Shown here: positions 1-16,991 of the stretch, in pieces | How positions within the stretch are numbered: the first letter of the stretch is position 1 | Layout of the letters: each line of letters begins with the position of its first letter | IMG/VR virus record: IMGVR_UViG_2703718832_000008 | Location: 1 to 16,991 of that record | DNA: 16,991 bases | Strand: one strand, 5' to 3' | Source of the DNA: a virus | Lineage: Duplodnaviria; Heunggongvirae; Uroviricota; Caudoviricetes | The notes under the pieces: model-generated | Told to the model about the DNA's origin: nothing | The model's database searches: none | The model's input: the letters and a program-made list of their open reading frames with translations, nothing else | Position numbers and translations under genes: made by a program

Positions 1-885
1 TTACTTTGCAATGAGATCGGGGTCAACTTCGCTAACCCGGCATCGTTTTGACCGGTTGCCCGTCTTTCTTTTTTTCACTTTCGCCAGTTCTTCCGCGGAG
101 TAATGCGACGCGACATCCAGCCGTCGAAGCCCCATTTTGATGTACTCGCTGTTGATCTCAATACCAATGAATTTTCGTCCGCTGGCGATGGCTACGGCAC
201 CGGTAGTAAAGCTACCGGCAAACGGGTCGAGAACGATATCGCCTGGGTTGGAAGAGGCGAGAATAATGCGTTTCAGTAAGGCTTCCGGTTTTTGCTTCGG
301 GTGGTTCTCATATTCATCCATTAAATAACGCACTCGCGGAAAATCCCAGACGTTACCCGGTACTTTTTGATGATTGTATGGCTGTGGAGGATTTTTGCGA
401 TAATCGATCAACGCGCGCTGCGATCCGGTTTTGGCTTCTACCAGAATAGCATCACCGTTGAATGTGTAGTTCTTTGCGTCTTTCACCATCATCAGGATGG
501 GTTCGTACATGGAGCCGTAGTGTTTTTTCGCCTGTACTCCAGAACTGTCATATGACCAGACGATGCGACTTTTGATGGTAAAAAGCTTGCGGCACTGGAG
601 ATCGATAAAGGGCATGTTTTCCGTACTGTTCATAATGTACATGCTGCCCTGCTTTTTCAGAACGCGGTGGCACTCTGCAATCACTTCAAACAGCCAGTCG
701 ATAAATAGATCTTCTTTCCAGGCTTCGATCAGACCATCAAAATTTTTACCGATGTTATACGGTGGGTCGGCAAAGATCAGATCGACGCTTTCAGTAGGTA
801 GCTTTTTAAGTTCGGCAAGGGCATCACCGTGAATAATGGTCTTAGCTTCATTACCAAACCGGGTCGGTTCACATCCTGTTCTCAT
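1..885 (-). CDS. yhdJ: DNA adenine (N6) methyltransferase YhdJ; complete, stop at window positions 1-3
   Basis: 294-aa ORF with the DPPY motif (FADPPYNIG) and a C-terminal FxGSFTTG S-adenosylmethionine-binding motif typical of N6-adenine/N4-cytosine methyltransferases; sequence matches my recollection of enterobacterial YhdJ. Start chosen at ATG 883-885 (MRTGCEP...) with AAGGGAG ribosome-binding site 6 nt upstream, rather than the GTG at 889-891 used by the ORF track. Confidence 0.9.
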   Translation of the reverse strand: MRTGCEPTRFGNEAKTIIHGDALAELKKLPTESVDLIFADPPYNIGKNFDGLIEAWKEDLFIDWLFEVIAECHRVLKKQGSMYIMNSTENMPFIDLQCRKLFTIKSRIVWSYDSSGVQAKKHYGSMYEPILMMVKDAKNYTFNGDAILVEAKTGSQRALIDYRKNPPQPYNHQKVPGNVWDFPRVRYLMDEYENHPKQKPEALLKRIILASSNPGDIVLDPFAGSFTTGAVAIASGRKFIGIEINSEYIKMGLRRLDVASHYSAEELAKVKKRKTGNRSKRCRVSEVDPDLIAK

Positions 886-909
886 GGTCACTCCCTTTGT
901 GACACCTAT

Positions 910-946
910 AAAAAAGGCGCTTCCCCATGCCGAGTAGCGCCTTTTT
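910..946 (-). terminator. Bidirectional intrinsic terminator hairpin (probable fis terminator)
   Basis: Perfect 11-bp inverted repeat AAAAAGGCGCT (911-921) / AGCGCCTTTTT (936-946) around a 14-nt loop, with an A-tract on one side and a T-tract on the other; lies just downstream of the fis stop-codon remnant when read on the minus strand. Confidence 0.7.
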
Positions 947-970
947 AATCAAGCATTTAGCTAACCTGAA

Positions 971-988
971 TTAGTTCATGCCGTACTG
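971..988 (-). other. fis: Remnant of the fis 3' end (Y-G-M-N-stop) marking the chromosome/island junction; putative attachment-site core
   Basis: Minus strand reads TGA CAG TAC GGC ATG AAC TAA. The last four codons plus stop match the Fis C-terminus (...KKYGMN) as I recall it, but an in-frame stop sits immediately upstream and the sequence beyond 988 is unrelated AT-rich DNA. Confidence 0.6.
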
Positions 989-1115
989 TCATATTAGCTG
1001 TTTTCATGCTTTTAGATGATTTTAATATTCATATAATAATCAATGTGTTGTATAAATTCATGCCTGTATATTGTTCCAGTGTTTTTCTTTGTTTATGCTA
1101 TTATGCAAGCAATTC

Positions 1116-1137
1116 TGTATAAACATTTGTATAAACA
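1116..1137 (+). repeat. Two direct copies of TGTATAAACA, 12-bp period, 20-40 bp upstream of int
   Basis: TGTATAAACA at 1116-1125 and 1128-1137 within the AT-rich int leader; possible integrase arm-type or regulator binding sites, or promoter elements. Confidence 0.35.
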
Positions 1138-1155
1138 CTTTGGGCTGGGTGGTCT

Positions 1156-2379
1156 ATGGCTGGCGAACTTAACAAACTGAGCGACAGGAAGTTAAAGGGA
1201 TTACATGGTATCCCGGCCAGTAAGATTGAGTTCTATGCTGATGGTGCCGGGCTGAGCGCCAAGGTAACGAAAGCTGGTGGTATTAGCTGGGTGTTTACTT
1301 ACCGACTCGACGGGCAGAAGCTGCATCGTCTTACTCTGGGACGATACCCGGATATGAGCCTCAAAGAAGCCCGTTCTTCGCGTGATAAATGCCGCCAATG
1401 GCTGGCCTCAGGTAAAGATCCAAAGCACCAGTTGGCGCTGGCCACTCAGGAAACGCTTAAACCGGTCACTGTTAAGGAAGCTATAGAATACTGGATACGC
1501 GAATATGCAGAAGAGAACCGCGCGAATGTTGAACGGCACAAAGCGGAGCTGCGAAAACACATTTATCCTTATATAGGGAAAATGGCGCTCGCTGACTGTG
1601 AAACACGATACTGGCTTGACTGCTTTGACAGGATGAAAAAGAAAACTCCAGTCGCCGCAGGTTATGTGTTCCAGATGTGCAAACAAGCCCTGAAATTCTG
1701 CCGGGTTCGTCGCTATGCTGTGAGTACCGCGCTTGAAGATTTAACAATTCCAGATGTCGGTAAAAAACAGGCAAAAAAAGACCGGGTATTAAACGATAAA
1801 GAGGCTGGCGATTTATGGGCTGCCATTTCCTCTGGCACTTGCTTCATGCCTTACTACACCAGGCTACTGACAATCTTAATGGTGTTTGGGTGCCGAACGC
1901 AGGAGGCCAGGCTATCAGAGTGGAGTGAATGGGATATGGATGCCTGGGTCTGGACAGTTCCCAAAGAGCACAGCAAGGGCGGCGAGAAGATTGTAAGACC
2001 TGTGCCGGATGCCATGCGCAAATTCATTGAAATACTGCATGATGAAACGAAACTATCCGGTCTTTTGCTTGGGTCGGTTAAAGGCAGTGAAGCGGTAAGC
2101 CAGTGGGGCCGTAGCGTTTATAAAAAGCTGGGACATTCTGAACCATGGACACTGCACGATCTAAGACGAACATTAGCAACGCATATGAATAATATGGGTA
2201 TAGCACCACACGTTGTTGAACAGTTGCTGGGGCACTCAATGCCGGGAGTCATGGCGATTTATAATCGCAGCCTGTACTTGCCTGAGAAACTGGATGCGCT
2301 GAATAAATGGTATGACCGTCTCGATATTTTGGCGGGTAATCACTCGAATATTGTTATTTTAAAGGCTGGTGAGAAATGA
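1156..2379 (+). CDS. int: Tyrosine site-specific integrase, P4-like family
   Basis: 407 aa; N-terminal arm-binding-like region, C-terminal catalytic region with HDLRRT and LLGHS...AIYNRSLY motifs (R..HxxR..Y catalytic pattern); GGGTGG ribosome-binding site upstream; placed at the island edge. Confidence 0.95.
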   Translation: MAGELNKLSDRKLKGLHGIPASKIEFYADGAGLSAKVTKAGGISWVFTYRLDGQKLHRLTLGRYPDMSLKEARSSRDKCRQWLASGKDPKHQLALATQETLKPVTVKEAIEYWIREYAEENRANVERHKAELRKHIYPYIGKMALADCETRYWLDCFDRMKKKTPVAAGYVFQMCKQALKFCRVRRYAVSTALEDLTIPDVGKKQAKKDRVLNDKEAGDLWAAISSGTCFMPYYTRLLTILMVFGCRTQEARLSEWSEWDMDAWVWTVPKEHSKGGEKIVRPVPDAMRKFIEILHDETKLSGLLLGSVKGSEAVSQWGRSVYKKLGHSEPWTLHDLRRTLATHMNNMGIAPHVVEQLLGHSMPGVMAIYNRSLYLPEKLDALNKWYDRLDILAGNHSNIVILKAGEK

Positions 2380-3164
2380 AAAAGATAAATAAAATGACCG
2401 ATTTGCCGAAATGGTTTTCATTGGACAATTACAATTCTATCAATGGGCTGAGTGATCTTGATTTAATTAATCAGTTAGCTATGAGAATGGAAGTTGCTAA
2501 TGATGATTTTGAATGGCTTGATACCTATCCCGGAGCAAGAAATGAGTTCGCTTCATTTATGGAAGAAAGATTTAGTAACCCAATTCGGCCGCTGAGCGGA
2601 AAATTATTTGCAGAAAAAATAAAAAGAAAAAAATATTCTGAATGGCAAATGGATTCCGTCGGAGGTGTTGAGCCTTTAAGATTAATTGATGTGATGCAGT
2701 TGTCTAAGAAAGCCGCTCATTATATTGATGAAAATAAAATTAATCGCTCATTGCGTGGACAAAAAAGGTCTGTAAGTAAGACCATAAGCGATAATGATCA
2801 AATGCACATTACTTTAGATTTGTCTTGGCCTGATGAAATTTTATTAAGCGATTTGGCTGCATTGTTGCCAATATGGCGAATGGATCTTGAAAGGAAAAGT
2901 GAAAATAGTTGTAAGTTAAGTAATAGCTGGAGTGTAATCAAAAAGAAAATATTCGATTACAAGATATTGCCAATGTTAGACCTTATGGAGTGGGCTAAAA
3001 TTAACAATGCAACAATCACTAACAGAGTTTTATCTTTGGCCCTATTTCCTAATGCAGAGTATGACGCCATTGGTATCGCTCAAACGATCAAACCGTTCAT
3101 TAGAAATTTTTCCGCAGATTTTTCTATAGAAATATTAAAGCGCAAAGCTATGGATTCATTTTAA
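2376..3164 (+). CDS. Hypothetical protein, AT-rich accessory gene translationally coupled to int
   Basis: 262-aa ORF whose ATG overlaps the int stop (ATGA). Visibly lower GC than the flanking genes, with several A-tracts. No recognisable catalytic motif by eye. Confidence 0.65.
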   Translation: MKKINKMTDLPKWFSLDNYNSINGLSDLDLINQLAMRMEVANDDFEWLDTYPGARNEFASFMEERFSNPIRPLSGKLFAEKIKRKKYSEWQMDSVGGVEPLRLIDVMQLSKKAAHYIDENKINRSLRGQKRSVSKTISDNDQMHITLDLSWPDEILLSDLAALLPIWRMDLERKSENSCKLSNSWSVIKKKIFDYKILPMLDLMEWAKINNATITNRVLSLALFPNAEYDAIGIAQTIKPFIRNFSADFSIEILKRKAMDSF

Positions 3165-3267
3165 TCGGGAAATCCATATAGAAATAATTAAAAATTATCT
3201 AATAGTGAACCATGCTTTTTAATAGCAAATAATAGCCTCCACAAAACGTAGAAACAGTGGAGGCAAC

Positions 3268-3552
3268 ATGCAAAATATCACCTTTACCCCGCCAAATCCT
3301 GAGCAGCGCCGCACCCTTTTAGAAGAGTACGGCTTTAAGTTCGACCGTCGAATTCGTGAAGAAGAATGTAGCGAGATCACCAGCCTTTCCCGTTCCAGCC
3401 GCTGGAAAATGGAGCAGCAAGGTCGATTCCCGCCACGCTGCCACTTTGGTCGTAACAGCTGCGCCTGGCTTCTTTCTGATGTGCTCTGGTGGGTTCGTAA
3501 TCCGCCTGCAGTAGAGAACGTCAATAACCCGTACAGCCGCAAATCTGCTTAA
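3268..3552 (+). CDS. alpA: AlpA-family phage transcriptional regulator (excisionase-like helix-turn-helix)
   Basis: 94 aa; region RIREEECSEITSLSRSSRWKMEQQGRFPPRCHFGRNSCAWLLSDVLWWV matches the AlpA/Vis-type helix-turn-helix as I recall it; GGAGG ribosome-binding site at 3259-3263. Confidence 0.88.
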   Translation: MQNITFTPPNPEQRRTLLEEYGFKFDRRIREEECSEITSLSRSSRWKMEQQGRFPPRCHFGRNSCAWLLSDVLWWVRNPPAVENVNNPYSRKSA

Positions 3553-3572
3553 TTAACTACAGGTAATAGAAT

Positions 3573-4379
3573 ATGGAAAAAATAACTGCCTTGGCTGGCA
3601 GCGGCCAAACTCAATCCGAAACCAGCCAGAAAGATATTTCCAGCGATAATTTTGCTGCGCGAATCCCTGTAACCATGAGCAAGATTGGCGGGAAAGAAAC
3701 CCAGTCTGTAAGCGGACGTAAGCTGCATACGTTTCTGGCTGTAGGGCGAGACTTTACCACCTGGATGAAAGCACGCATCAAACAGTATGGGTTTGTTAAA
3801 GGGGTTGATTATGTAATTGTTGAAGATTTGAGCACCCCAAAACGGGGGAGCGCAAAATCTCGCCAACAAGTCGAGCACGATTACATTGTTAGCCTGAATA
3901 TGGCTAAAGAGCTTTCTATGGTTGAGCGCAACGCGCAAGGCAAGATGGCCCGCCAGTATTTCATCGACTGTGAAGAACGTCTGCGCCGCGTAGCACCAGA
4001 GGAACATGAGGCGGCGTTGTTGGGCTGGCGTAAAAATCGTGTAGCTGCCTGCGAAGATCATAAGAGTATGGCCGATGCAATGAAGGGCTATATCGAGCGC
4101 ACCGGCGACAGGCAGCACGGCTTTGCCTACAGCAATGAATGCTCGTTCCTGAATAGCCTTGTGCTGGGTATGCACCCGCGAGTGTGGGCGAAACAGAAAG
4201 AAATCCCGGTTAAGCAGGTGCGTGACCATATGAACGCCGATCAGCTCGCGCTGCTGGCTTATCTGGAAAGCCGTGATTGTGCTCTGCTGGATCTTGATAC
4301 CCGTACAGCAACCCGTAAGGCGAAACTCACCGAACTGGCACAACGCTGGCTGGTGAAGCGTGTTGGAGGTGCTGAGTGA
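3573..4379 (+). CDS. Phage antirepressor-like protein (AntA/AntB N-terminal domain)
   Basis: 268 aa; segment SGRKLHTFLAVGRDFTTWMKARIKQYGFVKGVDYV fits the AntA-domain pattern (LH.FL.V...F..W...RI..YGF..G.DY). Only 20 bp downstream of alpA, so probably co-transcribed. The start could instead be the internal Met at about 3675. Confidence 0.7.
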   Translation: MEKITALAGSGQTQSETSQKDISSDNFAARIPVTMSKIGGKETQSVSGRKLHTFLAVGRDFTTWMKARIKQYGFVKGVDYVIVEDLSTPKRGSAKSRQQVEHDYIVSLNMAKELSMVERNAQGKMARQYFIDCEERLRRVAPEEHEAALLGWRKNRVAACEDHKSMADAMKGYIERTGDRQHGFAYSNECSFLNSLVLGMHPRVWAKQKEIPVKQVRDHMNADQLALLAYLESRDCALLDLDTRTATRKAKLTELAQRWLVKRVGGAE

Positions 4380-4539
4380 TTTTGCATAACTCAATCAGGG
4401 TTGCGCAGAATTTGAGCAGGCGAAATTCGCACGCGCAAATCAAGCTCGGTGATATGCCGAGTTTGAACAACCGCGTACGTTTAACGTACGGACATCGCAA
4501 CCCATTGAATCAATTTGATTATAACGAACCGTTAGAATT

Positions 4540-4730
4540 GGCGAGCAACAAACACGAACAGTATTCGGGTTCGCCTGAACATCAACACTGCTTAGGTTCG
4601 GCAATCATCTTTAAAGGATGTATCAAGGAAAATCAACAACGTGCAGTTGAGGTTCCAACGAATAACGTAGAGAGCTGCAATGGCAGCGCATTTTTGCTCT
4701 ACGAGGGAAATCAACAACGTACAGTTTTGT
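4540..4730. repeat. Four degenerate direct repeats (~30 bp units, consensus roughly ATCAACAACGTGCAGTTGAGGTTC) in a noncoding region
   Basis: Related units start near 4547, 4581, 4631 and 4710; the two best copies are AAATCAACAACGTGCAGTT (4629-4647) and AAATCAACAACGTACAGTT (4708-4726). Two CGTACG palindromes lie just upstream at 4472-4488. No convincing ORF on either strand. Confidence 0.5.
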
Positions 4731-4860
4731 ACCGTAATCCAAATTTGGCTTACGAGAGGGTAGTACCTCAAAGCCACCAGGTTAACCACGCCGCCAAAAG
4801 ATATGCGGAAAACAAACCCTCTTTAAGAGGGGGAGTCCAGCGTTTGTGCGGGTCATTATG

Positions 4861-4892
4861 TCCTGCGCAAAACAACCCCGAAATTATCGGGG
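4861..4892 (-). terminator. Intrinsic terminator for the minus-strand RHH gene
   Basis: 6-bp stem CCCCGA/TCGGGG with 5-nt loop (4876-4892), followed on the minus strand by TTGTTTTG; sits about 30 nt downstream of the RHH stop. Confidence 0.55.
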
Positions 4893-4923
4893 CAGTCCAC
4901 AGCATTACGGGGAGTAACCCTGT

Positions 4924-5115
4924 TCAGCCTTTTGGCTCGATGCCTTGTCGCAAAAGTTCTTTACGGGCAAGAGCCTTTAGCCAATTGCCAAGGCTCACGC
5001 CTTCCCGGCTGGCAGCCTCATTTAGCTGCTGGCGTAGTTCGGGTGTTATGCGGATCTGGAAGGTCGGTGACAAACCTTCACCTTTCGGAGTTTTATCTCT
5101 TTTGATAGTTGACAT
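4924..5115 (-). CDS. Small ribbon-helix-helix (Arc/CopG-like) DNA-binding protein, putative island regulator
   Basis: 63 aa starting at the internal ATG (5113-5115) with an AGGAG ribosome-binding site upstream on the minus strand; segment FQIRITPELRQQLNEAASREGVSLGNWLKALARKEL has the beta-strand/helix-helix pattern of RHH proteins. The N-terminal extension to 5229 in the ORF track looks non-coding. Confidence 0.6.
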   Translation of the reverse strand: MSTIKRDKTPKGEGLSPTFQIRITPELRQQLNEAASREGVSLGNWLKALARKELLRQGIEPKG

Positions 5116-5163
5116 GTACGTACGTAATCTCCTACTATGGATTCTGTTATGTACGTACGTTAT
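5114..5163. promoter_or_regulatory. Two 15-bp operator-like palindromic sites ATGTACGTACGT[A/T]AT in a divergent control region
   Basis: Copies at 5114-5128 and 5149-5163, centres 35 bp apart; the first contains the perfect 10-bp palindrome TACGTACGTA. They lie between the divergently oriented RHH gene and the HNH-AP2/primase operon. Confidence 0.5.
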
Positions 5164-5444
5164 CACGGCGCATGTAACAAAAGCAACGCCCCGGAGTGCG
5201 GGAACACTGCCGAGGCGTCTAACCACCAACGTTAATAGGAGTAACGCTATGGCTATGCCGCAGTGTAACCAAACTCATCCTAAAAATCGCGTATTTATCT
5301 TTTTGGCTTTAAATCGTGCCGACATGCAGAGCAGGCCACATCGTGAAGTTATTACCGCCGTCAGTGAGCGGGAAGCACGTAAGCTGCTAGTTGGCCGTTT
5401 TATTTTGGTTTTTGCAGGACGCTTACCAGCCAAGGAGATTTATC

Positions 5445-5954
5445 ATGGCTAAATTAACCAATAAATATTTAAAAGAAATTTTAGAATACAGCCCAGAATC
5501 TGGGGTGTTTATTTGGAAAGTTTGTCGTGGTACTACAAAGGCAGGGGATATAGCTGGCAGTATCAAAGTAAGAGGGTATTTAGATATTAAGATTAATAAG
5601 AAGCTATATAAGGCTCATAGGCTCGCATGGTTTTATATGTATGGAGTTTGGCCCGCTAATCTAATTGACCATATTAATGGTAATCGCAGTGATAATCGGT
5701 TGTGTAACTTGCGAGAGGCCACTCACAAAGAAAATTGCAGAAATCAAAGGATGTATAAAAATAACAAGTCAGGAGTAAAGGGAGTTAACTGGAATAAAAC
5801 AGGAAGAAAATGGCTGGCTGCGTGTGCTGTTGACGGGAAAAGATATCACCTAGGAATGTTTGAAGATATTTCAGAAGCAGAGAAAACTATTAAAGATTTT
5901 CGTGAGAAATATCATGGGGAATTCGCCAAGCATGAAGTGACCGGGGAGTTATAA
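5445..5954 (+). CDS. HNH endonuclease with C-terminal AP2 DNA-binding domain (homing-endonuclease-like)
   Basis: 169 aa from ATG 5445 (AAGGAG ribosome-binding site 7 nt upstream). HNH_3-type motif HRLAWFYMYGVWPANLIDHINGNRSDNRLCNLREAT, then AP2-like SGVKGVNWNKTGRKWLAACAVDGKRYHLGMFEDISEAEKT. Visibly AT-rich compared with downstream genes. Confidence 0.8.
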   Translation: MAKLTNKYLKEILEYSPESGVFIWKVCRGTTKAGDIAGSIKVRGYLDIKINKKLYKAHRLAWFYMYGVWPANLIDHINGNRSDNRLCNLREATHKENCRNQRMYKNNKSGVKGVNWNKTGRKWLAACAVDGKRYHLGMFEDISEAEKTIKDFREKYHGEFAKHEVTGEL

Positions 5955-5955
5955 A

Positions 5956-6150
5956 ATGCGTGAGCCAATCTGTCTGGAGCAGGCCGAATATAAATCAGCG
6001 CTGGCTTCATCACTTTACGAAACCATCCTGGAAAAAGCCTCTGCTGAATGTTCAGAAACGCTGCTGAATCTGATTTCTATTGCGTGTGATTTTAATCAGG
6101 AAATTCACCGGGCATTAATCGCCGAGCTGCACATGGGAGAGACAAAATGA
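5956..6150 (+). CDS. Hypothetical small protein (64 aa)
   Basis: ATG immediately after the upstream stop, with GGGGAG ribosome-binding site; first of three tightly coupled small ORFs leading into the primase gene. Confidence 0.5.
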   Translation: MREPICLEQAEYKSALASSLYETILEKASAECSETLLNLISIACDFNQEIHRALIAELHMGETK

Positions 6151-6353
6151 GACAGGTTCCTTTTGAGGTCCTGATGCACGCCGAAGACGCACTGGCATAC
6201 AGCAATCAGGCTCTGGCTATGCTGGAAATCTGGATGGACTCCCTCGGCGAAGGTGATGAACACGAATCTAACTGTGTGGCCGCCATTTTCAGCCTGGTGC
6301 ATGAGTCCAAAGATCGTCTACAGAAAGCGCGGGAGGCTTCCAGTGCAAAATGA
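6147..6353 (+). CDS. Hypothetical small acidic protein (68 aa)
   Basis: ATGA start/stop overlap with the previous ORF; GGGAGAG ribosome-binding site. Confidence 0.5.
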   Translation: MRQVPFEVLMHAEDALAYSNQALAMLEIWMDSLGEGDEHESNCVAAIFSLVHESKDRLQKAREASSAK

Positions 6354-6597
6354 CTTTGTAAGCGATGCGCGGCACGGGAAGCGCGGAGAGTTCAAATTGC
6401 CGCTGTTTTGTGAACTGACTGCAGAAGGGCAGAGTCACATCACCTTTGCCCTAAAGTTTGCCCCCGAGTCTGTGGCTGTGTTCCATCCCGATTCGGGAGA
6501 AATATCTCACTGGCTCAGCCGCGGAAACGAGATTATCGACATTTACGGTTGCTATGCCGTCTTTCCTCGCAATGGCATTAGGGAGGAACAGCAATGA
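6343..6597 (+). CDS. Hypothetical small protein (84 aa, GTG start)
   Basis: GTG at 6343 preceded by GGGAGG 6 nt upstream; overlaps the previous stop and ends in an ATGA overlap with the primase start. The ORF-track start at 6253 would run inside the previous gene and has no ribosome-binding site. Confidence 0.45.
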   Translation: MQNDFVSDARHGKRGEFKLPLFCELTAEGQSHITFALKFAPESVAVFHPDSGEISHWLSRGNEIIDIYGCYAVFPRNGIREEQQ

Positions 6598-9284
6598 GCC
6601 GCGCAATTGAGATTATCCGTGAAGTTAAGCGCCGAGCTGCCGGAAGCTGGGAAAGCCTACTTCCTCAGTGCGGGGTGACGGTTCCGCCGAAAGGCCGTCA
6701 CGGCCCATGCGCCATCTGTGGTGGATCTGACCGATTTCACTACATTGACGACCACGGCGGCGGCGAGTGGCATTGTCGCCAGTGTGACGAGCCAAATCAC
6801 GGCGACGGTCTGGATCTCATTGCCAGATCTCAGGGCATTACCATAACCGCTGCGGCGCAGAAAGTATCCTCTGTGCTGGGTGTTGATGCCCGGACACCGG
6901 AACCGAAGCCAGCCAGAGAGAAGCCTCAGACGGATATCGCCGGGAAAGTTGCGGCGCTGGTTGCTAAAGCCTCTCCGGGGCAGTCTGCTTACCTTGCATC
7001 AAAGGGGCTTCAATGCCCCTTCCCGATGCTGTCCGATGGGTCGCTGCTGCTGGTGCTGAAAAACGGTGCTGGCGCGACGACAGGCGCACAGGTGATTAAG
7101 CCAGATGGCAGTAAGCGGCTGGTGGCCGGAACGGTAAAGAAAGGCTCTTTTTGCGTGGTTAATTCCGGTGAAACGCCGGAGACGGTGATTATCGCCGAAG
7201 GACTGGCAACGGCGCTTTCGGTTCAGCAGTTTCGCCCAGATGCGACAATTATCACAGCGATTGACGCCGGGAATTTGCTGTCAGTTGCGCAGGTGATGCG
7301 ACAGCGTTACCCGGATGCGCAGATCATCATCGCCGCAGATAACGATATTAAGCCTGGCGAACCAAACACGGGTAAATCAGCCGCAGAAAAAACCGCTAAA
7401 GCTGTCTCTGGCTGGGTAGCTTTACCTCAGTCTGAGGAAAAGGCCGACTGGAATGATTTTCACCAGCAACACGGGCTGGAAGCAGCCGCAGCAGCATTTA
7501 ATGATTCGATGTACCAGCCGGAGGGCGAAAAGGTGGTGGTAAAACTTAAGTCTATTGACGGCGGTAAAAAAGAGCAAAAATCAGCTCTGCAAGGTGACGA
7601 ACTGAAACCACGCGTGGAGAGCCGTAACGATGGCTTGTACTGGATTACGCCAAAGGTGGACAAGGACAGCGGAGAAATCATCAATAACGAAGCGTGGCTT
7701 TGTTCGCCTCTTGAGGTAGTTGGTTCAGGTAGTGACGGGGCAGAACGCTATCTTGTTTTGCGCTGGCGTTCGCCGCGTGGCCACGAAGATATTACCAGGG
7801 CGATCCCTTGCGCTGATGTTGGAGAGCGTGAGGGATGGCGCTCACTTAAAGCTGGAGGGGTTAACGTGACCACTAAAAACACCTTTCGTGCCATTCTGGC
7901 CGATTGGCTGCAGCAGTGTGGATCTGGTCAGGAATGGATTATCACTCATACCACTGGCTGGCATAATGGGGCATATATCATGCCTGATGGCGAAGTTATT
8001 GGTGATCCAGAGACACCCATTCTCTTTAATGGTCGCAGCGCTGCATCTTCCGGTTATGCCGTTTCTGGTACGGCTGAGGGCTGGCGGGATTCAGTGGCTT
8101 ATCTGGCCGGTGGCAACCCATCAATGATGCTGGGAGTGGCGGCGGCATTATCCGCGCCGCTTATTGGGCTGGTGGGTGCTGATGGTTTCGGTGTCCACTT
8201 GTTCGAGCAGTCGAGCGCCGGTAAGACCACTACAGCTAATATTGCGAGCAGTCTGTGGGGAGAGCCGGATGCTCTGCGCCTAACGTGGTACGGTACTGCG
8301 CTTGGTATCGCTAACGAAGCGGAGGCGCATAACGACAGTCTGTTACCGCTGGATGAAGTGGGGCAGGGGAGCAGCGCCAAAGACGTTGCCACTTCGGCAT
8401 ACACCTTGTTTAACGGTGCTGGAAAGCTGCAGGGAGCCAAAGAGGGCGGCAATCGGGAGTTGAAACGTTGGCGCACTGTAGCAATCAGTACCGGGGAAAT
8501 GGATATCGAGACGTTTCTTTCTGCTGGTGGGCTAAAAGTTAAGGCAGGCCAGTTGGTTCGCCTGCTGAATATCCCTATGGAGAAATCGACGGCCTTTCAT
8601 GGCCTGCAGAACGGCAAGGCTCATGCTGATGCACTGAAGCAGGCATGGATTGAAAATCACGGTGCAGCGGGCCGAGAGTGGGTTAAATGGTTGGCGGCTC
8701 ACCAGAAGGAAGCTAAACAGGCCGTACATGACGCCCAGACGCGCTGGCGCGGACTCATTCCGGCTGATTATGGCGAGCAGGTGCACCGCGTGGCAGAACG
8801 CTTTGCAATCCTTGAAGCTGCGCTGGTGACTGGTGCATCAATCACCGGATGGGATGAACAGGCCAGCCGTGATGCTATCCAGCATAGCTTTAATGCCTGG
8901 GTGAAAGAGTTCGGAACGGGAAATAAAGAGCACCAGCAGATCATCGAGCAGTGCGAGGCGTTTCTTAATGCTTATGGTCTGAGCCGGTTCGCCCCTTTGC
9001 CTTATGATCCTGCAAGCCTGCCAATCAGTAATCTTGCCGGGTATCGTAAGCGTAAGAGCAACCATGATGATGCGCCCATGGTGTTCTATACATTCCCTGC
9101 AACGTTTGAGAAGGAGATAGCGCAGGGATTTAATGCTAGGCAGTTTGCCCGTGCGCTTGCCGCTGCCGGTTTGCTCTCTGAGCCATCAAGTGGGAGAGGA
9201 TATCAACAGAAATCACCGCGAATTGATGGGCGCCAAATCAACGTTTATGTACTTCAACAAGTTGCAGAAGAAGGGGCGGAATAA
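6594..9284 (+). CDS. Primase-helicase (zinc-ribbon + TOPRIM primase + P-loop NTPase domains)
   Basis: 896 aa. N-terminal Cys/His cluster (CAICGG...HCRQC); TOPRIM-like IIAEGLATALS and IIAADND; Walker A SSAGKTT and Walker B-like LLPLDEV in the C-terminal half. Sits immediately upstream of the iteron origin. Confidence 0.9.
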   Translation: MSRAIEIIREVKRRAAGSWESLLPQCGVTVPPKGRHGPCAICGGSDRFHYIDDHGGGEWHCRQCDEPNHGDGLDLIARSQGITITAAAQKVSSVLGVDARTPEPKPAREKPQTDIAGKVAALVAKASPGQSAYLASKGLQCPFPMLSDGSLLLVLKNGAGATTGAQVIKPDGSKRLVAGTVKKGSFCVVNSGETPETVIIAEGLATALSVQQFRPDATIITAIDAGNLLSVAQVMRQRYPDAQIIIAADNDIKPGEPNTGKSAAEKTAKAVSGWVALPQSEEKADWNDFHQQHGLEAAAAAFNDSMYQPEGEKVVVKLKSIDGGKKEQKSALQGDELKPRVESRNDGLYWITPKVDKDSGEIINNEAWLCSPLEVVGSGSDGAERYLVLRWRSPRGHEDITRAIPCADVGEREGWRSLKAGGVNVTTKNTFRAILADWLQQCGSGQEWIITHTTGWHNGAYIMPDGEVIGDPETPILFNGRSAASSGYAVSGTAEGWRDSVAYLAGGNPSMMLGVAAALSAPLIGLVGADGFGVHLFEQSSAGKTTTANIASSLWGEPDALRLTWYGTALGIANEAEAHNDSLLPLDEVGQGSSAKDVATSAYTLFNGAGKLQGAKEGGNRELKRWRTVAISTGEMDIETFLSAGGLKVKAGQLVRLLNIPMEKSTAFHGLQNGKAHADALKQAWIENHGAAGREWVKWLAAHQKEAKQAVHDAQTRWRGLIPADYGEQVHRVAERFAILEAALVTGASITGWDEQASRDAIQHSFNAWVKEFGTGNKEHQQIIEQCEAFLNAYGLSRFAPLPYDPASLPISNLAGYRKRKSNHDDAPMVFYTFPATFEKEIAQGFNARQFARALAAAGLLSEPSSGRGYQQKSPRIDGRQINVYVLQQVAEEGAE

Positions 9285-9308
9285 AATACACATGTGAGGA
9301 TTGTTATT

Positions 9309-9601
9309 GTTGGTTCAGTTGGTTCAATGATTGTTAATTACATTCATGTTACTGTTTTACATAGGGTTTATGTCTAATAATTGAACCAACACTGAACCAA
9401 CAAACGGCTATTTTGAACCAACATGTTCCGCTATTGAACCAACCCCCTTTTCTGGCTGGCCTGTAAATATTTGCCACTGAACCAACATAAAAATAGCATT
9501 TGTTGGTTCAAAAAGGGGCTTTGTTAGTTCACTTAATGAAAATAATGCCTTTAAAAACAATAATCTTTACAAATTGAACCAACTGAACTGACTGAACCAA
9601 C
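9309..9601. repeat. Replication origin: iteron array of TGAACCAAC (about 7 direct and 3 inverted copies) plus AT-rich stretch
   Basis: Direct copies at 9382-9390, 9393-9401, 9414-9422, 9435-9443, 9478-9486, 9575-9583 and 9593-9601; inverted copies GTTGGTTCA at 9310-9318, 9319-9327 and 9502-9510; AT-rich segment 9538-9573. Located directly downstream of the primase-helicase gene. Confidence 0.75.
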
Positions 9602-9638
9602 ATAGTTTTGCATCTATACACAAAAAATAGAGGATGTT

Positions 9639-9941
9639 ATGGACAAAAAAAGCAGTGATGACCTGGTATATTCGAAGGTGCTGATCCAGAAAGTGGTTGA
9701 GCACAAAGATATGTTTGGGGTTCCAGACAGCAAAACGGATTTGCAGCTTATGCCGCTTAGCGAATACCGGGAACTGGTGAAGCGAGAAGCTTTCTTTTTT
9801 GTGGATCACAATGGTTTCCTGCGCCATCAATTTTCTGGTGATGTTATGGCTGCCAGCAAAGAACAACTGGATATCCTTATCGGCGAATTGAAAGCGAAGC
9901 GTGAGCTGCTTGATGATGCTCTGGATTGCGCTAAGGAATAA
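9639..9941 (+). CDS. Hypothetical protein (100 aa) downstream of the origin
   Basis: ORF with GAGGA-like ribosome-binding site; acidic, helical-looking C-terminus; no recognisable family by eye. Confidence 0.5.
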   Translation: MDKKSSDDLVYSKVLIQKVVEHKDMFGVPDSKTDLQLMPLSEYRELVKREAFFFVDHNGFLRHQFSGDVMAASKEQLDILIGELKAKRELLDDALDCAKE

Positions 9942-9978
9942 TTTTGTAAATTATTTGTACTCATGTTTACCCGTGATT

Positions 9979-10003
9979 ACCCCTGTCTCTGATGGGGGTT
10001 TTC
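9979..10003 (+). terminator. Weak intrinsic terminator candidate
   Basis: CCCC/GGGG stem with 10-nt loop followed by TTTTCTTT, about 40 nt after the preceding stop codon. Confidence 0.3.
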
Positions 10004-10173
10004 TTTATATTTTTCATGTATATCTTGAAGAGTGGCACTCAGACGTGAGCCGCCACTGGCCGTTAAGTCAAGCTGTAGCGAGTACAGCCTGCGAGAGGCA
10101 GAAAAAGATTTAACGGCCTCCCCTCCAAGCGCTGGTTTCACGTCTCTACGTTAATTGATACGGAAACCACTCC

Positions 10174-11340
10174 ATGAAGAAACTACTCGAATTACGCCAG
10201 CAGAAAGCCGCACTCAAAACACAGATGCGTTCCATGCTGGACAAAGCCGACACCGAAAAGCGCAGCCTGAACGAAGAAGAGGGCAAAAAGTTCGACGAAC
10301 TCCGCGCCCAGGCTGATGCGCTTGAAGTTGAAATCACCCGCCTTGAAGCCGTCGCCGACGATCAGCGCAATCTGCCTGGTACTTCCGTCGAAGGTGAGCC
10401 AGTAAGCAACGACGAGCTGCGCCACTACATCATGACAGGTGATACCCGTTCTCTCTCCACGCTGGTGCAGGCTGACGGCGGTTATACCGTTATCCCTGAG
10501 CTGGACAAAGAGATTATGCGCCAGTTGCAGGATGATAGCGTGATGCGTTCCATCGCAACGGTGAAGACCACCAAAACCAACGAATACCAGAAGCTGGTAT
10601 CTGTGGGCGGCACTACTGTTAATCGTGGTACCGAAGGTGAGGCACGTACCGAAACCAGTACGCCGAAGATGGAGCGCGTTGATATCAAACTCAACCCGAT
10701 CTACGCCTACCCGAAAACCACTCAGGAGATTCTCGACTTCTCTGAGGTGGACATTCTGGGCTGGCTGTCTTCTGAAATCGCCGACACCTTCACCGCTACC
10801 GAAGAGAGCGACTTTGTGAACGGCGACGGTGATAAAAAATCCAAAGGGTTCCTGTCTTACCCTCGCGCTGTCACTGCCGACAAAACCCGTCCGTTCGGTA
10901 CGCTGGAGAAGATGGAGGCGGCTGACGTTTCCTCTGATGGCCTGATCGACCTGCTGTATAAGCTGAAAGCCAAATACCGCAAAAACGCCGTATGGGTGAT
11001 GAACTCCAACACCGCCGCCAAACTGCAAAAGCTGAAAAACGGCAACGGAGATTACATCTGGCGCGATCGTCTGGTTGCCGGTTCTCCCGATACGCTGCTG
11101 GGCCGTCCTGTTCAGTATCTGGAAACCATGCCGGATGCGGATGCAGGTAAAGCGTTCCTCGCGGTAGGCGACTTCAAGCGCGGCTATTTCATCGTGGATC
11201 ACACCACTGGCGTGCGTACCCGTCCTGACAACATCACCGAACCGGGTTTCTACAAGGTGCATACCGATAAGTACCTGGGCGGCGGTGTGGTGGACTCCAA
11301 CGCCATCAAGGTGCTTGAGCTTTCAGGCTCCGGTTCCTGA
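10174..11340 (+). CDS. Major capsid protein, HK97 fold, with N-terminal coiled-coil (delta/scaffold-like) domain
   Basis: 388 aa; N-terminal roughly 100 residues are charged and coiled-coil-like, the remainder resembles HK97-family major capsid proteins; the long antisense ORF 10192..11262 is a shadow. Confidence 0.92.
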   Translation: MKKLLELRQQKAALKTQMRSMLDKADTEKRSLNEEEGKKFDELRAQADALEVEITRLEAVADDQRNLPGTSVEGEPVSNDELRHYIMTGDTRSLSTLVQADGGYTVIPELDKEIMRQLQDDSVMRSIATVKTTKTNEYQKLVSVGGTTVNRGTEGEARTETSTPKMERVDIKLNPIYAYPKTTQEILDFSEVDILGWLSSEIADTFTATEESDFVNGDGDKKSKGFLSYPRAVTADKTRPFGTLEKMEAADVSSDGLIDLLYKLKAKYRKNAVWVMNSNTAAKLQKLKNGNGDYIWRDRLVAGSPDTLLGRPVQYLETMPDADAGKAFLAVGDFKRGYFIVDHTTGVRTRPDNITEPGFYKVHTDKYLGGGVVDSNAIKVLELSGSGS

Positions 11341-11350
11341 TTTGACGTTT

Positions 11351-11372
11351 AAGGGGCTGCGGCCCCTTTTTG
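11351..11372 (+). terminator. Intrinsic terminator/attenuator immediately after the capsid gene
   Basis: GC-rich hairpin AAGGGGC-TGCG-GCCCCTT followed by a T-run, 10 nt after the capsid stop and 20 nt before the protease start. Confidence 0.6.
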
Positions 11373-11391
11373 CCCTCTGTGGAGTCCAGTA

Positions 11392-11952
11392 ATGAAAACA
11401 ATTGATTTTGAAATCCGTACTTCCGAAGTGAGCGCCAGCAACAAAAAGCTGGTGGGCTATGCCGTGCGCTGGAACAGCCTGTCAGAAGTTATCTGGGATG
11501 AGTTCCGCGAACAGTTTGCGCCGGGAGCGTTTAAAGACAGCCTGGCATCCGGTAGCGATGTGCGTGCGCTGTATGAGCATAACTATACCCAGCTGCTGGG
11601 CCGCACTAAATCCGGCACGCTGGTGCTGTCCGAAGACGATACCGGGCTGCGCTTCGAGCTGACTCCGCCGAATACCCAGCTTGGCAACGATGTGCTGGAG
11701 CTGGTGGAGCGCGGGGATATCTCCGGCATGAGCTTTGGTTTCCGGGCGCTGAAAGAGGCGTGGGATATTGCTCAGTCTCCATATCTGCGCACTGTTACCG
11801 CTGCCGAACTGCGGGAGATTACCGTTACCTCTATGCCTGCTTATCCTGAGTCTGGCGTGGAAATCGCGCACCGTTCGCTTTTCTCCCAACATCCTGAACT
11901 GCGCCGCGCTGGCGATAACCGTCGCCGCTGGGCTGATTTAGCGGGGCTCTGA
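11392..11952 (+). CDS. Prohead protease, HK97 family
   Basis: 186 aa; resembles HK97-family prohead proteases (segments ALYEHN...LLGRT and LRFEL); GGAG ribosome-binding site. Confidence 0.9.
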   Translation: MKTIDFEIRTSEVSASNKKLVGYAVRWNSLSEVIWDEFREQFAPGAFKDSLASGSDVRALYEHNYTQLLGRTKSGTLVLSEDDTGLRFELTPPNTQLGNDVLELVERGDISGMSFGFRALKEAWDIAQSPYLRTVTAAELREITVTSMPAYPESGVEIAHRSLFSQHPELRRAGDNRRRWADLAGL

Positions 11953-11953
11953 T

Positions 11954-13189
11954 ATGTGGAATATCTGGCCGTTTGGCCGTAAGTCTGAACCCTCAGAGCA
12001 GCGCAGCATGACCATTGATGAATTTCTGGCGATGGCAGGGATTCCAAATACCGGATCAGGCGAGTATGTGTCTGCGGGTACTGCGGAATCTCTGCCGGCG
12101 GTCATGAACGCCGTATCAGTTATCAGTGAGGCGGTGGCAACAATGCCCTGCTATCTCTACCGCGTCCGTAATGATAATGGTCGTGAGGCGCGAGAATGGC
12201 TGAGTAATCACCCGGTGGATTTTCTCCTGAACGAGCAGCCGAACGACTGCCAGACGCCTTATCAGTTTAAACGCACGATGATGCGCCATTGTCTGCTGAA
12301 TGGTAACGCCTATGCGGTGATCCAGTGGGGCCGCGACGGCCAGCCGCAATCCCTGCACCCGTATGCGCCGGGGGCGGTTGTTCCTGAGCGTATCGGCCAG
12401 CATAAGTACAAATACACCGTTACAGAGCCGTTTACCGGGGCTGTGCGCACCTATCTACAGGAAGAGATTCTGCACCTGCGTTACTCCACCGATGATGGCT
12501 TTCTGGGGCGTTCGCCTATTACTACGTGCCGTGAGGCGCTGGGGTTAGGTCTGGCCCAACAGCGCCACGGTGCCAGCATTATGAAAGATGGCATGATGGC
12601 GGCGGGCGTCGTCACTACTGCTGAATGGCTCGACAGCGTGAAGGGTAAGCAGGCTCTGGACGCACTGGAGCGCTACAAAGGTGCCAGAAATGCCGGGAAA
12701 ACGCCGATCCTTGAAGGTGGCATGGACTACAAGCAGCTTGGCATGAGCAATCAGGATGCCGAATGGCTGGCGTCGCGCCGGTTCTCCATTGAAGACATTG
12801 CCCGCATGTTCAACGTGTCGCCCATCTTCCTGCAGGAATACAGCAACAGCACCTACAGCAATTTCAGCGAAGCGAGCCGCGCCTTTCTCACCATGACCAT
12901 GCGCCCGTGGCTGGCGAACTTCGAGCAACAAATCAAATCTGCTTTGCTGGTGGCCTCTCCGGTTCCGGGAACCCGTTATCAGGTGGAGTTTGACTCTGCT
13001 GACCTTCTCCGTGCCACACCTACCGAGCGTTACGCCACTTATGAGCGAGGCATTAAGAACGGGATCATGAACCCGAACGAAGCCCGTGAGCGCGAGGGGA
13101 TGCCGCCGCGTGAAGGTGGTGACGAATTCAGCCAGGCATGGAAGCAGGAAGTGAAGATCAGCAAAGACGGCAAGGAAGGTGACGCATGA
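11954..13189 (+). CDS. Portal protein, HK97 family
   Basis: 411 aa; start 1 nt after the protease stop; size and sequence character consistent with HK97-type portal proteins. Confidence 0.9.
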   Translation: MWNIWPFGRKSEPSEQRSMTIDEFLAMAGIPNTGSGEYVSAGTAESLPAVMNAVSVISEAVATMPCYLYRVRNDNGREAREWLSNHPVDFLLNEQPNDCQTPYQFKRTMMRHCLLNGNAYAVIQWGRDGQPQSLHPYAPGAVVPERIGQHKYKYTVTEPFTGAVRTYLQEEILHLRYSTDDGFLGRSPITTCREALGLGLAQQRHGASIMKDGMMAAGVVTTAEWLDSVKGKQALDALERYKGARNAGKTPILEGGMDYKQLGMSNQDAEWLASRRFSIEDIARMFNVSPIFLQEYSNSTYSNFSEASRAFLTMTMRPWLANFEQQIKSALLVASPVPGTRYQVEFDSADLLRATPTERYATYERGIKNGIMNPNEAREREGMPPREGGDEFSQAWKQEVKISKDGKEGDA

Positions 13190-13524
13190 GAGCCGGGGGG
13201 CTGAGAAGCCGCGTCACTATTCGGGTATTCACTACCCACAGGGAGCCGTCCGGTCAGGTTGTTCAGGTCTGGGAAGACGGGGAAACCATATGGGCTGAGG
13301 TTAAGGGGATCAGTGGCCGAGAGTTAATGGCGTCAGGTGCCGAGGTTGCCGAAGCGACGATCCGCGTTTGGGTGCGTTTCCGCCGTGATATTACCGCAGC
13401 CAACCGTCTGAAAGTGCTTACTGGCCCGTTTGCTGGCAGCACTCTCAATATTATCGGGCCTCCTATTCCTGATTCGGAAGGTACCCGGCTGGAAATTCTC
13501 TGCAAGACAGGAACGGAAAAATGA
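13186..13524 (+). CDS. Head closure / head-tail adaptor protein
   Basis: 112 aa; ATGA overlap with the portal gene; resembles phage head-closure proteins and sits in the expected head-completion position. Confidence 0.75.
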   Translation: MRAGGLRSRVTIRVFTTHREPSGQVVQVWEDGETIWAEVKGISGRELMASGAEVAEATIRVWVRFRRDITAANRLKVLTGPFAGSTLNIIGPPIPDSEGTRLEILCKTGTEK

Positions 13525-13814
13525 CAGCAGAAATCACCCTGGAAGAAGCAAAGCTGCATTGCCGTATTGATGATGATTATGAAGACACGCTGATACAGGC
13601 GTACATCGATGCGGCGCTGGAGGTTTGCCAGAAGCATATCGGCAAGCGGTTTGATAACGGGCTGGAGTTTACGCCAGCTATCAAGATTGGCTGTCTGATG
13701 TACGTATCTCAGCTGTACGAGTACCGCACGATGATTGGTGATACCGACGCCAAAGAGATACCGATGGCTGTCTCTGCGTTGTGGTCTGTCTATCGTGATG
13801 TGGGGGTGTACTGA
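13521..13814 (+). CDS. gp6-like head-tail connector protein
   Basis: 97 aa; N-terminus ITLEEAKLHCRIDDDYEDTLIQAYIDAA is the usual signature of gp6-like connector proteins; ATGA overlap upstream. Confidence 0.85.
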   Translation: MTAEITLEEAKLHCRIDDDYEDTLIQAYIDAALEVCQKHIGKRFDNGLEFTPAIKIGCLMYVSQLYEYRTMIGDTDAKEIPMAVSALWSVYRDVGVY

Positions 13815-14257
13815 TGCCGTGGCAACCACTACGCCGGTGCAATGAGCCGGGATGTAATAAACGGGTGAAGTCTGGCAAGTGTGACGAGCATAAGCGGGAT
13901 GCCCGCCGACAAAGCGACAGCCGAAGAGGTACGCGAACAGAGCGTGGTTACTCCAACCGCTGGGGCGAATACCGTCGTCATTTTCTAAAAGCTAATCCGC
14001 TGTGTGTCCATTGTCTCAAGGCTGGCGTCTATGCATCGGCAACTATCGTCGATCACATCATCCCTATCGAGGGTGAAGCTGATGTGCTGTTCTGGCCCGC
14101 CAGTAATCACCAGTCGTTATGCGCTGCCTGTCATGGACGGAAGACAACCACAACAGACCCGGTGACGAAGCAGCAGCGTAAAGCCGGTAAGTTCCGCGAG
14201 CAGGAAGAAGCAGCACGTCATCGCACCGACTGGATCTATGAGGCAAACAATGACTGA
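13814..14257 (+). CDS. HNH endonuclease associated with the terminase
   Basis: 147 aa; Cys-rich N-terminus, HNH motif DHIIPIEGEAD...NHQSLCAACH; located directly upstream of terS as in cos-type HK97-like packaging modules. Confidence 0.9.
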   Translation: MPWQPLRRCNEPGCNKRVKSGKCDEHKRDARRQSDSRRGTRTERGYSNRWGEYRRHFLKANPLCVHCLKAGVYASATIVDHIIPIEGEADVLFWPASNHQSLCAACHGRKTTTTDPVTKQQRKAGKFREQEEAARHRTDWIYEANND

Positions 14258-14402
14258 GCAGGAACAGCAGCGGCTGATTAGTGGGCTGATAAAGCAGCGC
14301 GAGGCATGGCAACCAGCCAGACAGAGAGCGCATAAGAAGCCCGTAGCAAAGCGCATGAGCCAGCGTGACCGGGAGCTTATGGAATGCTTTCGCAACCGCT
14401 GA
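14250..14402 (+). CDS. Possible small basic protein (50 aa); uncertain
   Basis: ATG overlaps the HNH stop by 8 nt; the ORF is below the length cut-off of the supplied track; product is Q/R/K-rich; no supporting motif. Confidence 0.3.
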   Translation: MTEQEQQRLISGLIKQREAWQPARQRAHKKPVAKRMSQRDRELMECFRNR

Positions 14403-14409
14403 CAGGCCG

Positions 14410-14530
14410 AATGGACGGGGTGGGGGAGGTTTTCAGGACAAACCCCTCTCAGCGAGGAACCACCCGCCCCCTCAAATTTTTACGCACGGTGATTTTTTTG
14501 AAAATAAAACAGACAGGAAAACAGTAAGTT
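14410..14530. other. Candidate cos / packaging-recognition region between HNH and terS
   Basis: GC-rich G-tract GGGGTGGGGGAGG (14417-14429) and C-tract CCACCCGCCCCCTC (14460-14473) with partial dyad symmetry, followed by T-runs; cos-type phages with HNH-TerS-TerL place cos here. Confidence 0.4.
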
Positions 14531-14887
14531 ATGGCAAGACCACCCAAACCGCCCGCCTACCTTGATGAAATCGCGGCGCAGCAGTGGAAAGCAAAGGCGA
14601 AGCAGCTGGCGGAGCGCGGTGATCTGACGCCTGCCGACTGGAACAACCTTGAGCTGTATTGCGTCAATTACTCGATGTACCGCAAAGCCGTGGAAGACCT
14701 TGCCACGCGGGGATTCAGCATAGTGAACAGCCAGGGCGGTGAGAGCCGTAACCCGGCACTGAGCGCAAAAGCGGATGCCGAAAAAATTCTCATAAAAATG
14801 TCGTCGCTGCTGGGCTTTGATCCGGTAAGCCGCCGCCGTAATCCGGTAGAAACGGAAGAGGAGGACGAGCTTGACCGTCTGGAATGA
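14531..14887 (+). CDS. terS: Terminase small subunit, P27 family
   Basis: 118 aa; N-terminus MARPPKPPAYLDEIAAQQWK and overall size match P27-family small terminases. Confidence 0.85.
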   Translation: MARPPKPPAYLDEIAAQQWKAKAKQLAERGDLTPADWNNLELYCVNYSMYRKAVEDLATRGFSIVNSQGGESRNPALSAKADAEKILIKMSSLLGFDPVSRRRNPVETEEEDELDRLE

Positions 14888-16532
14888 TTACGCAAACGCC
14901 ATTAAATCGGGTGAAATTCCGGCCTGTAAGCGCGTAAAACAGGCCGTCGAGAGGTACTTTTCAGACCTGAATGACCCCCGTTATGAGTTCGATACGGCGA
15001 CCGTGGAGCGGTTTATTGCCTTCTCCCGGCTCTGCCCACACGTCAAAGGCCCGCTTAGGGGCCAGCCAATAGAGCTGGAACCGTGGCAGCAGTTCGCCTT
15101 TGCTAACCTGCTGGGCTTTAAGGTCAGGGAGTCAGGCCGCCGTAAGTACAGCAGCGCCTTTATTGAGGTGCCGCGCAAGAACGCCAAATCAACCGTAGCC
15201 GCCATGCTGGCTAACTGGTTTCTGGTAATGGAGAAGGGCCAGCAGGATATCTACACGGCGGCGGTAAGCCGGGATCAGGCCCGAATCGTGTTCGACGATG
15301 CCCGCCAGATGTGCCTGCTGTCAAAACCGCTGAAAAAGCGCGTCAATATCCAGGCGCATAAGGTCATTTTTCCGAAGAGCAACAGCCTGTTAAAGCCGCT
15401 GGCGGCGAAAGCGGCCACCATTGAAGGGACTAACCCCAGCCTGGCGATTGTCGATGAATACCACCTTCACCCGGATAACGGCGTTTATTCCGCCCTCGAG
15501 CTGGGTATGGGCGCACGTCCGGAGGCGATTTTGTTCGCTATCACTACCGCCGGGAGTAACGTTGTCTCTGCCTGTAAGCAGCATTATGACTACTGCTGTC
15601 AGATTCTGGCCGGGGAGGAGGGCAACGATTCGCTGTTTGTACTGATCTACGAGCTGGACGACGAAAGCGAGGTTGAGCAGCCTGAAATGTGGATCAAGGC
15701 TAACCCTAACCTGCATGTGTCCGTTGACGCAGCGAAACTAGAATCCACTATCCAGAAAGCCCGGGGTATACCGTCGCAGTGGGTGGAAATGCTGACCAAG
15801 CGTTTCAATATCTGGTGTCAGGGCTCCACTCCGTGGATGGGAGCCGGCGCATGGGATGCCTGTGCGCTCGAATATACCGAAGAAGATCTGTCCGGGATGG
15901 AGTGTTACGCCGGATTTGACCTGTCCTCAACCAGCGATATTACCAGTGTGAGTTACGCTTTCCCGTTTGAACGCGAGATCAGGCTTCTTACCCGGCACTA
16001 TCTGCCCGAAGCACAACTACTTAACGTTGCTAACAAAAACCGCGCCATCTATCGGCAGTGGGTAAAAGCGGGCTGGATACGCACCACCCCCGGCGACTGT
16101 ATTGACTATGATCGCATCCGTGACGATATCCTGCGCGACGCTGAAATATTCAATATCCGGCTGGTGGGCTTTGATACGTGGAACGCGACACACTTGCGAA
16201 CCCAGTTACAGGGGGCTGGCCTCGATGTGGAGCCGTTCCCGCAAACCTATCTGAAATTCAGTCCGGTAGCGAAATCTTTTGAGGTTTTTGTTAACCGCAA
16301 GGTGGTGCGCCATCGTGGCGATCCGGTTCTGGCCTGGGCGATTGGTAACGTGGTGATGGAGTCCGATGCCAACGCCAATATCAAACCTAACAAAAAGAAA
16401 TCCTCCAACAAGATAGACCCGGCGGTTTCTGCACTCATGGCGTTCGGCACATTCCTGGCAGAACACGAAGATTTTGCTTTCGATATGAGCGACAGTCACA
16501 AAGAGCGACTGGCTTTATTTAATGGGATTTGA
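14871..16532 (+). CDS. terL: Terminase large subunit
   Basis: 553 aa; ATPase P-loop-like PRKNAKST, nuclease-like C-terminal half; apparent TTG start at 14871 with GAGGAGGA ribosome-binding site, overlapping the terS 3' end by 17 nt. Confidence 0.92.
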   Translation: MTVWNDYANAIKSGEIPACKRVKQAVERYFSDLNDPRYEFDTATVERFIAFSRLCPHVKGPLRGQPIELEPWQQFAFANLLGFKVRESGRRKYSSAFIEVPRKNAKSTVAAMLANWFLVMEKGQQDIYTAAVSRDQARIVFDDARQMCLLSKPLKKRVNIQAHKVIFPKSNSLLKPLAAKAATIEGTNPSLAIVDEYHLHPDNGVYSALELGMGARPEAILFAITTAGSNVVSACKQHYDYCCQILAGEEGNDSLFVLIYELDDESEVEQPEMWIKANPNLHVSVDAAKLESTIQKARGIPSQWVEMLTKRFNIWCQGSTPWMGAGAWDACALEYTEEDLSGMECYAGFDLSSTSDITSVSYAFPFEREIRLLTRHYLPEAQLLNVANKNRAIYRQWVKAGWIRTTPGDCIDYDRIRDDILRDAEIFNIRLVGFDTWNATHLRTQLQGAGLDVEPFPQTYLKFSPVAKSFEVFVNRKVVRHRGDPVLAWAIGNVVMESDANANIKPNKKKSSNKIDPAVSALMAFGTFLAEHEDFAFDMSDSHKERLALFNGI

Positions 16533-16682
16533 GCATAAAGCGTAAAGGCAGAATTATCTTGAGGTTATCAGGAATATAAAATTGCTCTAGATCACTACAT
16601 TGCTGTCGTGGAATAGGAAGAGTCTGTTTTGTTGTTTATAAATGTATTGCAGGGCTTTTCCTGTTCAAACTTCTGGTGAAAT

Positions 16683-16991
16683 ATGACTGATAAATGGGCT
16701 GATTACCTTATTTCTAAAGTCCGATATAACGATAAACACACTCACATTACCCATGTGTATGTGCATGTCGATAATGGCGATACTGTTGGAGAAGGGACAT
16801 CAGAAACACGGCAGTGGGTAGTGAATAAAATCGATAGCGGCTATACCTTTTACACCATTTTCAAAGGTGATGACGGTAAGTGGAAGAAAGGTCAAAAAGT
16901 GGTTAAGGACCGTGTCAACGGTACTGATTACATTACTACTAGACCTAATGGTACATCCAAGGATAACTTAGAAAACCTTCCTGAGTACTAA
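16683..16991 (+). CDS. DUF3892 domain protein; AT-rich accessory gene
   Basis: 102 aa; sequence character matches the DUF3892 family as I recall it; stop codon is the last three bases of the window; preceded by a 150-bp AT-rich spacer. Confidence 0.7.
   Translation: MTDKWADYLISKVRYNDKHTHITHVYVHVDNGDTVGEGTSETRQWVVNKIDSGYTFYTIFKGDDGKWKKGQKVVKDRVNGTDYITTRPNGTSKDNLENLPEY

Follow-up and report, generated by a model that had tools for sequence, protein, structure and literature searches.

Positions 892-988 of the DNA analyzed here very probably represent the attL junction of a capsid-forming phage-inducible chromosomal island (cf-PICI), a phage satellite, that has inserted in the last 13 bases of fis. 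Throughout this text, the window means the whole analyzed stretch, i.e. the 16,991 nucleotides at positions 1 to 16,991 of the virus record IMGVR_UViG_2703718832_000008. The arrangement proposed in the initial annotation of the sequence is correct, common and already published. The window adds one more satellite to a well-documented hotspot, and the insertion is built in a way that keeps the Fis protein intact. The only new element is the pattern of candidate arm-type sites close to the junction, a modest and testable refinement that hints at how different satellites share one target. The features of the window are collected in Table 1.

Table 1. Features of the junction and of the island in the window
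Feature	Position	Strand	Basis
yhdJ, adenine-specific DNA methyltransferase; chromosomal, normally just 3' of fis	1..885	-	99.6% identity to annotated yhdJ of OW1E2
yhdJ ribosome-binding site AGGGAG (putative function)	891..896	-	direct read, 5 nt before ATG 885-883
Native fis rho-independent terminator, stays on the yhdJ side after insertion	910..946	-	fold; same as K-12 sequence downstream of fis
fis relic, last four codons and stop, TAC GGC ATG AAC TAA	971..985	-	direct read; Fis ends KKYGMN
Attachment-site core, 13-bp identity block TACGGCATGAACT	973..985	-	alignment of window, K-12, OW1E2 attL and attR
attL island arm (P arm) and region upstream of int	986..1155	+	K-12 similarity absent; conserved in int relatives of other genera
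Doubled motif TGTATAAAC-ATT-TGTATAAAC, 12-bp period	1116..1136	+	candidate arm-type integrase binding sites
Tyrosine integrase, N-terminal arm-binding domain	1156..2379	+	Pfam Arm-DNA-bind_3 5e-19, Phage_integrase 2e-17
DUF6387 protein	2376-3164
AlpA-type regulator/excisionase, PICI signature gene	3268..3552	+	Pfam Phage_AlpA 3.9e-10
AntA-type antirepressor	3573-4379
HNH_3/AP2 endonuclease, homing-type	5391-5954
Primase-helicase, replication module	6594..9284	+	Pfam Zn_Ribbon_Prim, Toprim_3, DUF927
Capsid/packaging module	10174..16532	+	Pfam 1e-11 to 2e-96, HNH 7.5e-07; all above Pfam cut-offs
DUF3892 gene, last of the island	16683..16991	+	Pfam DUF3892

The junction at the 3' end of fis

Direct reading of the minus strand gives, 5' of the fis relic, a TGA (991-989) and a CAG (988-986), which are followed by the codons for Y-G-M-N (985-974) and the stop codon TAA (973-971). 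The whole order noted before, stop-Q-Y-G-M-N-stop, then a hairpin terminator, then the ribosome-binding site and start codon of yhdJ (ATG, 885-883), was confirmed by this reading. Two background statements of the initial annotation are also right: K-12 Fis ends with KKYGMN, and the K-12 gene order is fis-yhdJ with fis situated 85 bp upstream of yhdJ.

The stem of the native fis terminator is a perfect duplex of 11 bp, in which AAAAAGGCGCU (946-936) pairs with AGCGCCUUUUU (921-911), and there is an extra T at 910; the hairpin loop comprises 14 nt with a small inner stem inside. The fold of 96 nt has a z-score of -3.8 at -29.4 kcal/mol, a stability that not one of 200 shuffled sequences attained. 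A simple promoter and terminator scan of positions 800-1300 gave nothing exceeding the shuffle expectation and did not call the fis terminator, because its hairpin loop is longer than 8 nt; the fold was used in its place. Composed of an A-tract, the hairpin and a T-tract, the terminator is symmetric, and its sequence makes it potentially bidirectional. No tRNA was found by the tRNA scan, hence the site is not tRNA-associated. Similarly, the Rfam search at gathering thresholds gave no match in the window, hence no known RNA is present in the fis 3' region or in the island.

Alignment of the window to the empty fis-yhdJ site of K-12 revealed unbroken identity through 985, which is lost exactly at 985/986. 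The proposed insertion of an island at the fis 3' end is borne out by these data, since the match with the empty site does not go past the end of fis and the integrase gene starts 171 bp further inward (1156). The boundary needs to be shifted, however, because island DNA had been placed beyond 988, whereas chromosomal identity ends at 985 and the CAG at 986-988 already belongs to the island. Annotations should place the boundary of the island at 985/986 and should not list the five-codon fis remnant as a gene. A chance resemblance of the relic to the fis end is ruled out by the continuous flanking identity ending exactly at the published core.

The core was defined by aligning the window with the empty site of K-12 and with the left and right ends of the OW1E2 island. 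TACGGCATGAACT is the sole block common to attB, attL and attR and matches the published block, such that the suggested overlap of the attachment core with the fis 3' end proved right; strand exchange must be confined to these 13 bp. A duplication of the core had also been predicted. This is true for the 13-mer TACGGCATGAACT, whereas the exact 15-mer TTAGTTCATGCCGTA is not duplicated because the stop codon at attR is TGA.

The uninterrupted fis-yhdJ junction is present in 5309 of 5426 complete E. coli genomes, and the site is occupied in about 2%. When positions 1-1400 of the window were compared with the same genomes, the yhdJ side was matched in 5424 of 5426, and only 19 genomes match past ~990. 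The integrase type of the window occurs at the fis site in 19 complete E. coli genomes, and a second integrase type was found at the same site in 48.

Gene content and class of the island

Island DNA past 985 makes up ~16 kb of the window, which corresponds to ~16 kb for the whole island in relatives. Pfam and PHROG scans of the window ORFs were used for gene calling. The module at 10174-16532 codes for the major capsid protein, the prohead protease, the portal, head completion and head-tail connector proteins, an HNH protein, TerS and TerL; the same scans found no tail genes in 986-16991. The island is assigned to the cf-PICI class because its gene set comprises int, AlpA, primase, capsid, protease, portal, connectors, HNH, TerS and TerL without tails. 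On the gene level, it thus has the int, alpA and replication genes together with the absence of tail genes by which a cf-PICI is recognized. It also bears the marks of a fis PICI, i.e. the core TACGGCATGAACT(AA) at the fis 3' terminus, an adjoining tyrosine integrase, and AlpA without tail signatures.

The HK97-type capsid, portal, protease and terminase proteins would also be encoded if the inserted element were a complete or decaying temperate prophage and not a satellite. We regard this as very improbable, because a tail, lysis or repressor-switch module is absent from the integrase to the last island gene, the element bears the AlpA signature, and the whole island comprises only ~16 kb in relatives. 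Moreover, not a single prophage was among the 3565 fis islands reported (PMC10111431), and the gene set is exactly that described for cf-PICIs (10.1101/2022.09.08.507074).

The early region between 3573 and 6597 is a mosaic, which in addition to the genes in Table 1 harbors a protein of 358 aa, whose sole match is repressor-like and confined to the C-terminus, and small ORFs that were recognized by PHROG only. The search with PADLOC among the cargo ORFs gave no convincing defence system. An ORF of 356 aa runs antisense to the major capsid gene (10192-11262, minus strand) and is most likely a spurious mechanical ORF. When the entire window was used as query, not one complete E. coli genome covered at least 80% of it, hence this exact mosaic island is without a fully matching reference.

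The far end of the island and the restored fis gene

The window does not extend past the stop codon of DUF3892, the final gene of the island. It therefore ends short of attR, and we infer attR and fis of this strain from relatives, to which we turned for the far end because of the lack of a complete E. coli genome with the coverage given above. In locus L004, the last gene matches the window to the final base; there, the DUF3892 gene (19090-19398) and fis (19556-19852) are separated by a gap of 158 bp. In OW1E2 and 873.10, the DUF3892 gene is likewise the last of the island and is followed by intact fis and dusB. Altogether, intact fis was found just beyond the last island gene in three of three inspected genomes with related islands (OW1E2, 873.10, SCU-125). 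The initial annotation had foreseen that fis would be intact at the opposite boundary, with its 3' end provided by the island, which is true for these three relatives.

At attR of the relatives, fis reads ...AAA AAA TAC GGC ATG AAC TGA; the next element is a terminator copy that differs from the fis terminator by three mismatches in a block of 41 bases, after which the sequence continues as island DNA. Hence, the last codons, the TGA stop and the terminator of fis are supplied by the island in the related E. coli genomes. Since the supplied codons are the same, the Fis protein is unchanged; alignment showed 100% identity to K-12 Fis in OW1E2, 873.10 and WCHEC035148, all with occupied site. By analogy, a second core copy, AGTTCATGCCGTA, followed by intact fis and dusB would be expected beyond 16991. 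The right end is predicted to consist of a co-oriented TGTATAAAC doublet, the terminator and (T/C)CAGTTCATGCCGTA leading into intact fis and dusB.

These findings bear on another reading of the junction, according to which the body of fis was lost via deletion or rearrangement and the five-codon remnant marks a strain without functional fis. The window taken alone would permit it, because TACGGCATGAACT is present once and the remnant is seen with neither fis nor a second copy of the core. However, the break lies, to the single base, at the published att core and is directly adjoined by the integrase gene, and the window stops at the end of that gene past which OW1E2, 873.10 and SCU-125 have intact fis. 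A loss of fis is therefore highly unlikely.

The symmetric terminator at attR faces the late operon of the island, which converges on fis, and it may end both transcripts. The idea in the initial annotation that the insertion may matter for fis expression is speculative; both the coding sequence and a terminator are restored. The island-supplied fis terminator resembles the native enterobacterial fis terminator (L002 37100-37230; L004 19495-19570; L030 1250-1330; compare L006 ~1270-1350), and the one supplied by the SCU-125 island is nearly the same as that native to Enterobacter hormaechei. The sequence similarity suggests that the attP arm might have been captured from, or adapted to, another genus.

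Integration model and comparison with known systems

The attL junction of a fis-inserted cf-PICI can be combined with the published families to a model, in which we infer the recombination mechanism, the induction and the hijacking of tails from these families. Judged from the sequence, the tyrosine integrase of the island would recombine attP with the chromosomal attB inside TACGGCATGAACT. Because of this recombination within the core, the final four codons of the original fis, its TAA stop and the native terminator would be left stranded beside yhdJ as a non-functional relic. At attR, ~16 kb away, fis would run through the core into the island, where it would find the same codons, a TGA and the terminator of the island. 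The integrase is likely to link the core to arm-type sites at 147 bp on the int side (1116-1136) and at ~86 bp on the other arm, and AlpA probably sets the direction towards excision. Upon induction by a helper phage, the island might be excised, replicated and packaged in its own small capsids, with phage tails being borrowed.

Several of these steps have been documented for similar elements. A survey of 3565 fis genomic islands, named "fis PICIs", reported an identity block with the consensus TACGGCATGAACTAA, which reaches into the rho-independent terminator, and found yhdJ across the island from fis (PMC10111431, NAR Genom Bioinform 2023). In the same study, excision of Kpn47.16.fis was seen by experiment. 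The window agrees with the fis PICIs in the target gene, the TACGGCATGAACT block, the position of int by attL, AlpA, the restoration of fis at the far end and yhdJ on the opposite side. Nothing essential is different; the window has an equivalent doubled motif of another sequence. The analogous doubled motif was reported only from helper-embedded PICIs, 81 and 132 bp from the core, and is absent from the attPs of fis PICIs (PMC10111431).

The gene set and life cycle of cf-PICIs have been described as well (10.1101/2022.09.08.507074). The prototype EcCIEDL933 shares with the window the order int-alpA-replication, genes for its own capsid, protease, portal, connectors, HNH, TerS and TerL, the absence of tails and a size of ~15-16 kb. 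In contrast to the prototype, the early region of the window is a mosaic (DUF6387, AntA-type antirepressor, HNH_3/AP2 endonuclease, DUF927 primase). Integration at the fis end was also shown by PCR for a Vibrio satellite, PICMI (PMC10803314). The PICMIs of Vibrionaceae resemble the window in the fis-end integration, a short flanking direct repeat and the core genes int, alpA and prim; however, they are only ~6 kb in size, are without capsid or packaging genes and reside in Vibrionaceae hosts, whereas the island of the window has ~16 kb and a full module.

A doubled motif as candidate arm-type site

The only two exact copies of TGTATAAAC in the window, compared with an expectation of 0.13, form the doublet ~20 bp upstream of the int start codon. 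The same doublet is found co-oriented on the other arm, ~86 bp from the core centre (L002 37140-37160, L004 19468-19488). The island in SCU-125, a cf-PICI and the third type at the fis site of E. coli, has doublets at L029 3616-3636 and L030 1229-1249. In three types of E. coli island, one lineage-specific motif is thus shared by both arms.

The motif was followed in relatives of the integrase. All 20 integrase relatives with 64-97% identity (L006-L025), which come from at least 12 named Enterobacterales genera and one unclassified Enterobacteriaceae MAG, adjoin the fis-end core and terminator. A doublet with a period of 12 bp is perfect (9 of 9 positions) in 19 of 25 loci, compared with 0.02% of control windows. 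Nearly all lineages at the fis site keep the centre of the doublet at 147.5 +/- 1 bp from that of the core, whatever the motif sequence, with L005, L014 and L020 as outliers and L025 as a locus in which the scan missed the motif. In contrast to this fixed spacing to the core, the distance to the int ATG is variable in the 25 loci (171-195 bp).

The sequence of the motif differs between lineages. TGTATAAAC is shared by the window, L006-L012 and L014-L016, GTGGGGTA is found in L013, L019-L021 and L025, and GTGTAGTC in L017, L018, L022 and L024; GTGCAGTCA belongs to SCU-125 (L029, L030), GTGTATCAC to L023 and GTTGTCA to E. coli WCHEC035148 (L001, L005). The published motif of helper-embedded PICIs, TGTATTGC, is present in L026 and L027, where the integrases are 46-47% identical and the fis core is missing. 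A search in E. coli for the integrase module of the GTGGGGTA type gave only weak matches to the type already known.

The motif classes are mirrored by the N-terminus of the integrase. In residues 1-96, integrases with the same motif are at least 67% identical and those with different motifs at most 66%, with zero overlap, whereas the rest of the protein fails to separate the classes (same-motif pairs down to 62%, different-motif pairs up to 96%). A clear case is provided by two Proteus loci, L015 and L025, whose int genes have 96.9% nucleotide identity from about residue 61 on and whose AlpA proteins are two residues apart, while the motif was replaced jointly with Int residues 1-60. It should be considered that the motif adjoins the int 5' end, and linkage contributes to the co-variation of motif and integrase. 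Taken together, this pattern indicates that the doubled motif is probably an arm-type site read by the N-terminal domain of Int. As in the lambda-type attP, the integrase has an N-terminal arm-binding domain and short repeated sites are present on both arms at fixed core distances; different from lambda, the candidate sites are tandem doublets with a 12-bp period, co-oriented on both arms.

Alternatively, the doubled motif at 1116-1136 could be an operator through which AlpA or a different regulator controls the int promoter, and its location just upstream of the int start codon would suit this role; AlpA or an unknown protein was regarded as possible binder of the analogous motif in helper-embedded PICIs (PMC10111431). 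We consider an operator unlikely, because the spacing is fixed relative to the core and not to the int ATG, and the motif changed jointly with Int residues 1-60 in the Proteus pair despite nearly identical AlpA.

Starting from arm-type sites, we tentatively propose that the fis-end integrases might combine one chromosomal core with at least six arm-site specificities (TGTATAAAC, GTGGGGTA, GTGTAGTC, GTGCAGTCA, GTGTATCAC, GTTGTCA) by swapping a cassette composed of the doubled motif and the first ~60-96 Int residues, a possibility to which we give somewhat less than even chances. If true, satellites that compete for, or reside in tandem at, the single fis site would be mutually orthogonal for integration and excision. 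In that case, it would be the arm domain of Int, and not AlpA, that reads the doubled motif left unassigned in the published survey (PMC10111431).

The integrase of the window is 97% identical to those of Enterobacter hormaechei and Klebsiella pneumoniae ATCC 13883 (L006, L007). Such a high sequence identity across genera would fit the reported spread of cf-PICIs between genera. The second integrase type at the E. coli fis site is represented by WCHEC035148 (L005 1-9640), where the island comprises 9.3 kb, the integrase is 54% identical to that of the window, and a different terminator is supplied; this island also encodes a VapE-domain protein, and one of its genes bears the annotation tape measure. 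In SCU-125, extra genes are located between TerL and fis (L029 16401-18873 / L030 89-1147); the product of one bears the annotation tail assembly protein, and another, which directly adjoins attR, belongs to an abortive-infection family.

Two further observations concern the surroundings of the doublet. The box CTGTATATTGTTCCAGTG in the P arm (1064-1081, plus strand) is kept in motif types A and B across many genera and not in the other types; it could serve for binding of a host factor or of Xis, or could be part of a promoter. Finally, the Xenorhabdus loci L019 and L020 have a TGTATAAAC doublet and a terminator ~330-200 bp upstream of int, across the core in DNA presumed to be chromosomal. 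This arrangement resembles the right arm of a further fis island and may thus point to tandem or remnant satellites.

Follow-up and report, generated by a model that had tools for sequence, protein, structure and literature searches.

The stretch of DNA analysed here (16,991 nucleotides, hereafter the window) very probably carries, after yhdJ, a capsid-forming phage-inducible chromosomal island (cf-PICI) of the EcCIGN02175 lineage. The island is intact and sits in an E. coli chromosome, inserted at the fis 3' end; all of it but the last ~170 bp falls within the window. Such an island would build its own small heads and need nothing but the tails of a helper phage. To judge from its sequence, the element is a mosaic sibling of the experimentally studied satellite EcCIGN02175 and belongs to an already known lineage rather than a new one: the cf-PICI family was described in 2022-23 and the EcCIGN02175 lineage was dissected in 2025.

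The class assignment was measured against the SatelliteFinder cfPICI definition of core and forbidden components: of the core set, 11/11 were found, each with full-length domain matches, and none of the tail and holin components that the model forbids occurs. An earlier note made from the letters alone had proposed a cf-PICI on two grounds, the presence of int, alpA, an antirepressor, a primase-helicase with its origin and a full head module, and the lack of tail, baseplate, holin and endolysin genes. Both are borne out. The listed genes are all present and intact on the plus strand, with near full-length Pfam matches; Pfam and PHROG searches of all window ORFs matched no tail- or lysis-category family, and none of the credible small ORFs of the window has a transmembrane-like segment. 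The cf-PICI reading is further supported by an attB site common to EcCIGN02175 and by head and packaging proteins 97-99% identical to those of that satellite.

Boundaries and attachment sites

The left boundary is marked by attL (908-985), the chromosomal version of a 78-bp imperfect direct repeat, which takes in the terminator of fis and the final 15 nt of the gene. Within it lies a 13-bp identical core, AGTTCATGCCGTA (973-985), which is the 3' end of fis. Identity between the window and the unoccupied fis-yhdJ site of K-12 runs to 985, and the element starts at 986 and measures ~16.19 kb between the att cores. The right boundary lies outside the window: attR and the last ~170 bp were read from public contigs 100% identical to it. 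One such scaffold (L019 covers 1-14379 and L005 covers 4871-16991) continues through the DUF3892 gene, attR, fis, dusB and prmA. The attR copy, which matches attL at 67/78 positions, occupies L005 12216-12293 (window-equivalent 17086-17163), that is, 95-172 bp past the window end, and is directly followed by fis, dusB and prmA. The extent given in the earlier note, 989-16991, is thus correct on the left to within 3 nt, since K-12 homology stops at 985, and too short on the right, where the element ends ~172 bp past the window. The extension proposed there as a check reaches the far attachment site after ~100-170 bp, not after more than 25 kb, and runs into fis-dusB-prmA with no tail or lysis module, so the proposal stands.

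Two tandem TGTATAAACA repeats (1116-1137, plus strand) upstream of int are candidate arm-type Int binding sites, presumably of the P' arm; the doublet recurs just ahead of attR (L005 ~12190-12215).

Gene content of the element

All genes are on the plus strand unless stated otherwise. The left arm begins with a tyrosine integrase gene (int, 1156-2379), whose product has arm-binding and catalytic domains (Pfam Arm-DNA-bind_3, 5e-19; Phage_integrase, 2e-17), followed by a putative cargo gene (2376-3164; Pfam DUF6387, 5.5e-30) that is AT-rich (34% GC) and has no PADLOC match. Next is alpA (3268-3552; Pfam Phage_AlpA, 3.9e-10; PHROG 2790, 1e-39), which encodes an excisionase and transcriptional activator and is the switch by which Gram-negative PICIs are induced. 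The variable slot next to it, on the downstream side, holds an AntA/Ant-type antirepressor gene (3573-4379; Pfam AntA, 1.5e-23; PHROG anti-repressor Ant, 8e-40). An Arc/HicB-like ribbon-helix-helix protein is encoded on the minus strand (4924-5115; Pfam HicB, 4e-5; PHROG Arc-like repressor, 2.5e-5) by a gene that is annotated at 63 aa in both L023 and L024, diverges from the replication operon and has terminator-like hairpins downstream (4893-4875 and 4831-4817); it is a candidate repressor. A putative sigma-70-like promoter (5109-5138, plus strand; TTGACA-18-TACTAT, the best match in the window and a consensus match only) stands ahead of the rightward replication operon, the first gene of which encodes an Icd-like small protein (5249-5452; NCBIfam phage_ICD_like, 9e-17; PHROG 1743). 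The HNH_3/AP2 homing endonuclease gene that follows (5445-5954; Pfam HNH_3, 5.8e-16; PHROG 99, 1e-75; PADLOC HEase) reads as a free-standing mobile insertion, distinct from the packaging HNH gene; L009 lacks it but matches the window at 99.8% identity from 5956 on. The DUF6387, ribbon-helix-helix, Icd-like and HNH_3/AP2 genes are missing from the first gene list. A 358-aa ORF (4376-5452) reported by some gene callers was rejected as a spurious read-through.

Three small conserved ORFs (5956-6150, 6147-6353 and 6343-6597; PHROG 35285 and 2196, families without assigned function), all called in L005 and L019, precede the primase-helicase gene (pri-rep, 6594-9284; Pfam Zn-ribbon, Toprim and DUF927 domains). 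The origin previously claimed beside this gene gains support from a candidate array just past the primase stop (9309-9601), where 11 iterons of TGAACCAAC, in one orientation or the other, occupy DNA of 41% GC. The motif has 14 matches in the window (11 clustered and 3 elsewhere) against a shuffle mean of 3.8, and at least 14 were reached in 0/200 shuffles. Beyond it, the pre-capsid variable region, in which relatives hold defence candidates, contains a 100-aa ORF (orf100, 9639-9941; PHROG 1957) and a terminator-like hairpin (9979-9999).

The head and packaging module encodes, in order, an HK97-fold major capsid protein (10174-11340; Pfam Phage_capsid, 3.8e-69), an S78 prohead serine protease (11392-11952; Pfam, 4.8e-48), a portal protein (11954-13189; Pfam Phage_portal, 1.9e-96), a head-closure protein Hc1, the 'head-tail adaptor' of the cf-PICI papers (13186-13524; Pfam Phage_HCP, 3.3e-22; PHROG 25), a gp6-like head-tail connector, Ad1 (13521-13814; Pfam Phage_connect_1, 1.1e-11; PHROG 40), a packaging-associated HNH endonuclease (13814-14257; Pfam HNH, 7.5e-7; PHROG 144, 3e-39), a small conserved product of ~50-54 aa (14238-14402, between HNH and terS; PHROG 3173, 2e-17; called in L005), a small terminase TerS of the P27/Terminase_4 type (14531-14887; Pfam, 1.4e-25) and a large terminase TerL with ATPase and nuclease domains (14871-16532; Pfam). 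The head-closure adaptor is the tail-facing specificity determinant. Indexed public assemblies contain the identical TerL protein in 272 blocks. Ahead of terS, a non-coding block (14417-14507, GGGGTGGGGGAGG ... CCCGCCCCCTCAAATTTTTACGCACGGTGATTTTTTTGAAAATAA) is conserved in alignment even in Hafnia and Xenorhabdus relatives, and the break in the linear record of vB_KppS-Ant, a packaged relative, falls inside it; its conservation suggests a candidate cos site.

As the earlier note had proposed, the gene after terL looks like cargo and not like the start of a tail module: this putative DUF3892 gene (16683-16991; Pfam, 4.2e-12) is AT-rich, with 39.8% GC against 55.1% in the head module. Its 102-aa product gives a confident AF2 model (pLDDT 92), for which a structural neighbour was sought and none found, and the literature goes no further than predicting a link to defence.

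Alternative explanations and proposed cycle

The element could be regarded as the immobile remnant of an HK97-like temperate phage whose tail and lysis modules were deleted. The homology of its head and packaging genes to HK97-type phage genes agrees with such an origin, as does the adaptor, 63-74% identical to Hc1 of HK106 and Klebsiella prophages, but we consider it very improbable. Every gene and both att sites are intact. The element is found at 99.95% identity in another chromosome with flanks only ~75% identical, and several chromosomes, including ones from other genera, again with flanks of ~75%, carry the ~16-kb architecture at 98.7-100% identity. The best identities to any full-size phage are at most 44% for the capsid, 33% for the portal and 36% for the connector, which are therefore not recent phage derivatives. 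A search of capsid, portal and TerL against phage and PICI proteins, also suggested previously, found them near-identical to those of EcCIGN02175, with capsid and portal distant from full-size phages; the only close 'phage' capsid records are satellite-sized, are unannotated contigs or, in one case, are a 106.5-kb record with the satellite at one end. Moreover, alpA, the Icd-like gene and the primase-helicase with its iterons give the left half a PICI-like, not a lambdoid, character, relatives have been recovered as ~16.5 kb packaged DNA, and the sister element EcCIGN02175 is experimentally mobile.

Still less likely is a classical PICI or P4-like satellite that makes its particles from the capsid proteins of the helper and whose own head genes serve only for interference. 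The left arm is of the P4/PICI type (arm-binding integrase, AlpA, Icd-like gene, Zn-ribbon/Toprim primase-helicase), but the portal, head-closure and connector genes are forbidden in the SatelliteFinder PICI model, and no ORF has a Pfam match to Psu or another capsid-size redirection family (a search that did not target Sid, Delta or Cpm by name). When the homologous head and packaging genes of EcCIEDL933 were mutated one by one, the island was no longer transferred or, for one hypothetical gene, was transferred at a severely reduced level, and the helper was unaffected in all cases. No more credible is a complete minimal virus or gene-transfer-agent-like particle whose tail or entry function has gone unrecognised: for several ORFs (DUF6387, DUF3892, orf100, small ORFs) no function is assigned and gene-transfer-agent capsids are among the PDB homologues of the window capsid, but the genes without assignment have a high AT content and occupy positions where sister elements have unrelated genes, which makes them cargo rather than conserved structural genes, the DUF3892 product has 102 aa and no structural neighbour, and the tail-less capsids of cf-PICI relatives were reported to be non-infective until phage tails were added.

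We thus favour a cf-PICI, and its cycle may be sketched from its characterised relatives. The island would lie quiescent, with the gene of the Arc-like repressor facing the rightward operon, until helper phage or SOS-linked signals turn on alpA. AlpA and Int would excise it at the 13-bp core, and the primase-helicase would replicate the circle from the adjoining iteron origin. The island's own capsid, protease and portal would form small procapsids sized for ~16 kb, HNH, TerS and TerL would cut the cos site between HNH and terS so that only island DNA is packaged, and adaptor and connector would complete a tail-less head. This head would dock on siphophage tails, the tail deciding the recipient host, and lysis would be left to the phage. 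The adaptor alone among the head proteins resembles those of real phages (the others reach at most 44%), and HK106-type phages are therefore the predicted, most likely tail donors. This particular mosaic may carry a defect, because its adaptor, connector and HNH alleles differ from those of EcCIGN02175 and its replication module is of another type.

Relation to known phages and satellites

HK97-type siphophages (HK97, HK106, HK022, Klebsiella phage ST147-VIM1phi7.2) share with the element an HK97-fold capsid, an S78 protease, an HNH-dependent cos terminase, gp6/gp7-type neck proteins and the related adaptor. Unlike them, the element lacks tail, lysis, immunity and lambdoid replication genes, spans ~16 kb instead of ~40 kb and has a rearranged head gene order, with capsid, portal and connector just 33-44% identical. 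Classical Gram-negative PICIs (EcCICFT073 type) and P4-like satellites also have a tyrosine integrase, AlpA, an Icd-like gene and a primase-helicase with adjacent origin, but they use helper capsid proteins and lack the portal, connector, adaptor and TerL, all encoded here.

KpCIDSM30104, or 'Escherichia phage vB_KppS-Ant' (LR881103.1, 16,548 bp), was deposited as an induced prophage; the vB_KppS-Ant record is linear, of satellite size and derived from induced particles. It is close in int (97%), alpA (99%), capsid (98%), portal (96%), TerS (97%) and TerL (93%), but differs in adaptor (43%), HNH (61%) and primase, and has a 765-aa post-terL gene in place of DUF3892, labelled 'tape measure' in the record, a label unsupported by Pfam or PADLOC. 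The prototype cf-PICI EcCIEDL933 (NZ_CP008957.1, ~1,680,329-1,694,760; Alqurainy et al., bioRxiv 10.1101/2022.09.08.507074) has an identical module order (int, alpA, Icd-like, DUF927 primase, capsid, protease, portal, head closure, connector, HNH, small ORF, TerS, TerL, cargo), including a counterpart of the small HNH-terS ORF in the same position. Its primase is of the same DUF927 type (64% identity), and portal (80%), TerS (81%) and TerL (82%) are similar, but its attB lies between roxA and phoQ, its integrase is another one (50%), and capsid (~65-66%), protease (63%), adaptor (53%) and connector (64%) are more distant. The window capsid matches the solved EcCIEDL933 capsid (PDB 9GYI, cryo-EM) with E = 7e-161 and ~66% identity; the distinctive connector loop of the latter is 4 residues shorter in the window.

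The nearest characterised relative, EcCIGN02175 of E. coli GN02175, has been shown to undergo induction, packaging and transfer with the tails of HK022 and HK106 (He et al. 2025, bioRxiv 10.1101/2025.02.11.637232). We compared it through its copy in GN06667 (CP147587, 472,705-488,942; 16,238 bp). The two elements share attB (the fis 3' end, between yhdJ and fis), the 16.2-kb size class and gene order, and are nearly identical in int (97%), alpA (99%), capsid (98.7%), protease (97.8%), portal (98%), TerS (96.6%), TerL (97.8%) and DUF3892 (100%). In contrast, the DNA alignment covers just ~57% of the window, and adaptor (55%), connector (83%) and HNH (66%) diverge. EcCIGN02175 has unrelated genes in the post-int cargo slot (DUF6387 in the window) and in the slot after alpA (AntA in the window), an entirely different replication module with a D5_N/DUF5906-type primase in place of the DUF927 primase-helicase, and a PDC-M18A/B defence candidate in the pre-capsid hotspot, which is nearly empty in the window; the HNH_3 homing-endonuclease insertion is on the window's side. 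The differences between the two elements fall at the published variable regions and in the replication module.

Gene content, boundaries and class membership

The element that begins at window position 986 is very probably a functional capsid-forming phage-inducible chromosomal island (cf-PICI), as the earlier note had proposed from the sequence alone. After a chromosomal yhdJ on the minus strand (1-891), the ORF listing and domain scan place the following genes in one co-oriented block on the plus strand: a tyrosine integrase (1156-2379), a DUF6387 gene (2376-3164), alpA (3268-3552), an AntA-type antirepressor (3573-4379), a Zn-ribbon/Toprim/DUF927 primase-helicase (6594-9284), an HK97-fold capsid (10174-11340), an S78 prohead protease (11392-11952), the portal (11954-13189), a head-closure protein, here called the adaptor (13186-13524), a gp6-like connector (13521-13814), an HNH endonuclease (13814-14257), a P27-type TerS (14531-14887), TerL (14871-16532) and a DUF3892 gene (16683-16991). 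Pfam matches of the listed genes lie above the gathering threshold and span essentially the entire profiles, and the genes therefore look intact. Tail and lysis genes are absent, as had been claimed: no scanned ORF of at least 50 aa matched any Pfam or PHROG family for tails or lysis, and no credible small ORF has the membrane-spanning stretch looked for in a holin candidate. The window contains no tRNA and, over its whole length, no Rfam family at gathering thresholds. The AT-rich cargo gene expected after terL is DUF3892 (39.8% GC against 55.1% for the head module), and DUF6387 (34%) is a second one.

Compared with the empty attachment site of E. coli K-12, chromosomal homology stops at window 985, so that the left boundary proposed before was correct, and restarts on the other flank at a 78-bp overlap. 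The right end was read in ERZ28580864:scaffold_155, which was retrieved by look-up of the TerL and AntA proteins and is 100% identical to window 1-14379 (region L019) and 4871-16991 (region L005). There, DUF3892 is followed by a terminator-like hairpin (sequence inspected by eye), two copies of TGTATAAACA, attR, fis, dusB, prmA and panF. The repeat at attL (908-985) is the chromosomal version and that at attR (L005 12216-12293, window-equivalent 17086-17163) is the island's own copy; they are identical at 67/78 positions. The fis terminator is re-created by attR, and the crossover must fall within the 13-bp AGTTCATGCCGTA, the 3' end of fis, which is the sole obligatory stretch. The TGTATAAACA doublet lies on both sides of attP, upstream of int (window 1116-1137) and before attR (L005 about 12190-12215), and therefore probably represents arm-type binding sites of the Arm-DNA-bind_3 integrase. 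The element finishes about 630 bp past terL, measures about 16.19 kb core to core and has chromosomal genes on both sides: it is a discrete island in the satellite-size class (about 15-17 kb), bounded by att repeats. According to the earlier note, a tail or lysis module just past the window end, or a far attachment site more than 25 kb away, would have pointed to an ordinary prophage; the order DUF3892, attR, fis and the length of the island answer both points in favour of a satellite.

The cf-PICI family was defined on the prototype EcCIEDL933 (10.1101/2022.09.08.507074); family members carry int, alpA, rep and all small-capsid and HNH/TerS/TerL genes, have no tail genes and require helper tails. 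The SatelliteFinder cfPICI model has 11 core components and forbids tails and holins. When this published list was compared with our Pfam results (a list check, not SatelliteFinder output), 11/11 components were found: int, alpA-type regulator, pri-rep, capsid, prohead protease, portal, adaptor, connector, HNH, TerS and TerL. The window thus displays every cf-PICI feature that can be tested on sequence, with nothing forbidden, att sites and chromosomal flanks.

The small probability left beside a functional cf-PICI is shared by a recently inactivated copy or prophage remnant, another type of satellite, and an unrecognised autonomous particle. Against the first stand genes that look intact. Another type of satellite would account for int, alpA, the Icd-like gene and the primase-helicase. 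A classical PICI relies on helper capsid proteins, whereas the island contains a portal, a head-closure protein and a connector, all forbidden in the PICI model; with P4-like satellites, which carry psu, sid and delta beside int, alpA and an alpha-type primase, it has only int, alpA, the Icd-like gene and the primase in common. No scanned ORF matched the capsid-size or transactivation families, including Psu, in Pfam (Sid and Delta were not searched by name). An autonomous particle would need a tail or entry function from one of the unassigned ORFs. Finally, a complete HK97-like prophage, with tail, lysis and immunity genes in about 35-45 kb, does not fit the island.

Origin, regulatory region and candidate packaging site

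Directly 3' of the primase-helicase stop, 11 copies of TGAACCAAC in both orientations form an iteron array (9309-9601); the total count observed was reached by 0 dinucleotide-preserving shuffles of the window. This array has the position and form expected of a PICI origin, which justifies the earlier claim of a primase-helicase adjoined by its origin.

The best promoter-like match of the window (5109-5138), likely an early promoter, lies ahead of an Icd-like gene (5249-5452, plus strand, family match). On the minus strand, an Arc/HicB-like ribbon-helix-helix gene (4924-5115), a putative repressor, has terminator-like hairpins behind it. The 358-aa ORF called at 4376-5452 in public contigs is a spurious read-through and not a gene: only its final ~65 residues match a family (Icd-like), the remainder of its translation reads as low-complexity, as judged by eye, and it overlaps the real minus-strand gene. 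Its call hides this gene, the Icd-like gene and the likely early promoter. LexA boxes (CTGT-N8-ACAG, at most 1 mismatch) gave 7 matches versus 5.3 expected, and the match upstream of int (1064-1079) is not better than expected by chance. We also observed a 12-nt inverted repeat, GGCCGTTAAGTC / GATTTAACGGCC (10058-10118), in the capsid-operon 5' leader, past a terminator-like hairpin (9979-9999); the repeat matches no Rfam family and might regulate expression of the late operon.

Between the small ORF that follows HNH and terS lies a non-coding block of G-runs and C-runs (14417-14507), a candidate cos site by its position and conservation. The block is conserved across Enterobacterales families, and is kept even in the Hafnia and Xenorhabdus relatives, in which identity across the head-module DNA is no more than about 70%. 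In the linear vB_KppS-Ant record, the break falls inside this block; the ends of the record were rejected as proof of cos termini (~70 nt are missing there and the record starts 22 nt before terS) and are suggestive only, as the record may have been trimmed or re-oriented.

Spread and variable slots

In Enterobacteriaceae, cf-PICIs rank among the commonest phage satellites, and they are the one class shown to cross genus boundaries, which they do by joining their own DNA-filled heads to any compatible phage tails available. Of 5,426 complete E. coli genomes, 539 matched the head module, with at least 80% of its length covered in 31; exactly this TerL protein is indexed in 272 blocks of assemblies. 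The island is also spread across genera. In one public contig (L021, 7336-20807), from which yhdJ is absent, it is 99.95% identical from position 908, whereas in the surrounding chromosome identity to the E. coli flank drops to about 75%; two other contigs (L010 and L023) show the same pattern, with 98.7-99.95% island identity across the three. On these identities, a near-identical island within such divergent flanks indicates recent transfer between genera, and near-identical cf-PICIs in different genera have already been published (He et al., 10.1101/2025.02.11.637232). Among species-representative genomes, more distant head modules (69-94% nucleotide identity) occur in Pectobacterium, Hafnia, Intestinirhabdus, Xenorhabdus, Enterobacter soli and K. 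pneumoniae ATCC 13883, and an adaptor-specific 32-mer had no match; a conserved portal 24-mer matched 7 genera or species in a contig scan. In region L020 of CP110160.1 (L020 7308-20807), the same alpA-antA and head-packaging modules follow another integrase and are inserted elsewhere in the chromosome, beside PQQ-dehydrogenase and multicopper-oxidase genes, a case of integrase module swapping.

The island, a clean natural example, itself displays the modular shuffling published for cf-PICIs, in its replication module, cargo slots and neck genes. A free-standing HNH_3/AP2 homing endonuclease gene (5445-5954, plus strand), between the Icd-like gene and orf64, is a mobile insertion; it is missing from a contig (L009) that is 99.8% identical downstream of the gene. 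Two relatives have another HNH_3 gene, placed between capsid and protease (L008 5980-6525 and L022 17643-18188). Homing endonucleases appear to move within cf-PICIs. The pre-capsid slot contains defence candidates in relatives, namely PDC-M18A/B in EcCIGN02175, a characterised E. coli cf-PICI, and a pPIWI-associated nuclease in strain ABW_S38 (located in the sister islands at L011 9860-11417 and L004 13248-14093); in the window it holds the origin and a 100-aa ORF only. PADLOC returned zero matches for DUF6387, DUF3892 and orf100, the cargo or unassigned ORFs of the window; its only returns were a homing-endonuclease model for HNH_3 and, for the C-terminal part of AntA, the weak candidate family PDC-S22. 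The DUF3892 protein is predicted to fold with high confidence (pLDDT 92) into a small beta-rich domain for which no solved structural neighbour was found, and in the literature a role in defence has been predicted only computationally.

Predicted tail donor, proposed life cycle and comparison with known cf-PICIs

The head and packaging genes, the adaptor excepted, are a lineage apart from their phage counterparts. Among 50,697 phage records, capsid matches of at least 95% were confined to vB_KppS-Ant, an unannotated Salmonella contig and the end of a 106.5-kb Klebsiella record, and the next match was a 15.3-kb Pasteurella record (62%). In full-size phages, the best identities are at most 44% for the capsid, 33% for the portal and 36% for the connector.

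Several database "phages" are or contain cf-PICIs (LR881103.1, PQ569648.1 90645-106349 and OR544139.1), and those of roughly 16 kb, vB_KppS-Ant for instance, are satellites. In vB_KppS-Ant (16.5 kb, from induced particles), the adaptor is identical to that in K. pneumoniae ATCC 13883, and neither Pfam nor PADLOC supports the 765-aa product labelled "tail length tape measure protein". The 106.5-kb record of Klebsiella phage P12620-1, one end of which is a cf-PICI, may have been assembled chimerically, and Pasteurella phage Pmp8, at 15.3 kb, has the size of a satellite.

The sole DNA-level similarity between the island and true phages falls in the adaptor gene, whose product shares 74% identity with Hc1 of the Klebsiella prophage ST147-VIM1phi7.2, 70% with its counterpart in phage Fraca and 63% with the Hc1 proteins of mEp234 and HK106, the last being the known helper of EcCIEDL933. 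In published work (He et al., 10.1101/2025.02.11.637232), EcCIEDL933 used HK106 tails only, KpCIDSM30104 used HK022 tails only and EcCIGN02175 used both. Adaptor identities to HK106 Hc1 versus HK022 gp9 are 47% versus 39% for EcCIEDL933, 32% versus 50% for KpCIDSM30104 and 41% versus 44% for EcCIGN02175, in agreement with tail compatibility in 3/3 cf-PICIs, although three cases make a lead and not a rule. It is tempting, if still rather doubtful, to speculate that the adaptor is a swappable cassette captured from helper-type phages, the sequence of which predicts the tail donor. With 63% identity to HK106 Hc1 versus 37% to HK022 gp9, the window adaptor would then predict HK106-type or Klebsiella phi7.2-type tails rather than HK022-type ones, and a link from adaptor allele to tail donor would be a testable rule. 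P4 epsilon derepresses P2; by analogy, and more weakly than for the adaptor, the AntA encoded after alpA may enable the island to obtain tails by derepressing helper prophages resident in the cell.

By analogy with its relatives, a helper phage would induce the island via alpA (99% identical to that of EcCIGN02175). The island proteins would self-assemble into small, T=4-type capsids, and HNH, TerS and TerL would package island DNA only, at cos. We infer these own small capsids and self-only packaging from head proteins 97-99% identical to those of EcCIGN02175 and a capsid about 66% identical to the T=4 capsid of EcCIEDL933. Tail-less heads would then be released and acquire phage tails through the adaptor and connector, lysis being left to the phage. 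The induction, packaging and tail-dependence experiments behind this scheme were performed on EcCIGN02175 and EcCIEDL933.

The experimentally mobile EcCIGN02175 (CP147587 472,705-488,942, 16,238 bp; Table S1, He et al., 10.1101/2025.02.11.637232) is a near-identical island and occupies the same yhdJ|fis site. The two agree in int (97%), alpA (99%), capsid (98.7%), protease (97.8%), portal (98%), TerS (96.6%), TerL (97.8%) and DUF3892 (100%), but differ in adaptor (55%), connector (83%) and HNH (66%), and other sequence takes the place of the genes that follow int and alpA, of the replication module and of the pre-capsid region; except for the replication module, these are the variable regions described by He et al. 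(10.1101/2025.02.11.637232). EcCIEDL933, taken directly from its locus between roxA and phoQ in the EDL933 chromosome, shares the gene order of the island, with 65% identity in the capsid, 80% in the portal, 82% in TerL, 64% in the DUF927 primase and 50% in int; its capsid structure (9GYI) is the top PDB match of the window capsid (E = 7e-161). Contigs named "Escherichia phage ECO95 1-6-1" were rejected as EcCIEDL933, being EcCIGN02175-like (97.5%). The island is thus a mosaic: the integration and head backbone is of the EcCIGN02175 type, the replication module is of the EcCIEDL933 type, and the neck alleles are its own. Only the adaptor and AntA proposals go slightly beyond the literature consulted on cf-PICIs. 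The window is a positive control for satellite detection and holds no new kind of system: the island is of an already-described kind, a close sibling of a characterised element.

What the first reader, a model, noticed from the sequence alone, without database searches (positions are those of the whole stretch)
2376..3164. AT-rich 262-aa unknown gene translationally coupled to the integrase
Its ATG overlaps the int stop, and its base composition is clearly more AT-rich than int and alpA on either side, suggesting separately acquired cargo. Integrase-proximal positions in satellites and islands are common sites for anti-phage or host-interaction cargo. I could find no recognisable motif.
Basis: inference. 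Interest (0 to 1): 0.5.

Follow-up and report, generated by a model that had tools for sequence, protein, structure and literature searches.

The report
Swappable integrase-coupled gene beside alpA
The AT-rich gene that overlaps the integrase stop codon is a real protein of the uncharacterised DUF6387 family; it always sits just upstream of the master switch gene alpA in phage satellites and is exchanged between otherwise identical islands as a cassette, so it looks more like part of the excision/induction control than like free cargo.

Summary
ORF 2376-3164 (262 aa) starts in an ATGA overlap with the integrase stop. Its GC is 34%, against 48% for int and 52% for alpA.

It is not motif-free: it matches Pfam DUF6387 over its full length (E 5.5e-30). 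The family has no characterised member and at least 1,123 representative clusters. A confident AlphaFold model (pLDDT 93.6) has no neighbour in the PDB or among viral models.

The island is a capsid-forming PICI inserted in the 3' end of fis, the same att core as Vibrio PICMI satellites.

In about 27 DUF6387 loci examined, plus two published islands, alpA follows within 2-160 nt. This holds across different att sites, primases and element types.

Sibling islands with identical Int and AlpA nevertheless carry DUF6387 alleles only 34% identical, or unrelated genes of 216-309 aa, or rarely nothing. The swapped block is window ~2418-3230 and includes the whole region upstream of alpA.

The slot matches the "integrase-overlapping gene" (iolg) reported as required for PICMI115 excision.

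Best reading, about 0.45: a partner in the AlpA/Int excision-induction switch. Main rival, about 0.3: anti-phage cargo of the PICI 5' accessory region. No known defence family matches. Function is untested.

The parts
974..985 (-). att core TACGGCATGAAC, a copy of the 3' end of fis (codons YGMN, followed by the stop). This is the int-side junction of the island.
   Evidence: It has one exact match in the window. In the near-identical E. coli ABW_S38 island the same 12-mer occurs at the int side and again at the stop codon of fis, 16.4 kb away. It is the same direct repeat (AATACGGCATGAACTAA) as in Vibrio PICMIs.
1156..2379 (+). Tyrosine integrase of the P4 type, with an arm-binding domain and a catalytic domain.
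   Evidence: Pfam Arm-DNA-bind_3 at 5.4e-19 and Phage_integrase at 2e-17.
2376..2379 (+). ATGA overlap: the DUF6387 start codon overlaps the int stop codon, the arrangement expected for translational coupling.
   Evidence: Read directly from the sequence. Ten DUF6387 loci show the same 4-nt overlap and four more show overlaps of 11-20 nt by ORF calling, out of about 23 distinct loci where the int side is present.
2376..3164 (+). DUF6387-family gene, 262 aa. This is the finding.
   Evidence: PF19924 at E 5.5e-30 over residues 1-246 and phrog_23422 at 3e-9. A profile search found 1,123 representative clusters at E<=1e-3. The AF2 model has pLDDT 93.6 and pTM 0.85, is almost all helical, and has no PDB or BFVD neighbour.
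2376..2495 (+). Conserved N-terminal segment (residues 1-40), motif LPxWFxLxxYxxLxxLxDxxLxxQLxxR. R37 is invariant; F14 and Y19 are nearly invariant.
   Evidence: 90-sequence alignment A3 and its per-position conservation profile.
2496..2780 (+). Variable middle region (residues ~41-135), rich in insertions and deletions between subfamilies. The RSLRGQKRSVS motif here is conserved only in the closest subfamily.
   Evidence: Conservation profile; alignments A2 and A3. Many family members match the profile in two stretches separated here.
2781..3125 (+). Conserved C-terminal half (residues ~136-250). R168 and D202 are invariant; D153, L164, Y195, L203, W206 and T237 are nearly invariant.
2418..3230 (+). 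The exchanged cassette: the body of the gene plus the whole 3' spacer, ending just before the alpA leader hairpin.
   Evidence: blastn of the window against IMG/VR locus L087 aligns 43-2417 (90%) and 3231-4678 (94%), with no homology between. Across this pair Int is 100%, AlpA 100% and DUF6387 34% identical at protein level.
2627..2633 (+). A7 homopolymer run inside the gene. It is A6 in a 96-99% identical relative, which frameshifts that copy.
   Evidence: Alignment of the window with L038 (IMGVR_UViG_2778261179_000013). A sequencing error cannot be excluded.
3165..3234 (+). AT-rich spacer downstream of the gene. It travels with the cassette, so any alpA promoter or operator more than ~37 nt from the alpA ATG lies here.
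   Evidence: No consensus sigma-70 site was found on the + strand.
3235..3264 (+). Leader hairpin GCCTCCAC-N14-GTGGAGGC. Its 3' arm contains the alpA Shine-Dalgarno sequence. It marks the right boundary of the cassette.
   Evidence: The 8-bp stem appears in both the MFE and centroid folds. Equivalent hairpins with different, compensating stem sequences occur in most related loci. Mean P(SD paired) is 0.63 against 0.44 for shuffles, and 17 of 30 loci exceed 0.7.
3268..3552 (+). alpA, the master activator and excision regulator of Gram-negative PICIs.
   Evidence: Pfam Phage_AlpA at 3.9e-10. Its role is taken from PMC6092414 and PMC10803314.

Best explanation
The gene encodes a DUF6387 protein, the commonest occupant of the int-to-alpA slot of P4-integrase/AlpA phage satellites. 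The element here is a capsid-forming PICI inserted in the 3' end of fis.

I think it is a life-cycle component, not free cargo. It belongs to the same positional class as the 'integrase-overlapping gene' (iolg) of Vibrio PICMI satellites.

Proposed mechanism (all steps inferred):
1. It is translated from the constitutive int mRNA by termination-reinitiation at the ATGA overlap, so it is present with Int while the island is quiescent.
2. Read-through into alpA is kept silent by the leader hairpin that buries the alpA ribosome-binding site.
3. When a helper phage induces alpA, the protein acts with AlpA, and possibly Int, to license excision and induction.
4. The conserved N- and C-terminal parts contact the conserved partner. 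The variable middle (residues ~41-135) reads a variable cue, such as a helper-phage or host protein.
5. The gene and the alpA upstream region are exchanged together, so each cassette would carry its own specificity.

Shown here: the anatomy, the synteny, the cassette exchange, the orphan fold and the hairpin. Inferred: co-expression, a positive role in excision, the identity of the partners, and any role as a specificity determinant.
For: (1) alpA follows the gene within 2-160 nt on the same strand in every DUF6387 locus examined.
- Cases include E. coli, Klebsiella, Proteus, Providencia, Xenorhabdus, Serratia, Salmonella, Pseudoalteromonas and metagenomes.
- Protein identity falls to 25%. The att sites differ (fis, tRNA-Leu, a dsrC-side site, a lysS-side site), as do the primases (DUF927 or D5_N/DUF5906).
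- Sources.
- In ICEKp258.2 the order is DUF6387->alpA with int at the other end. In a Serratia island it is DUF6387->alpA->int->int. The invariant neighbour is therefore alpA.

(2) Where extra genes sit at the 5' end (L024), they lie between int and DUF6387 and leave DUF6387-alpA intact.

(3) The start overlaps the int stop in 14 of about 23 distinct loci, usually as ATGA.

(4) The island has the same att core and the same int-X-alpA layout as PICMIs.
- In PICMI115, deleting iolg abolished excision, packaging and transfer.
- 21 of 35 PICMI subfamilies have such an overlapping gene, falling with the contiguous ones into 13 families of unknown function.
- Known defence systems sit in a different hotspot, prim-fis (PMC10803314).

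(5) The exchanged block includes the entire alpA upstream spacer, as expected if the protein and a cis element belong together.

(6) tblastn against 50,697 phage and 72,556 plasmid records found the family in three records only. One is an excised cf-PICI (int->DUF6387->alpA-like) and one is a Salmonella island at tRNA-Leu (int->DUF6387->alpA). The third is a 1.8-kb unannotated fragment whose context cannot be judged. No copy lay inside a recognisable phage or plasmid backbone.

(7) How helper phages switch on alpA is stated to be unknown for Gram-negative PICIs (PMC6092414). In PIME1 elements another regulator next to alpA (luxR) is essential for excision.
Against: - Sibling islands with 92-100% identical Int and 83-100% identical AlpA carry DUF6387 alleles of only 29-41% identity. 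Others with nearly the same int and alpA (about 96-97% at the DNA level) carry unrelated proteins, with hhalign probability below 1%.
- Two of 14 fis-site satellites sampled from IMG/VR have no gene in the slot. A specific Int or AlpA cofactor would not be so replaceable.
- A packaged cf-PICI (vB_KppS-Ant) with 97% identical Int carries a 216-aa gene in the same position instead; its family was judged by size and position only.
- Two copies are frameshifted while int and alpA are intact.
- No DNA-binding, enzymatic or other motif was found. The fold is an orphan. The family median pI is 5.5.
- Homology between DUF6387 and any PICMI IOLG was not tested, because the sequences could not be obtained.
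- The PICMI115 deletion was complemented with int and iolg together. A polar effect on int is therefore not excluded.
Confidence: 0.45

Rival explanations
1. Accessory anti-phage or helper-interference gene. The int-alpA interval is the 5' accessory region of PICIs, and DUF6387 is a single-gene immune or interference factor under arms-race selection. Its fixed position would arise because it spreads only by homologous recombination through the conserved int end and the alpA leader.
For: - PICIs are reported to carry immune systems at their 5' or 3' ends (PMC11364771, citing Fillol-Salom 2022).
- The composition is AT-rich.
- Allelic divergence is extreme between identical flanks, and unrelated families turn over in the slot.
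- The gene appears dispensable: some slots are empty and some copies are frameshifted.
- Functional islands exist without it.
Against: - No PADLOC, NCBIfam or Pfam defence hit was found for DUF6387 or for any other occupant of the slot.
- It is always a single gene of similar size, and no known multi-gene system was found in this slot in the loci sampled.
- In PICMIs the recognisable defence systems sit in a different hotspot.
- The family was not found in phage or plasmid backbones.
- Adjacency to alpA persists at 25% identity and in elements whose int is elsewhere.
Confidence: 0.3
2. A negative gate or sensor, functionally like the Stl repressor of staphylococcal islands. The protein is made constitutively with Int and holds alpA, or AlpA itself, off until a helper-phage protein binds its variable region. 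Cassette alleles would then define which helpers induce the island.
For: - The gene sits directly upstream of alpA.
- The alpA upstream region co-travels with it.
- The variable middle lies between conserved ends.
- The layout allows constitutive coupling to int.
- The literature states that no repressor or inducer mechanism is known for Gram-negative PICIs.
Against: - No helix-turn-helix or other DNA-binding signature was found.
- Most family members are acidic.
- Deleting the positional analogue in PICMI115 abolished excision rather than derepressing it.
- Islands with an empty slot exist.
Confidence: 0.12
3. A competition or exclusion factor aimed at rival satellites that use the same att site or the same AlpA/Int type. 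Allele diversity would then reflect satellite-against-satellite conflict.
For: - Many different islands share the fis att core and nearly identical Int and AlpA but differ in the slot gene.
Against: - There is no direct evidence.
- The family also occurs at other att sites with other integrase lineages.
Confidence: 0.06

Closest known systems
iolg, the integrase-overlapping gene of Vibrio PICMI satellites (Barcia-Cruz et al., Nat Commun 2024, PMC10803314)
   Same: - Its start codon overlaps the int stop as ATGA.
- It lies between int and alpA on the same strand.
- The island is inserted at the 3' end of fis with the same core repeat, (AA)TACGGCATGAAC(TAA).
- The slot is filled by many unrelated families of unknown function, and is empty in a few elements.
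   Different: - Homology to any PICMI IOLG family was not shown.
- The element here is a 16-kb capsid-forming PICI of Enterobacteria, not a 6-kb minimal Vibrio satellite.
- The requirement for excision is known only for PICMI115 and was not tested here.
Immune genes of the PICI 5' accessory region (Fillol-Salom et al. 2022, as cited in PMC11364771)
   Same: - The position is next to int at the 5' end of a PICI.
- The content is variable and the composition is AT-rich.
   Different: - No similarity to any catalogued defence protein was found.
- The gene is strictly single and strictly adjacent to alpA.
- No phenotype is known.
Stl / Rpr master repressors of Gram-positive PICIs (SaPIs)
   Same: - It sits next to int in the regulatory region.
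- It is highly divergent between otherwise similar islands, which in SaPIs sets helper specificity (background in PMC6092414).
   Different: - No DNA-binding domain was detected.
- It is co-directional with the downstream operon rather than divergent.
- The positional analogue behaves as a positive factor.
The intA-yfjH-alpA region of prophage CP4-57 in E. coli K-12
   Same: - This is the archetypal AlpA element, and it also has one uncharacterised gene of about 300 aa between int and alpA.
   Different: - yfjH is on the opposite strand.
- yfjH is not a DUF6387 protein; it has no significant Pfam hit.
The LuxR-family regulator next to alpA in PIME1 integrative mobilizable elements (bioRxiv 10.64898/2026.01.12.698999)
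   Same: - It is a second gene in the alpA regulatory region of an int/alpA element, and it is essential for excision.
   Different: - It is an unrelated protein with a known DNA-binding family.
- It is oriented divergently.
- The helper is a conjugative plasmid, not a phage.

Membership tests
Pfam DUF6387 (PF19924) | Whole-protein score above the curated gathering threshold (28.9 bits), with near full-length coverage of the model. | tested here: met
   105.2 bits, E 5.5e-30, residues 1-246 on model positions 1-248 of 258. RefSeq names the 99% identical gene 'DUF6387 family protein'.
iolg class (integrase-overlapping gene of fis-site satellites) | The start codon overlaps the int stop codon. 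| tested here: met
   ATGA at 2376-2379.
iolg class (integrase-overlapping gene of fis-site satellites) | The gene lies between int and alpA on the same strand, in a satellite integrated at the fis 3' end with the TACGGCATGAAC repeat. | tested here: met
   Gene order. The att core is at 974-985, and in the near-identical ABW_S38 island the second copy is at the fis stop codon. The repeat is as listed for PICMIs.
iolg class (integrase-overlapping gene of fis-site satellites) | The gene is required for helper-induced excision of the island. | not testable with these tools
   This needs a non-polar deletion and attP/attB qPCR. It is reported only for PICMI115.
iolg class (integrase-overlapping gene of fis-site satellites) | Sequence homology to one of the PICMI IOLG/ICG families (a-j). 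| not tested
   The paper's supplement lists locus tags only.
Known anti-phage defence systems (PADLOC-DB) | A significant match to a model of a known or candidate defence protein. | tested here: not met
   0 families at E<=1 for the window protein. 0 families for five other occupants of the slot.
Known anti-phage defence systems (PADLOC-DB) | Protection against phage infection when the gene is expressed. | not testable with these tools
   This needs plaque assays.
Excisionase / recombination directionality factor (Xis, AlpA, HTH_17 type) | A small winged-helix DNA-binding fold or profile match. | tested here: not met
Stl-like master repressor | An HTH DNA-binding domain and divergent transcription from the operon it controls. 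| tested here: not met
   No HTH was detected. The gene is co-directional with alpA.
Capsid-forming PICI (the host element) | int, alpA and a primase, plus the element's own capsid, protease, portal, connector, terS and terL genes, with no tail or lysis genes called in the window's equivalent of the annotated ABW_S38 island. | tested here: met
   int, alpA and a DUF927 primase by Pfam. The ORFs from 10174 to 16532 have the same lengths and order as the annotated capsid, protease, portal, head-closure, connector, HNH, terS and terL genes of the ABW_S38 island.

The most novel reading that the evidence does not exclude
DUF6387, and by analogy the unrelated proteins that replace it, would be the missing helper-phage sensor of Gram-negative PICIs. 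It would be a constitutively made protein whose variable region recognises a helper-phage product and whose conserved scaffold controls alpA or AlpA. Each exchangeable cassette (the protein plus its cognate alpA upstream region) would then set the helper range of the island. This would be the functional counterpart of Stl in staphylococcal islands, built on a previously unseen fold.
Probability: 0.15. Interest if true: 0.8.

Novelty: new member of a known kind. Interest (0 to 1): 0.5.

Why it matters
How a helper phage switches on alpA, and so wakes up a Gram-negative PICI, is an acknowledged gap (PMC6092414). This gene is the most constant neighbour of alpA across many satellites and some ICE-like islands. 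It is co-translated with the integrase, has a confidently predicted fold with no known relative, and is exchanged together with the alpA upstream region between islands that are otherwise identical.

That makes it a concrete, cheap target. One clean deletion and a few allele swaps between natural cassettes with identical Int and AlpA would show whether the slot encodes excision or induction specificity, or a new single-gene defence. Either answer would give a function to a family with at least 1,123 representative sequence clusters.

Tried and rejected

3. **Sequence libraries.** PADLOC and NCBIfam gave nothing. PHROGs gave only an unknown-function family. A PDB profile search gave nothing meaningful. 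Longer family members carry no fused domains.

4. **Widening the family with the word-indexed search.** This returned only 15-16 proteins each time.

5. **Whether PICMI IOLGs are DUF6387.** The supplement gives locus tags only. A tblastn of the integrase against the phage collection found no PICMI record.

6. **K-12 CP4-57 yfjH as a possible DUF6387 member.** It is not one.

7. **RNAalifold on the alpA leader hairpins.** It gave no structure because MAFFT put the arms out of register. The evidence for the hairpin rests on single-sequence folds.

8. **Other scans.** Rfam has no family for the region. The sigma-70 scan found no + strand promoter between the gene and alpA.
Full report
**1. The observation**

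The window has an ORF at 2376..3164 on the + strand, 262 aa, with an ATG start. The sequence reads ...GGTGAGAAATGAAAAAG..., so the ATG at 2376 overlaps the TGA of the upstream 407-aa ORF at 1156..2379. The upstream ORF is a P4-type tyrosine integrase, and the ORF at 3268..3552 is an AlpA-family regulator.

GC content is 0.342 for the ORF, 0.484 for int and 0.523 for alpA. Third-position GC is 0.327, against 0.493 and 0.547. The description is therefore accurate.

The ORF is a real gene, for four reasons:
- It has a full-length match to Pfam DUF6387 (E 5.5e-30).
- It has homologues from 99% down to about 25% identity.
- The N-terminal MK(K/R)IN is conserved, which fixes the overlapping ATG as the start.
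- With a 90-sequence alignment, the AlphaFold2 model reaches pLDDT 93.6 and pTM 0.85.

The family is catalogued, and RefSeq annotates it by name in E. coli ABW_S38. Nothing is known about what it does. A full-text search found two papers, both of which only list it in gene tables.

**2. The element**

The window is a satellite of the capsid-forming PICI type. Its gene order is as follows:
- int, DUF6387, alpA and an AntA-like gene;
- an HNH/AP2 gene and a DUF927 primase;
- a block whose ORF lengths and order match the annotated major capsid, HK97 protease, portal, head-closure, connector, HNH, terS and terL genes of the near-identical ABW_S38 island.

The 12-mer TACGGCATGAAC at 974-985 (minus strand) is a copy of the last codons of fis. 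In ABW_S38 it occurs once next to int and once at the fis stop codon, 16.4 kb away. This is the same direct repeat as the one that flanks the Vibrio PICMI satellites.

**3. The protein**

A profile search of 1.84 billion representative proteins found 1,123 clusters at E<=1e-3, almost all 245-335 aa. Named members are Enterobacterales: Serratia, Yersinia, Proteus, Providencia, Klebsiella, Xenorhabdus and Rosenbergiella. One is from Pseudoalteromonas.

Conservation is bipartite:
- Residues 1-40 are conserved, with the motif LPxWFxLxxY...R37.
- Residues ~136-250 are conserved. R168 and D202 are invariant; D153, Y195, L203, W206 and T237 are nearly so.
- Residues ~41-135 are variable and differ by insertions and deletions between subfamilies.

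The model is almost entirely helical. It has no structural neighbour:
- Foldseek against BFVD gives a best E of 3.5.

PADLOC and NCBIfam give no hit, PHROGs gives only an unknown-function family, and a PDB sequence-profile search gives nothing useful. Longer members carry no extra domains. The family median pI is 5.5; this allele is 8.8. Sequence and structure therefore give no function.

**4. Context: a fixed neighbour**

I examined every DUF6387 locus I could obtain. In all of them alpA follows on the same strand within 2-160 nt, and an Arm-DNA-bind_3 integrase precedes wherever the upstream DNA is present.

The set spans:
- different att sites: fis, tRNA-Leu in Salmonella houtenae, a site next to a DsrC-family gene in Xenorhabdus and Providencia, and a site next to lysS in Proteus penneri;
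- different primases: DUF927 or D5_N/DUF5906;
- elements with and without capsid genes;
- an excised circular cf-PICI deposited as a Klebsiella 'plasmid'.

The start overlaps the int stop in 14 of about 23 distinct loci, ten of them as ATGA.

Three cases show that the constant partner is alpA rather than int:
- In a Pseudoalteromonas element, two small genes lie between int and DUF6387, but DUF6387 stays next to alpA.
- In ICEKp258.2 the order is DUF6387->alpA with int at the far end.
- In a Serratia island the order is DUF6387->alpA->int->int.

tblastn found the family in only one plasmid record and two phage-collection records. Two of these are islands of this kind (an excised cf-PICI and a Salmonella island). 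The third is a 1.8-kb unannotated fragment whose context cannot be judged.

**5. Context: a swappable cassette**

Only 19 of 5,426 complete E. coli genomes carry this integrase lineage, all at yhdJ|fis.

The slot contents I inspected were:
- DUF6387 in ABW_S38, QL57EC, 873.10 and ET670, as three very different alleles;
- a 272-aa protein in PE15;
- a 309-aa protein in GN02050;
- a 216-aa protein in OW1E2;
- in S163-2, an ORF cut by IS1 that starts like the 216-aa type.

The remaining genomes have hit patterns matching one of these types, but I did not inspect them.

An unbiased sample of fis-site satellites, drawn from IMG/VR by the att core, gave 14 loci with both int and alpA:
- DUF6387 in 5;
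- other families in 7;
- no gene in 2.

The other families are unrelated to DUF6387: hhalign probability is below 1%. None is a known defence protein. All are single genes of 216-309 aa, most overlap the int stop, and all are AT-rich relative to int and alpA. The AT-richness held in 12 of 12 loci, including hosts where int is 56% GC.

The sharpest case is the window against IMG/VR locus L087. Int is 100% identical, AlpA is 100% identical, and DUF6387 is 34% identical. DNA homology runs 43-2417 and resumes at 3231. The exchanged unit is therefore the body of the gene plus the whole spacer, up to 37 nt before the alpA ATG.

Across 18 loci, many pairs have Int above 90% identical but DUF6387 at only 29-41%.

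Two copies are frameshifted while int and alpA are intact. One has a 1-nt loss in the A7 run at 2627-2633. The other has several frameshifts. Sequencing error is possible.

A packaged, induced cf-PICI (vB_KppS-Ant) with 97% identical Int carries a 216-aa gene in the same position (1-nt overlap with int). I did not compare it by sequence with the 216-aa family.

**6. The junction with alpA**

Immediately upstream of alpA lies a hairpin, GCCTCCAC-N14-GTGGAGGC (3235-3264). Its 3' arm contains the Shine-Dalgarno sequence.

Related loci have hairpins in the same place with different, mutually compensating stems. Examples are ACCCTCAC/GTGAGGGT, TGTCCTCG/CGAGGACA, ATGCTCTCG/CGAGAGCAT, CCCCTG/CAGGGG and CTCCGT/ACGGAG. 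The mean probability that the SD is paired is 0.63, against 0.44 for shuffled sequences.

I infer that this keeps read-through transcripts from int-DUF6387 from being translated into AlpA. I did not test this.

**7. The literature bearing on the slot**

Barcia-Cruz et al. (PMC10803314) describe the following in PICMI115:
- a gene overlapping int by ATGA, named iolg, that lies between int and alpA;
- its deletion abolished helper-induced excision, packaging and transfer;
- 21 of 35 PICMI subfamilies have such a gene, and together with contiguous genes they form 13 families of unknown function;
- three subfamilies have none;
- recognisable defence systems lie in another hotspot, prim-fis.

A caveat applies. 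Complementation used int and iolg together, so a polar effect on int is not excluded.

On the other side, PICIs are said to carry immune systems at their 5' or 3' ends (PMC11364771). Fillol-Salom et al. 2018 state that alpA is switched on by the helper by an unknown route, and that no repressor is known.

**8. Interpretation**

Three things argue that the protein works with the AlpA/Int switch (confidence ~0.45): the invariant linkage to alpA, the coupling to int, and the positional identity with iolg.

The following argue for an accessory role, most plausibly anti-phage or interference (~0.3):
- its replaceability by unrelated proteins;
- empty slots;
- possible pseudogenes;
- AT-richness;
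- extreme allelic divergence between identical flanks.

The two readings can be reconciled if the slot encodes a specificity module of the switch. That gives the more novel reading: a helper sensor analogous to Stl (~0.15). None of these is tested.

I file the gene as a member of Pfam DUF6387 and, by position only, of the iolg class.

Noticed in passing
window 3235-3264 (leader of alpA); also L002, L003, L005-L008, L012, L019, L021, L024, L026, L029, L031, L033, L034, L087, L090-L092: A hairpin buries the alpA Shine-Dalgarno sequence in its 3' arm. It is conserved in position but not in sequence, with many compensating stem variants. In some loci (for example L033) a run of T follows it, as in a terminator. 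It may insulate alpA from the constitutive int transcript. No Rfam family matches.
   Followed up: partly
window 974-985 and 910-977 (minus strand): The island is inserted in the last codons of fis. The original fis downstream region therefore now sits next to int, 16 kb from fis. That region contains a GC-rich hairpin flanked by A and T runs (AAAAAGGCGCT...AGCGCCTTTTT). It gives a weak, sub-threshold match to the Salmonella sRNA STnc40 (25.6 bits against a gathering score of 45, E 0.17).
   Followed up: no
window 2627-2633; L038 (IMGVR_UViG_2778261179_000013); L056: An A7 run inside the gene is A6 in a 96-99% identical relative, which frameshifts that copy. Another relative (L056) has several frameshifts in DUF6387 while int and alpA are intact. 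The cause could be decay, phase variation or homopolymer sequencing error.
   Followed up: partly
L004 5128-5727, same type in L080 and L084 (E. coli OW1E2 and IMG/VR): In cassettes carrying the 216-aa slot gene, the spacer before alpA is about 600 nt. It contains tandem short repeats (CAGCATTCAA about six times, and a series of GTTCATCA-like repeats), which look like iterons or operator arrays.
   Followed up: no
L002, L003, L031: the 91-nt spacer after int: A second type of int 3' end (...QNVVLLPVANRD*) is followed by a conserved GC-rich 91-nt spacer. This spacer is shared by three unrelated slot genes (272 aa, 309 aa, and a DUF6387 of 268 aa). In this type the left edge of the cassette is therefore exactly the start codon.
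   Followed up: partly
window 4376-9284 compared with L001 17980-20707: The window differs from the ABW_S38 island in its middle part. The window has an HNH_3/AP2 gene (5442-5954) and an 896-aa DUF927 primase. ABW_S38 has Icd-like genes and a 589-aa primase. The satellites are mosaics of modules.
   Followed up: no
L095 2036-4333 (vB_KppS-Ant) and L033 2582-5989 (Klebsiella pKp_Goe_795-4): Two related cf-PICIs carry a gene annotated as a tail tape measure protein in the 3' accessory region after terL. This is odd for elements that are said to lack tail genes.
   Followed up: no
L094 4145-5101 (E. coli K-12 CP4-57): In the archetypal AlpA element, the int-alpA interval holds the uncharacterised 318-aa gene yfjH on the opposite strand. 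It is not a DUF6387 protein.
   Followed up: partly
L057, L058, L071, L002, L003/L083: A second slot family of 234-309 aa shares an N-terminal motif ([YF]CxLxRAxxLLGCExxDLLH). Most members also share a C-terminal motif (...FIKSLL..YG.D.A.NPRK...). Several overlap int by ATGA. One member hits phrog_7144, of unknown function.
   Followed up: partly

Follow-up and report, generated by a model that had tools for sequence, protein, structure and literature searches.

The kil product of satellite P4 is, in the section of PMC10111431 that draws on Forti et al. 1999 (J Bacteriol 181:5225), a truncated form made from an internal constitutive promoter. That section also describes translation of P4 eta as preventing termination, by which late transcripts read through (PMC10111431, Forti et al. 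1999); full-length eta, it adds, is translated from the upstream late promoter alone, with translational coupling to the alpA homologue (PMC10111431). In the P4 sequence the long open reading frame (ORF) is located on the minus strand (8168..8767). Its start, at ATGATGATG, coincides with the vis stop, PLE and the CI RNA fall within it, and its last part is kil.

In the immI operon of P1, which consists of c4 RNA, icd and ant, translation of icd is needed for downstream transcription. In this operon icd comes before ant, and the c4 RNA of the sense strand controls it in trans. Induction of capsid-forming PICIs (cf-PICIs) has been reported to need alpA, which is switched on by the helper phage (10.1101/2022.09.08.507074).

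Genetic organisation of the island

The DNA analysed here, a stretch of 16,991 bp that we refer to as the window, is a capsid-forming PICI / P4-like satellite. This designation was used for islands of 15-17 kb that contain int, alpA, a primase and their own HK97 capsid, protease, portal and terminase genes, and the complete set was found in the window. The ORF map of the plus strand shows an integrase (1156-2379), a DUF6387 protein (2376-3164), an AlpA-family regulator (3268-3552), an AntA antirepressor (antA, 3573-4379), an HNH endonuclease, the primase (6594-9284) and the HK97-type capsid, protease, portal and terminase genes; the DUF6387, AlpA and AntA assignments are also based on Pfam matches. 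The same gene order is present in annotated chromosomal islands of E. coli and in the induced element vB_KppS-Ant. A gene for an RHH regulator of 63 aa (HicB / YlcI-YnfO-like) lies on the minus strand at 4924..5115, and its stop is separated from the antA stop by 544 bp.

The requirement for alpA in the induction of cf-PICIs fits a late transcript that begins upstream of alpA. No plus-strand terminators were predicted between alpA and the start of the ORF described below. A consensus scan for an upstream late promoter found none; promoters that depend on an activator are usually missed by such scans.

A long open reading frame from antA to icd

The interval between the two stops (4380-4923) had been described in an earlier note as lacking a convincing gene, and our searches agree with this. 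No conventional gene was found in the interval, the E. coli relatives carry no annotation there, no Pfam, NCBIfam or PHROG family covers the translation of the gap, and no Pfam or PHROG family matches the N-terminal 290 aa of the ORF of which it is part. This ORF (4376..5452, plus strand, 358 codons), which we call the bridge ORF, had been recognised as a stop-free frame that runs antisense through the RHH gene and is unlikely to occur by chance. The stop counts bear this out, with 0 stops in the bridge frame and 9-20 in each of the other five frames. The ORF passes from the gap through the RHH gene, which is wholly contained in it, and over the icd promoter and leader into icd. The Icd/Kil-like gene itself (5249..5452, plus strand), identified by profile matches, is nested in frame at its 3' end.

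The bridge ORF begins at a GTG that shares nucleotides with the stop of antA (GTGA), and a Shine-Dalgarno sequence, GGAGG (4365..4369, plus strand), is located 6 nt before the GTG within the last antA codons. Judging from this stop-start arrangement, translation of the bridge ORF would be coupled to that of antA. A Shine-Dalgarno-like motif is present upstream of the start codon in 16/16 loci checked, and a stop-start overlap or close juxtaposition is likewise found in 16/16 loci; the gene in front of it may be any of three unrelated ones, and distant genera show it too. Two other origins of the open frame were ruled out. A read-through or frameshift extension of antA is precluded by a TGA (4373-4375) that closes the frame of the ORF just before the GTG, and a minus-strand gene by the 9-15 stops in the minus frames.

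The ORFs of P4 and of the window have several features in common. Both start on the stop of the upstream gene and end in frame in a Kil/Icd-like part; both have an N-terminal part unlike protein, and the order is alpA/vis, eta, kil and primase. P4 eta spans the constitutive promoter in front of kil, and the window ORF spans a promoter-like consensus match in front of icd. Both ORFs match the profile NF033153 (phage_ICD_like) near their C-termini, the window ORF with residues 306-351 and P4 Eta with residues 146-193. However, the window ORF has 358 codons versus approximately 200 in P4 eta, and the N-terminal part of P4 Eta is Ash (PF10554, E = 3.8e-23; phrog_6928, E = 6e-89), whereas neither was found in the N-terminal part of the window ORF, which matches phrog_6928 solely via its Icd-like end and has no PF10554 match. 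The window has the eta/kil architecture but, by these profile searches, is not a sequence member of the P4 eta family. In addition, P4 eta is coupled directly to the alpA homologue, whereas the window ORF would be coupled to antA, and the window has a whole antisense RHH gene and a minus-strand terminator array inside the ORF, both of which are absent from P4.

P1 immI and the window share an Icd-family gene with an antirepressor gene nearby, and by analogy the translation of icd may gate downstream transcription in the window as well. Unlike in P1, antA precedes the ORF in the window, C4 is not matched, and the RNA candidate (see below) is cis-antisense.

Conservation of the open frame

A first clue came from the closest E. 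coli island, in which the corresponding frame is likewise open; the indels between this island and the window are 48, 30, 24 and 3 nt long, all multiples of three. The frame is open in all seven IMG/VR relatives, in four E. coli islands and in vB_KppS-Ant. In these relatives it sets out at the stop of the preceding gene, passes a gap of 276-585 nt, runs antisense through the regulator gene, of which at least three different ones are crossed, and traverses the promoter region. The end of the ORF takes one of three forms: it continues in frame into icd, overlaps the icd start as ATGA, or stops 10 nt short of it. A protein search yielded 137 predicted proteins or clusters, mostly of about 300 aa and some of them named Icd-like by NCBI, with Klebsiella, Enterobacter, Salmonella, Citrobacter and Escherichia as hosts.

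A sample free of ORF-calling bias was obtained by fetching loci by Icd homology alone, with one genome per species. In 11 of the 16 loci with upstream sequence present (16 species), 224-356 stop-free codons were found upstream of icd, whereas all five remaining frames have stops there, 4-23 per frame. Four further loci contain an ORF of 220-410 codons in another frame that bridges the corresponding region, and a Shigella locus (L029) was the only one in the sample without a long ORF. In three Pectobacterium loci the bridging ORF fuses to the gene after icd. A few database variants, P0112 and P0119 among them, are cut short by a frameshift.

Many gaps in this sample are unrelated in sequence, and gaps of at least 8 unrelated sequence families are stop-free. 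Members of one family are related, so that counts within a family are not fully independent; the argument from openness is drawn from the unrelated gap sequences in L014, L019-L024 and L028.

The frame is also kept where it crosses the regulator. The third codon positions of the RHH gene are aligned to those of the bridge ORF, the relative phase being 2 in 16/16 loci, and across the regulator (16 loci) there are 0 stops in the ORF frame versus 1-6 in the other two plus frames.

Selection on the frame but not on the peptide

Substitutions were analysed in 14 distinct members of the family. The numbers of variable columns by codon position 1/2/3 were 61/57/62, showing no codon periodicity, and pN/pS was 0.76 in frame versus 0.90 and 0.80 in two out-of-frame controls. 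No purifying selection on the amino acids of the gap translation was seen. The neighbouring antA is under strong purifying selection (pN 0.002-0.027, pS 0.075-0.128), and the divergence of the gap is similar to the pS of antA. AlphaFold (36-sequence alignment) gave a mean pLDDT of 43, with residues 20-234 below 50 and values of about 30-54 over the gap-encoded residues. The translation had been called non-protein-like, and both results concur.

At least 208 substitutions had nonetheless produced 0 stops where approximately 12 were expected, given that about 5% of random substitutions would make a stop (P ~5e-6). Gap lengths were divisible by three in 16/16, and in pairwise nucleotide alignments 214 of 287 gap runs were divisible by three. 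Modules of 9-42 codons have been gained or lost whole, in frame, among the relatives. The absence of stops, the in-frame indels and the lack of constraint at the codon level together indicate that the frame is kept open while the sequence of the peptide is unconstrained. The earlier note had set the stop-free frame aside; the comparison of sequences argues strongly that this frame is in fact the feature under selection and that the peptide is not.

Of the alternatives, the one that survives best is that the ORF encodes a functional long isoform of Icd, Eta-like, with a disordered and fast-evolving N-terminal part whose sequence matters. It would agree with the in-frame position of icd in the window and most relatives, and with the products of about 300 aa that gene callers predict in the 137 clusters, some carrying an Icd-like name from NCBI. 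We consider it unlikely, as pN/pS is no different from the out-of-frame controls, codon periodicity is lacking, and the N-terminal 290 aa have neither a confident fold nor a Pfam or PHROG family. Whole modules, moreover, come and go. Nor is the fusion to Icd conserved, since the ORF stops at the icd start in four loci (L001, L006, L008 and L011) and passes icd out of frame in three others (L025-L027).

Hairpins and repeats in the gap

Fold prediction, which had been proposed for the repeat region, showed that the gap is hairpin-rich beyond shuffled sequence, with z-scores of -6.8 (plus strand) and -4.3 (minus strand). Eight 200-nt segments of the whole 17 kb have z < -3, and six of them fall in 4301-5200; no other part of the 17 kb is as structured as the gap region. 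Unrelated gaps of other genera are hairpin-rich too (z about -2 to -8). In 16 loci, the number of terminator-like hairpins per kb was 4.4 on the minus strand of the gap and 1.15 on its plus strand versus 0.64 in the flanking background, so that those on the minus strand are enriched approximately 7-fold. Terminators account only partly for the richness in hairpins on both strands.

Directly behind the RHH stop lie two terminator-like hairpins of the minus strand. One is GCCCCGATAATTTCGGGGT followed by TGTTTTGCGC (4875..4893). The other, CCCTCTTAAAGAGGG followed by TTTGTTTTCC (4817..4831, minus strand), is half of direct repeat D1 (4804-4839 and 4864-4899, 72% identical), whose two hairpins have different stems. 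A second direct repeat, D2, consists of AGGAAAATCAACAACGTGCAGTT (4626..4648, plus strand) and, 78 nt (26 codons) past it, AGGGAAATCAACAACGTACAGTT (4704..4726, plus strand). These are the near-identical copies that had been noticed before, 23 nt long and 91% identical; they represent a local in-frame duplication that is absent from most relatives. The four related units of about 30 bp that had been reported with them resolve into the two separate two-copy repeats D1 and D2, with no tandem array, and Tandem Repeats Finder found nothing.

The first copy of D2 is carried by an in-frame module of 48 nt (16 codons; 4600..4647, plus strand) that occurs only in the window and a few relatives. A second in-frame module, of 126 nt (42 codons; 4679..4804, plus strand), is shared by the window with L001, L005 and L006, while most relatives lack it. 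A terminator-like hairpin module of 27 nt (CTCGG...CCGAG) on the minus strand (4441..4467, with core CTCGGTGATATGCCGAG at 4445-4461) is present or absent among relatives as one in-frame unit, and L010 has an insertion of 54 nt with all the features of a classic terminator on the minus strand. The positions of the indel modules match those of hairpins. On the plus strand, a weak terminator-like hairpin at 4674-4687 lies inside the ORF, in the 126-nt module. A rut-like skew of C over G was not seen in the gap, and no promoter was predicted inside it.

Taken together, most of the repeats and palindromes are hairpin modules, and behind the RHH gene these are enriched as terminators of the minus strand. 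As in tandem intrinsic terminators between convergent genes, two hairpins with U-tracts stand directly behind the RHH stop and more terminator-like ones follow towards antA. Unlike in the usual tandem terminators, the array of the window is located inside an ORF of the opposite strand, and every module respects the frame of this ORF.

A structured regulatory RNA in the gap, on either strand and acting as immunity RNA or small RNA, had been put forward earlier, and the stability of folding, the concentration of hairpins in this part of the 17 kb and the similar richness of unrelated gaps elsewhere all speak for it. We regard it as improbable. There was no Rfam match in the gap (gathering thresholds for the whole window; E <= 10 on 4300-5500). 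P4-type RNA immunity in particular is not present, as C4 (74.9 bits) and isrK (60.8 bits), the Rfam families for the P4 immunity RNA CI and its target seqA, detected the P4 control but neither the window nor 12 relatives. The covariation check found compensatory change in 0/38 predicted pairs of the 5' module, a number whose power is limited by low variation, and in some variants pairs are broken. The gap diverges at about the synonymous rate of antA, its hairpins are lost and gained as modules, and no promoter for such an RNA was predicted. A regulatory RNA would also leave the open frame and the in-frame indels unexplained.

Two further functions were considered for the gap. A replication origin with iterons was rejected: the 5' module is common to islands whose replicases differ (some have a primase, L004 has a RepA helicase), and the "iterons" are a single two-copy duplication that most relatives lack. 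A cos/pac packaging site is unlikely, given that the linear record of vB_KppS-Ant starts at terS, although the ends of a record are not proof of physical ends.

The putative icd promoter and the CGTACG sites

A sigma-70 promoter-like site for icd (TTGACA, 18 nt, TACTAT; 5109..5138, plus strand), found as a consensus match only, lies within the bridge ORF and corresponds in position to PLE of P4. Two operator-like direct repeats, ATGTACGTACGTWATC (5114-5129 and 5149-5164), overlap the icd promoter at its -35 hexamer and at its start region. The paired CGTACG palindromes noticed earlier are present in the gap, 2 nt from the position first given: the palindrome CGTACGTTTAACGTACG (4474..4490, 17 nt) has a 7-bp stem and a 3-nt loop, with CGTACG at 4474-4479 and 4485-4490. 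It is overlapped by a site on the minus strand, ATGTCCGTACGTTA (4482-4495), that has 1 mismatch in 14 positions to the operator-like repeat of the promoter.

These observations would fit a distal RHH operator at the palindrome, joined by DNA looping to the promoter operators about 630 bp away, or a regulator-binding array as had been proposed. Three operator-like sites were found versus 0.09 expected, and the four copies of CGTACG in the 17 kb all fall in two clusters, two in the gap and two in the RHH/icd promoter region. The comparison of loci makes such an operator improbable. The operator-like pair at the promoter occurs only in loci with a window-type RHH, whereas the CGTACG hairpin is kept whatever type of repressor is carried, including unrelated YlcI-type or other RHH regulators. 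As the hairpin is retained in islands with unrelated regulators that lack the promoter operators, and hence shows no covariation with the regulator, there is no support for a specific RHH site here. The palindrome is, moreover, a plain hairpin, and in variants without the 27-nt module it scores as a minus-strand terminator.

That the gap is a terminator or insulator spacer between convergent genes, in which the open frame is incidental, is a very poor candidate. It would account for the 7-fold enrichment of minus-strand terminator-like hairpins and for the two directly behind the RHH stop, but not for frames free of stops in at least 8 unrelated families with 4-23 stops in the other frames, for the missing stops among the substitutions and the in-frame indels, for the conserved ribosome-binding sites and stop-start overlaps, or for the fixed phase of the antisense gene. 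That the gap is what decay or frameshifting has left of a known gene, the last of the earlier suggestions, has practically no probability left, since no Pfam, NCBIfam or PHROG match was found and the stops and frameshifts expected from decay are specifically absent.

A structured element antisense to the icd leader

Outside the interval, a structured element was detected by covariation on the minus strand at 5170..5262, antisense to the leader, Shine-Dalgarno sequence and start codon of icd. In 18 loci, 93.3% of the cells were paired and 12/20 pairs showed compensatory changes; 0/500 shuffles reached these values, and slid controls were 35-51% paired. On the minus strand 59 G-U cells were counted, whereas the plus-strand reading was 77.4% paired with 2 G-U cells. 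The differences in G-U cells and in pairing indicate that the minus strand is the structured one. The element has three helices and ends in a terminator hairpin (5182-5211).

The element gave a weak match to SymR (27.6 bits, E = 0.0085), far below the Rfam gathering score of 61. As in cis-antisense RNAs of the SymR/symE type, it covers the ribosome-binding site and start, here those of icd. On the evidence of this covariation it is a candidate cis-antisense regulator of icd translation and, as such, could be the functional counterpart of P4 CI. If the element does regulate icd, a role of the bridge ORF as a bypass becomes more plausible.

Proposed mechanism

We propose that the interval 4380-4923 probably makes up the 5' half of a bridge ORF of the eta type that covers a stack of hairpins and the translation of which would escort late transcription. 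Selection on the frame and the likeness to P4 eta point in this direction; translation of the ORF, dependence on Rho and a role in anti-termination are suggested by analogy with P4, in which the termination prevented by eta translation is Rho-dependent. In the resting state many of the hairpins would act as one-way intrinsic terminators, ending leftward RHH transcription before it extends, antisense, over antA, alpA and int. Upon induction, the helper phage would switch on the alpA-antA operon, and ribosomes would couple from antA into the bridge ORF. They would trail RNA polymerase for about 1 kb, shield the transcript from Rho and melt the hairpins, and late transcription could reach icd, the primase and the packaging genes despite local repression. 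Transcription of the plus strand in this phase would probably interfere with the convergent expression of RHH. The hairpin modules are gained and lost solely in lengths by which the plus frame stays open. In this way the locus would be a variation on the principle of P4 eta, joined to a one-way terminator array.

A more elaborate version, a switch of two layers, is possible but we hold it only tentatively. In the resting state a repressor of the RHH or YlcI type and the cis-antisense RNA over the icd ribosome-binding site would together keep the replication operon off. After induction, an ORF of 250-420 codons, which would serve by its translation only, would thread the one-way terminator array and the antisense repressor gene in a fixed codon phase, override both layers and, through convergent transcription, silence the repressor. 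If true, such a switch in enterobacterial capsid-forming PICI / P4-like satellites would be previously undescribed.

Conclusions

The bridge ORF would explain why an "empty" interval recurs in phage satellites of a widespread family, and also why gene callers disagree, placing a hypothetical or Icd-like protein of about 300 aa here in some records and nothing in others. A long frame that is stop-free in every relative and has no codon periodicity should neither be annotated as a protein nor be dismissed as noise. Selection for openness only points to the act of translation, and not to the product, as the function of the ORF. It also suggests a route by which transcription from helper-induced alpA may reach the replication and packaging genes. 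If this is true, the principle of P4 eta would extend to elements in which a protein repressor replaces RNA immunity.

Long open frame in related loci

The bridge ORF, the 358-codon stop-free plus-strand frame that runs from the antA stop to the end of icd (bp 4376–5452), was compared with loci that are either relatives of the island or were sampled by Icd homology, with one genome per species (L-numbers). In the three Pectobacterium loci (L025–L027, about bp 3135–4364) it crosses icd in another frame and is fused in frame to the gene after icd; the open frame is maintained even where it differs from the icd frame. Among the Icd-sampled loci, Shigella flexneri L029 (bp 3845–4177) alone has no extended open frame 5' of icd; the frame there measures 52 codons. 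This locus may be a degraded island.

A strong minus-strand terminator (AGGCGGCCCGGCATGGCCGCCT followed by TTTGTTTT, as an example) was found within the first 40–60 nt of the bridge ORF in L003, L012, L017–L021 and L024. In all of these it lies immediately 3' of the stop of the upstream gene, and its plus-strand reading gives the conserved peptide KTKAA.PGR.

Sequences flanking icd

Two operator-like direct repeats, ATGTACGTACGTWATC, are present at bp 5114–5129 and 5149–5164 of the window and overlap the predicted icd promoter (bp 5109–5138). They are confined to islands with the RHH regulator type of the window. Directly 3' of icd, and overlapping its end, a plus-strand ORF (bp 5445–5951) with an HNH_3 and a weak AP2 domain resembles a homing endonuclease; it has no counterpart at the same position in the E. 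coli relatives.

Predicted RNA structures

An Rfam search identified the int-alpA RNA (RF02996, 51 bits) between the integrase gene and alpA in three relatives (L002, bp 3761–3827; L008, bp 790–856; L010, bp 760–826), and gave no match to this RNA in the window. When the plus strand of the whole 17 kb was folded in 200-nt windows, z-scores below -3 outside bp 4301–5200 were obtained only at bp 10001–10200, close to where the capsid gene begins, and at bp 12001–12200, at the protease/portal junction.

A conserved structured element is located on the minus strand at bp 5170–5262 of the window, antisense to the leader, ribosome-binding site and start of icd, and has a terminator hairpin (bp 5182–5211) with a U-tail at its end. 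In 18 loci, 93% of the cells were paired and 12 of the 20 pairs showed compensatory changes; G-U cells numbered 59 on the minus strand versus 2 in the plus-strand reading. The element, a candidate for a cis-antisense RNA that controls icd, matched SymR weakly.

Follow-up and report, generated by a model that had tools for sequence, protein, structure and literature searches.

We suggest that a 63-aa ribbon-helix-helix (RHH) protein is the repressor of a phage satellite and that it binds to two ~10-bp sites, controlling the Icd-like/HNH-AP2/primase operon as well as its own gene. From the sequence comparisons presented here, we put the probability of this reading at about 0.8. The window, i.e. 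the whole analysed stretch of 16,991 bp, contains, in order, int (1156-2379), the AlpA gene (3268-3552), and the DUF927/Toprim primase gene (6594-9284). Its closest E. coli islands have annotated major capsid, prohead protease, portal, and large terminase genes, and both the window and these islands show the gene content of Gram-negative PICIs/cf-PICIs. The region around the RHH gene is likely to be the immunity and commitment switch of a cf-PICI inserted beside yhdJ. We propose that this switch has three layers: an allele-specific RHH master repressor with its cognate operators, a SymR-type cis-antisense RNA, and an alpA-coupled translated read-through frame. Taken together, the RHH protein, its sites, the antisense RNA, and the read-through frame have the appearance of the “off switch” that Gram-negative phage-inducible islands seemed to lack.

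Predicted operators and promoters

The repeat ATGTACGTACGTWAT is found at both 5114-5128 and 5149-5163. These two 15-bp copies were pointed out in the first-pass annotation, and they stand well apart from chance: with up to 2 mismatches allowed, the repeat has 3 matches in the window vs 0.04 expected from dinucleotide shuffles, and 0/200 such shuffles of the window reach that count. The exact 8-mer core GTACGTAC occurs in O1 and O2 and nowhere else in the 16,991 bp. Predicted operator O1 (5114..5128) reads ATGTACGTACGTAAT, with the core TGTACGTAC, and includes the perfect 10-bp palindrome TACGTACGTA at 5117-5126, just as had been noted; predicted operator O2 (5149..5163) reads ATGTACGTACGTTAT. 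The earlier placement of both repeats between the genes has to be corrected for O1, which extends into the RHH start codon (CAT 5113-5115) and takes up the spacer between the RHH Shine-Dalgarno sequence and ATG. This Shine-Dalgarno sequence, AGGAG (5133->5129, minus strand, 13 nt 5' of the ATG), lies between O1 and O2 and touches the edge of the -10 region of the rightward promoter.

A third near-copy of the repeat, with 2 mismatches, is located at 4481-4495. It is also kept in islands with unrelated small proteins and hence is not specific to the RHH protein of the window; a third copy is absent in class B and C loci, and we rejected 4481-4495 as an RHH site.

The rightward promoter P_R (5109..5138, plus strand) consists of the -35 element TTGACA (5109-5114), an 18-bp spacer, and the -10 element TACTAT (5133-5138). 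It agrees with the consensus at 10/12 positions in the consensus scan, and its predicted start is at ~5145. The -35 element is invariant in 15 loci, a TAnTAT-type -10 at 18 bp is found in most of them, and EcCICFT073 has the same promoter layout (TTGACG-18-TATAGT). O1 lies inside P_R between the -35 and -10 elements, which by position is the Arc/Mnt-type placement, and O2 covers ~+5 to +19 of P_R and overlaps the extended -10 of the candidate leftward promoter P_L (5157..5165, minus strand; TGATAACGT; predicted start ~5150). The motif TGnTAnnGT of this extended -10 is found at the same offset in 13/15 loci, and P_L would drive the RHH gene. P_R and P_L face each other with predicted starts ~5 bp apart. 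The -35 elements of P_L and of the candidate antisense-RNA promoter described below are poor. Since O1 and O2 are placed on P_R, the RHH start codon, and the P_L -10, their occupancy would block the operon and autoregulate RHH. On the other side of the RHH gene, just 3' of its stop, the terminator scan gives two tandem terminator-like hairpins with U-runs (4817..4893, minus strand; 4893->4875 and 4831->4817), whose repeat D1 shows compensatory stem changes.

It might be argued that the RHH protein binds these sites and only autoregulates or modulates locally, while alpA and the antisense RNA govern quiescence. Solitary SymE genes outside satellites are under this cassette, too, as expected of a portable toxin-control module, the long frame described below is a route bypassing P_R, and over-expression of AlpA by itself induces EcCICFT073 (PMC6092414), which has an analogous small gene (NC_004431.1:1380473-1380652). 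However, the near-consensus P_R directly precedes all of the replication operon, and up to the primase gene no second promoter is obvious; the position of the RHH gene between the integration and replication zones is fixed in 12 satellite loci and in three protein families. We consider a purely local role unlikely. The repressor reading also fits the order int - alpA - (Bro/AntA) - RHH (opposite) - Icd-like - primase, shared by 12 loci, and the finding that repeated palindromes of their own bracket the -10 in EcCICFT073 and in two further small-protein families.

Covariation of the sites with the RHH protein

The sites and the beta strand of the RHH protein were compared in 18 related loci, 15 of them distinct. 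All 15 distinct loci have two sites, ~35 bp apart, and none elsewhere. The start-to-start spacing of O1 and O2 is 35 bp in 14/15 distinct loci and ~33 bp in the remaining one (L006). RHH operators normally have subsites 7-11 bp apart, so that the centre-to-centre spacing of 35 bp is unusual for them. The position of O1 is the same in all relatives, and when the beta strand changes, O1 and O2 are replaced in concert. Three beta-strand classes correspond one-to-one to three site sequences in the 18 loci (15 distinct), T-Q-R being paired with TGTACGTAC, x-N-R with TGTATAGACC, and I-S-R with TGTATGGACC, a correspondence that rests on about two independent specificity switches and is inflated by linkage, since the RHH gene and the sites are less than 100 bp apart. 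A single A/G difference in the site tracks N vs S at position 20 of the protein. From this covariation of sites and residues we infer DNA binding by the RHH protein.

In most loci O2 is an inverted copy of O1; the orientation varies and the 15-nt identity is kept, which fits a symmetric protein site. The same arrangement would be expected if O1 and O2 were the arms of an RNA or DNA hairpin that, for example, hides the RHH start codon and Shine-Dalgarno sequence. Such arms would be 10-15 nt long with ~20-25 nt between them, a stem would show just such concerted changes of both arms, and the ACGT repeats of the window can still be paired in a shifted register. However, O1 and O2 are direct 15-16-nt repeats in the window, L007, and L019/L020, an arrangement not selected by a stem, every class A site alone is a perfect palindrome, as for a dimer site, and the changes of the sites follow the residues equivalent to the DNA contacts of Arc. 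Besides, the predicted starts of both transcripts lie between the sites, so that neither RNA would hold both arms. We regard the hairpin as quite improbable.

Reading the repeats as operators of an RHH repressor in front of the replication operon, as was first proposed from the sequence of the window, is thus best supported by the comparative and modelling data, i.e. by the Arc-like fold, the location of the sites on P_R, and the covariation across 15 distinct loci.

RHH protein

The gene of the predicted repressor (4924..5115, minus strand) is divergent from the rightward operon, and both its ORF translation, MSTIKRDKTPKGEGLSPTFQIRITPELRQQLNEAASREGVSLGNWLKALARKELLRQGIEPKG, and the predicted fold bear out its original description as a 63-aa RHH gene. 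The protein has a basic N-terminal arm (residues 1-16), a beta strand at about 18-24 (TFQIRIT) with alternating hydrophobic and polar residues, and helices 25-37 and 42-56. It matches the Pfam RHH domain PF05534 with 23.9 bits (cutoff 21), the match spanning residues 18-46 alone, i.e. the RHH part of the family. P22 Arc is the best PDB profile match, with marginal sequence similarity (E 0.1); in the profile alignment PTFQIRI is opposite to PQFNLRW of Arc, and T18, Q20, and R22 correspond to Arc Q9, N11, and R13. In the AF2 monomer model the extended segment 18-24 precedes the helices, and pLDDT is 88-91 across residues 21-60. The best ~40 Foldseek matches of this model in the PDB are all RHH proteins, with a TM of 0.89 and rmsd of 0.6 Å over 42 residues for Arc. 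By sequence and predicted fold the protein is an Arc-like member of the MetJ/Arc superfamily. The substitutions in its gene show a third-position excess (513/342/1238 by codon position), and in its frame synonymous changes outnumber non-synonymous ones (838 vs 603).

SymE, which follows the same cassette in L017 and L018, is a type I toxin controlled by RNA. It is one of the potentially toxic neighbours, together with the Icd-like protein in the window, that might suggest an antitoxin role for the RHH protein, in a toxin-antitoxin pair where it neutralises a protein toxin rather than repressing the island; the first-pass annotation had itself named this possibility as one that would speak against a repressor. 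NCBI names many of the homologues HicB-family antitoxin, the Pfam match falls in a family named HicB, and a 2026 survey gives such small proteins in PICIs as toxin-antitoxin modules (PMC13612085). Nevertheless, the 63-aa protein is a DNA-binding module only and lacks the N-terminal (RNase H-like) domain with which HicB neutralises the toxin, and neither HicA nor a conserved co-directional partner adjoins the RHH gene in the window or in the 15 distinct loci, where the genes 3' of it differ or are absent. The candidate toxic neighbours are divergent from it with the operators in between, which is the geometry of transcriptional control, and SymE is not under a protein antitoxin. We rejected the HicB identity and find the antitoxin explanation very improbable; the database label “HicB antitoxin” is misleading. 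In later surveys these small genes appear among accessory or toxin-antitoxin genes, under the names HicB or YlcI/YnfO (PMC13612085).

A defence-system role of the RHH or Icd-like protein was rejected, as PADLOC gave no match for either. In a near-identity search of complete E. coli genomes the RHH/operator module was absent, and the flanking modules matched alone.

Predicted antisense RNA

A predicted SymR-like cis-antisense RNA (5256->5172, minus strand), identified with Rfam, covariation, and a covariance model, lies opposite the ribosome site and the start of the 67-aa Icd-like ORF. In its outer helix the anti-AUG GCCAU (5253->5249) is paired with GUGGU (5226->5222), stem-loop 1 (5246->5230) exposes the anti-Shine-Dalgarno CUCC in the loop, and the terminator stem-loop 2 (5219->5185) is followed by a U-rich tail (5186->5176). 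At the gathering thresholds Rfam has no matches in the window. At permissive thresholds SymR (RF01809) gives a weak full-length match of 27.6 bits (E 0.0085; gathering threshold 61), scores of 27-29 bits are obtained for L004 and L006, and SymR is not recovered by Rfam in the SymE-linked loci. Neither C4, isrK, nor CI RNA is present in the window (gathering threshold or E<=5), and the other permissive matches are at chance level.

In an alignment of 17 sequences 96% of the cells pair and 18/24 pairs show a compensatory change, a result matched by 0/500 shuffles. G-U pairs (71 on the minus strand vs 3 on the plus strand) and alifold energy (-30.0 vs -10.1 kcal/mol) favour the minus-strand RNA, and on these grounds we rejected a plus-strand leader structure or attenuator at 5185-5219. 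Our own covariance model scores the window at 94 bits, a value that is not independent since the window is a training sequence; it gives 57 bits for the held-out EcCICFT073, whose predicted counterpart lies at NC_004431.1:1380767-1380853 on the minus strand, and 31.8 bits for the annotated symR of K-12. The candidate -10 of the antisense-RNA promoter, TACACT (5262..5267, minus strand), is within codons 5-7 of the Icd-like ORF; a TAnnnT hexamer is found at ORF +14 to +19 in 14/15 loci, and the -10 of E. coli K-12 SymR, TAGAAT, has the same offset. In L017 and L018 the cassette with the antisense RNA precedes true SymE genes.

Icd-like ORF and proposed read-through frame

The rightward (replication) operon was thought to be headed by HNH-AP2, and this does not hold: its first gene is the 67-aa Icd-like ORF (5249..5452, plus strand; Shine-Dalgarno AGGAG 5237-5241). 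The ORF matches NCBIfam NF033153 (phage_ICD_like) with 65.2 bits and by tblastn is similar to gp32 of phage N15, in the secondary-immunity region. The homing-endonuclease-like HNH-AP2 gene follows (5445..5954, plus strand; Pfam HNH_3 58.6 bits, weak AP2; PADLOC HEase). Between its ATG and the Icd-like stop there is an overlap of 8 nt, suggestive of translational coupling of the two genes.

A frame of 358 codons without stops (4376..5452, plus strand) opens with a GTG that overlaps the antA stop (GTGA). It continues across the supposedly non-coding spacer, passes the RHH gene in antisense and then O1, O2, and the antisense-RNA gene, and its last part is the Icd-like ORF. Thus 5249-5452 is nested in frame within 4376-5452, as kil is within eta of P4; a search for sequence similarity to P4 Kil/Eta gave nothing. 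In 11 satellite loci the frame is free of stops, and in 9/11 of these its start overlaps or directly adjoins the stop of the upstream gene. It is absent in the non-satellite SymE loci L016-L018 and in the satellite loci L006 and L019. Missing from the first-pass annotation are the Icd-like ORF as first gene, the antisense-RNA gene, and this long frame, which links the switch to the alpA/antA operon.

The long frame and the RHH gene share third codon positions. In the long frame synonymous changes are fewer than non-synonymous ones (687 vs 793), the reverse of the RHH frame, and its spacer part shows no codon-position bias (16/14/17). No amino-acid constraint is detectable from the substitution pattern of the long frame, and we rejected it as an ordinary protein gene. 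That the long frame is the sole real gene, of which the minus-strand ORF would be a shadow, is hardly credible: the frame is open in 11 loci and is called as a 324-aa CDS in vB_KppS-Ant (LR881103.1), where the small gene is unannotated, but the RHH frame has the third-position excess and synonymous bias that the long frame and its spacer lack, the RHH protein has a confident fold and its gene its own Shine-Dalgarno sequence and terminators, and it is still there in L016-L019, in which the long frame is broken. Translation of the long frame is suggested by its lack of stops and by the coupling motifs, and stop avoidance without amino-acid constraint is what would be expected if this translation serves to prevent premature termination.

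Proposed model of the switch

In the quiescent state the RHH protein, presumably as dimers, would occupy the two ~10-bp sites (core TGTACGTAC). The Icd-like/HNH-AP2/primase operon would then be off and the repressor autoregulated. At the same time a constitutive antisense RNA of ~80 nt would start at about codon 2 of the Icd-like ORF and end at the hairpin and U-run. It may pair with the leader of escaped P_R transcripts over the Shine-Dalgarno sequence and AUG, as SymR does with symE, thus stopping translation of the potentially toxic Icd-like protein. Lost coupling and polarity could extend the block to the genes behind the Icd-like ORF. We hold it somewhat probable that the antisense RNA blocks Icd-like translation from escaped P_R transcripts in this manner.

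With induction, the helper phage would switch on alpA and the alpA-antA transcripts would continue rightward. Ribosomes might cross from the antA stop, through the GTGA overlap, into the 358-codon frame and translate it through the spacer, along the RHH gene in antisense, and on past O1, O2, and the antisense-RNA gene. Neither P_R nor the blocked ribosome site would then be needed to express the Icd-like domain and the genes coupled behind it, and the rightward traffic would also hinder leftward production of both the repressor and the RNA. The logic would be that of P4 eta/kil, except that a protein repressor and a cis-antisense RNA take the part of the CI RNA. That the read-through frame carries alpA-antA expression past P_R and the blocked ribosome site has, in our view, slightly less than an even chance. 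The binding, the transcript ends, the long-frame translation, and the Rho involvement assumed in this scheme are those that we infer from the sequence.

AlpA is required for the induction of Gram-negative PICIs (PMC6092414; cf-PICI preprint), and the prototype island EcCICFT073 has the same switch layout. We tentatively propose that Gram-negative PICIs, including EcCICFT073, and cf-PICIs share the three-layer switch, that the RHH protein defines immunity groups, and that the cassette has been exchanged with chromosomal symE toxin loci. The comparative data offer a candidate repressor, defined operators, and a readable recognition code of three residue/base classes, together with a candidate antisense RNA and a route by which alpA transcription could override both the repressor and the RNA; all the proposed layers are present in EcCICFT073, which is experimentally tractable. 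If the proposal is true, the read-through frame explains why AlpA is needed for induction, and the switch explains how phage satellites of a very widespread class stay quiescent and become committed. It would also predict immunity groups among co-resident islands, correct a systematic mis-annotation, and provide orthogonal repressor/operator pairs for the engineering of PICI-based “drones”.

Comparison with known systems

In P22 immI, with its RHH repressors Arc and Mnt, the operator is located between the -35 and -10 elements, and the Pant and Pmnt promoters overlap. The window is similar in all these respects: Arc is the closest solved relative of its regulator, both being small RHH proteins with an N-terminal arm, the predicted operator is between the -35 and -10 of the target promoter, and the candidate opposed promoter of the regulator overlaps the target promoter. 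Since the opposed promoters overlap in both systems, one protein would control both. The half-sites of Arc contain TAGA, and so does the class B site. However, in P22 immI adjacent half-sites form a 21-bp operator, unlike the two ~10-bp sites 35 bp apart in the window, and the antirepressor is controlled rather than Icd-like and replication genes. The window also adds the antisense RNA and the read-through frame.

P4 Kil has ~65 aa, compared with 67 aa of the Icd-like ORF. In the immunity region of P4 (PLE/PLL), as in the window, the end of a long ORF contains a short, potentially toxic ORF in the same frame, the start of the long ORF is upstream of the immunity-controlled promoter and coupled to the alpA-side gene, and the switch separates the integration genes of the satellite from its replication genes. 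It was proposed for P4 that translating the long form carries transcription through the immunity block (PMC10111431). Unlike in P4, where a CI-type RNA acts, the window has a predicted protein repressor and an opposite-strand cis-antisense RNA, and a real gene lies opposite its long frame.

The predicted antisense layer resembles symE/symR. In both cases an antisense RNA of ~77-85 nt, in the window a predicted one, begins within the target ORF at a few nucleotides from its start, with the -10 at ORF +14 to +19, and consists of a 5' anti-Shine-Dalgarno stem-loop, a conserved GUGGUUAG-type linker, and a 3' hairpin; the weak matches of the two models are reciprocal. The systems differ in the target, SymE vs the Icd-like ORF heading the replication operon, and in the control, a LexA box vs the RHH protein with its predicted operators.

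Stl, the master repressor of SaPIs/Gram-positive PICIs, is larger than the RHH protein and has a helix-turn-helix DNA-binding domain. It is thus an unrelated type of protein, and it is relieved by helper-phage proteins, whereas no such partner is predicted for the RHH protein. Gram-negative PICIs, in contrast to the Stl system, were reported to rely on the activator AlpA. What Stl (Rpr) has in common with the window is its divergence from the excision/replication operon and its place between the int and rep sides of a phage-inducible island (PMC6092414).

Finally, in P1 immI (c4-icd-ant) and N15 (cA-icd-antA/B), as is proposed for the window, the first ORF belongs to the Icd family and is translationally coupled to the gene behind it, and a small RNA covers its ribosome site to keep it off. 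The C4 and CA RNAs arise by processing of the same-strand transcript and are trans-acting, unlike the predicted opposite-strand RNA of the window, where a predicted protein repressor is additionally present. The gp32 region of N15 matches the Icd-like part of the window.

Gene order around the proposed switch

The window is a capsid-forming PICI (cf-PICI) whose insertion adjoins yhdJ (1-891, -). It carries int (1156-2379), a DUF6387 gene (2376-3164), the AlpA gene (3268-3552) and the AntA gene (3573-4379, +), followed by the gene of the Arc-like ribbon-helix-helix protein (RHH; 4924-5115, -). Translation of this ORF gives the 63-aa protein expected from the first-pass annotation, which was made from the sequence alone. 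The same annotation wrongly placed the HNH-AP2 gene (5445-5954, +) first in the rightward replication operon; a 67-aa Icd-like ORF (5249-5452, +) precedes it. The DUF927/Toprim primase gene lies at 6594-9284, and after it come the capsid, protease, portal and terminase genes. Related islands share the order int, alpA, an optional Bro or AntA gene, a small gene on the opposite strand, the Icd-like ORF and primase.

The HNH-AP2 gene matches a PADLOC homing-endonuclease model. It separates the Icd-like ORF from the small replication-zone genes, a position at which other islands have none. AntA resembles the PADLOC candidate defence family PDC-S22 in its C-terminal half (E 1.3e-13). A Morganella island (L003, 6090-6158, -) has a match to the Rfam int-alpA RNA (RF02996) at 49.7 bits, above the gathering threshold; Rfam gives no such match in the window. 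The island with the closest RHH (97% identical; L019/L020, Citrobacter portucalensis and a Logan contig) lies among the head-protease/capsid genes of a lambdoid prophage, a helper-embedded PICI configuration. There RHH is followed by a same-strand 238-aa gene of unknown function, and the long plus-strand frame is broken.

Two predicted operators covary with the RHH beta strand

Two 15-bp copies of one motif lie at 5114-5128 (O1) and 5149-5163 (O2), exactly where they had been reported, against a chance expectation of 0.04 matches. Their core GTACGTAC occurs only at these two sites in the whole window. O1 is not purely intergenic, since it shares bases with the start codon of RHH. A further near-copy, at 4481-4495, lacks specificity for RHH.

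We compared 18 fetched loci encoding RHH homologues, 15 of which are distinct. Each has exactly two copies of an element of ~10 bp, whose starts lie 35 bp apart in 14 distinct loci and ~33 bp apart in the fifteenth, L006, with no further copies in the 3-20 kb examined per locus. The element exists in three versions, which correspond one-to-one to the beta-strand sequence over the 18 loci (15 distinct). In class A (the window and nine loci) the strand P-T-F-Q-I-R-I accompanies the site TGTACGTAC(G/C). In class B (six loci) P-[LMI]-F-N-[VI]-R-L accompanies TGTATAGACC / GGTCTATACA, and in class C (three loci) P-I-F-S-[MV]-R-L accompanies TGTATGGACC / GGTCCATACA. Class B is distinguished from class C by a single base, changed in both sites, and by having N where class C has S at the residue equivalent to Arc N11.

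Site 2 mostly repeats site 1 in inverted orientation; the window, L007 (Serratia sp. L9) and L019/L020 have a direct repeat instead, which the palindromic class A core permits. These orientations favour a symmetric protein site over an RNA stem. Hence, from covariation between sites and beta strand, representing only about two independent specificity switches in a tightly linked gene and its sites, we infer that O1 and O2 are operators of RHH. The repressor/operator interpretation of the first-pass annotation is supported and extended. The 35-bp spacing is unusual for an RHH operator.

RHH is an Arc-like protein

RHH scores above the cutoff for the RHH-type Pfam family PF05534 and below it for NCBIfam YlcI/YnfO. 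With a profile built from 85 homologues, its best solved relative is P22 Arc, and PTFQIRI of RHH is aligned to PQFNLRW of Arc; T18/Q20/R22 thus correspond to Arc Q9/N11/R13, the base-contacting residues in the Arc-operator structure. The AlphaFold model is strand-helix-helix with pLDDT ~90 over residues 21-60, and its structural neighbours are all RHH proteins, Arc first. Judged from substitutions by codon position (513/342/1238), the gene is under purifying selection.

The 146 homologues, widespread in Enterobacterales, are usually labelled "HicB family antitoxin" or "YlcI/YnfO" in databases. The HicB N-terminal domain is absent from RHH, and neither a HicA partner nor a conserved co-directional neighbour is found in the window or related loci. 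Taken alone, the RHH/operator pair belongs to the known Arc-like repressors.

In L007 (3001-3188) the RHH gene is 90% identical and a 1-nt deletion truncates the protein at 45 aa, yet both operators are intact; the island may be derepressed or in decay, or the deletion may be a sequencing error. A 56-bp block at 4889-4944, comprising the final codons of RHH (…GIEPKG) and the adjoining downstream sequence, is 100% identical in three E. coli islands and 98.2% identical in three more (six in total). In L002, the sole one examined of the six, the small protein is otherwise different and still ends RGIEPKG. The block looks like a recombination joint between modules.

Promoter geometry

A consensus scan finds one strong promoter (P_R) on the plus strand, with TTGACA (5109-5114) and TACTAT (5133-5138) separated by 18 bp. 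The predicted spacer is filled by O1, and O2 is at ~+5 to +19. The -35 element, which equals the Met-Ser-Thr codons of RHH read backwards, is invariant in all loci, and the -10 is kept in most. In 13 of the 15 loci a minus-strand extended -10, TGnTAnnGT (5165->5157 in the window), overlaps O2 at its outer end. With this layout P_R and the candidate leftward promoter would face each other, their starts ~5 bp apart, and every operator would be both within one promoter core and within the first transcribed stretch of the opposing promoter, which is the Arc/Mnt style of control in P22. The candidate leftward promoters, for the RHH gene and for the antisense RNA, have poor -35 elements. Two terminator-like hairpins are found 3' of the RHH stop.

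A predicted SymR-like antisense RNA

A structured RNA predicted at 5172-5256 (-) is antisense to the ribosome site and start codon of the Icd-like ORF. Its hairpin at 5185-5219 is followed by a U-run on the minus strand only. In a permissive Rfam scan SymR matches 5254->5182, full-length but weakly, with a sub-threshold score for family membership. E. coli K-12 symR starts at symE +6 with its -10 at +14 to +19; TACACT occupies this offset in the window, as does TAnnnT in 14 of 15 loci.

An alignment of 17 sequences, K-12 SymR included, folds into three parts: an outer helix containing the anti-AUG, a stem-loop whose loop holds the anti-SD, and a terminator stem-loop. In this structure 96% of alignment cells pair and 18 of 24 pairs show compensatory changes; none of 500 shuffles matches it. 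The predicted RNA is assigned to the minus strand because of the G-U pairs (71 on the minus strand, 3 on the plus) and the Alifold energy (-30.0 and -10.1 kcal/mol, respectively). A covariance model built without the K-12 or CFT073 sequences scores 57 bits for EcCICFT073 and 31.8 bits (E 5.7e-5) for the annotated symR. Functionally the analogy with SymR is strong: the RNA would hide the ribosome-binding site of a first gene that may be toxic.

The same RHH/operator/leader cassette lies 5' of genuine SymE toxin genes in L017 and L018, which suggests that a toxin-control module has been exchanged between symE loci and PICIs. These SymE-family genes (L017 2652-2864, Klebsiella michiganensis; L018 2578-2865, Raoultella) are outside any satellite. 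At the corresponding place E. coli K-12 has a LexA box.

A long stop-free frame through the proposed switch

A plus-strand open frame of 358 codons (4376-5452) starts at the antA stop, crosses the RHH gene in antisense and has the Icd-like ORF as its last part. One plus frame lacks stops over 720-1074 nt in each of 11 satellite loci. It begins at the stop of the upstream gene, passes through the small gene in antisense and then over operators and RNA gene, and finishes with the stop of the Icd-like ORF. The 11 loci cover three unrelated families of small genes and include spacers of unrelated sequence; the remaining frames over the same span have many stops. The frame is broken in the SymE loci, L006 and L019. 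In 9 of the 11 loci the first start codon of the frame either overlaps the upstream stop or directly adjoins it, with GTGA, ATGA, or a stop followed by SD and ATG as coupling motifs. In the spacer part, substitution counts (16/14/17 by codon position; 10 synonymous versus 25 non-synonymous) reveal no amino-acid constraint, and selection therefore appears to act on translatability, not on a protein.

We read 4376-5452 as a read-through frame of the P4 eta/kil type. In P4 the kil ORF lies nested within eta; eta itself is coupled to the alpA homologue and, by being translated, carries late transcription through the immunity block (PMC10111431). The nested, upstream-coupled frame of the window is similar to this arrangement. 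However, the P4 immunity effector is CI RNA, and no C4 or isrK-type RNA is detectable in the window at Rfam gathering or permissive thresholds.

In LR881103.1 (L023, 'Escherichia phage vB_KppS-Ant') the long plus-strand frame (2911-3885) is annotated as a 324-aa CDS and the small minus-strand gene is omitted. This 16.5-kb record, deposited as a phage, has the PICI order integrase, transcriptional regulator, primase, major capsid protein. The 'non-coding' sequence after antA (4380-4790) is 95% identical, with in-frame indels of 48 and 30 nt, to the cf-PICI of E. coli strain ABW_S38, which has a different small protein and primase. It contains 23-nt repeats (4626-4648 and 4704-4726), the 15-bp palindrome GTACGTTTAACGTAC (4476-4490) and a plus-strand terminator-like hairpin (4674-4687) followed by a T-run.

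Proposed mechanism and related islands

The model is based on sequence, structure prediction and comparison.

Step 1: RHH dimers would bind O1 and O2, repressing P_R and autoregulating their own gene. We assign this a probability of about 0.8.

Step 2: The antisense RNA probably blocks Icd-like translation from transcripts that escape.

Step 3: More tentatively, read-through from the alpA operon, translated via the long frame, might bypass both locks and interfere with leftward transcription.

We propose a composite switch of RHH, a SymR-type antisense RNA and an eta/kil-type nested frame, which heads the PICI replication operon and is common to EcCICFT073 and symE loci. A global repressor for Gram-negative PICIs was described as unclear in 2018, and AlpA as an activator required for induction (PMC6092414); the alpA requirement was confirmed in a cf-PICI preprint. 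The literature searched contains no account of this switch and lists the PICI small genes only as accessory or TA genes. An acknowledged open question on Gram-negative PICI regulation is now directly testable.

Islands with unrelated small proteins have their own repeats at the same places, and the predicted design is general among related islands. In the EcCICFT073 prototype, whose small gene is now annotated YlcI/YnfO, two copies of GTGGGCCACACCT accompany a TTGACG-18-TATAGT promoter, one inside the spacer and one directly past the -10. L001 has AGTGGAnTCCAC twice, and L002 has a perfect 14-bp inverted repeat. In CFT073 (L022 474-860 = NC_004431.1:1380473-1380859) the YlcI/YnfO small gene is divergent from the Icd-like ORF.

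Follow-up and report, generated by a model that had tools for sequence, protein, structure and literature searches.

In lytic phages, homing endonuclease genes have been studied extensively; they influence recombination there and lead to the exclusion of markers from competing genomes. I-HmuI is an intron-encoded HNH/N nicking homing endonuclease of the Bacillus phage SPO1, and its C-terminal DNA-binding part is helical. In phage satellites, homing endonuclease genes have received little attention so far. Genes encoding an HNH domain together with an AP2 domain are a recognised homing endonuclease gene class (Barth, Dunham and Seed 2023, PMC10448857). The NixI protein of the Vibrio cholerae PLE satellites nicks the genome of the helper phage ICP1 and blocks replication (PMC9410903), and an HNH_3-AP2-Bro protein has been described in an E. 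coli helper-embedded PICI (Mageeney et al. 2023, PMC10111431). In the descriptions of capsid-forming PICIs (cf-PICIs) consulted here, including bioRxiv 10.1101/2022.09.08.507074, the packaging HNH is the only HNH discussed.

Here, I analysed a DNA stretch of 16,991 nucleotides (hereafter the window; IMG/VR record IMGVR_UViG_2703718832_000008). A complete ORF on the plus strand at 5445-5954 (ATG at 5445, TAA at 5952-5954) is predicted to encode an HNH_3-AP2 endonuclease of 169 aa. The Pfam HNH_3 family (PF13392) matches residues 55-97 of the protein with 58.6 bits against a cut-off of 24.8 (E 4.7e-16), and the PHROG match is phrog_99, 'HNH endonuclease' (E 4.5e-75). NCBIfam has no family for the protein. 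The HNH_3 motif is marked by D75, H76, N84, N88, N97, and N100. When the protein was compared with 49 full-length homologs (44-53% identity), H58, R59, D75, H76, N84, N88, R90, N97, and N100 were found to be invariant, and the catalytic residues are thus intact. By phmmer, residues 53-102 align with residues 51-101 of I-HmuI (PDB 1u3e; E 0.0029), the D-H dipeptide and the conserved Asn included. The Pfam AP2 family (PF00847) matches residues 109-158 with only 18 bits, which is under the cut-off of 33.3 (E 0.0036). Although the AP2 assignment is below the threshold on this match alone, it was confirmed by the homologs, the structure model, and Foldseek: 42 of the 50 full-length aligned homologs match Pfam AP2 (best E 5.4e-10).

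The AlphaFold2 model of the nuclease, built on the homolog alignment, has a mean pLDDT of 94.1 and a pTM of 0.83. Residues 1-50 form N-terminal beta hairpins. The HNH core (strands 73-76 and 89-92, helix 94-99) is modelled with a pLDDT of >90 and has the beta-beta-alpha fold. It is followed at residues 109-160 by an AP2-type sheet and helix (strands 114-117, 122-129, and 132-139; helix 142-160), while the last residue block, the C-terminal tail, has a mean pLDDT of 68. In Foldseek searches of the PDB, the top match for the N-terminal two thirds was I-HmuI (1u3e; probability 1.0 over 107 columns). For residues 114-160, the top matches were the plant AP2/ERF structures 7et5, 7et4, and 1gcc, among them TEM1 AP2 and AtERF1, at a probability of 0.99-1.0 with E values of only 0.06-0.19. 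PADLOC places the nuclease in no defence system and gives only a weak match to a generic 'homing endonuclease' model (E 6.2e-7). As judged from sequence and model together, the sequence-only reading of an HNH motif with an AP2 DNA-binding domain was correct; the protein has an HNH_3 nuclease domain and a C-terminal AP2-type DNA-binding fold. Its further statement, that this is the architecture of free-standing homing endonucleases, agrees with the described HNH and AP2 class (PMC10448857).

The host element is an E. coli cf-PICI beside yhdJ. The flank at 1-1160 is 99.7% identical to E. coli chromosomes. According to Pfam, the integrase, DUF6387, AlpA, and AntA genes lie upstream of the regulatory region. 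Downstream of it are the Zn-ribbon/Toprim/DUF927 primase, the major capsid, the prohead protease, the portal, the head completion protein, and the connector, and the packaging genes (PF01844 HNH, TerS, and TerL) come next. The gene set by which a cf-PICI is recognised (int, alpA, primase, capsid, protease, portal, connectors, and hnh-terS-terL) was thus found with no tail genes in between, and the gene order agrees with the published cf-PICI order (bioRxiv 10.1101/2022.09.08.507074). On the right, the island ends past or close to the end of the window. The possibility that the gene at 5445-5954 is the packaging HNH was considered and rejected. It belongs to PF13392 and not to PF01844, it lies ~8 kb upstream of terS, and a different gene, at 13814-14257, encodes the cos-packaging HNH (PF01844) immediately before terS and terL.

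Several relatives of the island were found in other surroundings. An island near-identical to that of the window (L014; 2 differences over ~10.5 kb, 908-11452) has a yhdJ flank that is ~22% diverged, and its host is therefore probably another species or genus. Another island (L006), 99.9% identical, lies directly behind a phage tail tape-measure gene, and the same island was also found beside other host genes (L005). The identity to these three begins near window position 908, at a hairpin (AAAAAAGGCGCTTCCCC...GCGCCTTTTT), which is probably the left attachment site. One further island (L019, 6585-7376) lacks everything from the primase through the portal gene, so that its small early ORFs run straight into the head-completion gene. 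This is probably a deleted, defective copy. In the window, the C-terminal half of the AntA-family protein encoded at 3573-4379 matches the PADLOC candidate defence model PDC-S22 (E 1.3e-13).

The nuclease gene lies in the early rightward operon, whose order is promoter, icd, HNH, three small ORFs, and primase. A sigma-70-like sequence at 5109-5138 on the plus strand (TTGACA, 18 nt, TACTAT), which is a consensus match only, is the likely promoter of the operon; no other sigma-70-like match was found in 4300-6700. The sequence-only reading had placed the nuclease gene at the head of the replication operon. In fact, it is the second gene. It is preceded by an Icd-like gene at 5255-5452 on the plus strand (65 aa; NCBIfam NF033153, E 3.9e-18), a divergent allele referred to here as icd*, whose stop overlaps the start of the nuclease gene by 8 nt (ATGGCTAA). 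A Shine-Dalgarno sequence AAGGAG, read from the sequence at 5432-5437 on the plus strand, lies within the icd coding sequence, 7 nt before the nuclease ATG. The next gene downstream is a conserved gene of 64 aa (phrog_35285; 5956-6150, plus strand), and the last gene of the operon is the primase/replicase (6594-9284, plus strand), with Zn-ribbon, Toprim, and DUF927 domains in Pfam.

On the minus strand, at 4924-5115, a gene of 63 aa encodes a protein of the ribbon-helix-helix type (HicB/YlcI-like; Pfam HicB, E 4e-5; NCBIfam YlcI_YnfO_N, E 3.8e-6, which is under the cut-off). It was also called in two sister islands (L007 and L011), and this divergently transcribed gene is probably a regulator. 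An ORF of 358 aa at 4376-5452 was considered as a gene and rejected. Its only family match is in the last 65 codons (Icd-like), some gene callers split it, and the minus-strand gene lies inside it. This ORF is a long-open-frame artefact, though it is present in several public gene calls. The leader between the promoter-like site and icd (5180-5256) is ~80% conserved even where the icd of an island does not align, and it holds a hairpin. Rfam gave nothing at the gathering threshold; for the conserved leader (5182-5256), there were only sub-threshold matches to symR (27.6 bits, minus strand) and R1162 antisense RNA (24.5 bits, plus strand). The leader may be a regulatory RNA or an operator.

The nuclease gene had been described as AT-rich relative to the primase operon, and this is borne out. 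Its GC content is 0.371 (GC3 0.329), against 0.547 for the primase and a mean of 0.509 for the 510-nt windows of the island, which gives z = -2.2 and places it within the lowest 5%. Its neighbours have intermediate values (icd 0.460, the 64-aa gene 0.456), and the rest of the operon has 0.52-0.55. There is a second AT-rich gene in the island. The DUF6387 gene at 2376-3164, with a GC content of 0.342, is the most AT-rich gene of all; it follows the integrase gene and has no PADLOC match. Since the sister islands carry unrelated genes of 216, 309, or 186 aa in the same place, this position is another variable accessory slot.

Is the nuclease gene a constant part of such islands? Among 5,426 complete E. 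coli genomes, 11 match the 2-kb region, and none of these 11 covers the HNH gene. The match starts exactly at window position 5956 in three of them, and in the annotation of three matching genomes, icd is followed directly by the 64-aa gene. In the assembly collection, the exact 64-aa protein was found in 2,733 index blocks and the exact HNH protein in 302. Ten contexts of the 64-aa gene are listed from the 2,733 blocks. In all ten, the HNH gene is absent and icd overlaps the 64-aa gene by 8 nt (ATGCGTGA), and the tblastn matrix agrees. For all HNH-less islands, the BLAST homology to the window ends near 5235 and restarts at 5956, exactly at the ATG of the 64-aa gene. The icd alleles are not alignable at the DNA level, and the breakpoints were taken from BLAST and from direct reading of the junctions. 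These results show that the nuclease gene is optional and is carried by a minority of islands. The sequence-only reading had suggested comparing related islands for the gene at this position. It is missing at the site in 10 of the 10 listed islands with an identical 64-aa gene and in 11 of the 11 matching genomes. Far from being universally present and syntenic without an insertion scar, the gene is commonly absent, and its junctions look like those of a precise insertion.

In the HNH-less islands, the junction reads ...GGAGG-N-CATGCGT(G/A)AGCC. This includes an island (L041) with an icd allele closer to icd* (...GGGAGGTGTGTCATGCGTAAGCC), which has the same CATGCGT(G/A)AGCC as the common icd allele. 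In the window, ...AAGGAGATTTATCATG is followed directly by GCTAAA at the 5′ junction, and ...GGGGAGTTATAAAATG is followed directly by CGTGAGCC at the 3′ junction. With both variants of the nuclease stop taken together, the 3′ junction is GGGGAGTTA(T/A)AAAATG followed by CGTGAGCC. The 3′ end of the insert (5943-5958, plus strand) contains a Shine-Dalgarno sequence GGGGAG (5943-5948), 7 nt upstream of the ATG of the 64-aa gene (5956-5958), and the nuclease stop lies one base before the same ATG. The simplest reading is a precise insertion of ~511 nt after a shared ATG, with the neighbours left intact. The junctions show that the putative insert occupies the position of the ribosome-binding site and ATG of the 64-aa gene and, at its 3′ end, provides replacements for both. 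A flanking direct repeat marking transposition was not found at the junctions; the sole elements repeated at both are the ATG and the Shine-Dalgarno pattern.

The differing unit between the islands is icd plus HNH and not HNH alone. The icd* product shares 42% amino acid identity with the Icd-like protein of the HNH-less islands, and every exact or 95% icd* that was found adjoins the HNH gene. A look-up of the exact icd* protein returned 24 contigs, all 24 with HNH and none empty. An exact 31-nt icd* pattern gave one metagenome match, with HNH, and zero matches in viral contigs. Protein-pattern scans of viral contigs and species-representative genomes for icd* without HNH returned only relatives of 48-65% identity. 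A protein homology search with icd* found one 95% relative and one 71% relative, and of these only the 71% allele (L041) is without HNH. More distant alleles of the icd* clade without HNH are thus the 71% allele and three alleles of 57-65% identity (L008, L009, and L027). I infer the empty site from these more distant icd alleles; an HNH-less island with the same icd* allele was not found in these searches. Deliberate recoding of icd was considered and rejected. In the VFAGRLP stretch, every one of the seven codons has a different third position in the two alleles, which is too weak a sign at 42% overall identity. The strongly different icd allele next to the gene would be compatible with an immune flank.

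The 90% cluster of the nuclease contains forms of 169 aa and 172 aa, in E. coli, Citrobacter portucalensis, and Klebsiella pneumoniae records. No relatives of the nuclease between 55% and 93% identity were found. The 172-aa form has AAA in place of the TAA of the window (5952) and reads on to the TGA of ATGCGTGA. Since this form occurs in several backgrounds, the stop codon of the window is probably derived; it costs three residues of the C-terminal tail, where the confidence of the model drops. An allele that is 93% identical lies at the same site next to the 95% icd*, and the islands concerned differ from the window in regulator allele and primases. By the Nei-Gojobori method, the window gene and this allele have 24.5 synonymous and 12.5 non-synonymous differences. 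The resulting dN/dS of ~0.11 (0.01-0.03 in the AP2 part) indicates that the protein is maintained by purifying selection. The gene has been kept through ~8% nucleotide divergence in E. coli, Citrobacter, and Klebsiella records. Such selection is equally expected whether the nuclease is selfish and active or domesticated and useful.

A block of ~1.06 kb (4898-5954), consisting of the regulator gene, the promoter, icd*, and the HNH gene, is shared with 1-2 differences among three otherwise different backgrounds. Two islands (L012 and L015) are identical to the window over this block except for 1-2 positions, while the upstream sequence is 11% diverged or unalignable. The regulator gene at 4924-5115 is part of the block that is identical between island backgrounds. 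The islands that carry the block differ among themselves, with three kinds of primase and two attachment sites. In L015, divergence restarts 16 nt past the nuclease stop, and in L012 it restarts further right; the block edge thus coincides with the end of the HNH gene in one of three comparisons. Homing endonuclease genes tend to sit at genetic-exchange boundaries (PMC10448857), and the resemblance of the edge in L015 to this tendency is suggestive only. The 64-aa protein is also 100% identical across many island backgrounds. Since the islands are mosaic everywhere, the shared block alone does not show nuclease-driven spread. The nuclease lineage was seen at one site only, with no sign of recent movement to new sites.

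Other HNH_3 genes were found in the same cf-PICI family. L015 has a second HNH_3-AP2 gene (4894-5637; 174 aa, 51% identical) between antA and the minus-strand regulator gene, and the corresponding site in the window (4561-4891) is 330 nt in length and empty. Three islands (L036 at 11732-12344, L037, and L040) have an HNH_3 gene of 187 aa (29% identical) between the capsid and protease genes. For its start, it uses the ATG and ribosome-binding site of the protease gene itself, and the first ~20 protease codons are re-coded and AT-rich. This site is also empty in the window (11341-11445; protease ATG at 11392). Thus, at least three HNH_3 genes occupy variable sites in the cf-PICI family, which amounts to recurrent colonisation. 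Outside the satellites, T1-like phages of Salmonella, Escherichia, and Klebsiella encode relatives with ~50-55% identity, which are annotated as HNH or homing endonucleases. Their genes are often direct neighbours of the large terminase gene, and a single genome has them in as many as 5 places. In lambdoid prophages, genes for relatives of ~52% identity lie in the nin region and in the early-left operon, where they are tightly packed, with stops and starts that overlap.

I consider it somewhat better than an even chance (about 0.55) that the gene encodes a free-standing homing-type endonuclease, with an I-HmuI-like HNH/N module and an AP2 part, and that it is an insert of ~511 nt in the early rightward operon of a cf-PICI. 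Upon de-repression of the island, the gene would be co-transcribed and translationally coupled with icd. The protein would bind a long specific site via the N-terminal hairpins and the AP2 domain, and would then nick one strand like I-HmuI, or cut both. As its preferred target, it would recognise the corresponding HNH-less locus of a related satellite that shares the cell, probably in or next to the common icd allele. Through recombinational repair, the rival satellite might then acquire a copy of the HNH gene along with the neighbouring icd* cassette. As for the suggestion of the sequence-only reading that the gene is a selfish insertion, its optional presence, AT-richness, and precise junctions speak in favour. 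On the other side, no empty site with the same icd* was found, and the purifying selection is fitted equally by a domesticated nuclease.

It is possible, if rather unlikely, that the nuclease is such a domesticated effector, with which the satellite nicks the DNA of its helper or of a competing phage or satellite during induction. NixI is a satellite-encoded I-HmuI-like HNH/N nickase with exactly such a role (PMC9410903), and homing-endonuclease-related domains have repeatedly been co-opted in phage-satellite conflicts (PMC10448857). The position of the gene within an induction-activated operon, the strong purifying selection (dN/dS 0.11), and the retention of the gene despite ~8% nucleotide divergence in E. 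coli, Citrobacter, and Klebsiella records are what may be expected of an effector. However, NixI is a conserved PLE feature, while the gene studied here is found in a minority of islands, its full-length product is closest to ordinary phage homing-type genes, and PADLOC offers only the weak match to the generic 'homing endonuclease' model (E 6.2e-7). The minority distribution also bears on a role in the island's own housekeeping, in which the protein would nick island DNA at or near the replication origin or act as an AP2-type regulator of the early operon. Replication and persistence do not depend on the gene in most sister islands, which lack it, and it accompanies three different primase types. 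Its operon position, with the regulatory genes on one side and the primase on the other, the AP2 part as the most conserved part (dN/dS 0.01-0.03), and the repressor activity known for some homing endonucleases such as I-TevI (PMC10448857) would suit a regulator, but the fully conserved catalytic residues argue for more than a DNA binder. I regard a housekeeping role as improbable.

An inert passenger, that is, a once-mobile homing endonuclease gene that is no longer functional and is kept by linkage to the icd* cassette, is also improbable, and slightly more so. The strict linkage to one icd allele, the single site, and the derived premature stop of the window copy, which drops the last 3 residues, are consistent with it. 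Against it, the dN/dS is 0.11, the ORF is full-length in both diverged alleles, and all catalytic and near-invariant family residues are intact; the lost residues belong to the C-terminal tail, in the last block of the model with a mean pLDDT of 68. A bolder version of the role in conflict is doubtful, though much less so than the housekeeping and passenger explanations. In this version, the nuclease may serve as a weapon in the competition of one satellite with another or with the helper. It would nick the early-operon region of rival HNH-less cf-PICIs, or a helper phage, at co-induction, exclude the rival, and drag the linked regulator-promoter-icd* segment into it. If this were true, homing endonucleases would drive the exchange of control modules among phage satellites, as a third layer of parasitism.

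As things stand, the identification of the nuclease gene is a routine annotation refinement. One Enterobacteriaceae cf-PICI family has HNH_3 genes at three variable sites, and the window copy is intact and maintained by selection. Provided that they are active, these HNH_3 genes could be part of the reason why control and replication modules are exchanged in a mosaic fashion among satellites, and they would also provide new long-site nickases.

How does the homing-type endonuclease proposed here compare with the known systems? The cos-packaging HNH known from HK97-like phages and cf-PICIs is a further HNH nuclease of the same island, but it belongs to PF01844 and lies next to terS/terL. I-HmuI of phage SPO1 (1u3e) is the best solved-structure match by both sequence and fold. 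The D-H and Asn residues align, and the proteins are 174 and 169 aa in length. In contrast, the identity is only ~26%, I-HmuI is intron-encoded, and its C-terminal DNA-binding part is not AP2, while the window gene is free-standing and has an AP2 fold. The HNH_3-AP2-Bro protein, compared here by its description, likewise combines HNH_3 and AP2 in a Gram-negative PICI, between integration and replication genes, but it has extra Bro-network segments that are absent from the window nuclease. NixI, also compared by description, is likewise a satellite-encoded I-HmuI-like HNH/N nuclease that is expressed during satellite induction. NixI differs in being conserved among PLEs, with demonstrated anti-helper nicking and a short recognition motif, whereas the window gene is optional and much nearer to phage homing-type genes. 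The free-standing HNH and AP2 genes of phages have the same two domains and the same length, with ~50-55% identity over 90-95% of the protein. They are tightly packed between genes and sporadically distributed, with several copies and sites per genome family. From these, the window gene differs in that it has no closer phage relative, belongs to one tight cluster (at least 93% identity), and resides in a cf-PICI satellite.

Follow-up and report, generated by a model that had tools for sequence, protein, structure and literature searches.

A two-module repeat array behind the primase-helicase gene of a capsid-forming island is a probable replication origin whose repeat word tracks the C-terminus of the initiator

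The stretch of DNA analysed here (the window, 16,991 bp) is, by its gene content, a capsid-forming phage-inducible chromosomal island (cf-PICI) lying between yhdJ and fis. Its int, alpA and pri-rep genes are co-directional, AntA-like and HNH proteins are also encoded, and Pfam searches recovered the island's own capsid, protease, portal, connector, HNH, TerS and TerL and no tail genes. The same gene content has been described for cf-PICIs, whose own DNA is packaged by their own TerS, TerL and HNH (bioRxiv 10.1101/2022.09.08.507074); that paper describes no origin. The two HNH endonuclease genes lie at 5391-5954 (HNH_3, in the accessory region upstream of pri-rep) and at 13814-14257 (in the packaging module, by terS). 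Immediately 3′ of pri-rep lies an array of short repeats, followed in order by a 100-aa ORF (orf100) and the genes for HK97-type capsid, protease, portal, head-closure, connector, HNH, TerS and TerL. The features outside the array are as follows:

1156-2379: tyrosine integrase (Pfam and gene calls)
3268-3552: AlpA (Pfam and gene calls)
6594-9284, + strand: pri-rep, 896 aa, predicted primase-helicase-initiator
6693-6812 (aa 34-73), + strand: Zn-ribbon of Pri-Rep (Zn_Ribbon_Prim, Pfam)
7185-7475 (aa 198-294), + strand: Toprim domain (Toprim_3, Pfam)
7626-8465 (aa 345-624), + strand: DUF927 AAA+ helicase (Pfam)
8988-9260 (aa ~799-889), + strand: predicted C-terminal winged-helix domain, proposed repeat binder (structure model)
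9171-9263 (aa 860-890), + strand: predicted wing hairpin SEPSSGRGYQQKSPRIDGRQINVYVLQ, the segment that best tracks repeat class
9639-9941, + strand: orf100, 100 aa, first gene past the array and outside the proposed origin
14531-14887: terS, about 5 kb from the repeat cluster

A preliminary description of this DNA had named the ORF upstream of the repeats a primase-helicase, and its Zn-ribbon, Toprim and DUF927 domains together with its homology to SaPI Rep bear this out. Residues 455-793 matched the PDB sequence 8tch ('Pathogenicity island protein', E 6e-15), with the SCCmec Cch helicase (5dgk) as a further match; the helicase core is, by sequence homology, a relative of the solved SaPI Rep initiator-helicase. 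Pfam found no D5_N or Pox_D5 domain in the protein. The C-terminal domain gave no sequence-level match to Pfam or the PDB, even with a 42-sequence profile. A first AlphaFold model of aa 681-896, made with 25 close homologues, had low confidence over the last 110 residues, and the model used here is a second one, built with more diverse fragments. In this model the C-terminal domain has a predicted winged-helix fold whose best structural match is the same SaPI Rep, the Foldseek matches of the domain being weak, and aa 860-890 form a β-hairpin wing.

The exact Pri-Rep protein occurs in 263 blocks of a public assembly collection, with source records from E. coli, Citrobacter, Enterobacter and Klebsiella, and homologues number about 1800 in all. 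The window itself is contained in an ENA metagenome scaffold (L083) with the identical locus, including the yhdJ and fis flanks, AlpA, Terminase_4 and TerL. In the at least eight contexts that carry the exact Pri-Rep (L083-L090), the accessory genes between alpA and pri-rep differ, and the capsid module is missing from L084; the 354 bp at 9285-9638 are 100% identical in eight. Since the exact Pri-Rep and an identical candidate origin recur in differing contexts, the replication module appears to be common to otherwise different fis-site islands.

Past the pri-rep stop codon (9284), the 9-mer TGAACCAAC is found in seven exact copies on the + strand (9382, 9393, 9414, 9435, 9478, 9575 and 9593) and in three on the - strand (9309, 9318 and 9502). 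This exact-match search reproduced precisely the seven direct and three inverted copies in about 300 bp reported before, and the placement just downstream of the primase-helicase was likewise correct, with the first repeat 25 bp after the stop. Two degenerate copies complete the array (9309-9601; 10 exact and two degenerate copies): an inverted one at 9523, TGAACTAAC, with one mismatch to TGAACCAAC and exact in the relatives L001 and L002, and a direct one at 9584, TGAACTGAC, with two mismatches and lying between two exact copies. Chance would supply about 0.002 exact copies in 300 bp on both strands (2 x 303 / 4^9). Matches with at most one mismatch numbered 14 across the window compared with 3.8 +/- 2.0 in shuffled sequence, and none of the 200 shuffles reached 14. 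Outside the array, the whole 16,991-bp window holds a single exact copy, on the - strand at 7719-7727 within the primase-helicase ORF, and only L044 has a copy at the matching relative position. Because other same-class loci have no copy there, this stray copy is probably a coincidence of coding sequence.

The array consists of two modules of the same design, A (9309-9443) and B (9502-9601), with a lone repeat at 9478 between them:

9309-9326, - strand: left set of module A, two contiguous inverted repeats, GTTGGTTCA GTTGGTTCA
9327-9381, no strand: AT-rich stretch 1, GC about 27%, proposed unwinding element of module A
9382-9443, + strand: right set of module A, four direct repeats at 9382, 9393, 9414 and 9435, spaced 11, 21 and 21 bp
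9478-9486, + strand: single direct repeat between the modules, conserved in L001 and L002
9502-9531, - strand: left set of module B, inverted repeats at 9502 (exact) and 9523 (TGAACTAAC)
9532-9574, no strand: AT-rich stretch 2, GC about 22%, least stable DNA of the proposed origin region
9575-9601, + strand: right set of module B, three contiguous direct 9-mers, exact at 9575 and 9593 and degenerate (TGAACTGAC) at 9584

In both modules, opposite-facing sets with at least two repeats per side flank an AT-rich stretch (9309/9318 versus 9382-9443 in A; 9502/9523 versus 9575-9601 in B). The start-to-start distances are 9, 11, 21 and 21 bp and then 21, 9 and 9 bp, which corresponds to contiguous 9-mers or to about one or two helical turns, and the same stop-codon offsets were found again in dozens of related elements. 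The spacing, previously called irregular, is thus ordered, and where a single adjacent AT-rich stretch had been noted the AT-richness is real but divides into two stretches, each between inverted and direct sets. In nearest-neighbour calculations the 41-mers of stretch 1 have a duplex stability of -45 to -46 kcal/mol and stretch 2 one of -43 to -45 kcal/mol, compared with a window mean of -56.9 +/- 4.6 kcal/mol. Both stretches are predicted to lie 2.5-3 SD below the mean stability of the window, neither being the least stable DNA of the whole window in this profile.

Within 9285-9640 we found no DnaA box (TTWTNCACA), IHF site or GATC, and one Fis-like match at 9372; an Rfam search of the whole window returned no RNA family. 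Of 17 same-class elements, 70-90% conserve three non-repeat blocks, which lie at 9352-9360 (CTGTTTTA), 9452-9461 (CTGGCTGGCC) and 9564-9574 (TCTTTACAAAT). The DnaA, IHF and GATC motifs do not match these blocks, which could be candidate host-factor or primase start sites.

In a three-way alignment with the E. coli relatives L001 and L002 every repeat is in place, and the spacers contain substitutions and a 16-bp indel. Three minus-strand ORFs that run over the repeats (9349-9477, 9408-9560 and 9567-9866) were rejected as genes because the spacers diverge freely and carry this indel. The left set of module A is invariant in both relatives, and it is kept at offsets 25 and 34 in most others. Across 17 TGAACCAAC-class elements, repeat columns were 89.5% identical to the window as opposed to 52.9% for all other columns (Mann-Whitney p 3e-30).

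To assess generality we used a survey that comprised one scan with one genome per species and gave 80 loci that encode relatives, mostly from Enterobacterales, 78 of them with enough downstream sequence. Some 9-mer was repeated at least three times in the 350 bp past the stop codon in 73/78 loci, and at least four times in 69/78 loci versus 14/2042 control windows. The preliminary description had held that its reading would fall if the repeats were missing from homologous islands; they follow the gene in these 73 loci, and none was found after it in the remaining five. Offsets from the stop codon vary little, with a first part at about 25-, 34-, (43-), then 98+, 109+, 130+, (151+), and a second part at about 194+, 218-, 239-, then 291+, 300+, 309+ (signs give orientation). 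About 20 loci carry the left module alone, in which an AT-rich stretch lies between three inverted and three direct repeats. The layout is retained despite entirely different downstream genes, including those of L001, L084 and L095. What varies is the word itself, which falls into about 14 classes at these conserved offsets; the offsets 98, 109, 130 and 151 of the right set of module A, for example, recur in relatives with other words. The TGAACCAAC class is represented by 41 loci. The other words are TGAACCGAC, TGAGACAAC, TAACCCGT, TGGGAyAAG, TGACACACT, TAACCCAC and TGAACCACG, together with AAACCGACC, TGGGACAAC, TAACCGACC, TACCCGACC, TGTGACCGG and TGAACCCA.

Several loci stand apart. In L073 and L050 the 3′ end of the pri-rep homologue is frameshifted or scrambled, yet full repeat arrays are present; these may be decaying elements or sequencing errors. 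L011 (Yersinia pekkanenii) has three TGAACCAAC clusters (2139-2406, 6721-6988 and 7902-8199) and an ORF at 7213-7875 (220 aa, with an ambiguous base) whose last 82 aa are 94% identical to the winged-helix end of Pri-Rep; one source names the protein cluster of this ORF an HNH endonuclease domain protein, and our Pfam search found no HNH in it. Either L011 carries a duplicated 'C-terminus + origin' cassette or its assembly is at fault. Two genomes each hold two elements of this initiator family, Serratia sp. H1w (L007 and L043) and Escherichia sp. MOD1-EC7003 (L009 and L075); in one of these genomes the two elements share a repeat word and in the other the words differ, which bears on cross-activation or incompatibility between co-resident satellites.

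We compared the word classes with the Pri-Rep sequences of the same loci. In this comparison, which is a correlation only, word class goes with the final ~40-100 residues of Pri-Rep and not with the helicase core. Pairwise identity separated same-class from different-class pairs with an AUC of 0.98 at aa 860-890 and of 0.78 in the helicase core, and in sliding windows the AUC was 0.96-0.98 over aa 841-890 versus 0.66-0.81 along the helicase. When pairs were matched at a core identity of 0.85, identity over aa 860-890 was 0.79 for same-class and 0.54 for different-class pairs. After regression on core identity, none of 2000 label permutations reached the observed residual effect of class, and the reverse of this test gave no effect. 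Of the 25 columns that discriminate best between classes, 13 fall within aa 860-896, the strongest being P875, S874, Q871, V884 and R880, and the residues that track class would be those to swap for re-targeting an initiator. In the alignment, the wing motif QRKSPRI goes with TGAACCAAC, QGRV-RE with TGAGACAAC, TRKSLRI with TGAACCGAC and KKALKKM with TAACCC words; TGAGACAAC-class Pri-Reps include those of L021 and L024, and SGRGYQGRVREDGRQIRVYVL is the counterpart of aa 860-890 in this class. The earlier suggestion that the repeats define replicon specificity is supported by this comparison, with about 14 words at the same positions and a class that follows the predicted C-terminal winged-helix domain.

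Two relatives combine parts of the protein differently. Over aa 360-780 the L082 initiator agrees with the window protein at 93-100% identity and then continues with a different C-terminus, its repeats are TAACCCAC, and the DNA identity breaks near nt 8960, at the start of the part encoding the winged helix; judged by this pattern, L082 is a natural recombinant. Conversely, the initiator of the E. coli cf-PICI L002, a DUF927 protein of 711 aa without Zn-ribbon or Toprim, has an unrelated N-terminus, is 91% identical in the helicase and C-terminal domain, and is accompanied by the same repeats. Since L002 shares the repeats despite its unrelated N-terminus, the N-terminal primase is unlikely to be the reader of the word. 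Over its first 130 aa (7898-8302), the L002 protein shares 44% identity (E 7e-32) with the N-terminal end of the otherwise unrelated D5-type Pri-Rep of EcCICFT073 (L093:32242-33996), a likeness which suggests that PICI initiators have a mosaic make-up of N-terminal module, helicase and winged-helix domain.

We further propose, and give even chances of being right, that the last ~100 codons of pri-rep and the origin form one exchangeable specificity cassette. The wing hairpin QQKSPRIDGRQINV (aa ~865-885), rather than the usual recognition helix, would read the 9-bp word, and among satellites and prophage-like elements of enterobacteria at least 14 natural, mutually orthogonal wing/word pairs (KSPRI with TGAACCAAC, GRV-RE with TGAGACAAC and KKALKKM with TAACCC, for example) would recombine onto near-identical helicase cores. 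If this is true, the recognition code would be readable and a set of orthogonal replicons would be at hand.

Collectively, we consider 9309-9601 to be, very probably, the replication origin of the cf-PICI between yhdJ and fis, read by the C-terminal domain of Pri-Rep. The earlier reading of an origin beside its initiator holds in its computable parts, namely the homology of the initiator, the repeats 25 bp past its stop codon and the AT-rich DNA that they flank. In the mechanism that we envisage, the winged-helix domain would bind the 9-bp TGAACCAAC repeats so that Pri-Rep hexamers could form at both flanks of the AT-rich DNA, open the duplex and self-load, as a double hexamer, to serve as the replicative helicase; the N-terminal primase domain would lay primers for extension by the host polymerase. 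Module B might act as a second origin or as an enhancer, and which origin a given initiator fires would be decided by the repeat word and the winged-helix wing in combination. The absence of DnaA box, IHF site and GATC from 9285-9640 fits a self-loading initiator of this kind and counts against an origin of the plasmid RepA/DnaA type.

Closed circular records of related elements bear on the autonomy of such islands. The finished genome of K. pneumoniae FDAARGOS_1323 includes a closed 15,995-bp circle, 'plasmid unnamed2', that has no plasmid replicon type in PLSDB and comprises an entire related cf-PICI; 11 exact TGAACCAAC copies follow immediately after the DUF927 gene of this island. An E. 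coli 'plasmid' of 12 kb is likewise a PICI in circular form and carries a TOPRIM-DUF927 gene. The closed 16-kb circle is circumstantial support for island autonomy, and it could also reflect excision without replication. Two records filed as small non-mobilizable plasmids, L094 (NZ_CP069874.1) and L095 (NZ_CP148430.1), are complete circular satellites, a cf-PICI of 16 kb and a PICI of 12 kb, that both encode an integrase and a DUF927 initiator; excised islands may have been misfiled in records of this type. L096, a small plasmid with a distant DUF927 gene, was set aside as uninformative on DUF927 replicons because it also encodes Rop, suggesting a ColE1-type replicon.

Other functions could be imagined for an array at this position. 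That the repeats are operators for orf100 and the capsid operon, bound by Pri-Rep or another island regulator, with no origin involved, strikes us as improbable. Module B does lie immediately ahead of orf100, a weak sigma-70-like match at 9536-9564 within AT-rich stretch 2 would have the repeats at 9575-9601 cover the predicted transcription start, and module B may have a separate role since it is missing in ~20 relatives. However, promoter matches are at background (three found versus 2.3 +/- 1.6 in shuffled sequence), the word tracks the C-terminus of the helicase-initiator and not any regulator or downstream gene, the layout survives the exchange of all downstream genes in L001, L084 and L095, and in the homologous SaPI system this layout serves as an origin (PMC9371898). 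A combination of both functions, with Pri-Rep binding secondarily affecting orf100 transcription, is possible and compatible with the origin reading. The orf100 gene was called in 8/8 contexts and has no Pfam match, and its similarity is independent of repeat class, at 70% and 68% in L052 and L073 (other words) versus 48% in L003 (same word). A terminator-like hairpin with a T-run lies past it at 9979-9999, ahead of the capsid gene, and suggests that orf100 is transcribed apart from the packaging operon. We regard as highly improbable a packaging site (cos or pac) bound by the small terminase of the island. Such a site must exist somewhere in the island because cf-PICIs package their own DNA (bioRxiv 10.1101/2022.09.08.507074), and repeated words are frequent in terminase sites, but the cluster lies 5 kb from terS and directly past pri-rep, L001, L084 and L095 have the same repeats and layout without a nearby capsid/terminase module, and the word co-varies with the Pri-Rep C-terminus; the last two points led us to reject the terminase-site class for this array.

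A different division of the array is conceivable but, in our judgement, rather unlikely: module A (9309-9443) alone would be the origin, and module B, taken here as 9478-9601, would be a crr-like cis enhancer or a copy-control ('handcuffing') array that titrates Pri-Rep. The ~20 loci with the left module only make module A appear sufficient, and in P4 there is a precedent for a second repeat-bearing region, crr, besides ori. Against this, module B has the same internal design and includes the region's least stable DNA, so that it might fire just as well. Finally, it is hardly credible that the repeats are a functionless product of chance or a decaying simple repeat, with 10 exact copies found where ~0.002 are expected; conservation already refutes this, the repeat columns being 90% conserved versus 53% for spacers, the region being 100% identical in eight contexts and the layout following the gene in 73/78 loci.

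The origin reading fixes where and how the island would start copying once a helper phage wakes it, and thereby the cis element that cf-PICIs need for amplification before packaging; cf-PICIs with identical sequences occur in several enterobacterial genera. Matched variants of C-terminus and word would also predict which co-resident satellites cross-activate or compete for origins.

Among known systems, iteron plasmids (pPS10, RK2, R6K and F, with the initiators RepA, TrfA and pi) resemble the window in that initiator-binding words adjoin an AT-rich unwinding element and in that the word defines replicon specificity. Their iterons are ~17-22 bp long and direct, whereas the repeats of the window are 9 bp and occur in both orientations; their winged-helix initiators lack helicase activity and depend on DnaA and DnaB of the host, whereas the window initiator itself carries Toprim and AAA+ helicase domains. 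Given the bidirectional 9-bp repeats, the helicase-type initiator and the absence of a DnaA box in 9285-9640, we rejected this class, so that the 'iteron-type' label of the preliminary description stands in the SaPI/PICI sense of a self-loading helicase-initiator and not in the plasmid RepA/DnaA sense. SCCmec Cch and other MCM-like self-loading helicases belong to a type of element that differs from the window island, and we know of no repeat-type origin for Cch.

Like the window island, P4 is a satellite of enterobacterial phages. Its alpha protein unites primase, helicase and a C-terminal origin-binding domain in one polypeptide and binds short repeats, and P4 replication needs the second repeat-bearing region, crr, besides ori. 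Alpha is a D5-like SF3 helicase, whereas the window Pri-Rep is a DUF927 protein without a D5 or Pox_D5 match, and the two repeat regions of P4 lie ~4.5 kb apart, as opposed to one cluster and one stray copy in the window; we therefore did not assign the array to the P4 ori/crr class. Both alpha and crr are mentioned in PMC6092414.

The closest correspondence is with SaPIs. According to PMC9371898 (citing Ubeda 2007, 2012), the SaPI origin lies immediately downstream of rep and comprises 6-12 short repeats around an AT-rich centre, with two or more on each side facing in opposite directions, and SaPI Rep is a self-loading helicase whose C-terminal winged-helix domain binds the repeats; SaPIbov1, SaPI1 and SaPI5 are given there as examples with Rep or Pri-Rep initiators (Ubeda et al. 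2007, 2012). The window matches in position, repeat number, flanked AT-rich DNA and an AAA+ initiator with a predicted winged helix. It differs in that its repeats are 9 bp (10 bp with a flanking A) rather than 5-6 bp (PMC9371898) and in having two repeat/AT modules rather than one, and, unlike SaPIs, it is a capsid-forming island of a Gram-negative host. Pri-Rep and SaPI Rep have low sequence identity, and their C-terminal domains are alike by modelled fold only.

Fillol-Salom et al. (2018, PMC6092414) describe Gram-negative PICIs as organised in this way 3′ of pri-rep, and for EcCICFT073, the only Gram-negative PICI origin with an experimental test, plasmid maintenance dependent on Pri-Rep and ori was demonstrated (PMC6092414). 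We located EcCICFT073 at L093:27931-38655. Both it and the window are PICIs with an origin, or candidate origin, just past pri-rep and two oppositely oriented repeat sets. The EcCICFT073 repeats, CTGTCTACC / GGTAGATAG, are unlike TGAACCAAC, and its Pri-Rep is a D5_N/DUF5906/Pox_D5 protein similar to that of the window only around the P-loop (25% over 114 aa). Since initiator and repeats both differ, the window would represent the counterpart origin for a DUF927-type, SaPI Rep-related initiator. Its layout and logic are already published for related islands and the picture of island replication is unchanged; what is added here is a map, drawn from aligned loci, of ~14 repeat/wing specificity classes and of a recombination boundary, which together make specificity swaps directly testable.

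Follow-up and report, generated by a model that had tools for sequence, protein, structure and literature searches.

Gene order, cos region and post-capsid hairpin in the head-packaging operon of a probable capsid-forming island of Escherichia coli

Results

Genes and junctions of the head-packaging operon

The window analysed here, a 16,991-nucleotide stretch comprising positions 1 to 16,991 of IMG/VR record IMGVR_UViG_2703718832_000008, carries at 10174-16532 a series of plus-strand genes whose calls and functions were checked with Pfam and PHROGs. The first (10174-11340) encodes an HK97-fold major capsid protein with an N-terminal delta-like domain of about 100 amino acids (PF05065, 3.8e-69, residues 102-382; phrog_10, 1.3e-95), 35-40% identical to the capsids of SfIV and phiP27. 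It is followed by genes for a prohead serine protease (S78; 11392-11952; PF04586, 4.8e-48; phrog_80), a portal protein (11954-13189; PF04860, 1.9e-96; phrog_12), a head closure protein, Hc1, of the HK97 gp7 family (13186-13524; PF05521; phrog_25), a head-tail adaptor, Ad1, of the HK97 gp6 family (13521-13814; PF05135; phrog_40) and an HNH endonuclease, a packaging accessory of HK97/P27-type terminases (13814-14257; PF01844; phrog_144, 2.9e-39) that is 40% identical to the L34 HNH protein of phiP27. The small terminase TerS, of the P27 family (14531-14887; PF05119, 1.4e-25; phrog_83), and the large terminase TerL, with ATPase and nuclease domains (14871-16532; PF03354 and PF20441; phrog_9, 1.9e-177), complete the series, confirming the order capsid, protease, portal, head closure, connector, HNH, terS, terL proposed in the initial annotation. 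Hc1 shares 61% amino acid identity with HK97 gp7, whereas the other head proteins match those of HK97 at 28% or less or undetectably; Hc1 is likely to be the tail-facing interface.

The capsid and protease genes are 51 nt apart, the protease and portal genes 1 nt (TGAtATG); portal and Hc1, and Hc1 and Ad1, share ATGA overlaps; Ad1 and HNH meet at TGATG; and terL overlaps terS by 17 nt, from a TTG start that is the PGAP choice in relatives. The suggestion that ATGA and TGATG overlaps make this one tightly coupled operon holds for most junctions but not between HNH and terS, where the coupling is broken by 273 nt that accommodate a reading frame for 50 amino acids (14250-14402) and, beyond it, 128 nt of non-coding spacer containing the cos region. 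Upstream, a plus-strand terminator-like hairpin and T-run at 9979-9999, found by terminator scan, closes the preceding unit, and the family conservation profile reveals a partly conserved leader at about 9942-10050; no sigma-70 consensus promoter was found between this hairpin and the capsid gene.

The 50-amino-acid reading frame, on the plus strand and overlapping HNH by 8 nt, matches phrog_3173 over its full length (1.8e-17). It stays intact at 47-50 amino acids across divergent family members, with a conserved C-terminal motif, RDRELxECFRNR. It is absent from the list of genes in the initial annotation and carries no PGAP annotation in the relatives inspected, though it is annotated in record LR881103; within the phage collection, frames of this type were limited to satellite-type records.

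The cos region (14415-14510) was recognised by sequence comparison with the cos misc_feature of phiP27. The 10-nt cos-site annotated in phiP27 (CGCCCGCCCC) has its aligned counterpart here in CACCCGCCCC (14461-14470), which has on its flanks a G-rich block (GGGGTGGGGGAGG) and a conserved block, TCAAATTTTTACGCAC...TTTTTTTGAAAATAAAAC. Per-column identity in the region is 80-99% across 122 distinct family sequences, the blocks are kept also in Pasteurella Pmp8, and the linear record LR881103 terminates within the HNH-terS spacer. Homology to phiP27 thus places a putative cos site between HNH and terS, in which case packaged DNA should begin with terS-terL.

Chromosomal setting and relatives

To the left of the operon lie, on the plus strand, a tyrosine integrase gene (1156-2379; PF13356 and PF00589), a gene for an AlpA-family regulator (3268-3552; PF05930, 3.9e-10), which is a core component of phage-inducible chromosomal islands (PICIs), and a primase/replicase gene with Zn-ribbon, Toprim and DUF927 domains (6594-9284; PF08273, PF13362, PF06048): by Pfam, the integrase-AlpA-primase module of the definition of capsid-forming PICIs (cf-PICIs). 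The integrase, at the left end of the element, adjoins chromosomal yhdJ (1-891, minus strand) and is placed as in E. coli relatives, whose insertions lie between yhdJ and fis and measure about 15.7 kb from int to the last gene. The left junction is thus inside the window, which ends within the last gene (DUF3892); in one relative, L002, fis follows that gene directly, and attR lies beyond the window. The accessory set (DUF6387, AntA-like, HNH_3/AP2 endonuclease, long DUF927 primase, DUF3892) is the element's own, and complete E. coli genomes cover 68% of the window at most.

The SatelliteFinder definition of cf-PICIs comprises 11 core components and forbids tails and holins (PMC10085698). All 11 are found in the element, which has its own capsid, protease, portal, Hc1, Ad1, HNH, TerS and TerL; among window reading frames of at least 50 amino acids on the coding strand, Pfam and PHROGs yielded no match to tail or holin/lysis families. 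The tail and lysis modules of an HK97-like tailed temperate phage are lacking, and the gene order differs from that of HK97, SfIV, phiP27 and others. Very probably, 10174-16532 is the operon with which a complete proteobacterial cf-PICI, inserted in the E. coli chromosome between yhdJ and fis, assembles heads and packages DNA; we met no evidence to the contrary.

By published description, the cf-PICIs EcCIEDL933 (Alqurainy et al., 10.1101/2022.09.08.507074, subsequently in Cell Host & Microbe), EcCIGN02175 and KpCIDSM30104 (10.1101/2025.02.11.637232) have the same int-alpA-primase left half, followed by head genes and then hnh-terS-terL, lack tail and lysis genes, and span about 15-17 kb; they share with the element variable accessory regions flanking the packaging operon and variable adaptor/connector genes, and differ from it in their accessory gene sets. 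Classical Gram-negative PICIs of the EcCICFT073 type likewise have an int-alpA-primase module and packaging genes far from int. They lack portal, adaptor, connector and terL genes, all of which the element carries, and use helper capsid proteins (PMC10085698). Two GenBank entries deposited as phages, 'Escherichia phage vB_KppS-Ant' (LR881103, 16.5 kb; capsid 98% identical) and 'Pasteurella phage Pmp8' (OR544139, 15.3 kb; capsid 62% identical), have the same gene content and order, hairpin and cos blocks, differ in accessory genes, and bear doubtful annotations ('tail length tape measure protein', 'tail terminator'). A further record, OR845787, from a lysate on ATCC 43895 and 79.5% identical to the window, was considered as EcCIEDL933 and rejected, as it matches no O157 genome.

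A conserved hairpin after the capsid gene

Ten nucleotides past the capsid stop codon, the plus strand carries a GC hairpin at 11351-11371 (noted initially as 11351-11372), a candidate leaky intrinsic terminator or 3' stabiliser. It is real: stem AAGGGGC (11351-11357) and GCCCCTT (11362-11368), loop TGCG and a short T-run reaching 11371 can be read directly. It escaped a simple terminator scan owing to its short free T-tract, and its folding in the window is unexceptional (z = -1.46; 18 of 200 shuffles fold equally well). Support for it comes instead from conservation: of 83 distinct family sequences, 78 have a hairpin at the post-capsid position, whereas 32% of shuffled sequences form one. 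Covariation is almost nil because the GGGG/CCCC core is invariant. In HK97 the corresponding position, behind gp5, bears a putative terminator in the annotation, and strong hairpins also follow the capsid genes of SfIV and phiP27. The post-capsid hairpin is hence not a satellite feature; the evidence points to inheritance from HK97-like phages and retention across the family.

The hairpin is most likely a partial terminator or 3' stabiliser favouring capsid mRNA, and the initial proposal that it raises capsid stoichiometry is plausible as a candidate role. It must be leaky, because the protease start follows after only 19 nt and the homologues of the downstream genes are all needed for EcCIEDL933 transfer. 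With AlpA- or helper-driven antitermination of the operon, it would not attenuate at all. We hold it quite possible, though not the reading we favour, that the hairpin serves in 3' stabilisation or processing, or that antitermination carries transcription past it, that neither it nor the gene order sets stoichiometry, and that the order is a frozen historical layout after the general PICI plan of morphogenesis genes, then terS, far from int. A hairpin accompanies the capsid genes of HK97, SfIV and phiP27, phages with antiterminated late operons; among family members the free U-tract varies and is short (TTTTTG, TTTCTG, TTTCC, TTTGTA); the essential downstream genes have no room for a promoter of their own; and the 9979-9999 hairpin just upstream resembles a promoter-terminator layout requiring read-through. 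Against this, position and GC core are kept in those 78 sequences, Pasteurella Pmp8 has at this site a canonical terminator with six T residues, and the gene order follows falling product abundance: capsid (about 235 subunits), protease, 12-mer portal and connectors, enzymes. These points fit attenuation by the hairpin; they do not prove it.

Gene order in satellites and in tailed phages

Throughout the family the genes keep the order capsid-protease-portal-Hc1-Ad1-HNH-(small ORF)-cos-terS-terL, and no tailed phage examined has it. This order was found at 165 of 165 related loci in more than 20 genera, from Escherichia to Xenorhabdus, Proteus and Gilliamella, and also in Pasteurella, versus none of the complete tailed phages surveyed, about 17 distinct ones out of a larger collection. 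Every one of these has HNH-(cos)-terS-terL-portal-protease-capsid-Ad1-Hc1; they include HK97, SfIV, SfI, SfII, ST64B, YeP1, phiP27, vB_EcoM phages, Kp4882-1, vB_PaeS-D14E, one Desulfofustis phage and one Acutalibacteraceae phage. Among 'phage' records, the window's order is confined to the satellites LR881103 and OR544139 (15-16.5 kb) and one composite 106-kb record. The claim that the order typifies a satellite family and not helper phages is therefore upheld, and the search for a complete tailed phage that would contradict it came out negative within this survey.

HK97, phiP27 and SfIV-type phages have the same head and packaging protein families, the HNH-cos-terS-terL block in the same order, and, like the element, a capsid with a delta-like domain and no separate scaffold gene. 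They differ in running terL-portal-protease-capsid-Ad1-Hc1-tail, whereas the element has capsid-protease-portal-Hc1-Ad1 upstream of HNH and lacks tail and lysis genes. Hc1 aside, its proteins are 26-40% identical to those of the phages checked, and capsid, protease and Ad1 give no match against HK97. Two differences are real: the head genes are placed beyond the integrase and replication genes, and their order is reversed gene by gene, 5-4-3-7-6 in HK97 numbering versus 3-4-5-6-7. The initial term 'inverted' is apt for gene order but not for the DNA, all genes being on one strand; 'terminases last' is correct on the integrated map but depends on where the map is opened, with cos between HNH and terS.

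It is very improbable that the odd order as a whole stems from the opening point of a circular or cos-permuted map of a module truly in phage order. In packaged coordinates terS-terL would indeed come first and HNH last, as in HK97 and phiP27, and LR881103 was deposited in that permutation. Rotation, however, cannot produce capsid-protease-portal-Hc1-Ad1 from portal-protease-capsid-Ad1-Hc1; nor can reverse-complementing, since the head genes share a strand with terS-terL; and a circular map puts integrase, regulation and replication genes between head genes and terL. Map opening is thus refuted for the internal head-gene order, and holds only for the terminal place of the terminases.

Discussion

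The unusual gene order is an already published hallmark of proteobacterial cf-PICIs, a common family, and is not new: Alqurainy et al. state it as capsid-protease-portal-head connectors, then hnh-terS-terL (10.1101/2022.09.08.507074), and cf-PICIs occur in about 13% of Enterobacteriaceae genomes (SatelliteFinder paper, PMC10085698). That the region is instead a decayed HK97-like prophage, scrambled and shorn of tail and lysis genes, is extremely unlikely: its head and packaging proteins all come from phage-derived families and such elements are stored as 'viral' or 'phage' records in IMG/VR and GenBank, but the reading frames are all intact and translationally coupled, the int-alpA-primase module of PICIs makes up the left half, induced lysates yielded similar elements as genomes of 15-16.5 kb (LR881103, OR544139), homologous ones have been mobilised in experiments, and more than 100 genomes from more than 20 genera share the layout of about 16 kb, with capsid identity of 67-100%, which random decay would not yield.

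Helper-phage induction, small self-made T=4 capsids, exclusive self-packaging and helper-tail hijack are known from experiments on EcCIEDL933, KpCIDSM30104 and EcCIGN02175 (10.1101/2022.09.08.507074, 10.1101/2025.02.11.637232). Mutational work on EcCIEDL933 proves transfer to depend on the module genes (10.1101/2022.09.08.507074), and adaptor/connector swaps set tail compatibility (10.1101/2025.02.11.637232, also the source for the T=4 capsid). By homology with the work on EcCIEDL933 and KpCIDSM30104, from which induction, T=4 capsids, tail hijack and the position of cos cleavage are carried over, helper-phage induction would lead to excision and replication of the present island, and the operon products would form small T=4 capsids. 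HNH, TerS and TerL would cleave the island's own cos, so that unit-length island DNA is packaged, and Ad1 and Hc1 would finish a head able to accept a helper-made tail, probably HK97-like since Hc1 is 61% identical to HK97 gp7.

The gene order itself therefore has no discovery value. Of possible use to those working on satellites are the phiP27-based cos position, the conserved, phage-derived hairpin and the often unannotated 50-amino-acid gene between HNH and cos; no discussion of any of the three was found in the cf-PICI texts searched. The GenBank 'phage' records that are satellites or composites are flagged here. We offer, as a speculation more likely wrong than right by some way, the joint proposal that in proteobacterial cf-PICIs the HK97-type head genes were re-sorted by falling copy number (capsid, protease, portal and connectors, packaging enzymes) behind a conserved leaky post-capsid terminator, the order being an adaptation and not a frozen accident, and that the phrog_3173 protein is a satellite-specific packaging-specificity factor. 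If so, a satellite without phage-style late-gene control would set its assembly stoichiometry by transcriptional polarity.

Layout of the island and of its head operon

Combining the ORF listing with Pfam and PHROGs scans of the window reveals a single co-oriented gene set on the + strand, to the right of the chromosomal yhdJ gene (1-891, minus strand); related islands with the same PGAP annotation are seen at the yhdJ-fis site in other E. coli genomes. The island opens with an integrase gene (1156-2379), followed by genes for a DUF6387 protein (2376-3164), AlpA (3268-3552), an AntA-like protein (3573-4379), a 358-aa protein with a repressor-like C-terminus (4376-5452), an HNH_3/AP2 endonuclease of homing-endonuclease-like type (5391-5954), several small ORFs and a Zn-ribbon/Toprim/DUF927 primase (6594-9284). 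Beyond these come the head and packaging operon (10174-16532) and a DUF3892 gene that starts at 16683 and runs past the end of the window. The HNH_3/AP2 and 358-aa genes belong to a variable region between alpA/antA and the primase gene, which the closest E. coli relatives lack.

All the genes named in the operon by the initial annotation were found where it had placed them: capsid (10174-11340), S78 protease (11392-11952), portal (11954-13189), the head closure protein Hc1 (13186-13524), the gp6-like adaptor Ad1 (13521-13814), HNH (13814-14257), a P27-family TerS (14531-14887) and TerL (14871-16532), all on the + strand. Its proposal that these genes are translationally coupled is right for most junctions, given two ATGA overlaps, one TGATG, one TGAtATG and a 17-nt overlap of terS with terL, but fails at two: the 51-nt capsid-protease gap, which contains a hairpin, and the 273-nt HNH-terS space, which consists of a 50-aa ORF and then a 128-nt non-coding spacer.

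A sigma-70 promoter scan yielded no convincing candidate, either before the capsid gene or within the HNH-terS spacer; expression of the operon may require an activator or antitermination. Just upstream of it, at 9942-10050 (+), lie a terminator-like hairpin (9979-9999) and a partly conserved flank (TTTTGTAAATTATTTGTAC...). A 356-aa ORF antisense to the capsid gene (10192-11262, minus strand) is most likely a shadow ORF, produced by the tight constraint on the capsid frame.

Gene order in the satellite family and in tailed phages

Two surveys were made, one a capsid-based search giving 80 loci from species-representative genomes, the other a second search giving 80 IMG/VR contigs. Local tblastn with the window's proteins as query recovered the window's order in every locus—120 were complete, the remainder being cut by contig ends or having a divergent Hc1, and two were records opened at terS—so that the order is indeed characteristic of the satellite family. 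Among the genera in the first survey are Citrobacter, Enterobacter, Kluyvera, Kosakonia, Rahnella, Pantoea, Pectobacterium, Erwinia, Serratia, Proteus, Providencia, Xenorhabdus, Photorhabdus, Gilliamella, Frischella and Arsenophonus. In Xenorhabdus a single genome can contain five copies of this capsid gene, as in X. anantnagensis (loci L030, L039, L066, L071 and L076) and X. innexi (L041, L058, L063, L065 and L075); two of the X. anantnagensis copies are about 12 kb apart on one contig in the same orientation, which suggests tandem islands.

Numbered after the HK97 genes, the phage order is 74(HNH)-cos-1-2-3-4-5-6-7-tail, whereas the satellite runs 5-4-3-7-6-74-cos-1-2 with the whole set on one strand; on its circular map terL is separated from the capsid gene by the integrase, regulation and replication genes. 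The satellite order cannot be obtained by rotating or inverting a phage map. The canonical order was found by annotation and local tblastn in HK97, SfIV, phiP27, vB_PaeS-D14E, a Desulfofustis phage and an Acutalibacteraceae phage, and by tblastn coordinates in SfI, SfII, ST64B, YeP1, As1, S.Typ Adana, three vB_EcoM phages, Kp4882-1 and three gut phages. The initial annotation had described the order as apparently of satellite type, a reading to be refuted by its discovery in a complete tailed phage; no such phage appeared among about 17 distinct phage genomes.

The only "phage" records with the satellite order were LR881103 (vB_KppS-Ant) and OR544139 (Pasteurella phage Pmp8), which are satellites of 15-16.5 kb, and the 106-kb PQ569648. 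The last, deposited as the "complete genome" of Klebsiella phage P12620-1 (PQ569648.1, 106.5 kb), was rejected as a counter-example: its two Baseplate_J modules, its unrelated Phage_portal_3 portal and the satellite unit appended at its end mark it as a composite. It also has a helicase/primase set; the appended unit is cos-permuted, its junction falling precisely on the terS start codon, and the record breaks off within the 50-aa ORF, a few nucleotides short of the stop. Another record, OR845787 (host ATCC 43895), was considered as a piece of the prototype island EcCIEDL933 and discarded, there being no match in O157 genomes and a best match of 97.5% in unrelated strains. Two labels appear doubtful: "tail length tape measure protein", which follows terL in LR881103.1 (2036-4333), and "tail terminator", which immediately precedes the capsid gene in OR544139.1 (1-408).

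Compared with HK97, Hc1 is 61% identical to gp7, portal and TerL share about 27-28% identity with their counterparts, and capsid, protease and Ad1 have no match. This uneven likeness fits the reported swapping of adaptor and connector genes to match helper tails (10.1101/2025.02.11.637232): judged from sequence, the Hc1 gene looks like a recombined, tail-matching cassette, and would predict helpers with HK97-like tails. Klebsiella prophages show 69-73% nucleotide identity across the Hc1 gene alone.

A putative cos site and the position of the terminase genes

In the phiP27 record, a 10-nt cos-site (CGCCCGCCCC) is marked in the interval separating the HNH gene from terS. The window sequence at 14461-14470, CACCCGCCCC, can be aligned with it, having a G-rich block upstream and TCAAATTTTTAC downstream. 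Two blocks here, 14415-14445 and 14456-14510, are 80-99% conserved per column among 122 distinct family sequences, far above adjacent coding DNA, and are kept in Pasteurella also. By homology to phiP27, then, 14461-14470 is the probable cos of the island. The linear LR881103 record terminates inside the HNH-terS spacer, which offers weak support: compared with the window it is short by about 69 nt, and its authors may have re-opened it.

With cos between HNH and terS, packaged DNA should start with terS-terL and finish with HNH, just as in HK97 and phiP27. The description of the terminase genes as last is thus accurate for the integrated map but not for packaged DNA, in which they are expected to come first. 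What is truly non-phage is the internal head-gene order alone; the terminase position is not.

The post-capsid hairpin

The hairpin in the capsid-protease gap (11351-11371, +; stem AAGGGGC/GCCCCTT, loop TGCG) is followed by a T-run. Taken alone it does not fold significantly better than shuffled sequence (z = -1.46), nor did a simple terminator scan pick it up. Of 83 distinct family sequences, 78 nevertheless have a hairpin of at least 5 bp no more than 45 nt from the capsid stop, compared with 32% of shuffled controls, and that of Pmp8 has the form of a classic terminator with six Ts. A covariation test on 44 aligned sequences returned only 4 consensus pairs, none with a compensatory change, because the GGGG/CCCC core is invariant; isolated compensatory variants were seen by eye only, in X. 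innexi locus L065 (GGGAT/ATCCC) and in a long Proteus hairpin. The element is not specific to satellites: in the HK97 record a "putative terminator" is marked 7 nt past the gp5 capsid gene, and strong hairpins occupy the equivalent site in SfIV and phiP27.

The gap between the hairpin and the protease start is just 19 nt, and transfer of EcCIEDL933 needs all the homologues of the genes downstream (10.1101/2022.09.08.507074), so the hairpin must be leaky or read through. It could plausibly act as an attenuator that enriches capsid mRNA; the genes do stand in descending order of product abundance. That it is instead a stabiliser or read-through element, and no attenuator, we consider possible but somewhat unlikely.

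A 50-aa ORF beside the putative cos

The ORF at 14250-14402 (+), of unassigned function, overlaps the HNH stop by 8 nt and matches phrog_3173 over its full length (E = 1.8e-17). It stays intact across divergent relatives, with a conserved C-terminus (basic motif RDRELxECFRNR) and a divergent N-terminal half. A Pfam scan gave no match, PGAP leaves it unannotated in the E. coli relatives inspected, and within the phage collection it occurs in satellite-type records only; many Xenorhabdus copies lack it, their spacer being about 133 nt. Loss of "hypothetical gene 1792" severely reduces EcCIEDL933 transfer, and the ORF might be the counterpart of this gene.

Relation to published satellites

The region is almost certainly the head and packaging operon of a capsid-forming phage-inducible chromosomal island (cf-PICI). 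SatelliteFinder (PMC10085698) defines the class by 11 core components, forbids tails and holins, and reports it in 13% of Enterobacteriaceae genomes; the window agrees with this definition at every point testable by sequence. From published homologues, the helper phage would induce excision and replication of the island, small capsids would be self-made (T=4 capsids are described in 10.1101/2025.02.11.637232), HNH-TerS-TerL would cut at the island's own cos, and particles would be completed with helper tails.

Both the gene-order observation and its satellite interpretation are correct and already published: Alqurainy et al. (10.1101/2022.09.08.507074) give this very order, capsid-protease-portal-head connectors and then hnh-terS-terL, for proteobacterial cf-PICIs, and add that the packaging modules of phages and PICIs "have different genetic organisations". 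The present analysis adds to them the probable cos assignment, the likely phage ancestry of the hairpin, an overlooked 50-aa gene, and the clarification as to which part of the order sets these satellites apart from phages.

Follow-up and report, generated by a model that had tools for sequence, protein, structure and literature searches.

The window, by which we mean the whole stretch of 16,991 nt, carries genes in the order int, AlpA, Toprim/DUF927 primase, capsid, protease, portal, head closure, connector, HNH, TerS, and TerL, and none of the ORFs scanned in it had a tail or lysis Pfam match. In published Proteobacterial capsid-forming PICIs (cf-PICIs), int-alpA-replication is followed by capsid-protease-portal-connectors and then by hnh-terS-terL (10.1101/2022.09.08.507074), and the modules of the window follow this order. 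The distance from int (1156) to past terL (16532) is approximately 15.5 kb, in agreement with the size of cf-PICIs (approximately 10–18 kb), and the right end of the island lies outside the window. The prototype cf-PICI, EcCIEDL933, has the same gene content and order (Alqurainy et al., bioRxiv 10.1101/2022.09.08.507074). Judged by gene content and order, the window is a cf-PICI-like island. It is a variant different from EcCIEDL933, and a fragment recovered with EDL933 as host was 87% identical to it over the HNH-terS region. It has been known that cf-PICIs use their own HNH, TerS, and TerL for exclusive packaging, and the same set is present in the window as far as the genes tell. The cited cf-PICI papers assume or observe cos packaging and give no cos sequence or cut positions.

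Three packaging genes are encoded on the plus strand. The first (13814..14257, with its TGA stop at 14255-14257) codes for an HNH endonuclease, a packaging-associated nuclease, which matches Pfam HNH (E 7.5e-07), phrog_144 HNH (E 2.9e-39), and the HNH endonuclease of PDB entry 5h0m (E 2.2e-14); the same gene is annotated as HNH in near-identical Escherichia coli loci. The second, terS (14531..14887), encodes a small terminase of the P27 family (Pfam Terminase_4, E 1.4e-25; TIGR01558 sm_term_P27, E 6.4e-19), for which a PDB sequence search gave no match. The third, terL (14871..16532), encodes a large terminase of the HK97 class that contains Pfam TerL_ATPase and TerL_nuclease domains and matches PDB 6z6d over residues 45-535 (E 4.2e-43). 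The depositors named this entry only "Terminase large subunit"; we take it to be HK97 TerL, presumably the entry behind the crystal-structure paper on that protein. The crystal structure of HK97 TerL is reported in PMC9410871. An HK97-class TerL and a P27/HK97-type TerS are the terminase proteins of HNH-dependent cos sites of the P27/SfV/HK97 type, which are located between the HNH gene and terS-terL, and the gap between HNH and terS in the island occupies this position. The same HNH/cos/terS layout is found in P27, SfI, HK97, phi644-2, and Kita.

The gap from the HNH stop to the terS ATG (14531) is 273 nt long, of which only 14403-14530 (128 nt) is noncoding. The initial annotation had described in this gap a short ORF on the HNH stop and a GC-rich region with a G-tract and a C-tract flanked by T-runs, and all of these elements are indeed present. 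The G-tract GGACGGGGTGGGGGAGG is located at 14413-14429 and the C-tract CCACCCGCCCCC at 14460-14471, with T-runs at 14430-14433, 14477-14481, and 14493-14499 (T7). Against 50% GC in the window as a whole, 14403-14475 is GC-rich (64%) and 14476-14530 is GC-poor (29%). No tandem repeats were found in the gap, and direct repeats in the region are limited to two short pairs (10–11 nt, two copies each). When the single sequence was considered, none of the gap motifs was individually rarer than in shuffles; we judged the element to be real because it is conserved across relatives and homologous to mapped phage cos sites.

The short ORF (14250..14402, plus strand) encodes a 50-aa protein (MTEQEQQRLISGLIKQ...) and overlaps the HNH gene by 8 nt. 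A GAGG Shine-Dalgarno sequence (14240-14243) is located 6 nt upstream of its ATG (14250). The protein matches phrog_3173 over the full length (E 1.8e-17, residues 1-50 versus profile positions 1-57 of 57), and a sister type of this ORF has a PHROG match at 2e-27. Among 183 distinct relatives, the ORF was detected in 119, where its peptide occurs in 69 variants, and it is absent from the Xenorhabdus, Photorhabdus, and Gilliamella relatives. P27, a complete phage, also has no such ORF between HNH and cos. Because many relatives do not have it, the 50-aa gene is dispensable for this cos type in general.

These absences might also be taken to mean that the ORF is not a gene and that its conservation comes from cos or another DNA-level function, especially as PGAP left it unannotated in the closest E. 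coli locus, the stop codon is lost in some variants, and the median pairwise dN/dS of 0.42 indicates only moderate constraint. On the other hand, dN/dS is below 1 in 97.7% of pairs, third codon positions are the most variable, and the pattern M-[TN]-E...L...L...R-[DE]-R-[DE]-[LVI]-x-[ED]-[CA]-[FM]-R-N-R is retained across lineages whose DNA has strongly diverged. Together with the full-length PHROG matches, the Shine-Dalgarno sequence, the start overlapping the HNH stop, and the annotation as a hypothetical protein in two loci (L002 and L003), these observations make a noncoding origin of the conservation improbable. The ORF that the initial annotation had listed as possible is a genuine gene, translationally coupled to HNH, whose product is modeled as a basic two-helix protein.

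In the AlphaFold model of this protein (pLDDT 79), the helices comprise residues 3-28 and 38-48. The model had no significant Foldseek match in BFVD, the sequence had no Pfam or NCBIfam match, and every homolog is named "hypothetical." The idea of a split TerS was rejected, as the protein does not resemble the N-terminal arm that longer TerS proteins have. Our best guess, made with low confidence, is that it may be an accessory packaging or DNA-binding factor.

Conservation was analyzed across many genera, with 181 distinct loci that range from Escherichia to Xenorhabdus and Gilliamella. Two conserved blocks without 3-nt periodicity were observed, 14417-14443 (mean identity 0.86) and 14456-14509 (0.91), whereas the neighboring spacers have identities of 0.58–0.65; the corresponding values for first and third codon positions of terS are 0.92 and 0.68. 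Both blocks match the first codon positions of terS in their degree of conservation. The first block contains the G-run (14413..14429), a proposed upstream cos subsite, and the subsequent TTTTCAGGACAAA segment (14430..14442), which varies between genera (AAAGACAAA, AATGACAAA, CAAAGAAA) and in which the GACAAA columns mostly have identities of at least 0.9. A variable spacer follows (14444..14455; mean identity 0.58, entropy 1.35 bits, similar to third codon positions), which shows no covariation with the G-run. The second block consists of the putative nicking core GGAAC-CACCCGCCCC-CTCAAATTTTTACGCAC (14456..14487) and an A/T-tract (14488..14509).

A BLAST search with the core led to a feature annotated as "cos-site" in the Stx2e phage phiP27 (P27; NC_003356, misc_feature 21806-21815, CGCCCGCCCC), which, as in the island, has an HNH gene on one side and a P27-family terS on the other. 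The segment GGAAC-CACCCGCCCC-CTCAAATTTTTACGC of the island aligns base for base with this site (GGGAC-CGCCCGCCCC-GTCAAATTTTTACACC), with the cos of SfI (GGAC-TGCCCGCCCC-GTCGTTTTTTTATACC), and with the record ends of the Burkholderia phages phi644-2 (GGGAC-CGCCCGCTTC-GTCAAATTTTCACGCC) and phi1026b. Local-alignment z-scores, computed against 500 dinucleotide shuffles, were 8.5 for P27, 7.7 for each Burkholderia phage, and 4.0 for SfI; the observed score was reached by none of the 500 shuffles for P27 and the Burkholderia phages and by 2 of 500 for SfI. The core is homologous to mapped or annotated cos sites of the HNH-dependent type.

The P27 10-mer differs from that of the island by one base, and the P27 flanks, GGGAC and GTCAAATTTTTAC, are nearly identical. 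In SfI, the 10-nt cos TGCCCGCCCC was mapped by sequencing the ends of particle DNA as a gap relative to the prophage (PMC3636060). The cos of SfI/SfV has the same aligned position and the same length as that of the island and is identical at 8 of 10 bases, whereas the left flank of SfI after the cut, GTCGTTTTTTTATACC, differs. SfI and SfV are complete lambdoid phages, and their TerS has approximately 39% identity to the island protein in an alignment that covers two thirds of its length. The phi644-2 and phi1026b records, from complete phages of Betaproteobacteria, end with ...GGGACCGCCCGCTTC and begin with GTCAAATTTTCACGC / GTCAAATTTTCACGCC, and the last four bases of their cohesive end differ from the island. 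Reportedly, phi1026b and phiE125 have 10-base 3' extensions 3'-GCGGGCGAAG-5', the complement of CGCCCGCTTC.

We consider with good confidence that 14403-14530 is the cos site of a cf-PICI-like satellite, of the HNH-dependent P27/SfV/HK97 type. The initial annotation had already named this gap as the likely cos site, which is borne out by the homology of the noncoding block to annotated or mapped cos sites between HNH and terS. As the block lies directly upstream of terS, and a T-run comes after its minimum-free-energy fold, in which the G-run and the C-tract are paired, it might instead serve mainly as an expression element of terS-terL (promoter, terminator/attenuator, or mRNA leader structure), with the packaging site elsewhere. 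However, neither a sigma-70-like promoter nor a terminator-like site was detected in 14258-14530, and the gap had no Rfam match at E up to 1; it is neither an intrinsic terminator nor a member of a known RNA family. In addition, its folding energies equal those of shuffles, its arms do not covary, and the same sequence serves as cos in P27 (annotated) and SfI (mapped) and forms the record ends in phi644-2 and phi1026b. We therefore regard expression as a very unlikely main role of the block.

Since the core aligns with the reference cos sites and a relative's contig lacks exactly the corresponding 10 nt, the cos site is predicted to yield the 10-nt 3' cohesive end CACCCGCCCC (14461..14470), the top strand being nicked at 14470/14471 and the bottom strand at 14460/14461. 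Both predicted termini (14460 and 14471) lie within the interval 14410-14500 in which the initial annotation had expected them. The contig in question, IMGVR_UViG_3300022664_000095 (15,518 nt, metagenomic), is from a close relative; it starts at the equivalent of 14471 with CTCAAATTTTTACGC and finishes at the equivalent of 14460 with ...AAGGCAC, and the 10 nt that it lacks are present in integrated relatives. The 10-nt gap of SfI has the same signature. LR881103, a particle-derived, linear, and incomplete deposit, misses approximately 69 nt across the same point. The evidence for physical ends thus consists of one metagenomic contig of unknown library chemistry and one incomplete deposit, both from relatives. 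Among all fetched loci checked, only L103/L207 and LR881103 end at the site. In a metagenome-wide scan, the left-end 30-mer retrieved 26 loci, in each of which the site is internal, and no second contig started there; the site is also internal in two Logan contigs of approximately 15.8 kb. A cohesive-end length of 10 nt is supported by comparison with the contig gap, P27, and SfI. As for the polarity, we infer a 3' overhang by analogy with HK97 (PMC9410871, PMC11331095) and from the fact that the 10 nt are lost and not duplicated.

Many PICIs and SaPIs are packaged by the pac mechanism (background in 10.1101/2022.09.08.507074), and the island might likewise use headful packaging, in which case the region would be at most a pac recognition site without defined ends. 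Several observations argue against this: the TerL is of the HK97 cos class, an HNH gene adjoining terS is a hallmark of HNH-dependent cos phages, the DNA of cf-PICI particles forms concatemers via cohesive ends (10.1101/2025.02.11.637232), and the unit-length contig of the relative has ends that flank the 10-nt gap. We consider headful packaging of this island extremely improbable.

HK97 shares the HNH/cos/terS/terL arrangement and a GC-rich cohesive end with the island. Its DNA has 10-nt 3' overhang ends and a TerS site at +15 to +29 (PMC9410871, PMC11331095), although the overhang is given as 10 nt in one passage and 12 nt in another of the HK97 papers, and cleavage is stimulated by the HNH protein gp74. 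At the sequence level, the similarity is marginal (z 2.3, reached by 17 of 500 shuffles), so that only the architecture is common; the cohesive end CGCCGCCAAA has 5 of 10 bases in common with the island, and the TerS of HK97 is longer and 16% identical to that of the island. Gordonia phage Kita likewise shares only the architecture and has no sequence-level similarity (z -0.4). Streptococcus thermophilus phage CHPC873 (Firmicutes) was discarded as a comparison, its record end being duplicated over 63 nt and not cos-defined.

The cos of lambda (cosQ-cosN-cosB) follows the same logic, in that a nicking site is combined with an upstream element and with a TerS site on the side that is packaged. 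It has a 12-nt 5' overhang and R sites for gpNu1, and involves IHF. The island region is not a cos of the lambda type: it has no repeated R-type sites, its TerS belongs to the Terminase_4/P27 family, its overhang is expected to be 3' and 10 nt long, and an HNH partner is required.

In the island, the predicted top-strand nick follows the end of the G-run by 41 bp, and the equivalent G-run ends 41–42 bp upstream of the top-strand cut (-42 or -43) in HK97, HK106, P27, SfI, phi644-2, phi1026b, and Gordonia phage Kita, the distance being 41 bp (-42) in P27 and 42 bp (-43) in HK97 and the two Burkholderia phages. In helical turns, this spacing corresponds to about four for the top-strand nick and three for the bottom-strand one.

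The initial annotation had seen partial dyad symmetry between the G-tract and the C-tract, and GGGGTGGG and CCCGCCCC are indeed complementary at 7 of 8 positions. In several relatives, base pairing is also possible between the 3' part of the G-run and the segment that follows GACAAA (for example GAGGTTT/AAACCTC and GGCATT/AATGCC). The nucleases might then recognize a DNA hairpin or cruciform as the functional unit, in which the G-tract pairs with the C-tract or the G-run with the C-rich segment that follows it. However, the folding energies are no better than those of shuffles (z -0.47 for DNA and -0.04 for RNA), and the symmetry does not exceed what chance would give. The arms showed no covariation in a chimera test with 85 distinct arm combinations, in which native left-arm/right-arm pairs folded no better than between-lineage chimeras. 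In addition, the C-tract changes (CCTGCCCC, CCGCCTCC, CCCCCTCC) while the G-run stays constant, and compensating changes are thus absent. With shuffle-level folds and no covariation, the hairpin or cruciform was rejected, and we give it very little probability. The C-tract is the cohesive end itself, and the G-run is a conserved block of its own, set at a constant distance.

It is possible, although we propose it only tentatively, that the G-run represents an obligatory second subsite, not yet described, in every HNH-dependent cos site, with the basic 50-aa protein as a lineage-specific accessory factor acting on it. Such a subsite could be a cosQ-like termination signal or a docking site for HNH/TerL. 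In one Xenorhabdus relative, the G-run is expanded to (GGGGTA)x5. The G-run might also form a G-quadruplex on the unwound strand, for which the Xenorhabdus expansion may be compared.

The A/T-tract GGTGATTTTTTTGAAAATAAAA (14488..14509, +18 to +39) is near-invariant in relatives and is a predicted TerS-binding (cosB-like) site. The minimal TerS site of HK97 is +15 to +29 and needs a G followed by an A-tract (PMC11331095). The element GATTTTTTT (14491-14499), also near-invariant across relatives, is located at +21 to +29 in the island and at +22 to +30 in HK97, and the TerS site of the island should, by comparison with HK97, lie around it. With only 16% identity to HK97 TerS, the island TerS also misses part of the N-terminal arm, and therefore this assignment is an analogy. 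The terS ATG is at +61 from the predicted cut in the island, compared with +45 in P27, +50 in HK97 and phi644-2 (+46 to +50 for phi644-2 and phi1026b), and +56 in Kita.

From about +17, the sequence of P27-type phages departs from that of the island (P27 GCGAAATTAAAAATTTC vs. island GGTGATTTTTTTGAAAATAAAAC). As the nicking core is nearly identical to that of P27/SfI-type phages, any specificity most likely resides downstream of this point. The initial annotation had also expected the site to differ from that of the helper phage. This is supported for HK106, the published helper of the prototype cf-PICI, whose cohesive end is CGCCGCCAAA rather than CACCCGCCCC and whose flanks differ as well, but it does not extend to uniqueness of the nicking core, which the island has nearly in common with P27/SfI-type phages. 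These comparisons suggest a modular site, in which the core is common with P27/SfI-type phages and the TerS-proximal A/T-tract differs from both these phages and the HK97-type helper.

Because a cos site of a type already mapped in P27, SfI, and HK97 is an expected feature of such an island, our results fill in an expected detail, now placed to the base, and do not overturn current understanding. cf-PICIs move from one species to another in capsids of their own, which are filled only with the DNA of the island and fitted with borrowed tails. The cos sequence and cut positions provide a minimal cis element for packaging plasmids or cargo into cf-PICI particles, a marker of cf-PICI termini in virome data, and a means of asking where packaging exclusivity resides.

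A possible course of packaging is as follows. After excision and replication, the P27-family TerS of the island would recognize the concatemer at the A/T-tract near GATTTTTTT, as TerS does in HK97. The HK97-class TerL and HNH would then introduce staggered nicks, giving the 10-nt end CACCCGCCCC at the position indicated by homology and contig ends, probably with 3' polarity. The G-run approximately 43 bp upstream would act as a second conserved subsite, probably for the terminal cut or for positioning HNH/TerL. Packaging would proceed rightwards from terS through the att junction and HNH to the next cos, with a unit length of approximately 15–16 kb. Linear records of 15.5 kb and 16.5 kb from relatives fit this length.

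The gap between the packaging HNH gene (13814–14257; stop codon 14255–14257) and the gene for the P27-family TerS (118 aa, 14531–14887) contains a 50-aa ORF (ATG at 14250, with GAGG 6 nt upstream; end at 14402) and a noncoding remainder, 14403–14530. The short ORF, G-tract, C-tract, and T-runs described in the initial annotation are all present: the G-run GGACGGGGTGGGGGAGG lies at 14413–14429, the C-tract CCACCCGCCCCC at 14460–14471, and T-runs occur within 14403–14530, T7 at 14493–14499 among them. GC content drops from 64% to 29% at ~14475. Within the window alone, these motifs were no rarer than in shuffled sequences. A short BLAST search with the core gave a match in phage phiP27 exactly on an annotated "cos-site" feature, the 10-mer CGCCCGCCCC, which is located between the HNH gene and terS of P27.

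With the 10-mer in the outer brackets, the junction reads GGAAC[CACCCGCCCC]CTCAAATTTTTACGCAC in the window, GGGAC[CGCCCGCCCC]GTCAAATTTTTACACC in P27, CGGAC[TGCCCGCCCC]GTCGTTTTTTTATACC in Shigella phage SfI, GGGAC[CGCCCGCTTC]GTCAAATTTTCACGCC in Burkholderia phages phi644-2 and phi1026b, and ATGAC[CGCCGCCAAA]GTTTGAATTTAACGC in HK97 and HK106. The 10 nt of SfI were determined by experiment, as bases missing between the sequenced ends of particle DNA when compared with the prophage (PMC3636060). In phi644-2, phi1026b, HK97, and Gordonia phage Kita, the closing bracket marks where the linear record physically ends. Local-alignment z-scores against 500 dinucleotide shuffles were 8.5 for P27, 7.7 for both phi644-2 and phi1026b, 4.0 for SfI, 2.3 for HK97, and −0.4 for Kita. 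On these scores, homology to the P27 and Burkholderia groups is solid and homology to HK97 marginal, and with Kita only the architecture is shared. In the window, the terS ATG is 61 nt inside the left end, compared with 45 to 56 nt in the comparison phages. Because the block aligns with the annotated P27 and mapped SfI cos between HNH and terS, the earlier proposal of a packaging site here holds: the gap very probably contains a cos site of the known P27/SfV/HK97 type, which is HNH-nuclease-dependent.

Its location is the one expected in a known class of satellites, the capsid-forming PICIs (cf-PICIs). In the cf-PICI papers searched (including 10.1101/2022.09.08.507074 and 10.1101/2025.02.11.637232), cos packaging is assumed or observed, and we found no cos sequence or cut positions, so predicting the site to the base adds a little to what they give. 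Leads with some upside are limited to the G-run, with its fixed distance from the cut, and the small protein.

Relatives provide evidence on physical ends. Contig IMGVR_UViG_3300022664_000095, of cf-PICI size (15,518 nt), starts with CTCAAATTTTTACGCACGG (window 14471 onward) and ends with ...GGTTTTCAGGACAAAACCCAAGCCGCAAGGCAC (equivalent of 14460). Integrated relatives have C[AG]CC[CT]GCCCC between those two points, and the contig lacks exactly these 10 nt. During library end-polishing, 3' overhangs are trimmed off and 5' overhangs are filled in, so a 10-nt gap is the signature that a linear molecule ending in 10-nt 3' cohesive overhangs would be expected to leave, assuming an end-polished library. 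The SfI cos was mapped by the same signature, with 10 nt missing at the ends. LR881103 ("Escherichia phage vB_KppS-Ant"), a linear, particle-derived GenBank record of 16,548 bp from an induced prophage, is labelled as a phage and is a cf-PICI-like element; its start and end correspond to window 14509 and 14439, respectively, with ~69 nt around the same point missing. Particle DNA of cf-PICIs is reported to concatemerise via cohesive ends (He et al., 10.1101/2025.02.11.637232). No further contigs starting at the site were found in the metagenome scan, so direct physical-end evidence for the predicted cut is thin. Right after terL, LR881103 has a 765-aa ORF annotated as "tail length tape measure protein", an unusual gene in a satellite that has no tail. 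The record of Streptococcus phage CHPC873 (NC_070673) has an identical 63 nt at both ends, with a CCCCCGCCCCC run; these duplicated ends look like assembly overlap and not defined cos ends.

A TerS-anchored search yielded 80 viral contigs and 66 loci from species-representative genomes, the latter spanning Enterobacter, Klebsiella, Citrobacter, Kosakonia, Serratia, Erwinia, Pectobacterium, Providencia, Photorhabdus, many Xenorhabdus, Gilliamella, and Frischella; further loci came from a pattern scan. In the alignment of 181 distinct upstream regions, mean identity to the window was 0.91 (entropy 0.37 bits) in 14456–14509 and 0.86 in 14417–14443, with 0.58 and 0.65 in the spacers 14444–14455 and 14510–14530; terS codon positions 1, 2, and 3 gave 0.92, 0.95, and 0.68. 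The two blocks showed no codon periodicity. Compared with the codon positions, these identities indicate that both noncoding blocks are under purifying selection as strong as that at first codon positions.

The G-run is one of two blocks conserved across relatives; in the window it ends 41 bp upstream of the predicted top-strand nick, at −42 (counting 14471 as +1). A G-run of 13–17 nt ends 41–42 bp upstream of the top-strand cut (−42 or −43) in 8/8 elements (the window, HK97, HK106, P27, SfI, phi644-2, phi1026b, and Kita), which span Gammaproteobacteria, Betaproteobacteria, and Actinobacteria. The dyad symmetry suggested between the G- and C-tracts did not stand up, folding being no better than that of shuffled sequence (z = −0.47 as DNA, −0.04 as RNA). 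In addition, the G-run showed no covariation with the C-tract or the following segment among relatives. A G-run/C-tract hairpin is thus disfavoured, and, given the lack of covariation, the G-run is more likely a protein-recognised subsite. In the non-subscription literature searched on HK97-type and HNH-dependent packaging (including PMC11331095 and PMC9410871), we found no discussion of the G-run. Upstream of terS in Xenorhabdus hominickii, the G-run has grown into a canonical G-quadruplex-type repeat, (GGGGTA)x5, with the remainder of the cos core unchanged.

TerL (14871–16532) matched PDB 6z6d (E = 4e-43), which we take to be HK97 TerL, and the HNH protein matched phage packaging HNH families. 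In HK97, the TerS site is 15 bp (+15 to +29), with G and then an A-tract recognised, the HNH protein gp74 stimulates TerL cleavage, and the ends are 10-nt 3' overhangs, 12 nt in one passage of PMC9410871 (PMC11331095; PMC9410871). The stretch GATTTTTTT, nearly invariant among relatives, occupies +21 to +29 in the window versus +22 to +30 in HK97. From this HK97-like placement and near-invariance we propose that TerS would bind 14488–14509, that staggered nicks would fall at 14470/71 on the top strand and 14460/61 on the bottom strand, and that a unit genome would be packaged rightward. Among these elements, direct support is limited to the cut position; TerS binding and overhang polarity are suggested by analogy with HK97. 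Identity between the window TerS and its HK97 counterpart is 16%, and the window protein is missing ~35 residues of the N-terminal arm that the phi644-2, Kita, and HK97 proteins have; the HK97 arm participates in DNA recognition.

The prototype cf-PICI, EcCIEDL933, has HK106 as its published helper. The HK106 cos is identical to that of HK97, has 5/10 cohesive-end bases in common with the island, and differs in the flanks, which supports, for this helper, the expectation that the two sites would differ. The nicking core of the island (−15 to +16) nearly matches that of P27/SfI-type phages, with divergence only from ~+17, suggesting that specificity is most likely set by the TerS-proximal tract.

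The 50-aa ORF, initially listed as possible, is a real gene: it matched phrog_3173 over its full length (E = 1.8e-17), occurs in 119/183 distinct relatives as 69 peptide variants with several divergent subtypes, and has a median pairwise dN/dS of 0.42. All subtypes keep the C-terminal pattern ...R-[DE]-R-[DE]-[LVI]-x-[ED]-[CA]-[FM]-R-N-R. Some records annotate it and others leave it unannotated. The predicted model has a long helix (3–28) and a short helix (38–48), with pLDDT of 79; no significant fold match or domain match was found, and comparison revealed no resemblance to a TerS N-terminus. Since relatives in Xenorhabdus, Photorhabdus, and Gilliamella share the cos blocks but not this ORF, and P27 also lacks it, the protein is not a general requirement of P27/SfV/HK97-type cos. 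Loss of the stop or frame in some variants extends the reading frame into the G-run and the cos core, for products of 61–80 aa (Logan SRR31547387 contig, gene 10001–10243; proteins P0005 and P0020).

Gene content and order of the window match those published for Proteobacterial capsid-forming PICIs (10.1101/2022.09.08.507074; 10.1101/2025.02.11.637232). ORF listing and Pfam scans identified a tyrosine integrase (1156–2379), a DUF6387 protein, and AlpA (3268–3552). By Pfam, the early region also has an AntA/AntB-type antirepressor-domain (AntA-like) protein (3573–4379) and an HNH_3 protein (5391–5954), the latter being the second HNH of the island and unrelated to the packaging HNH. Pfam further assigned a Toprim/DUF927 primase-helicase (6594–9284), major capsid (10174–11340), S78 prohead protease, portal (11954–13189), and head-closure and connector proteins before the packaging HNH, and a DUF3892 protein after TerL. 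ORF listing and Pfam scans detected no tail or lysis genes in the window. An HNH-to-terS region near-identical to that of the window is present in 21/5426 complete E. coli genomes, where the annotations name an HNH endonuclease and a P27-family small terminase within islands bearing an integrase. In E. coli QL57EC, HNH-cos-terS is 99.4% identical, the early region is different, and the chromosomal site, between gcd and hpt, also differs; another island, L002, adjoins fis, and the left flank of the window is a DNA methylase gene (1–891, minus strand). With the same packaging module on another backbone and at another site, the module seems to be transferred from one island backbone to another. 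A 356-aa ORF (10192–11262, minus strand) is antisense to nearly the entire major capsid gene and is probably a composition effect.
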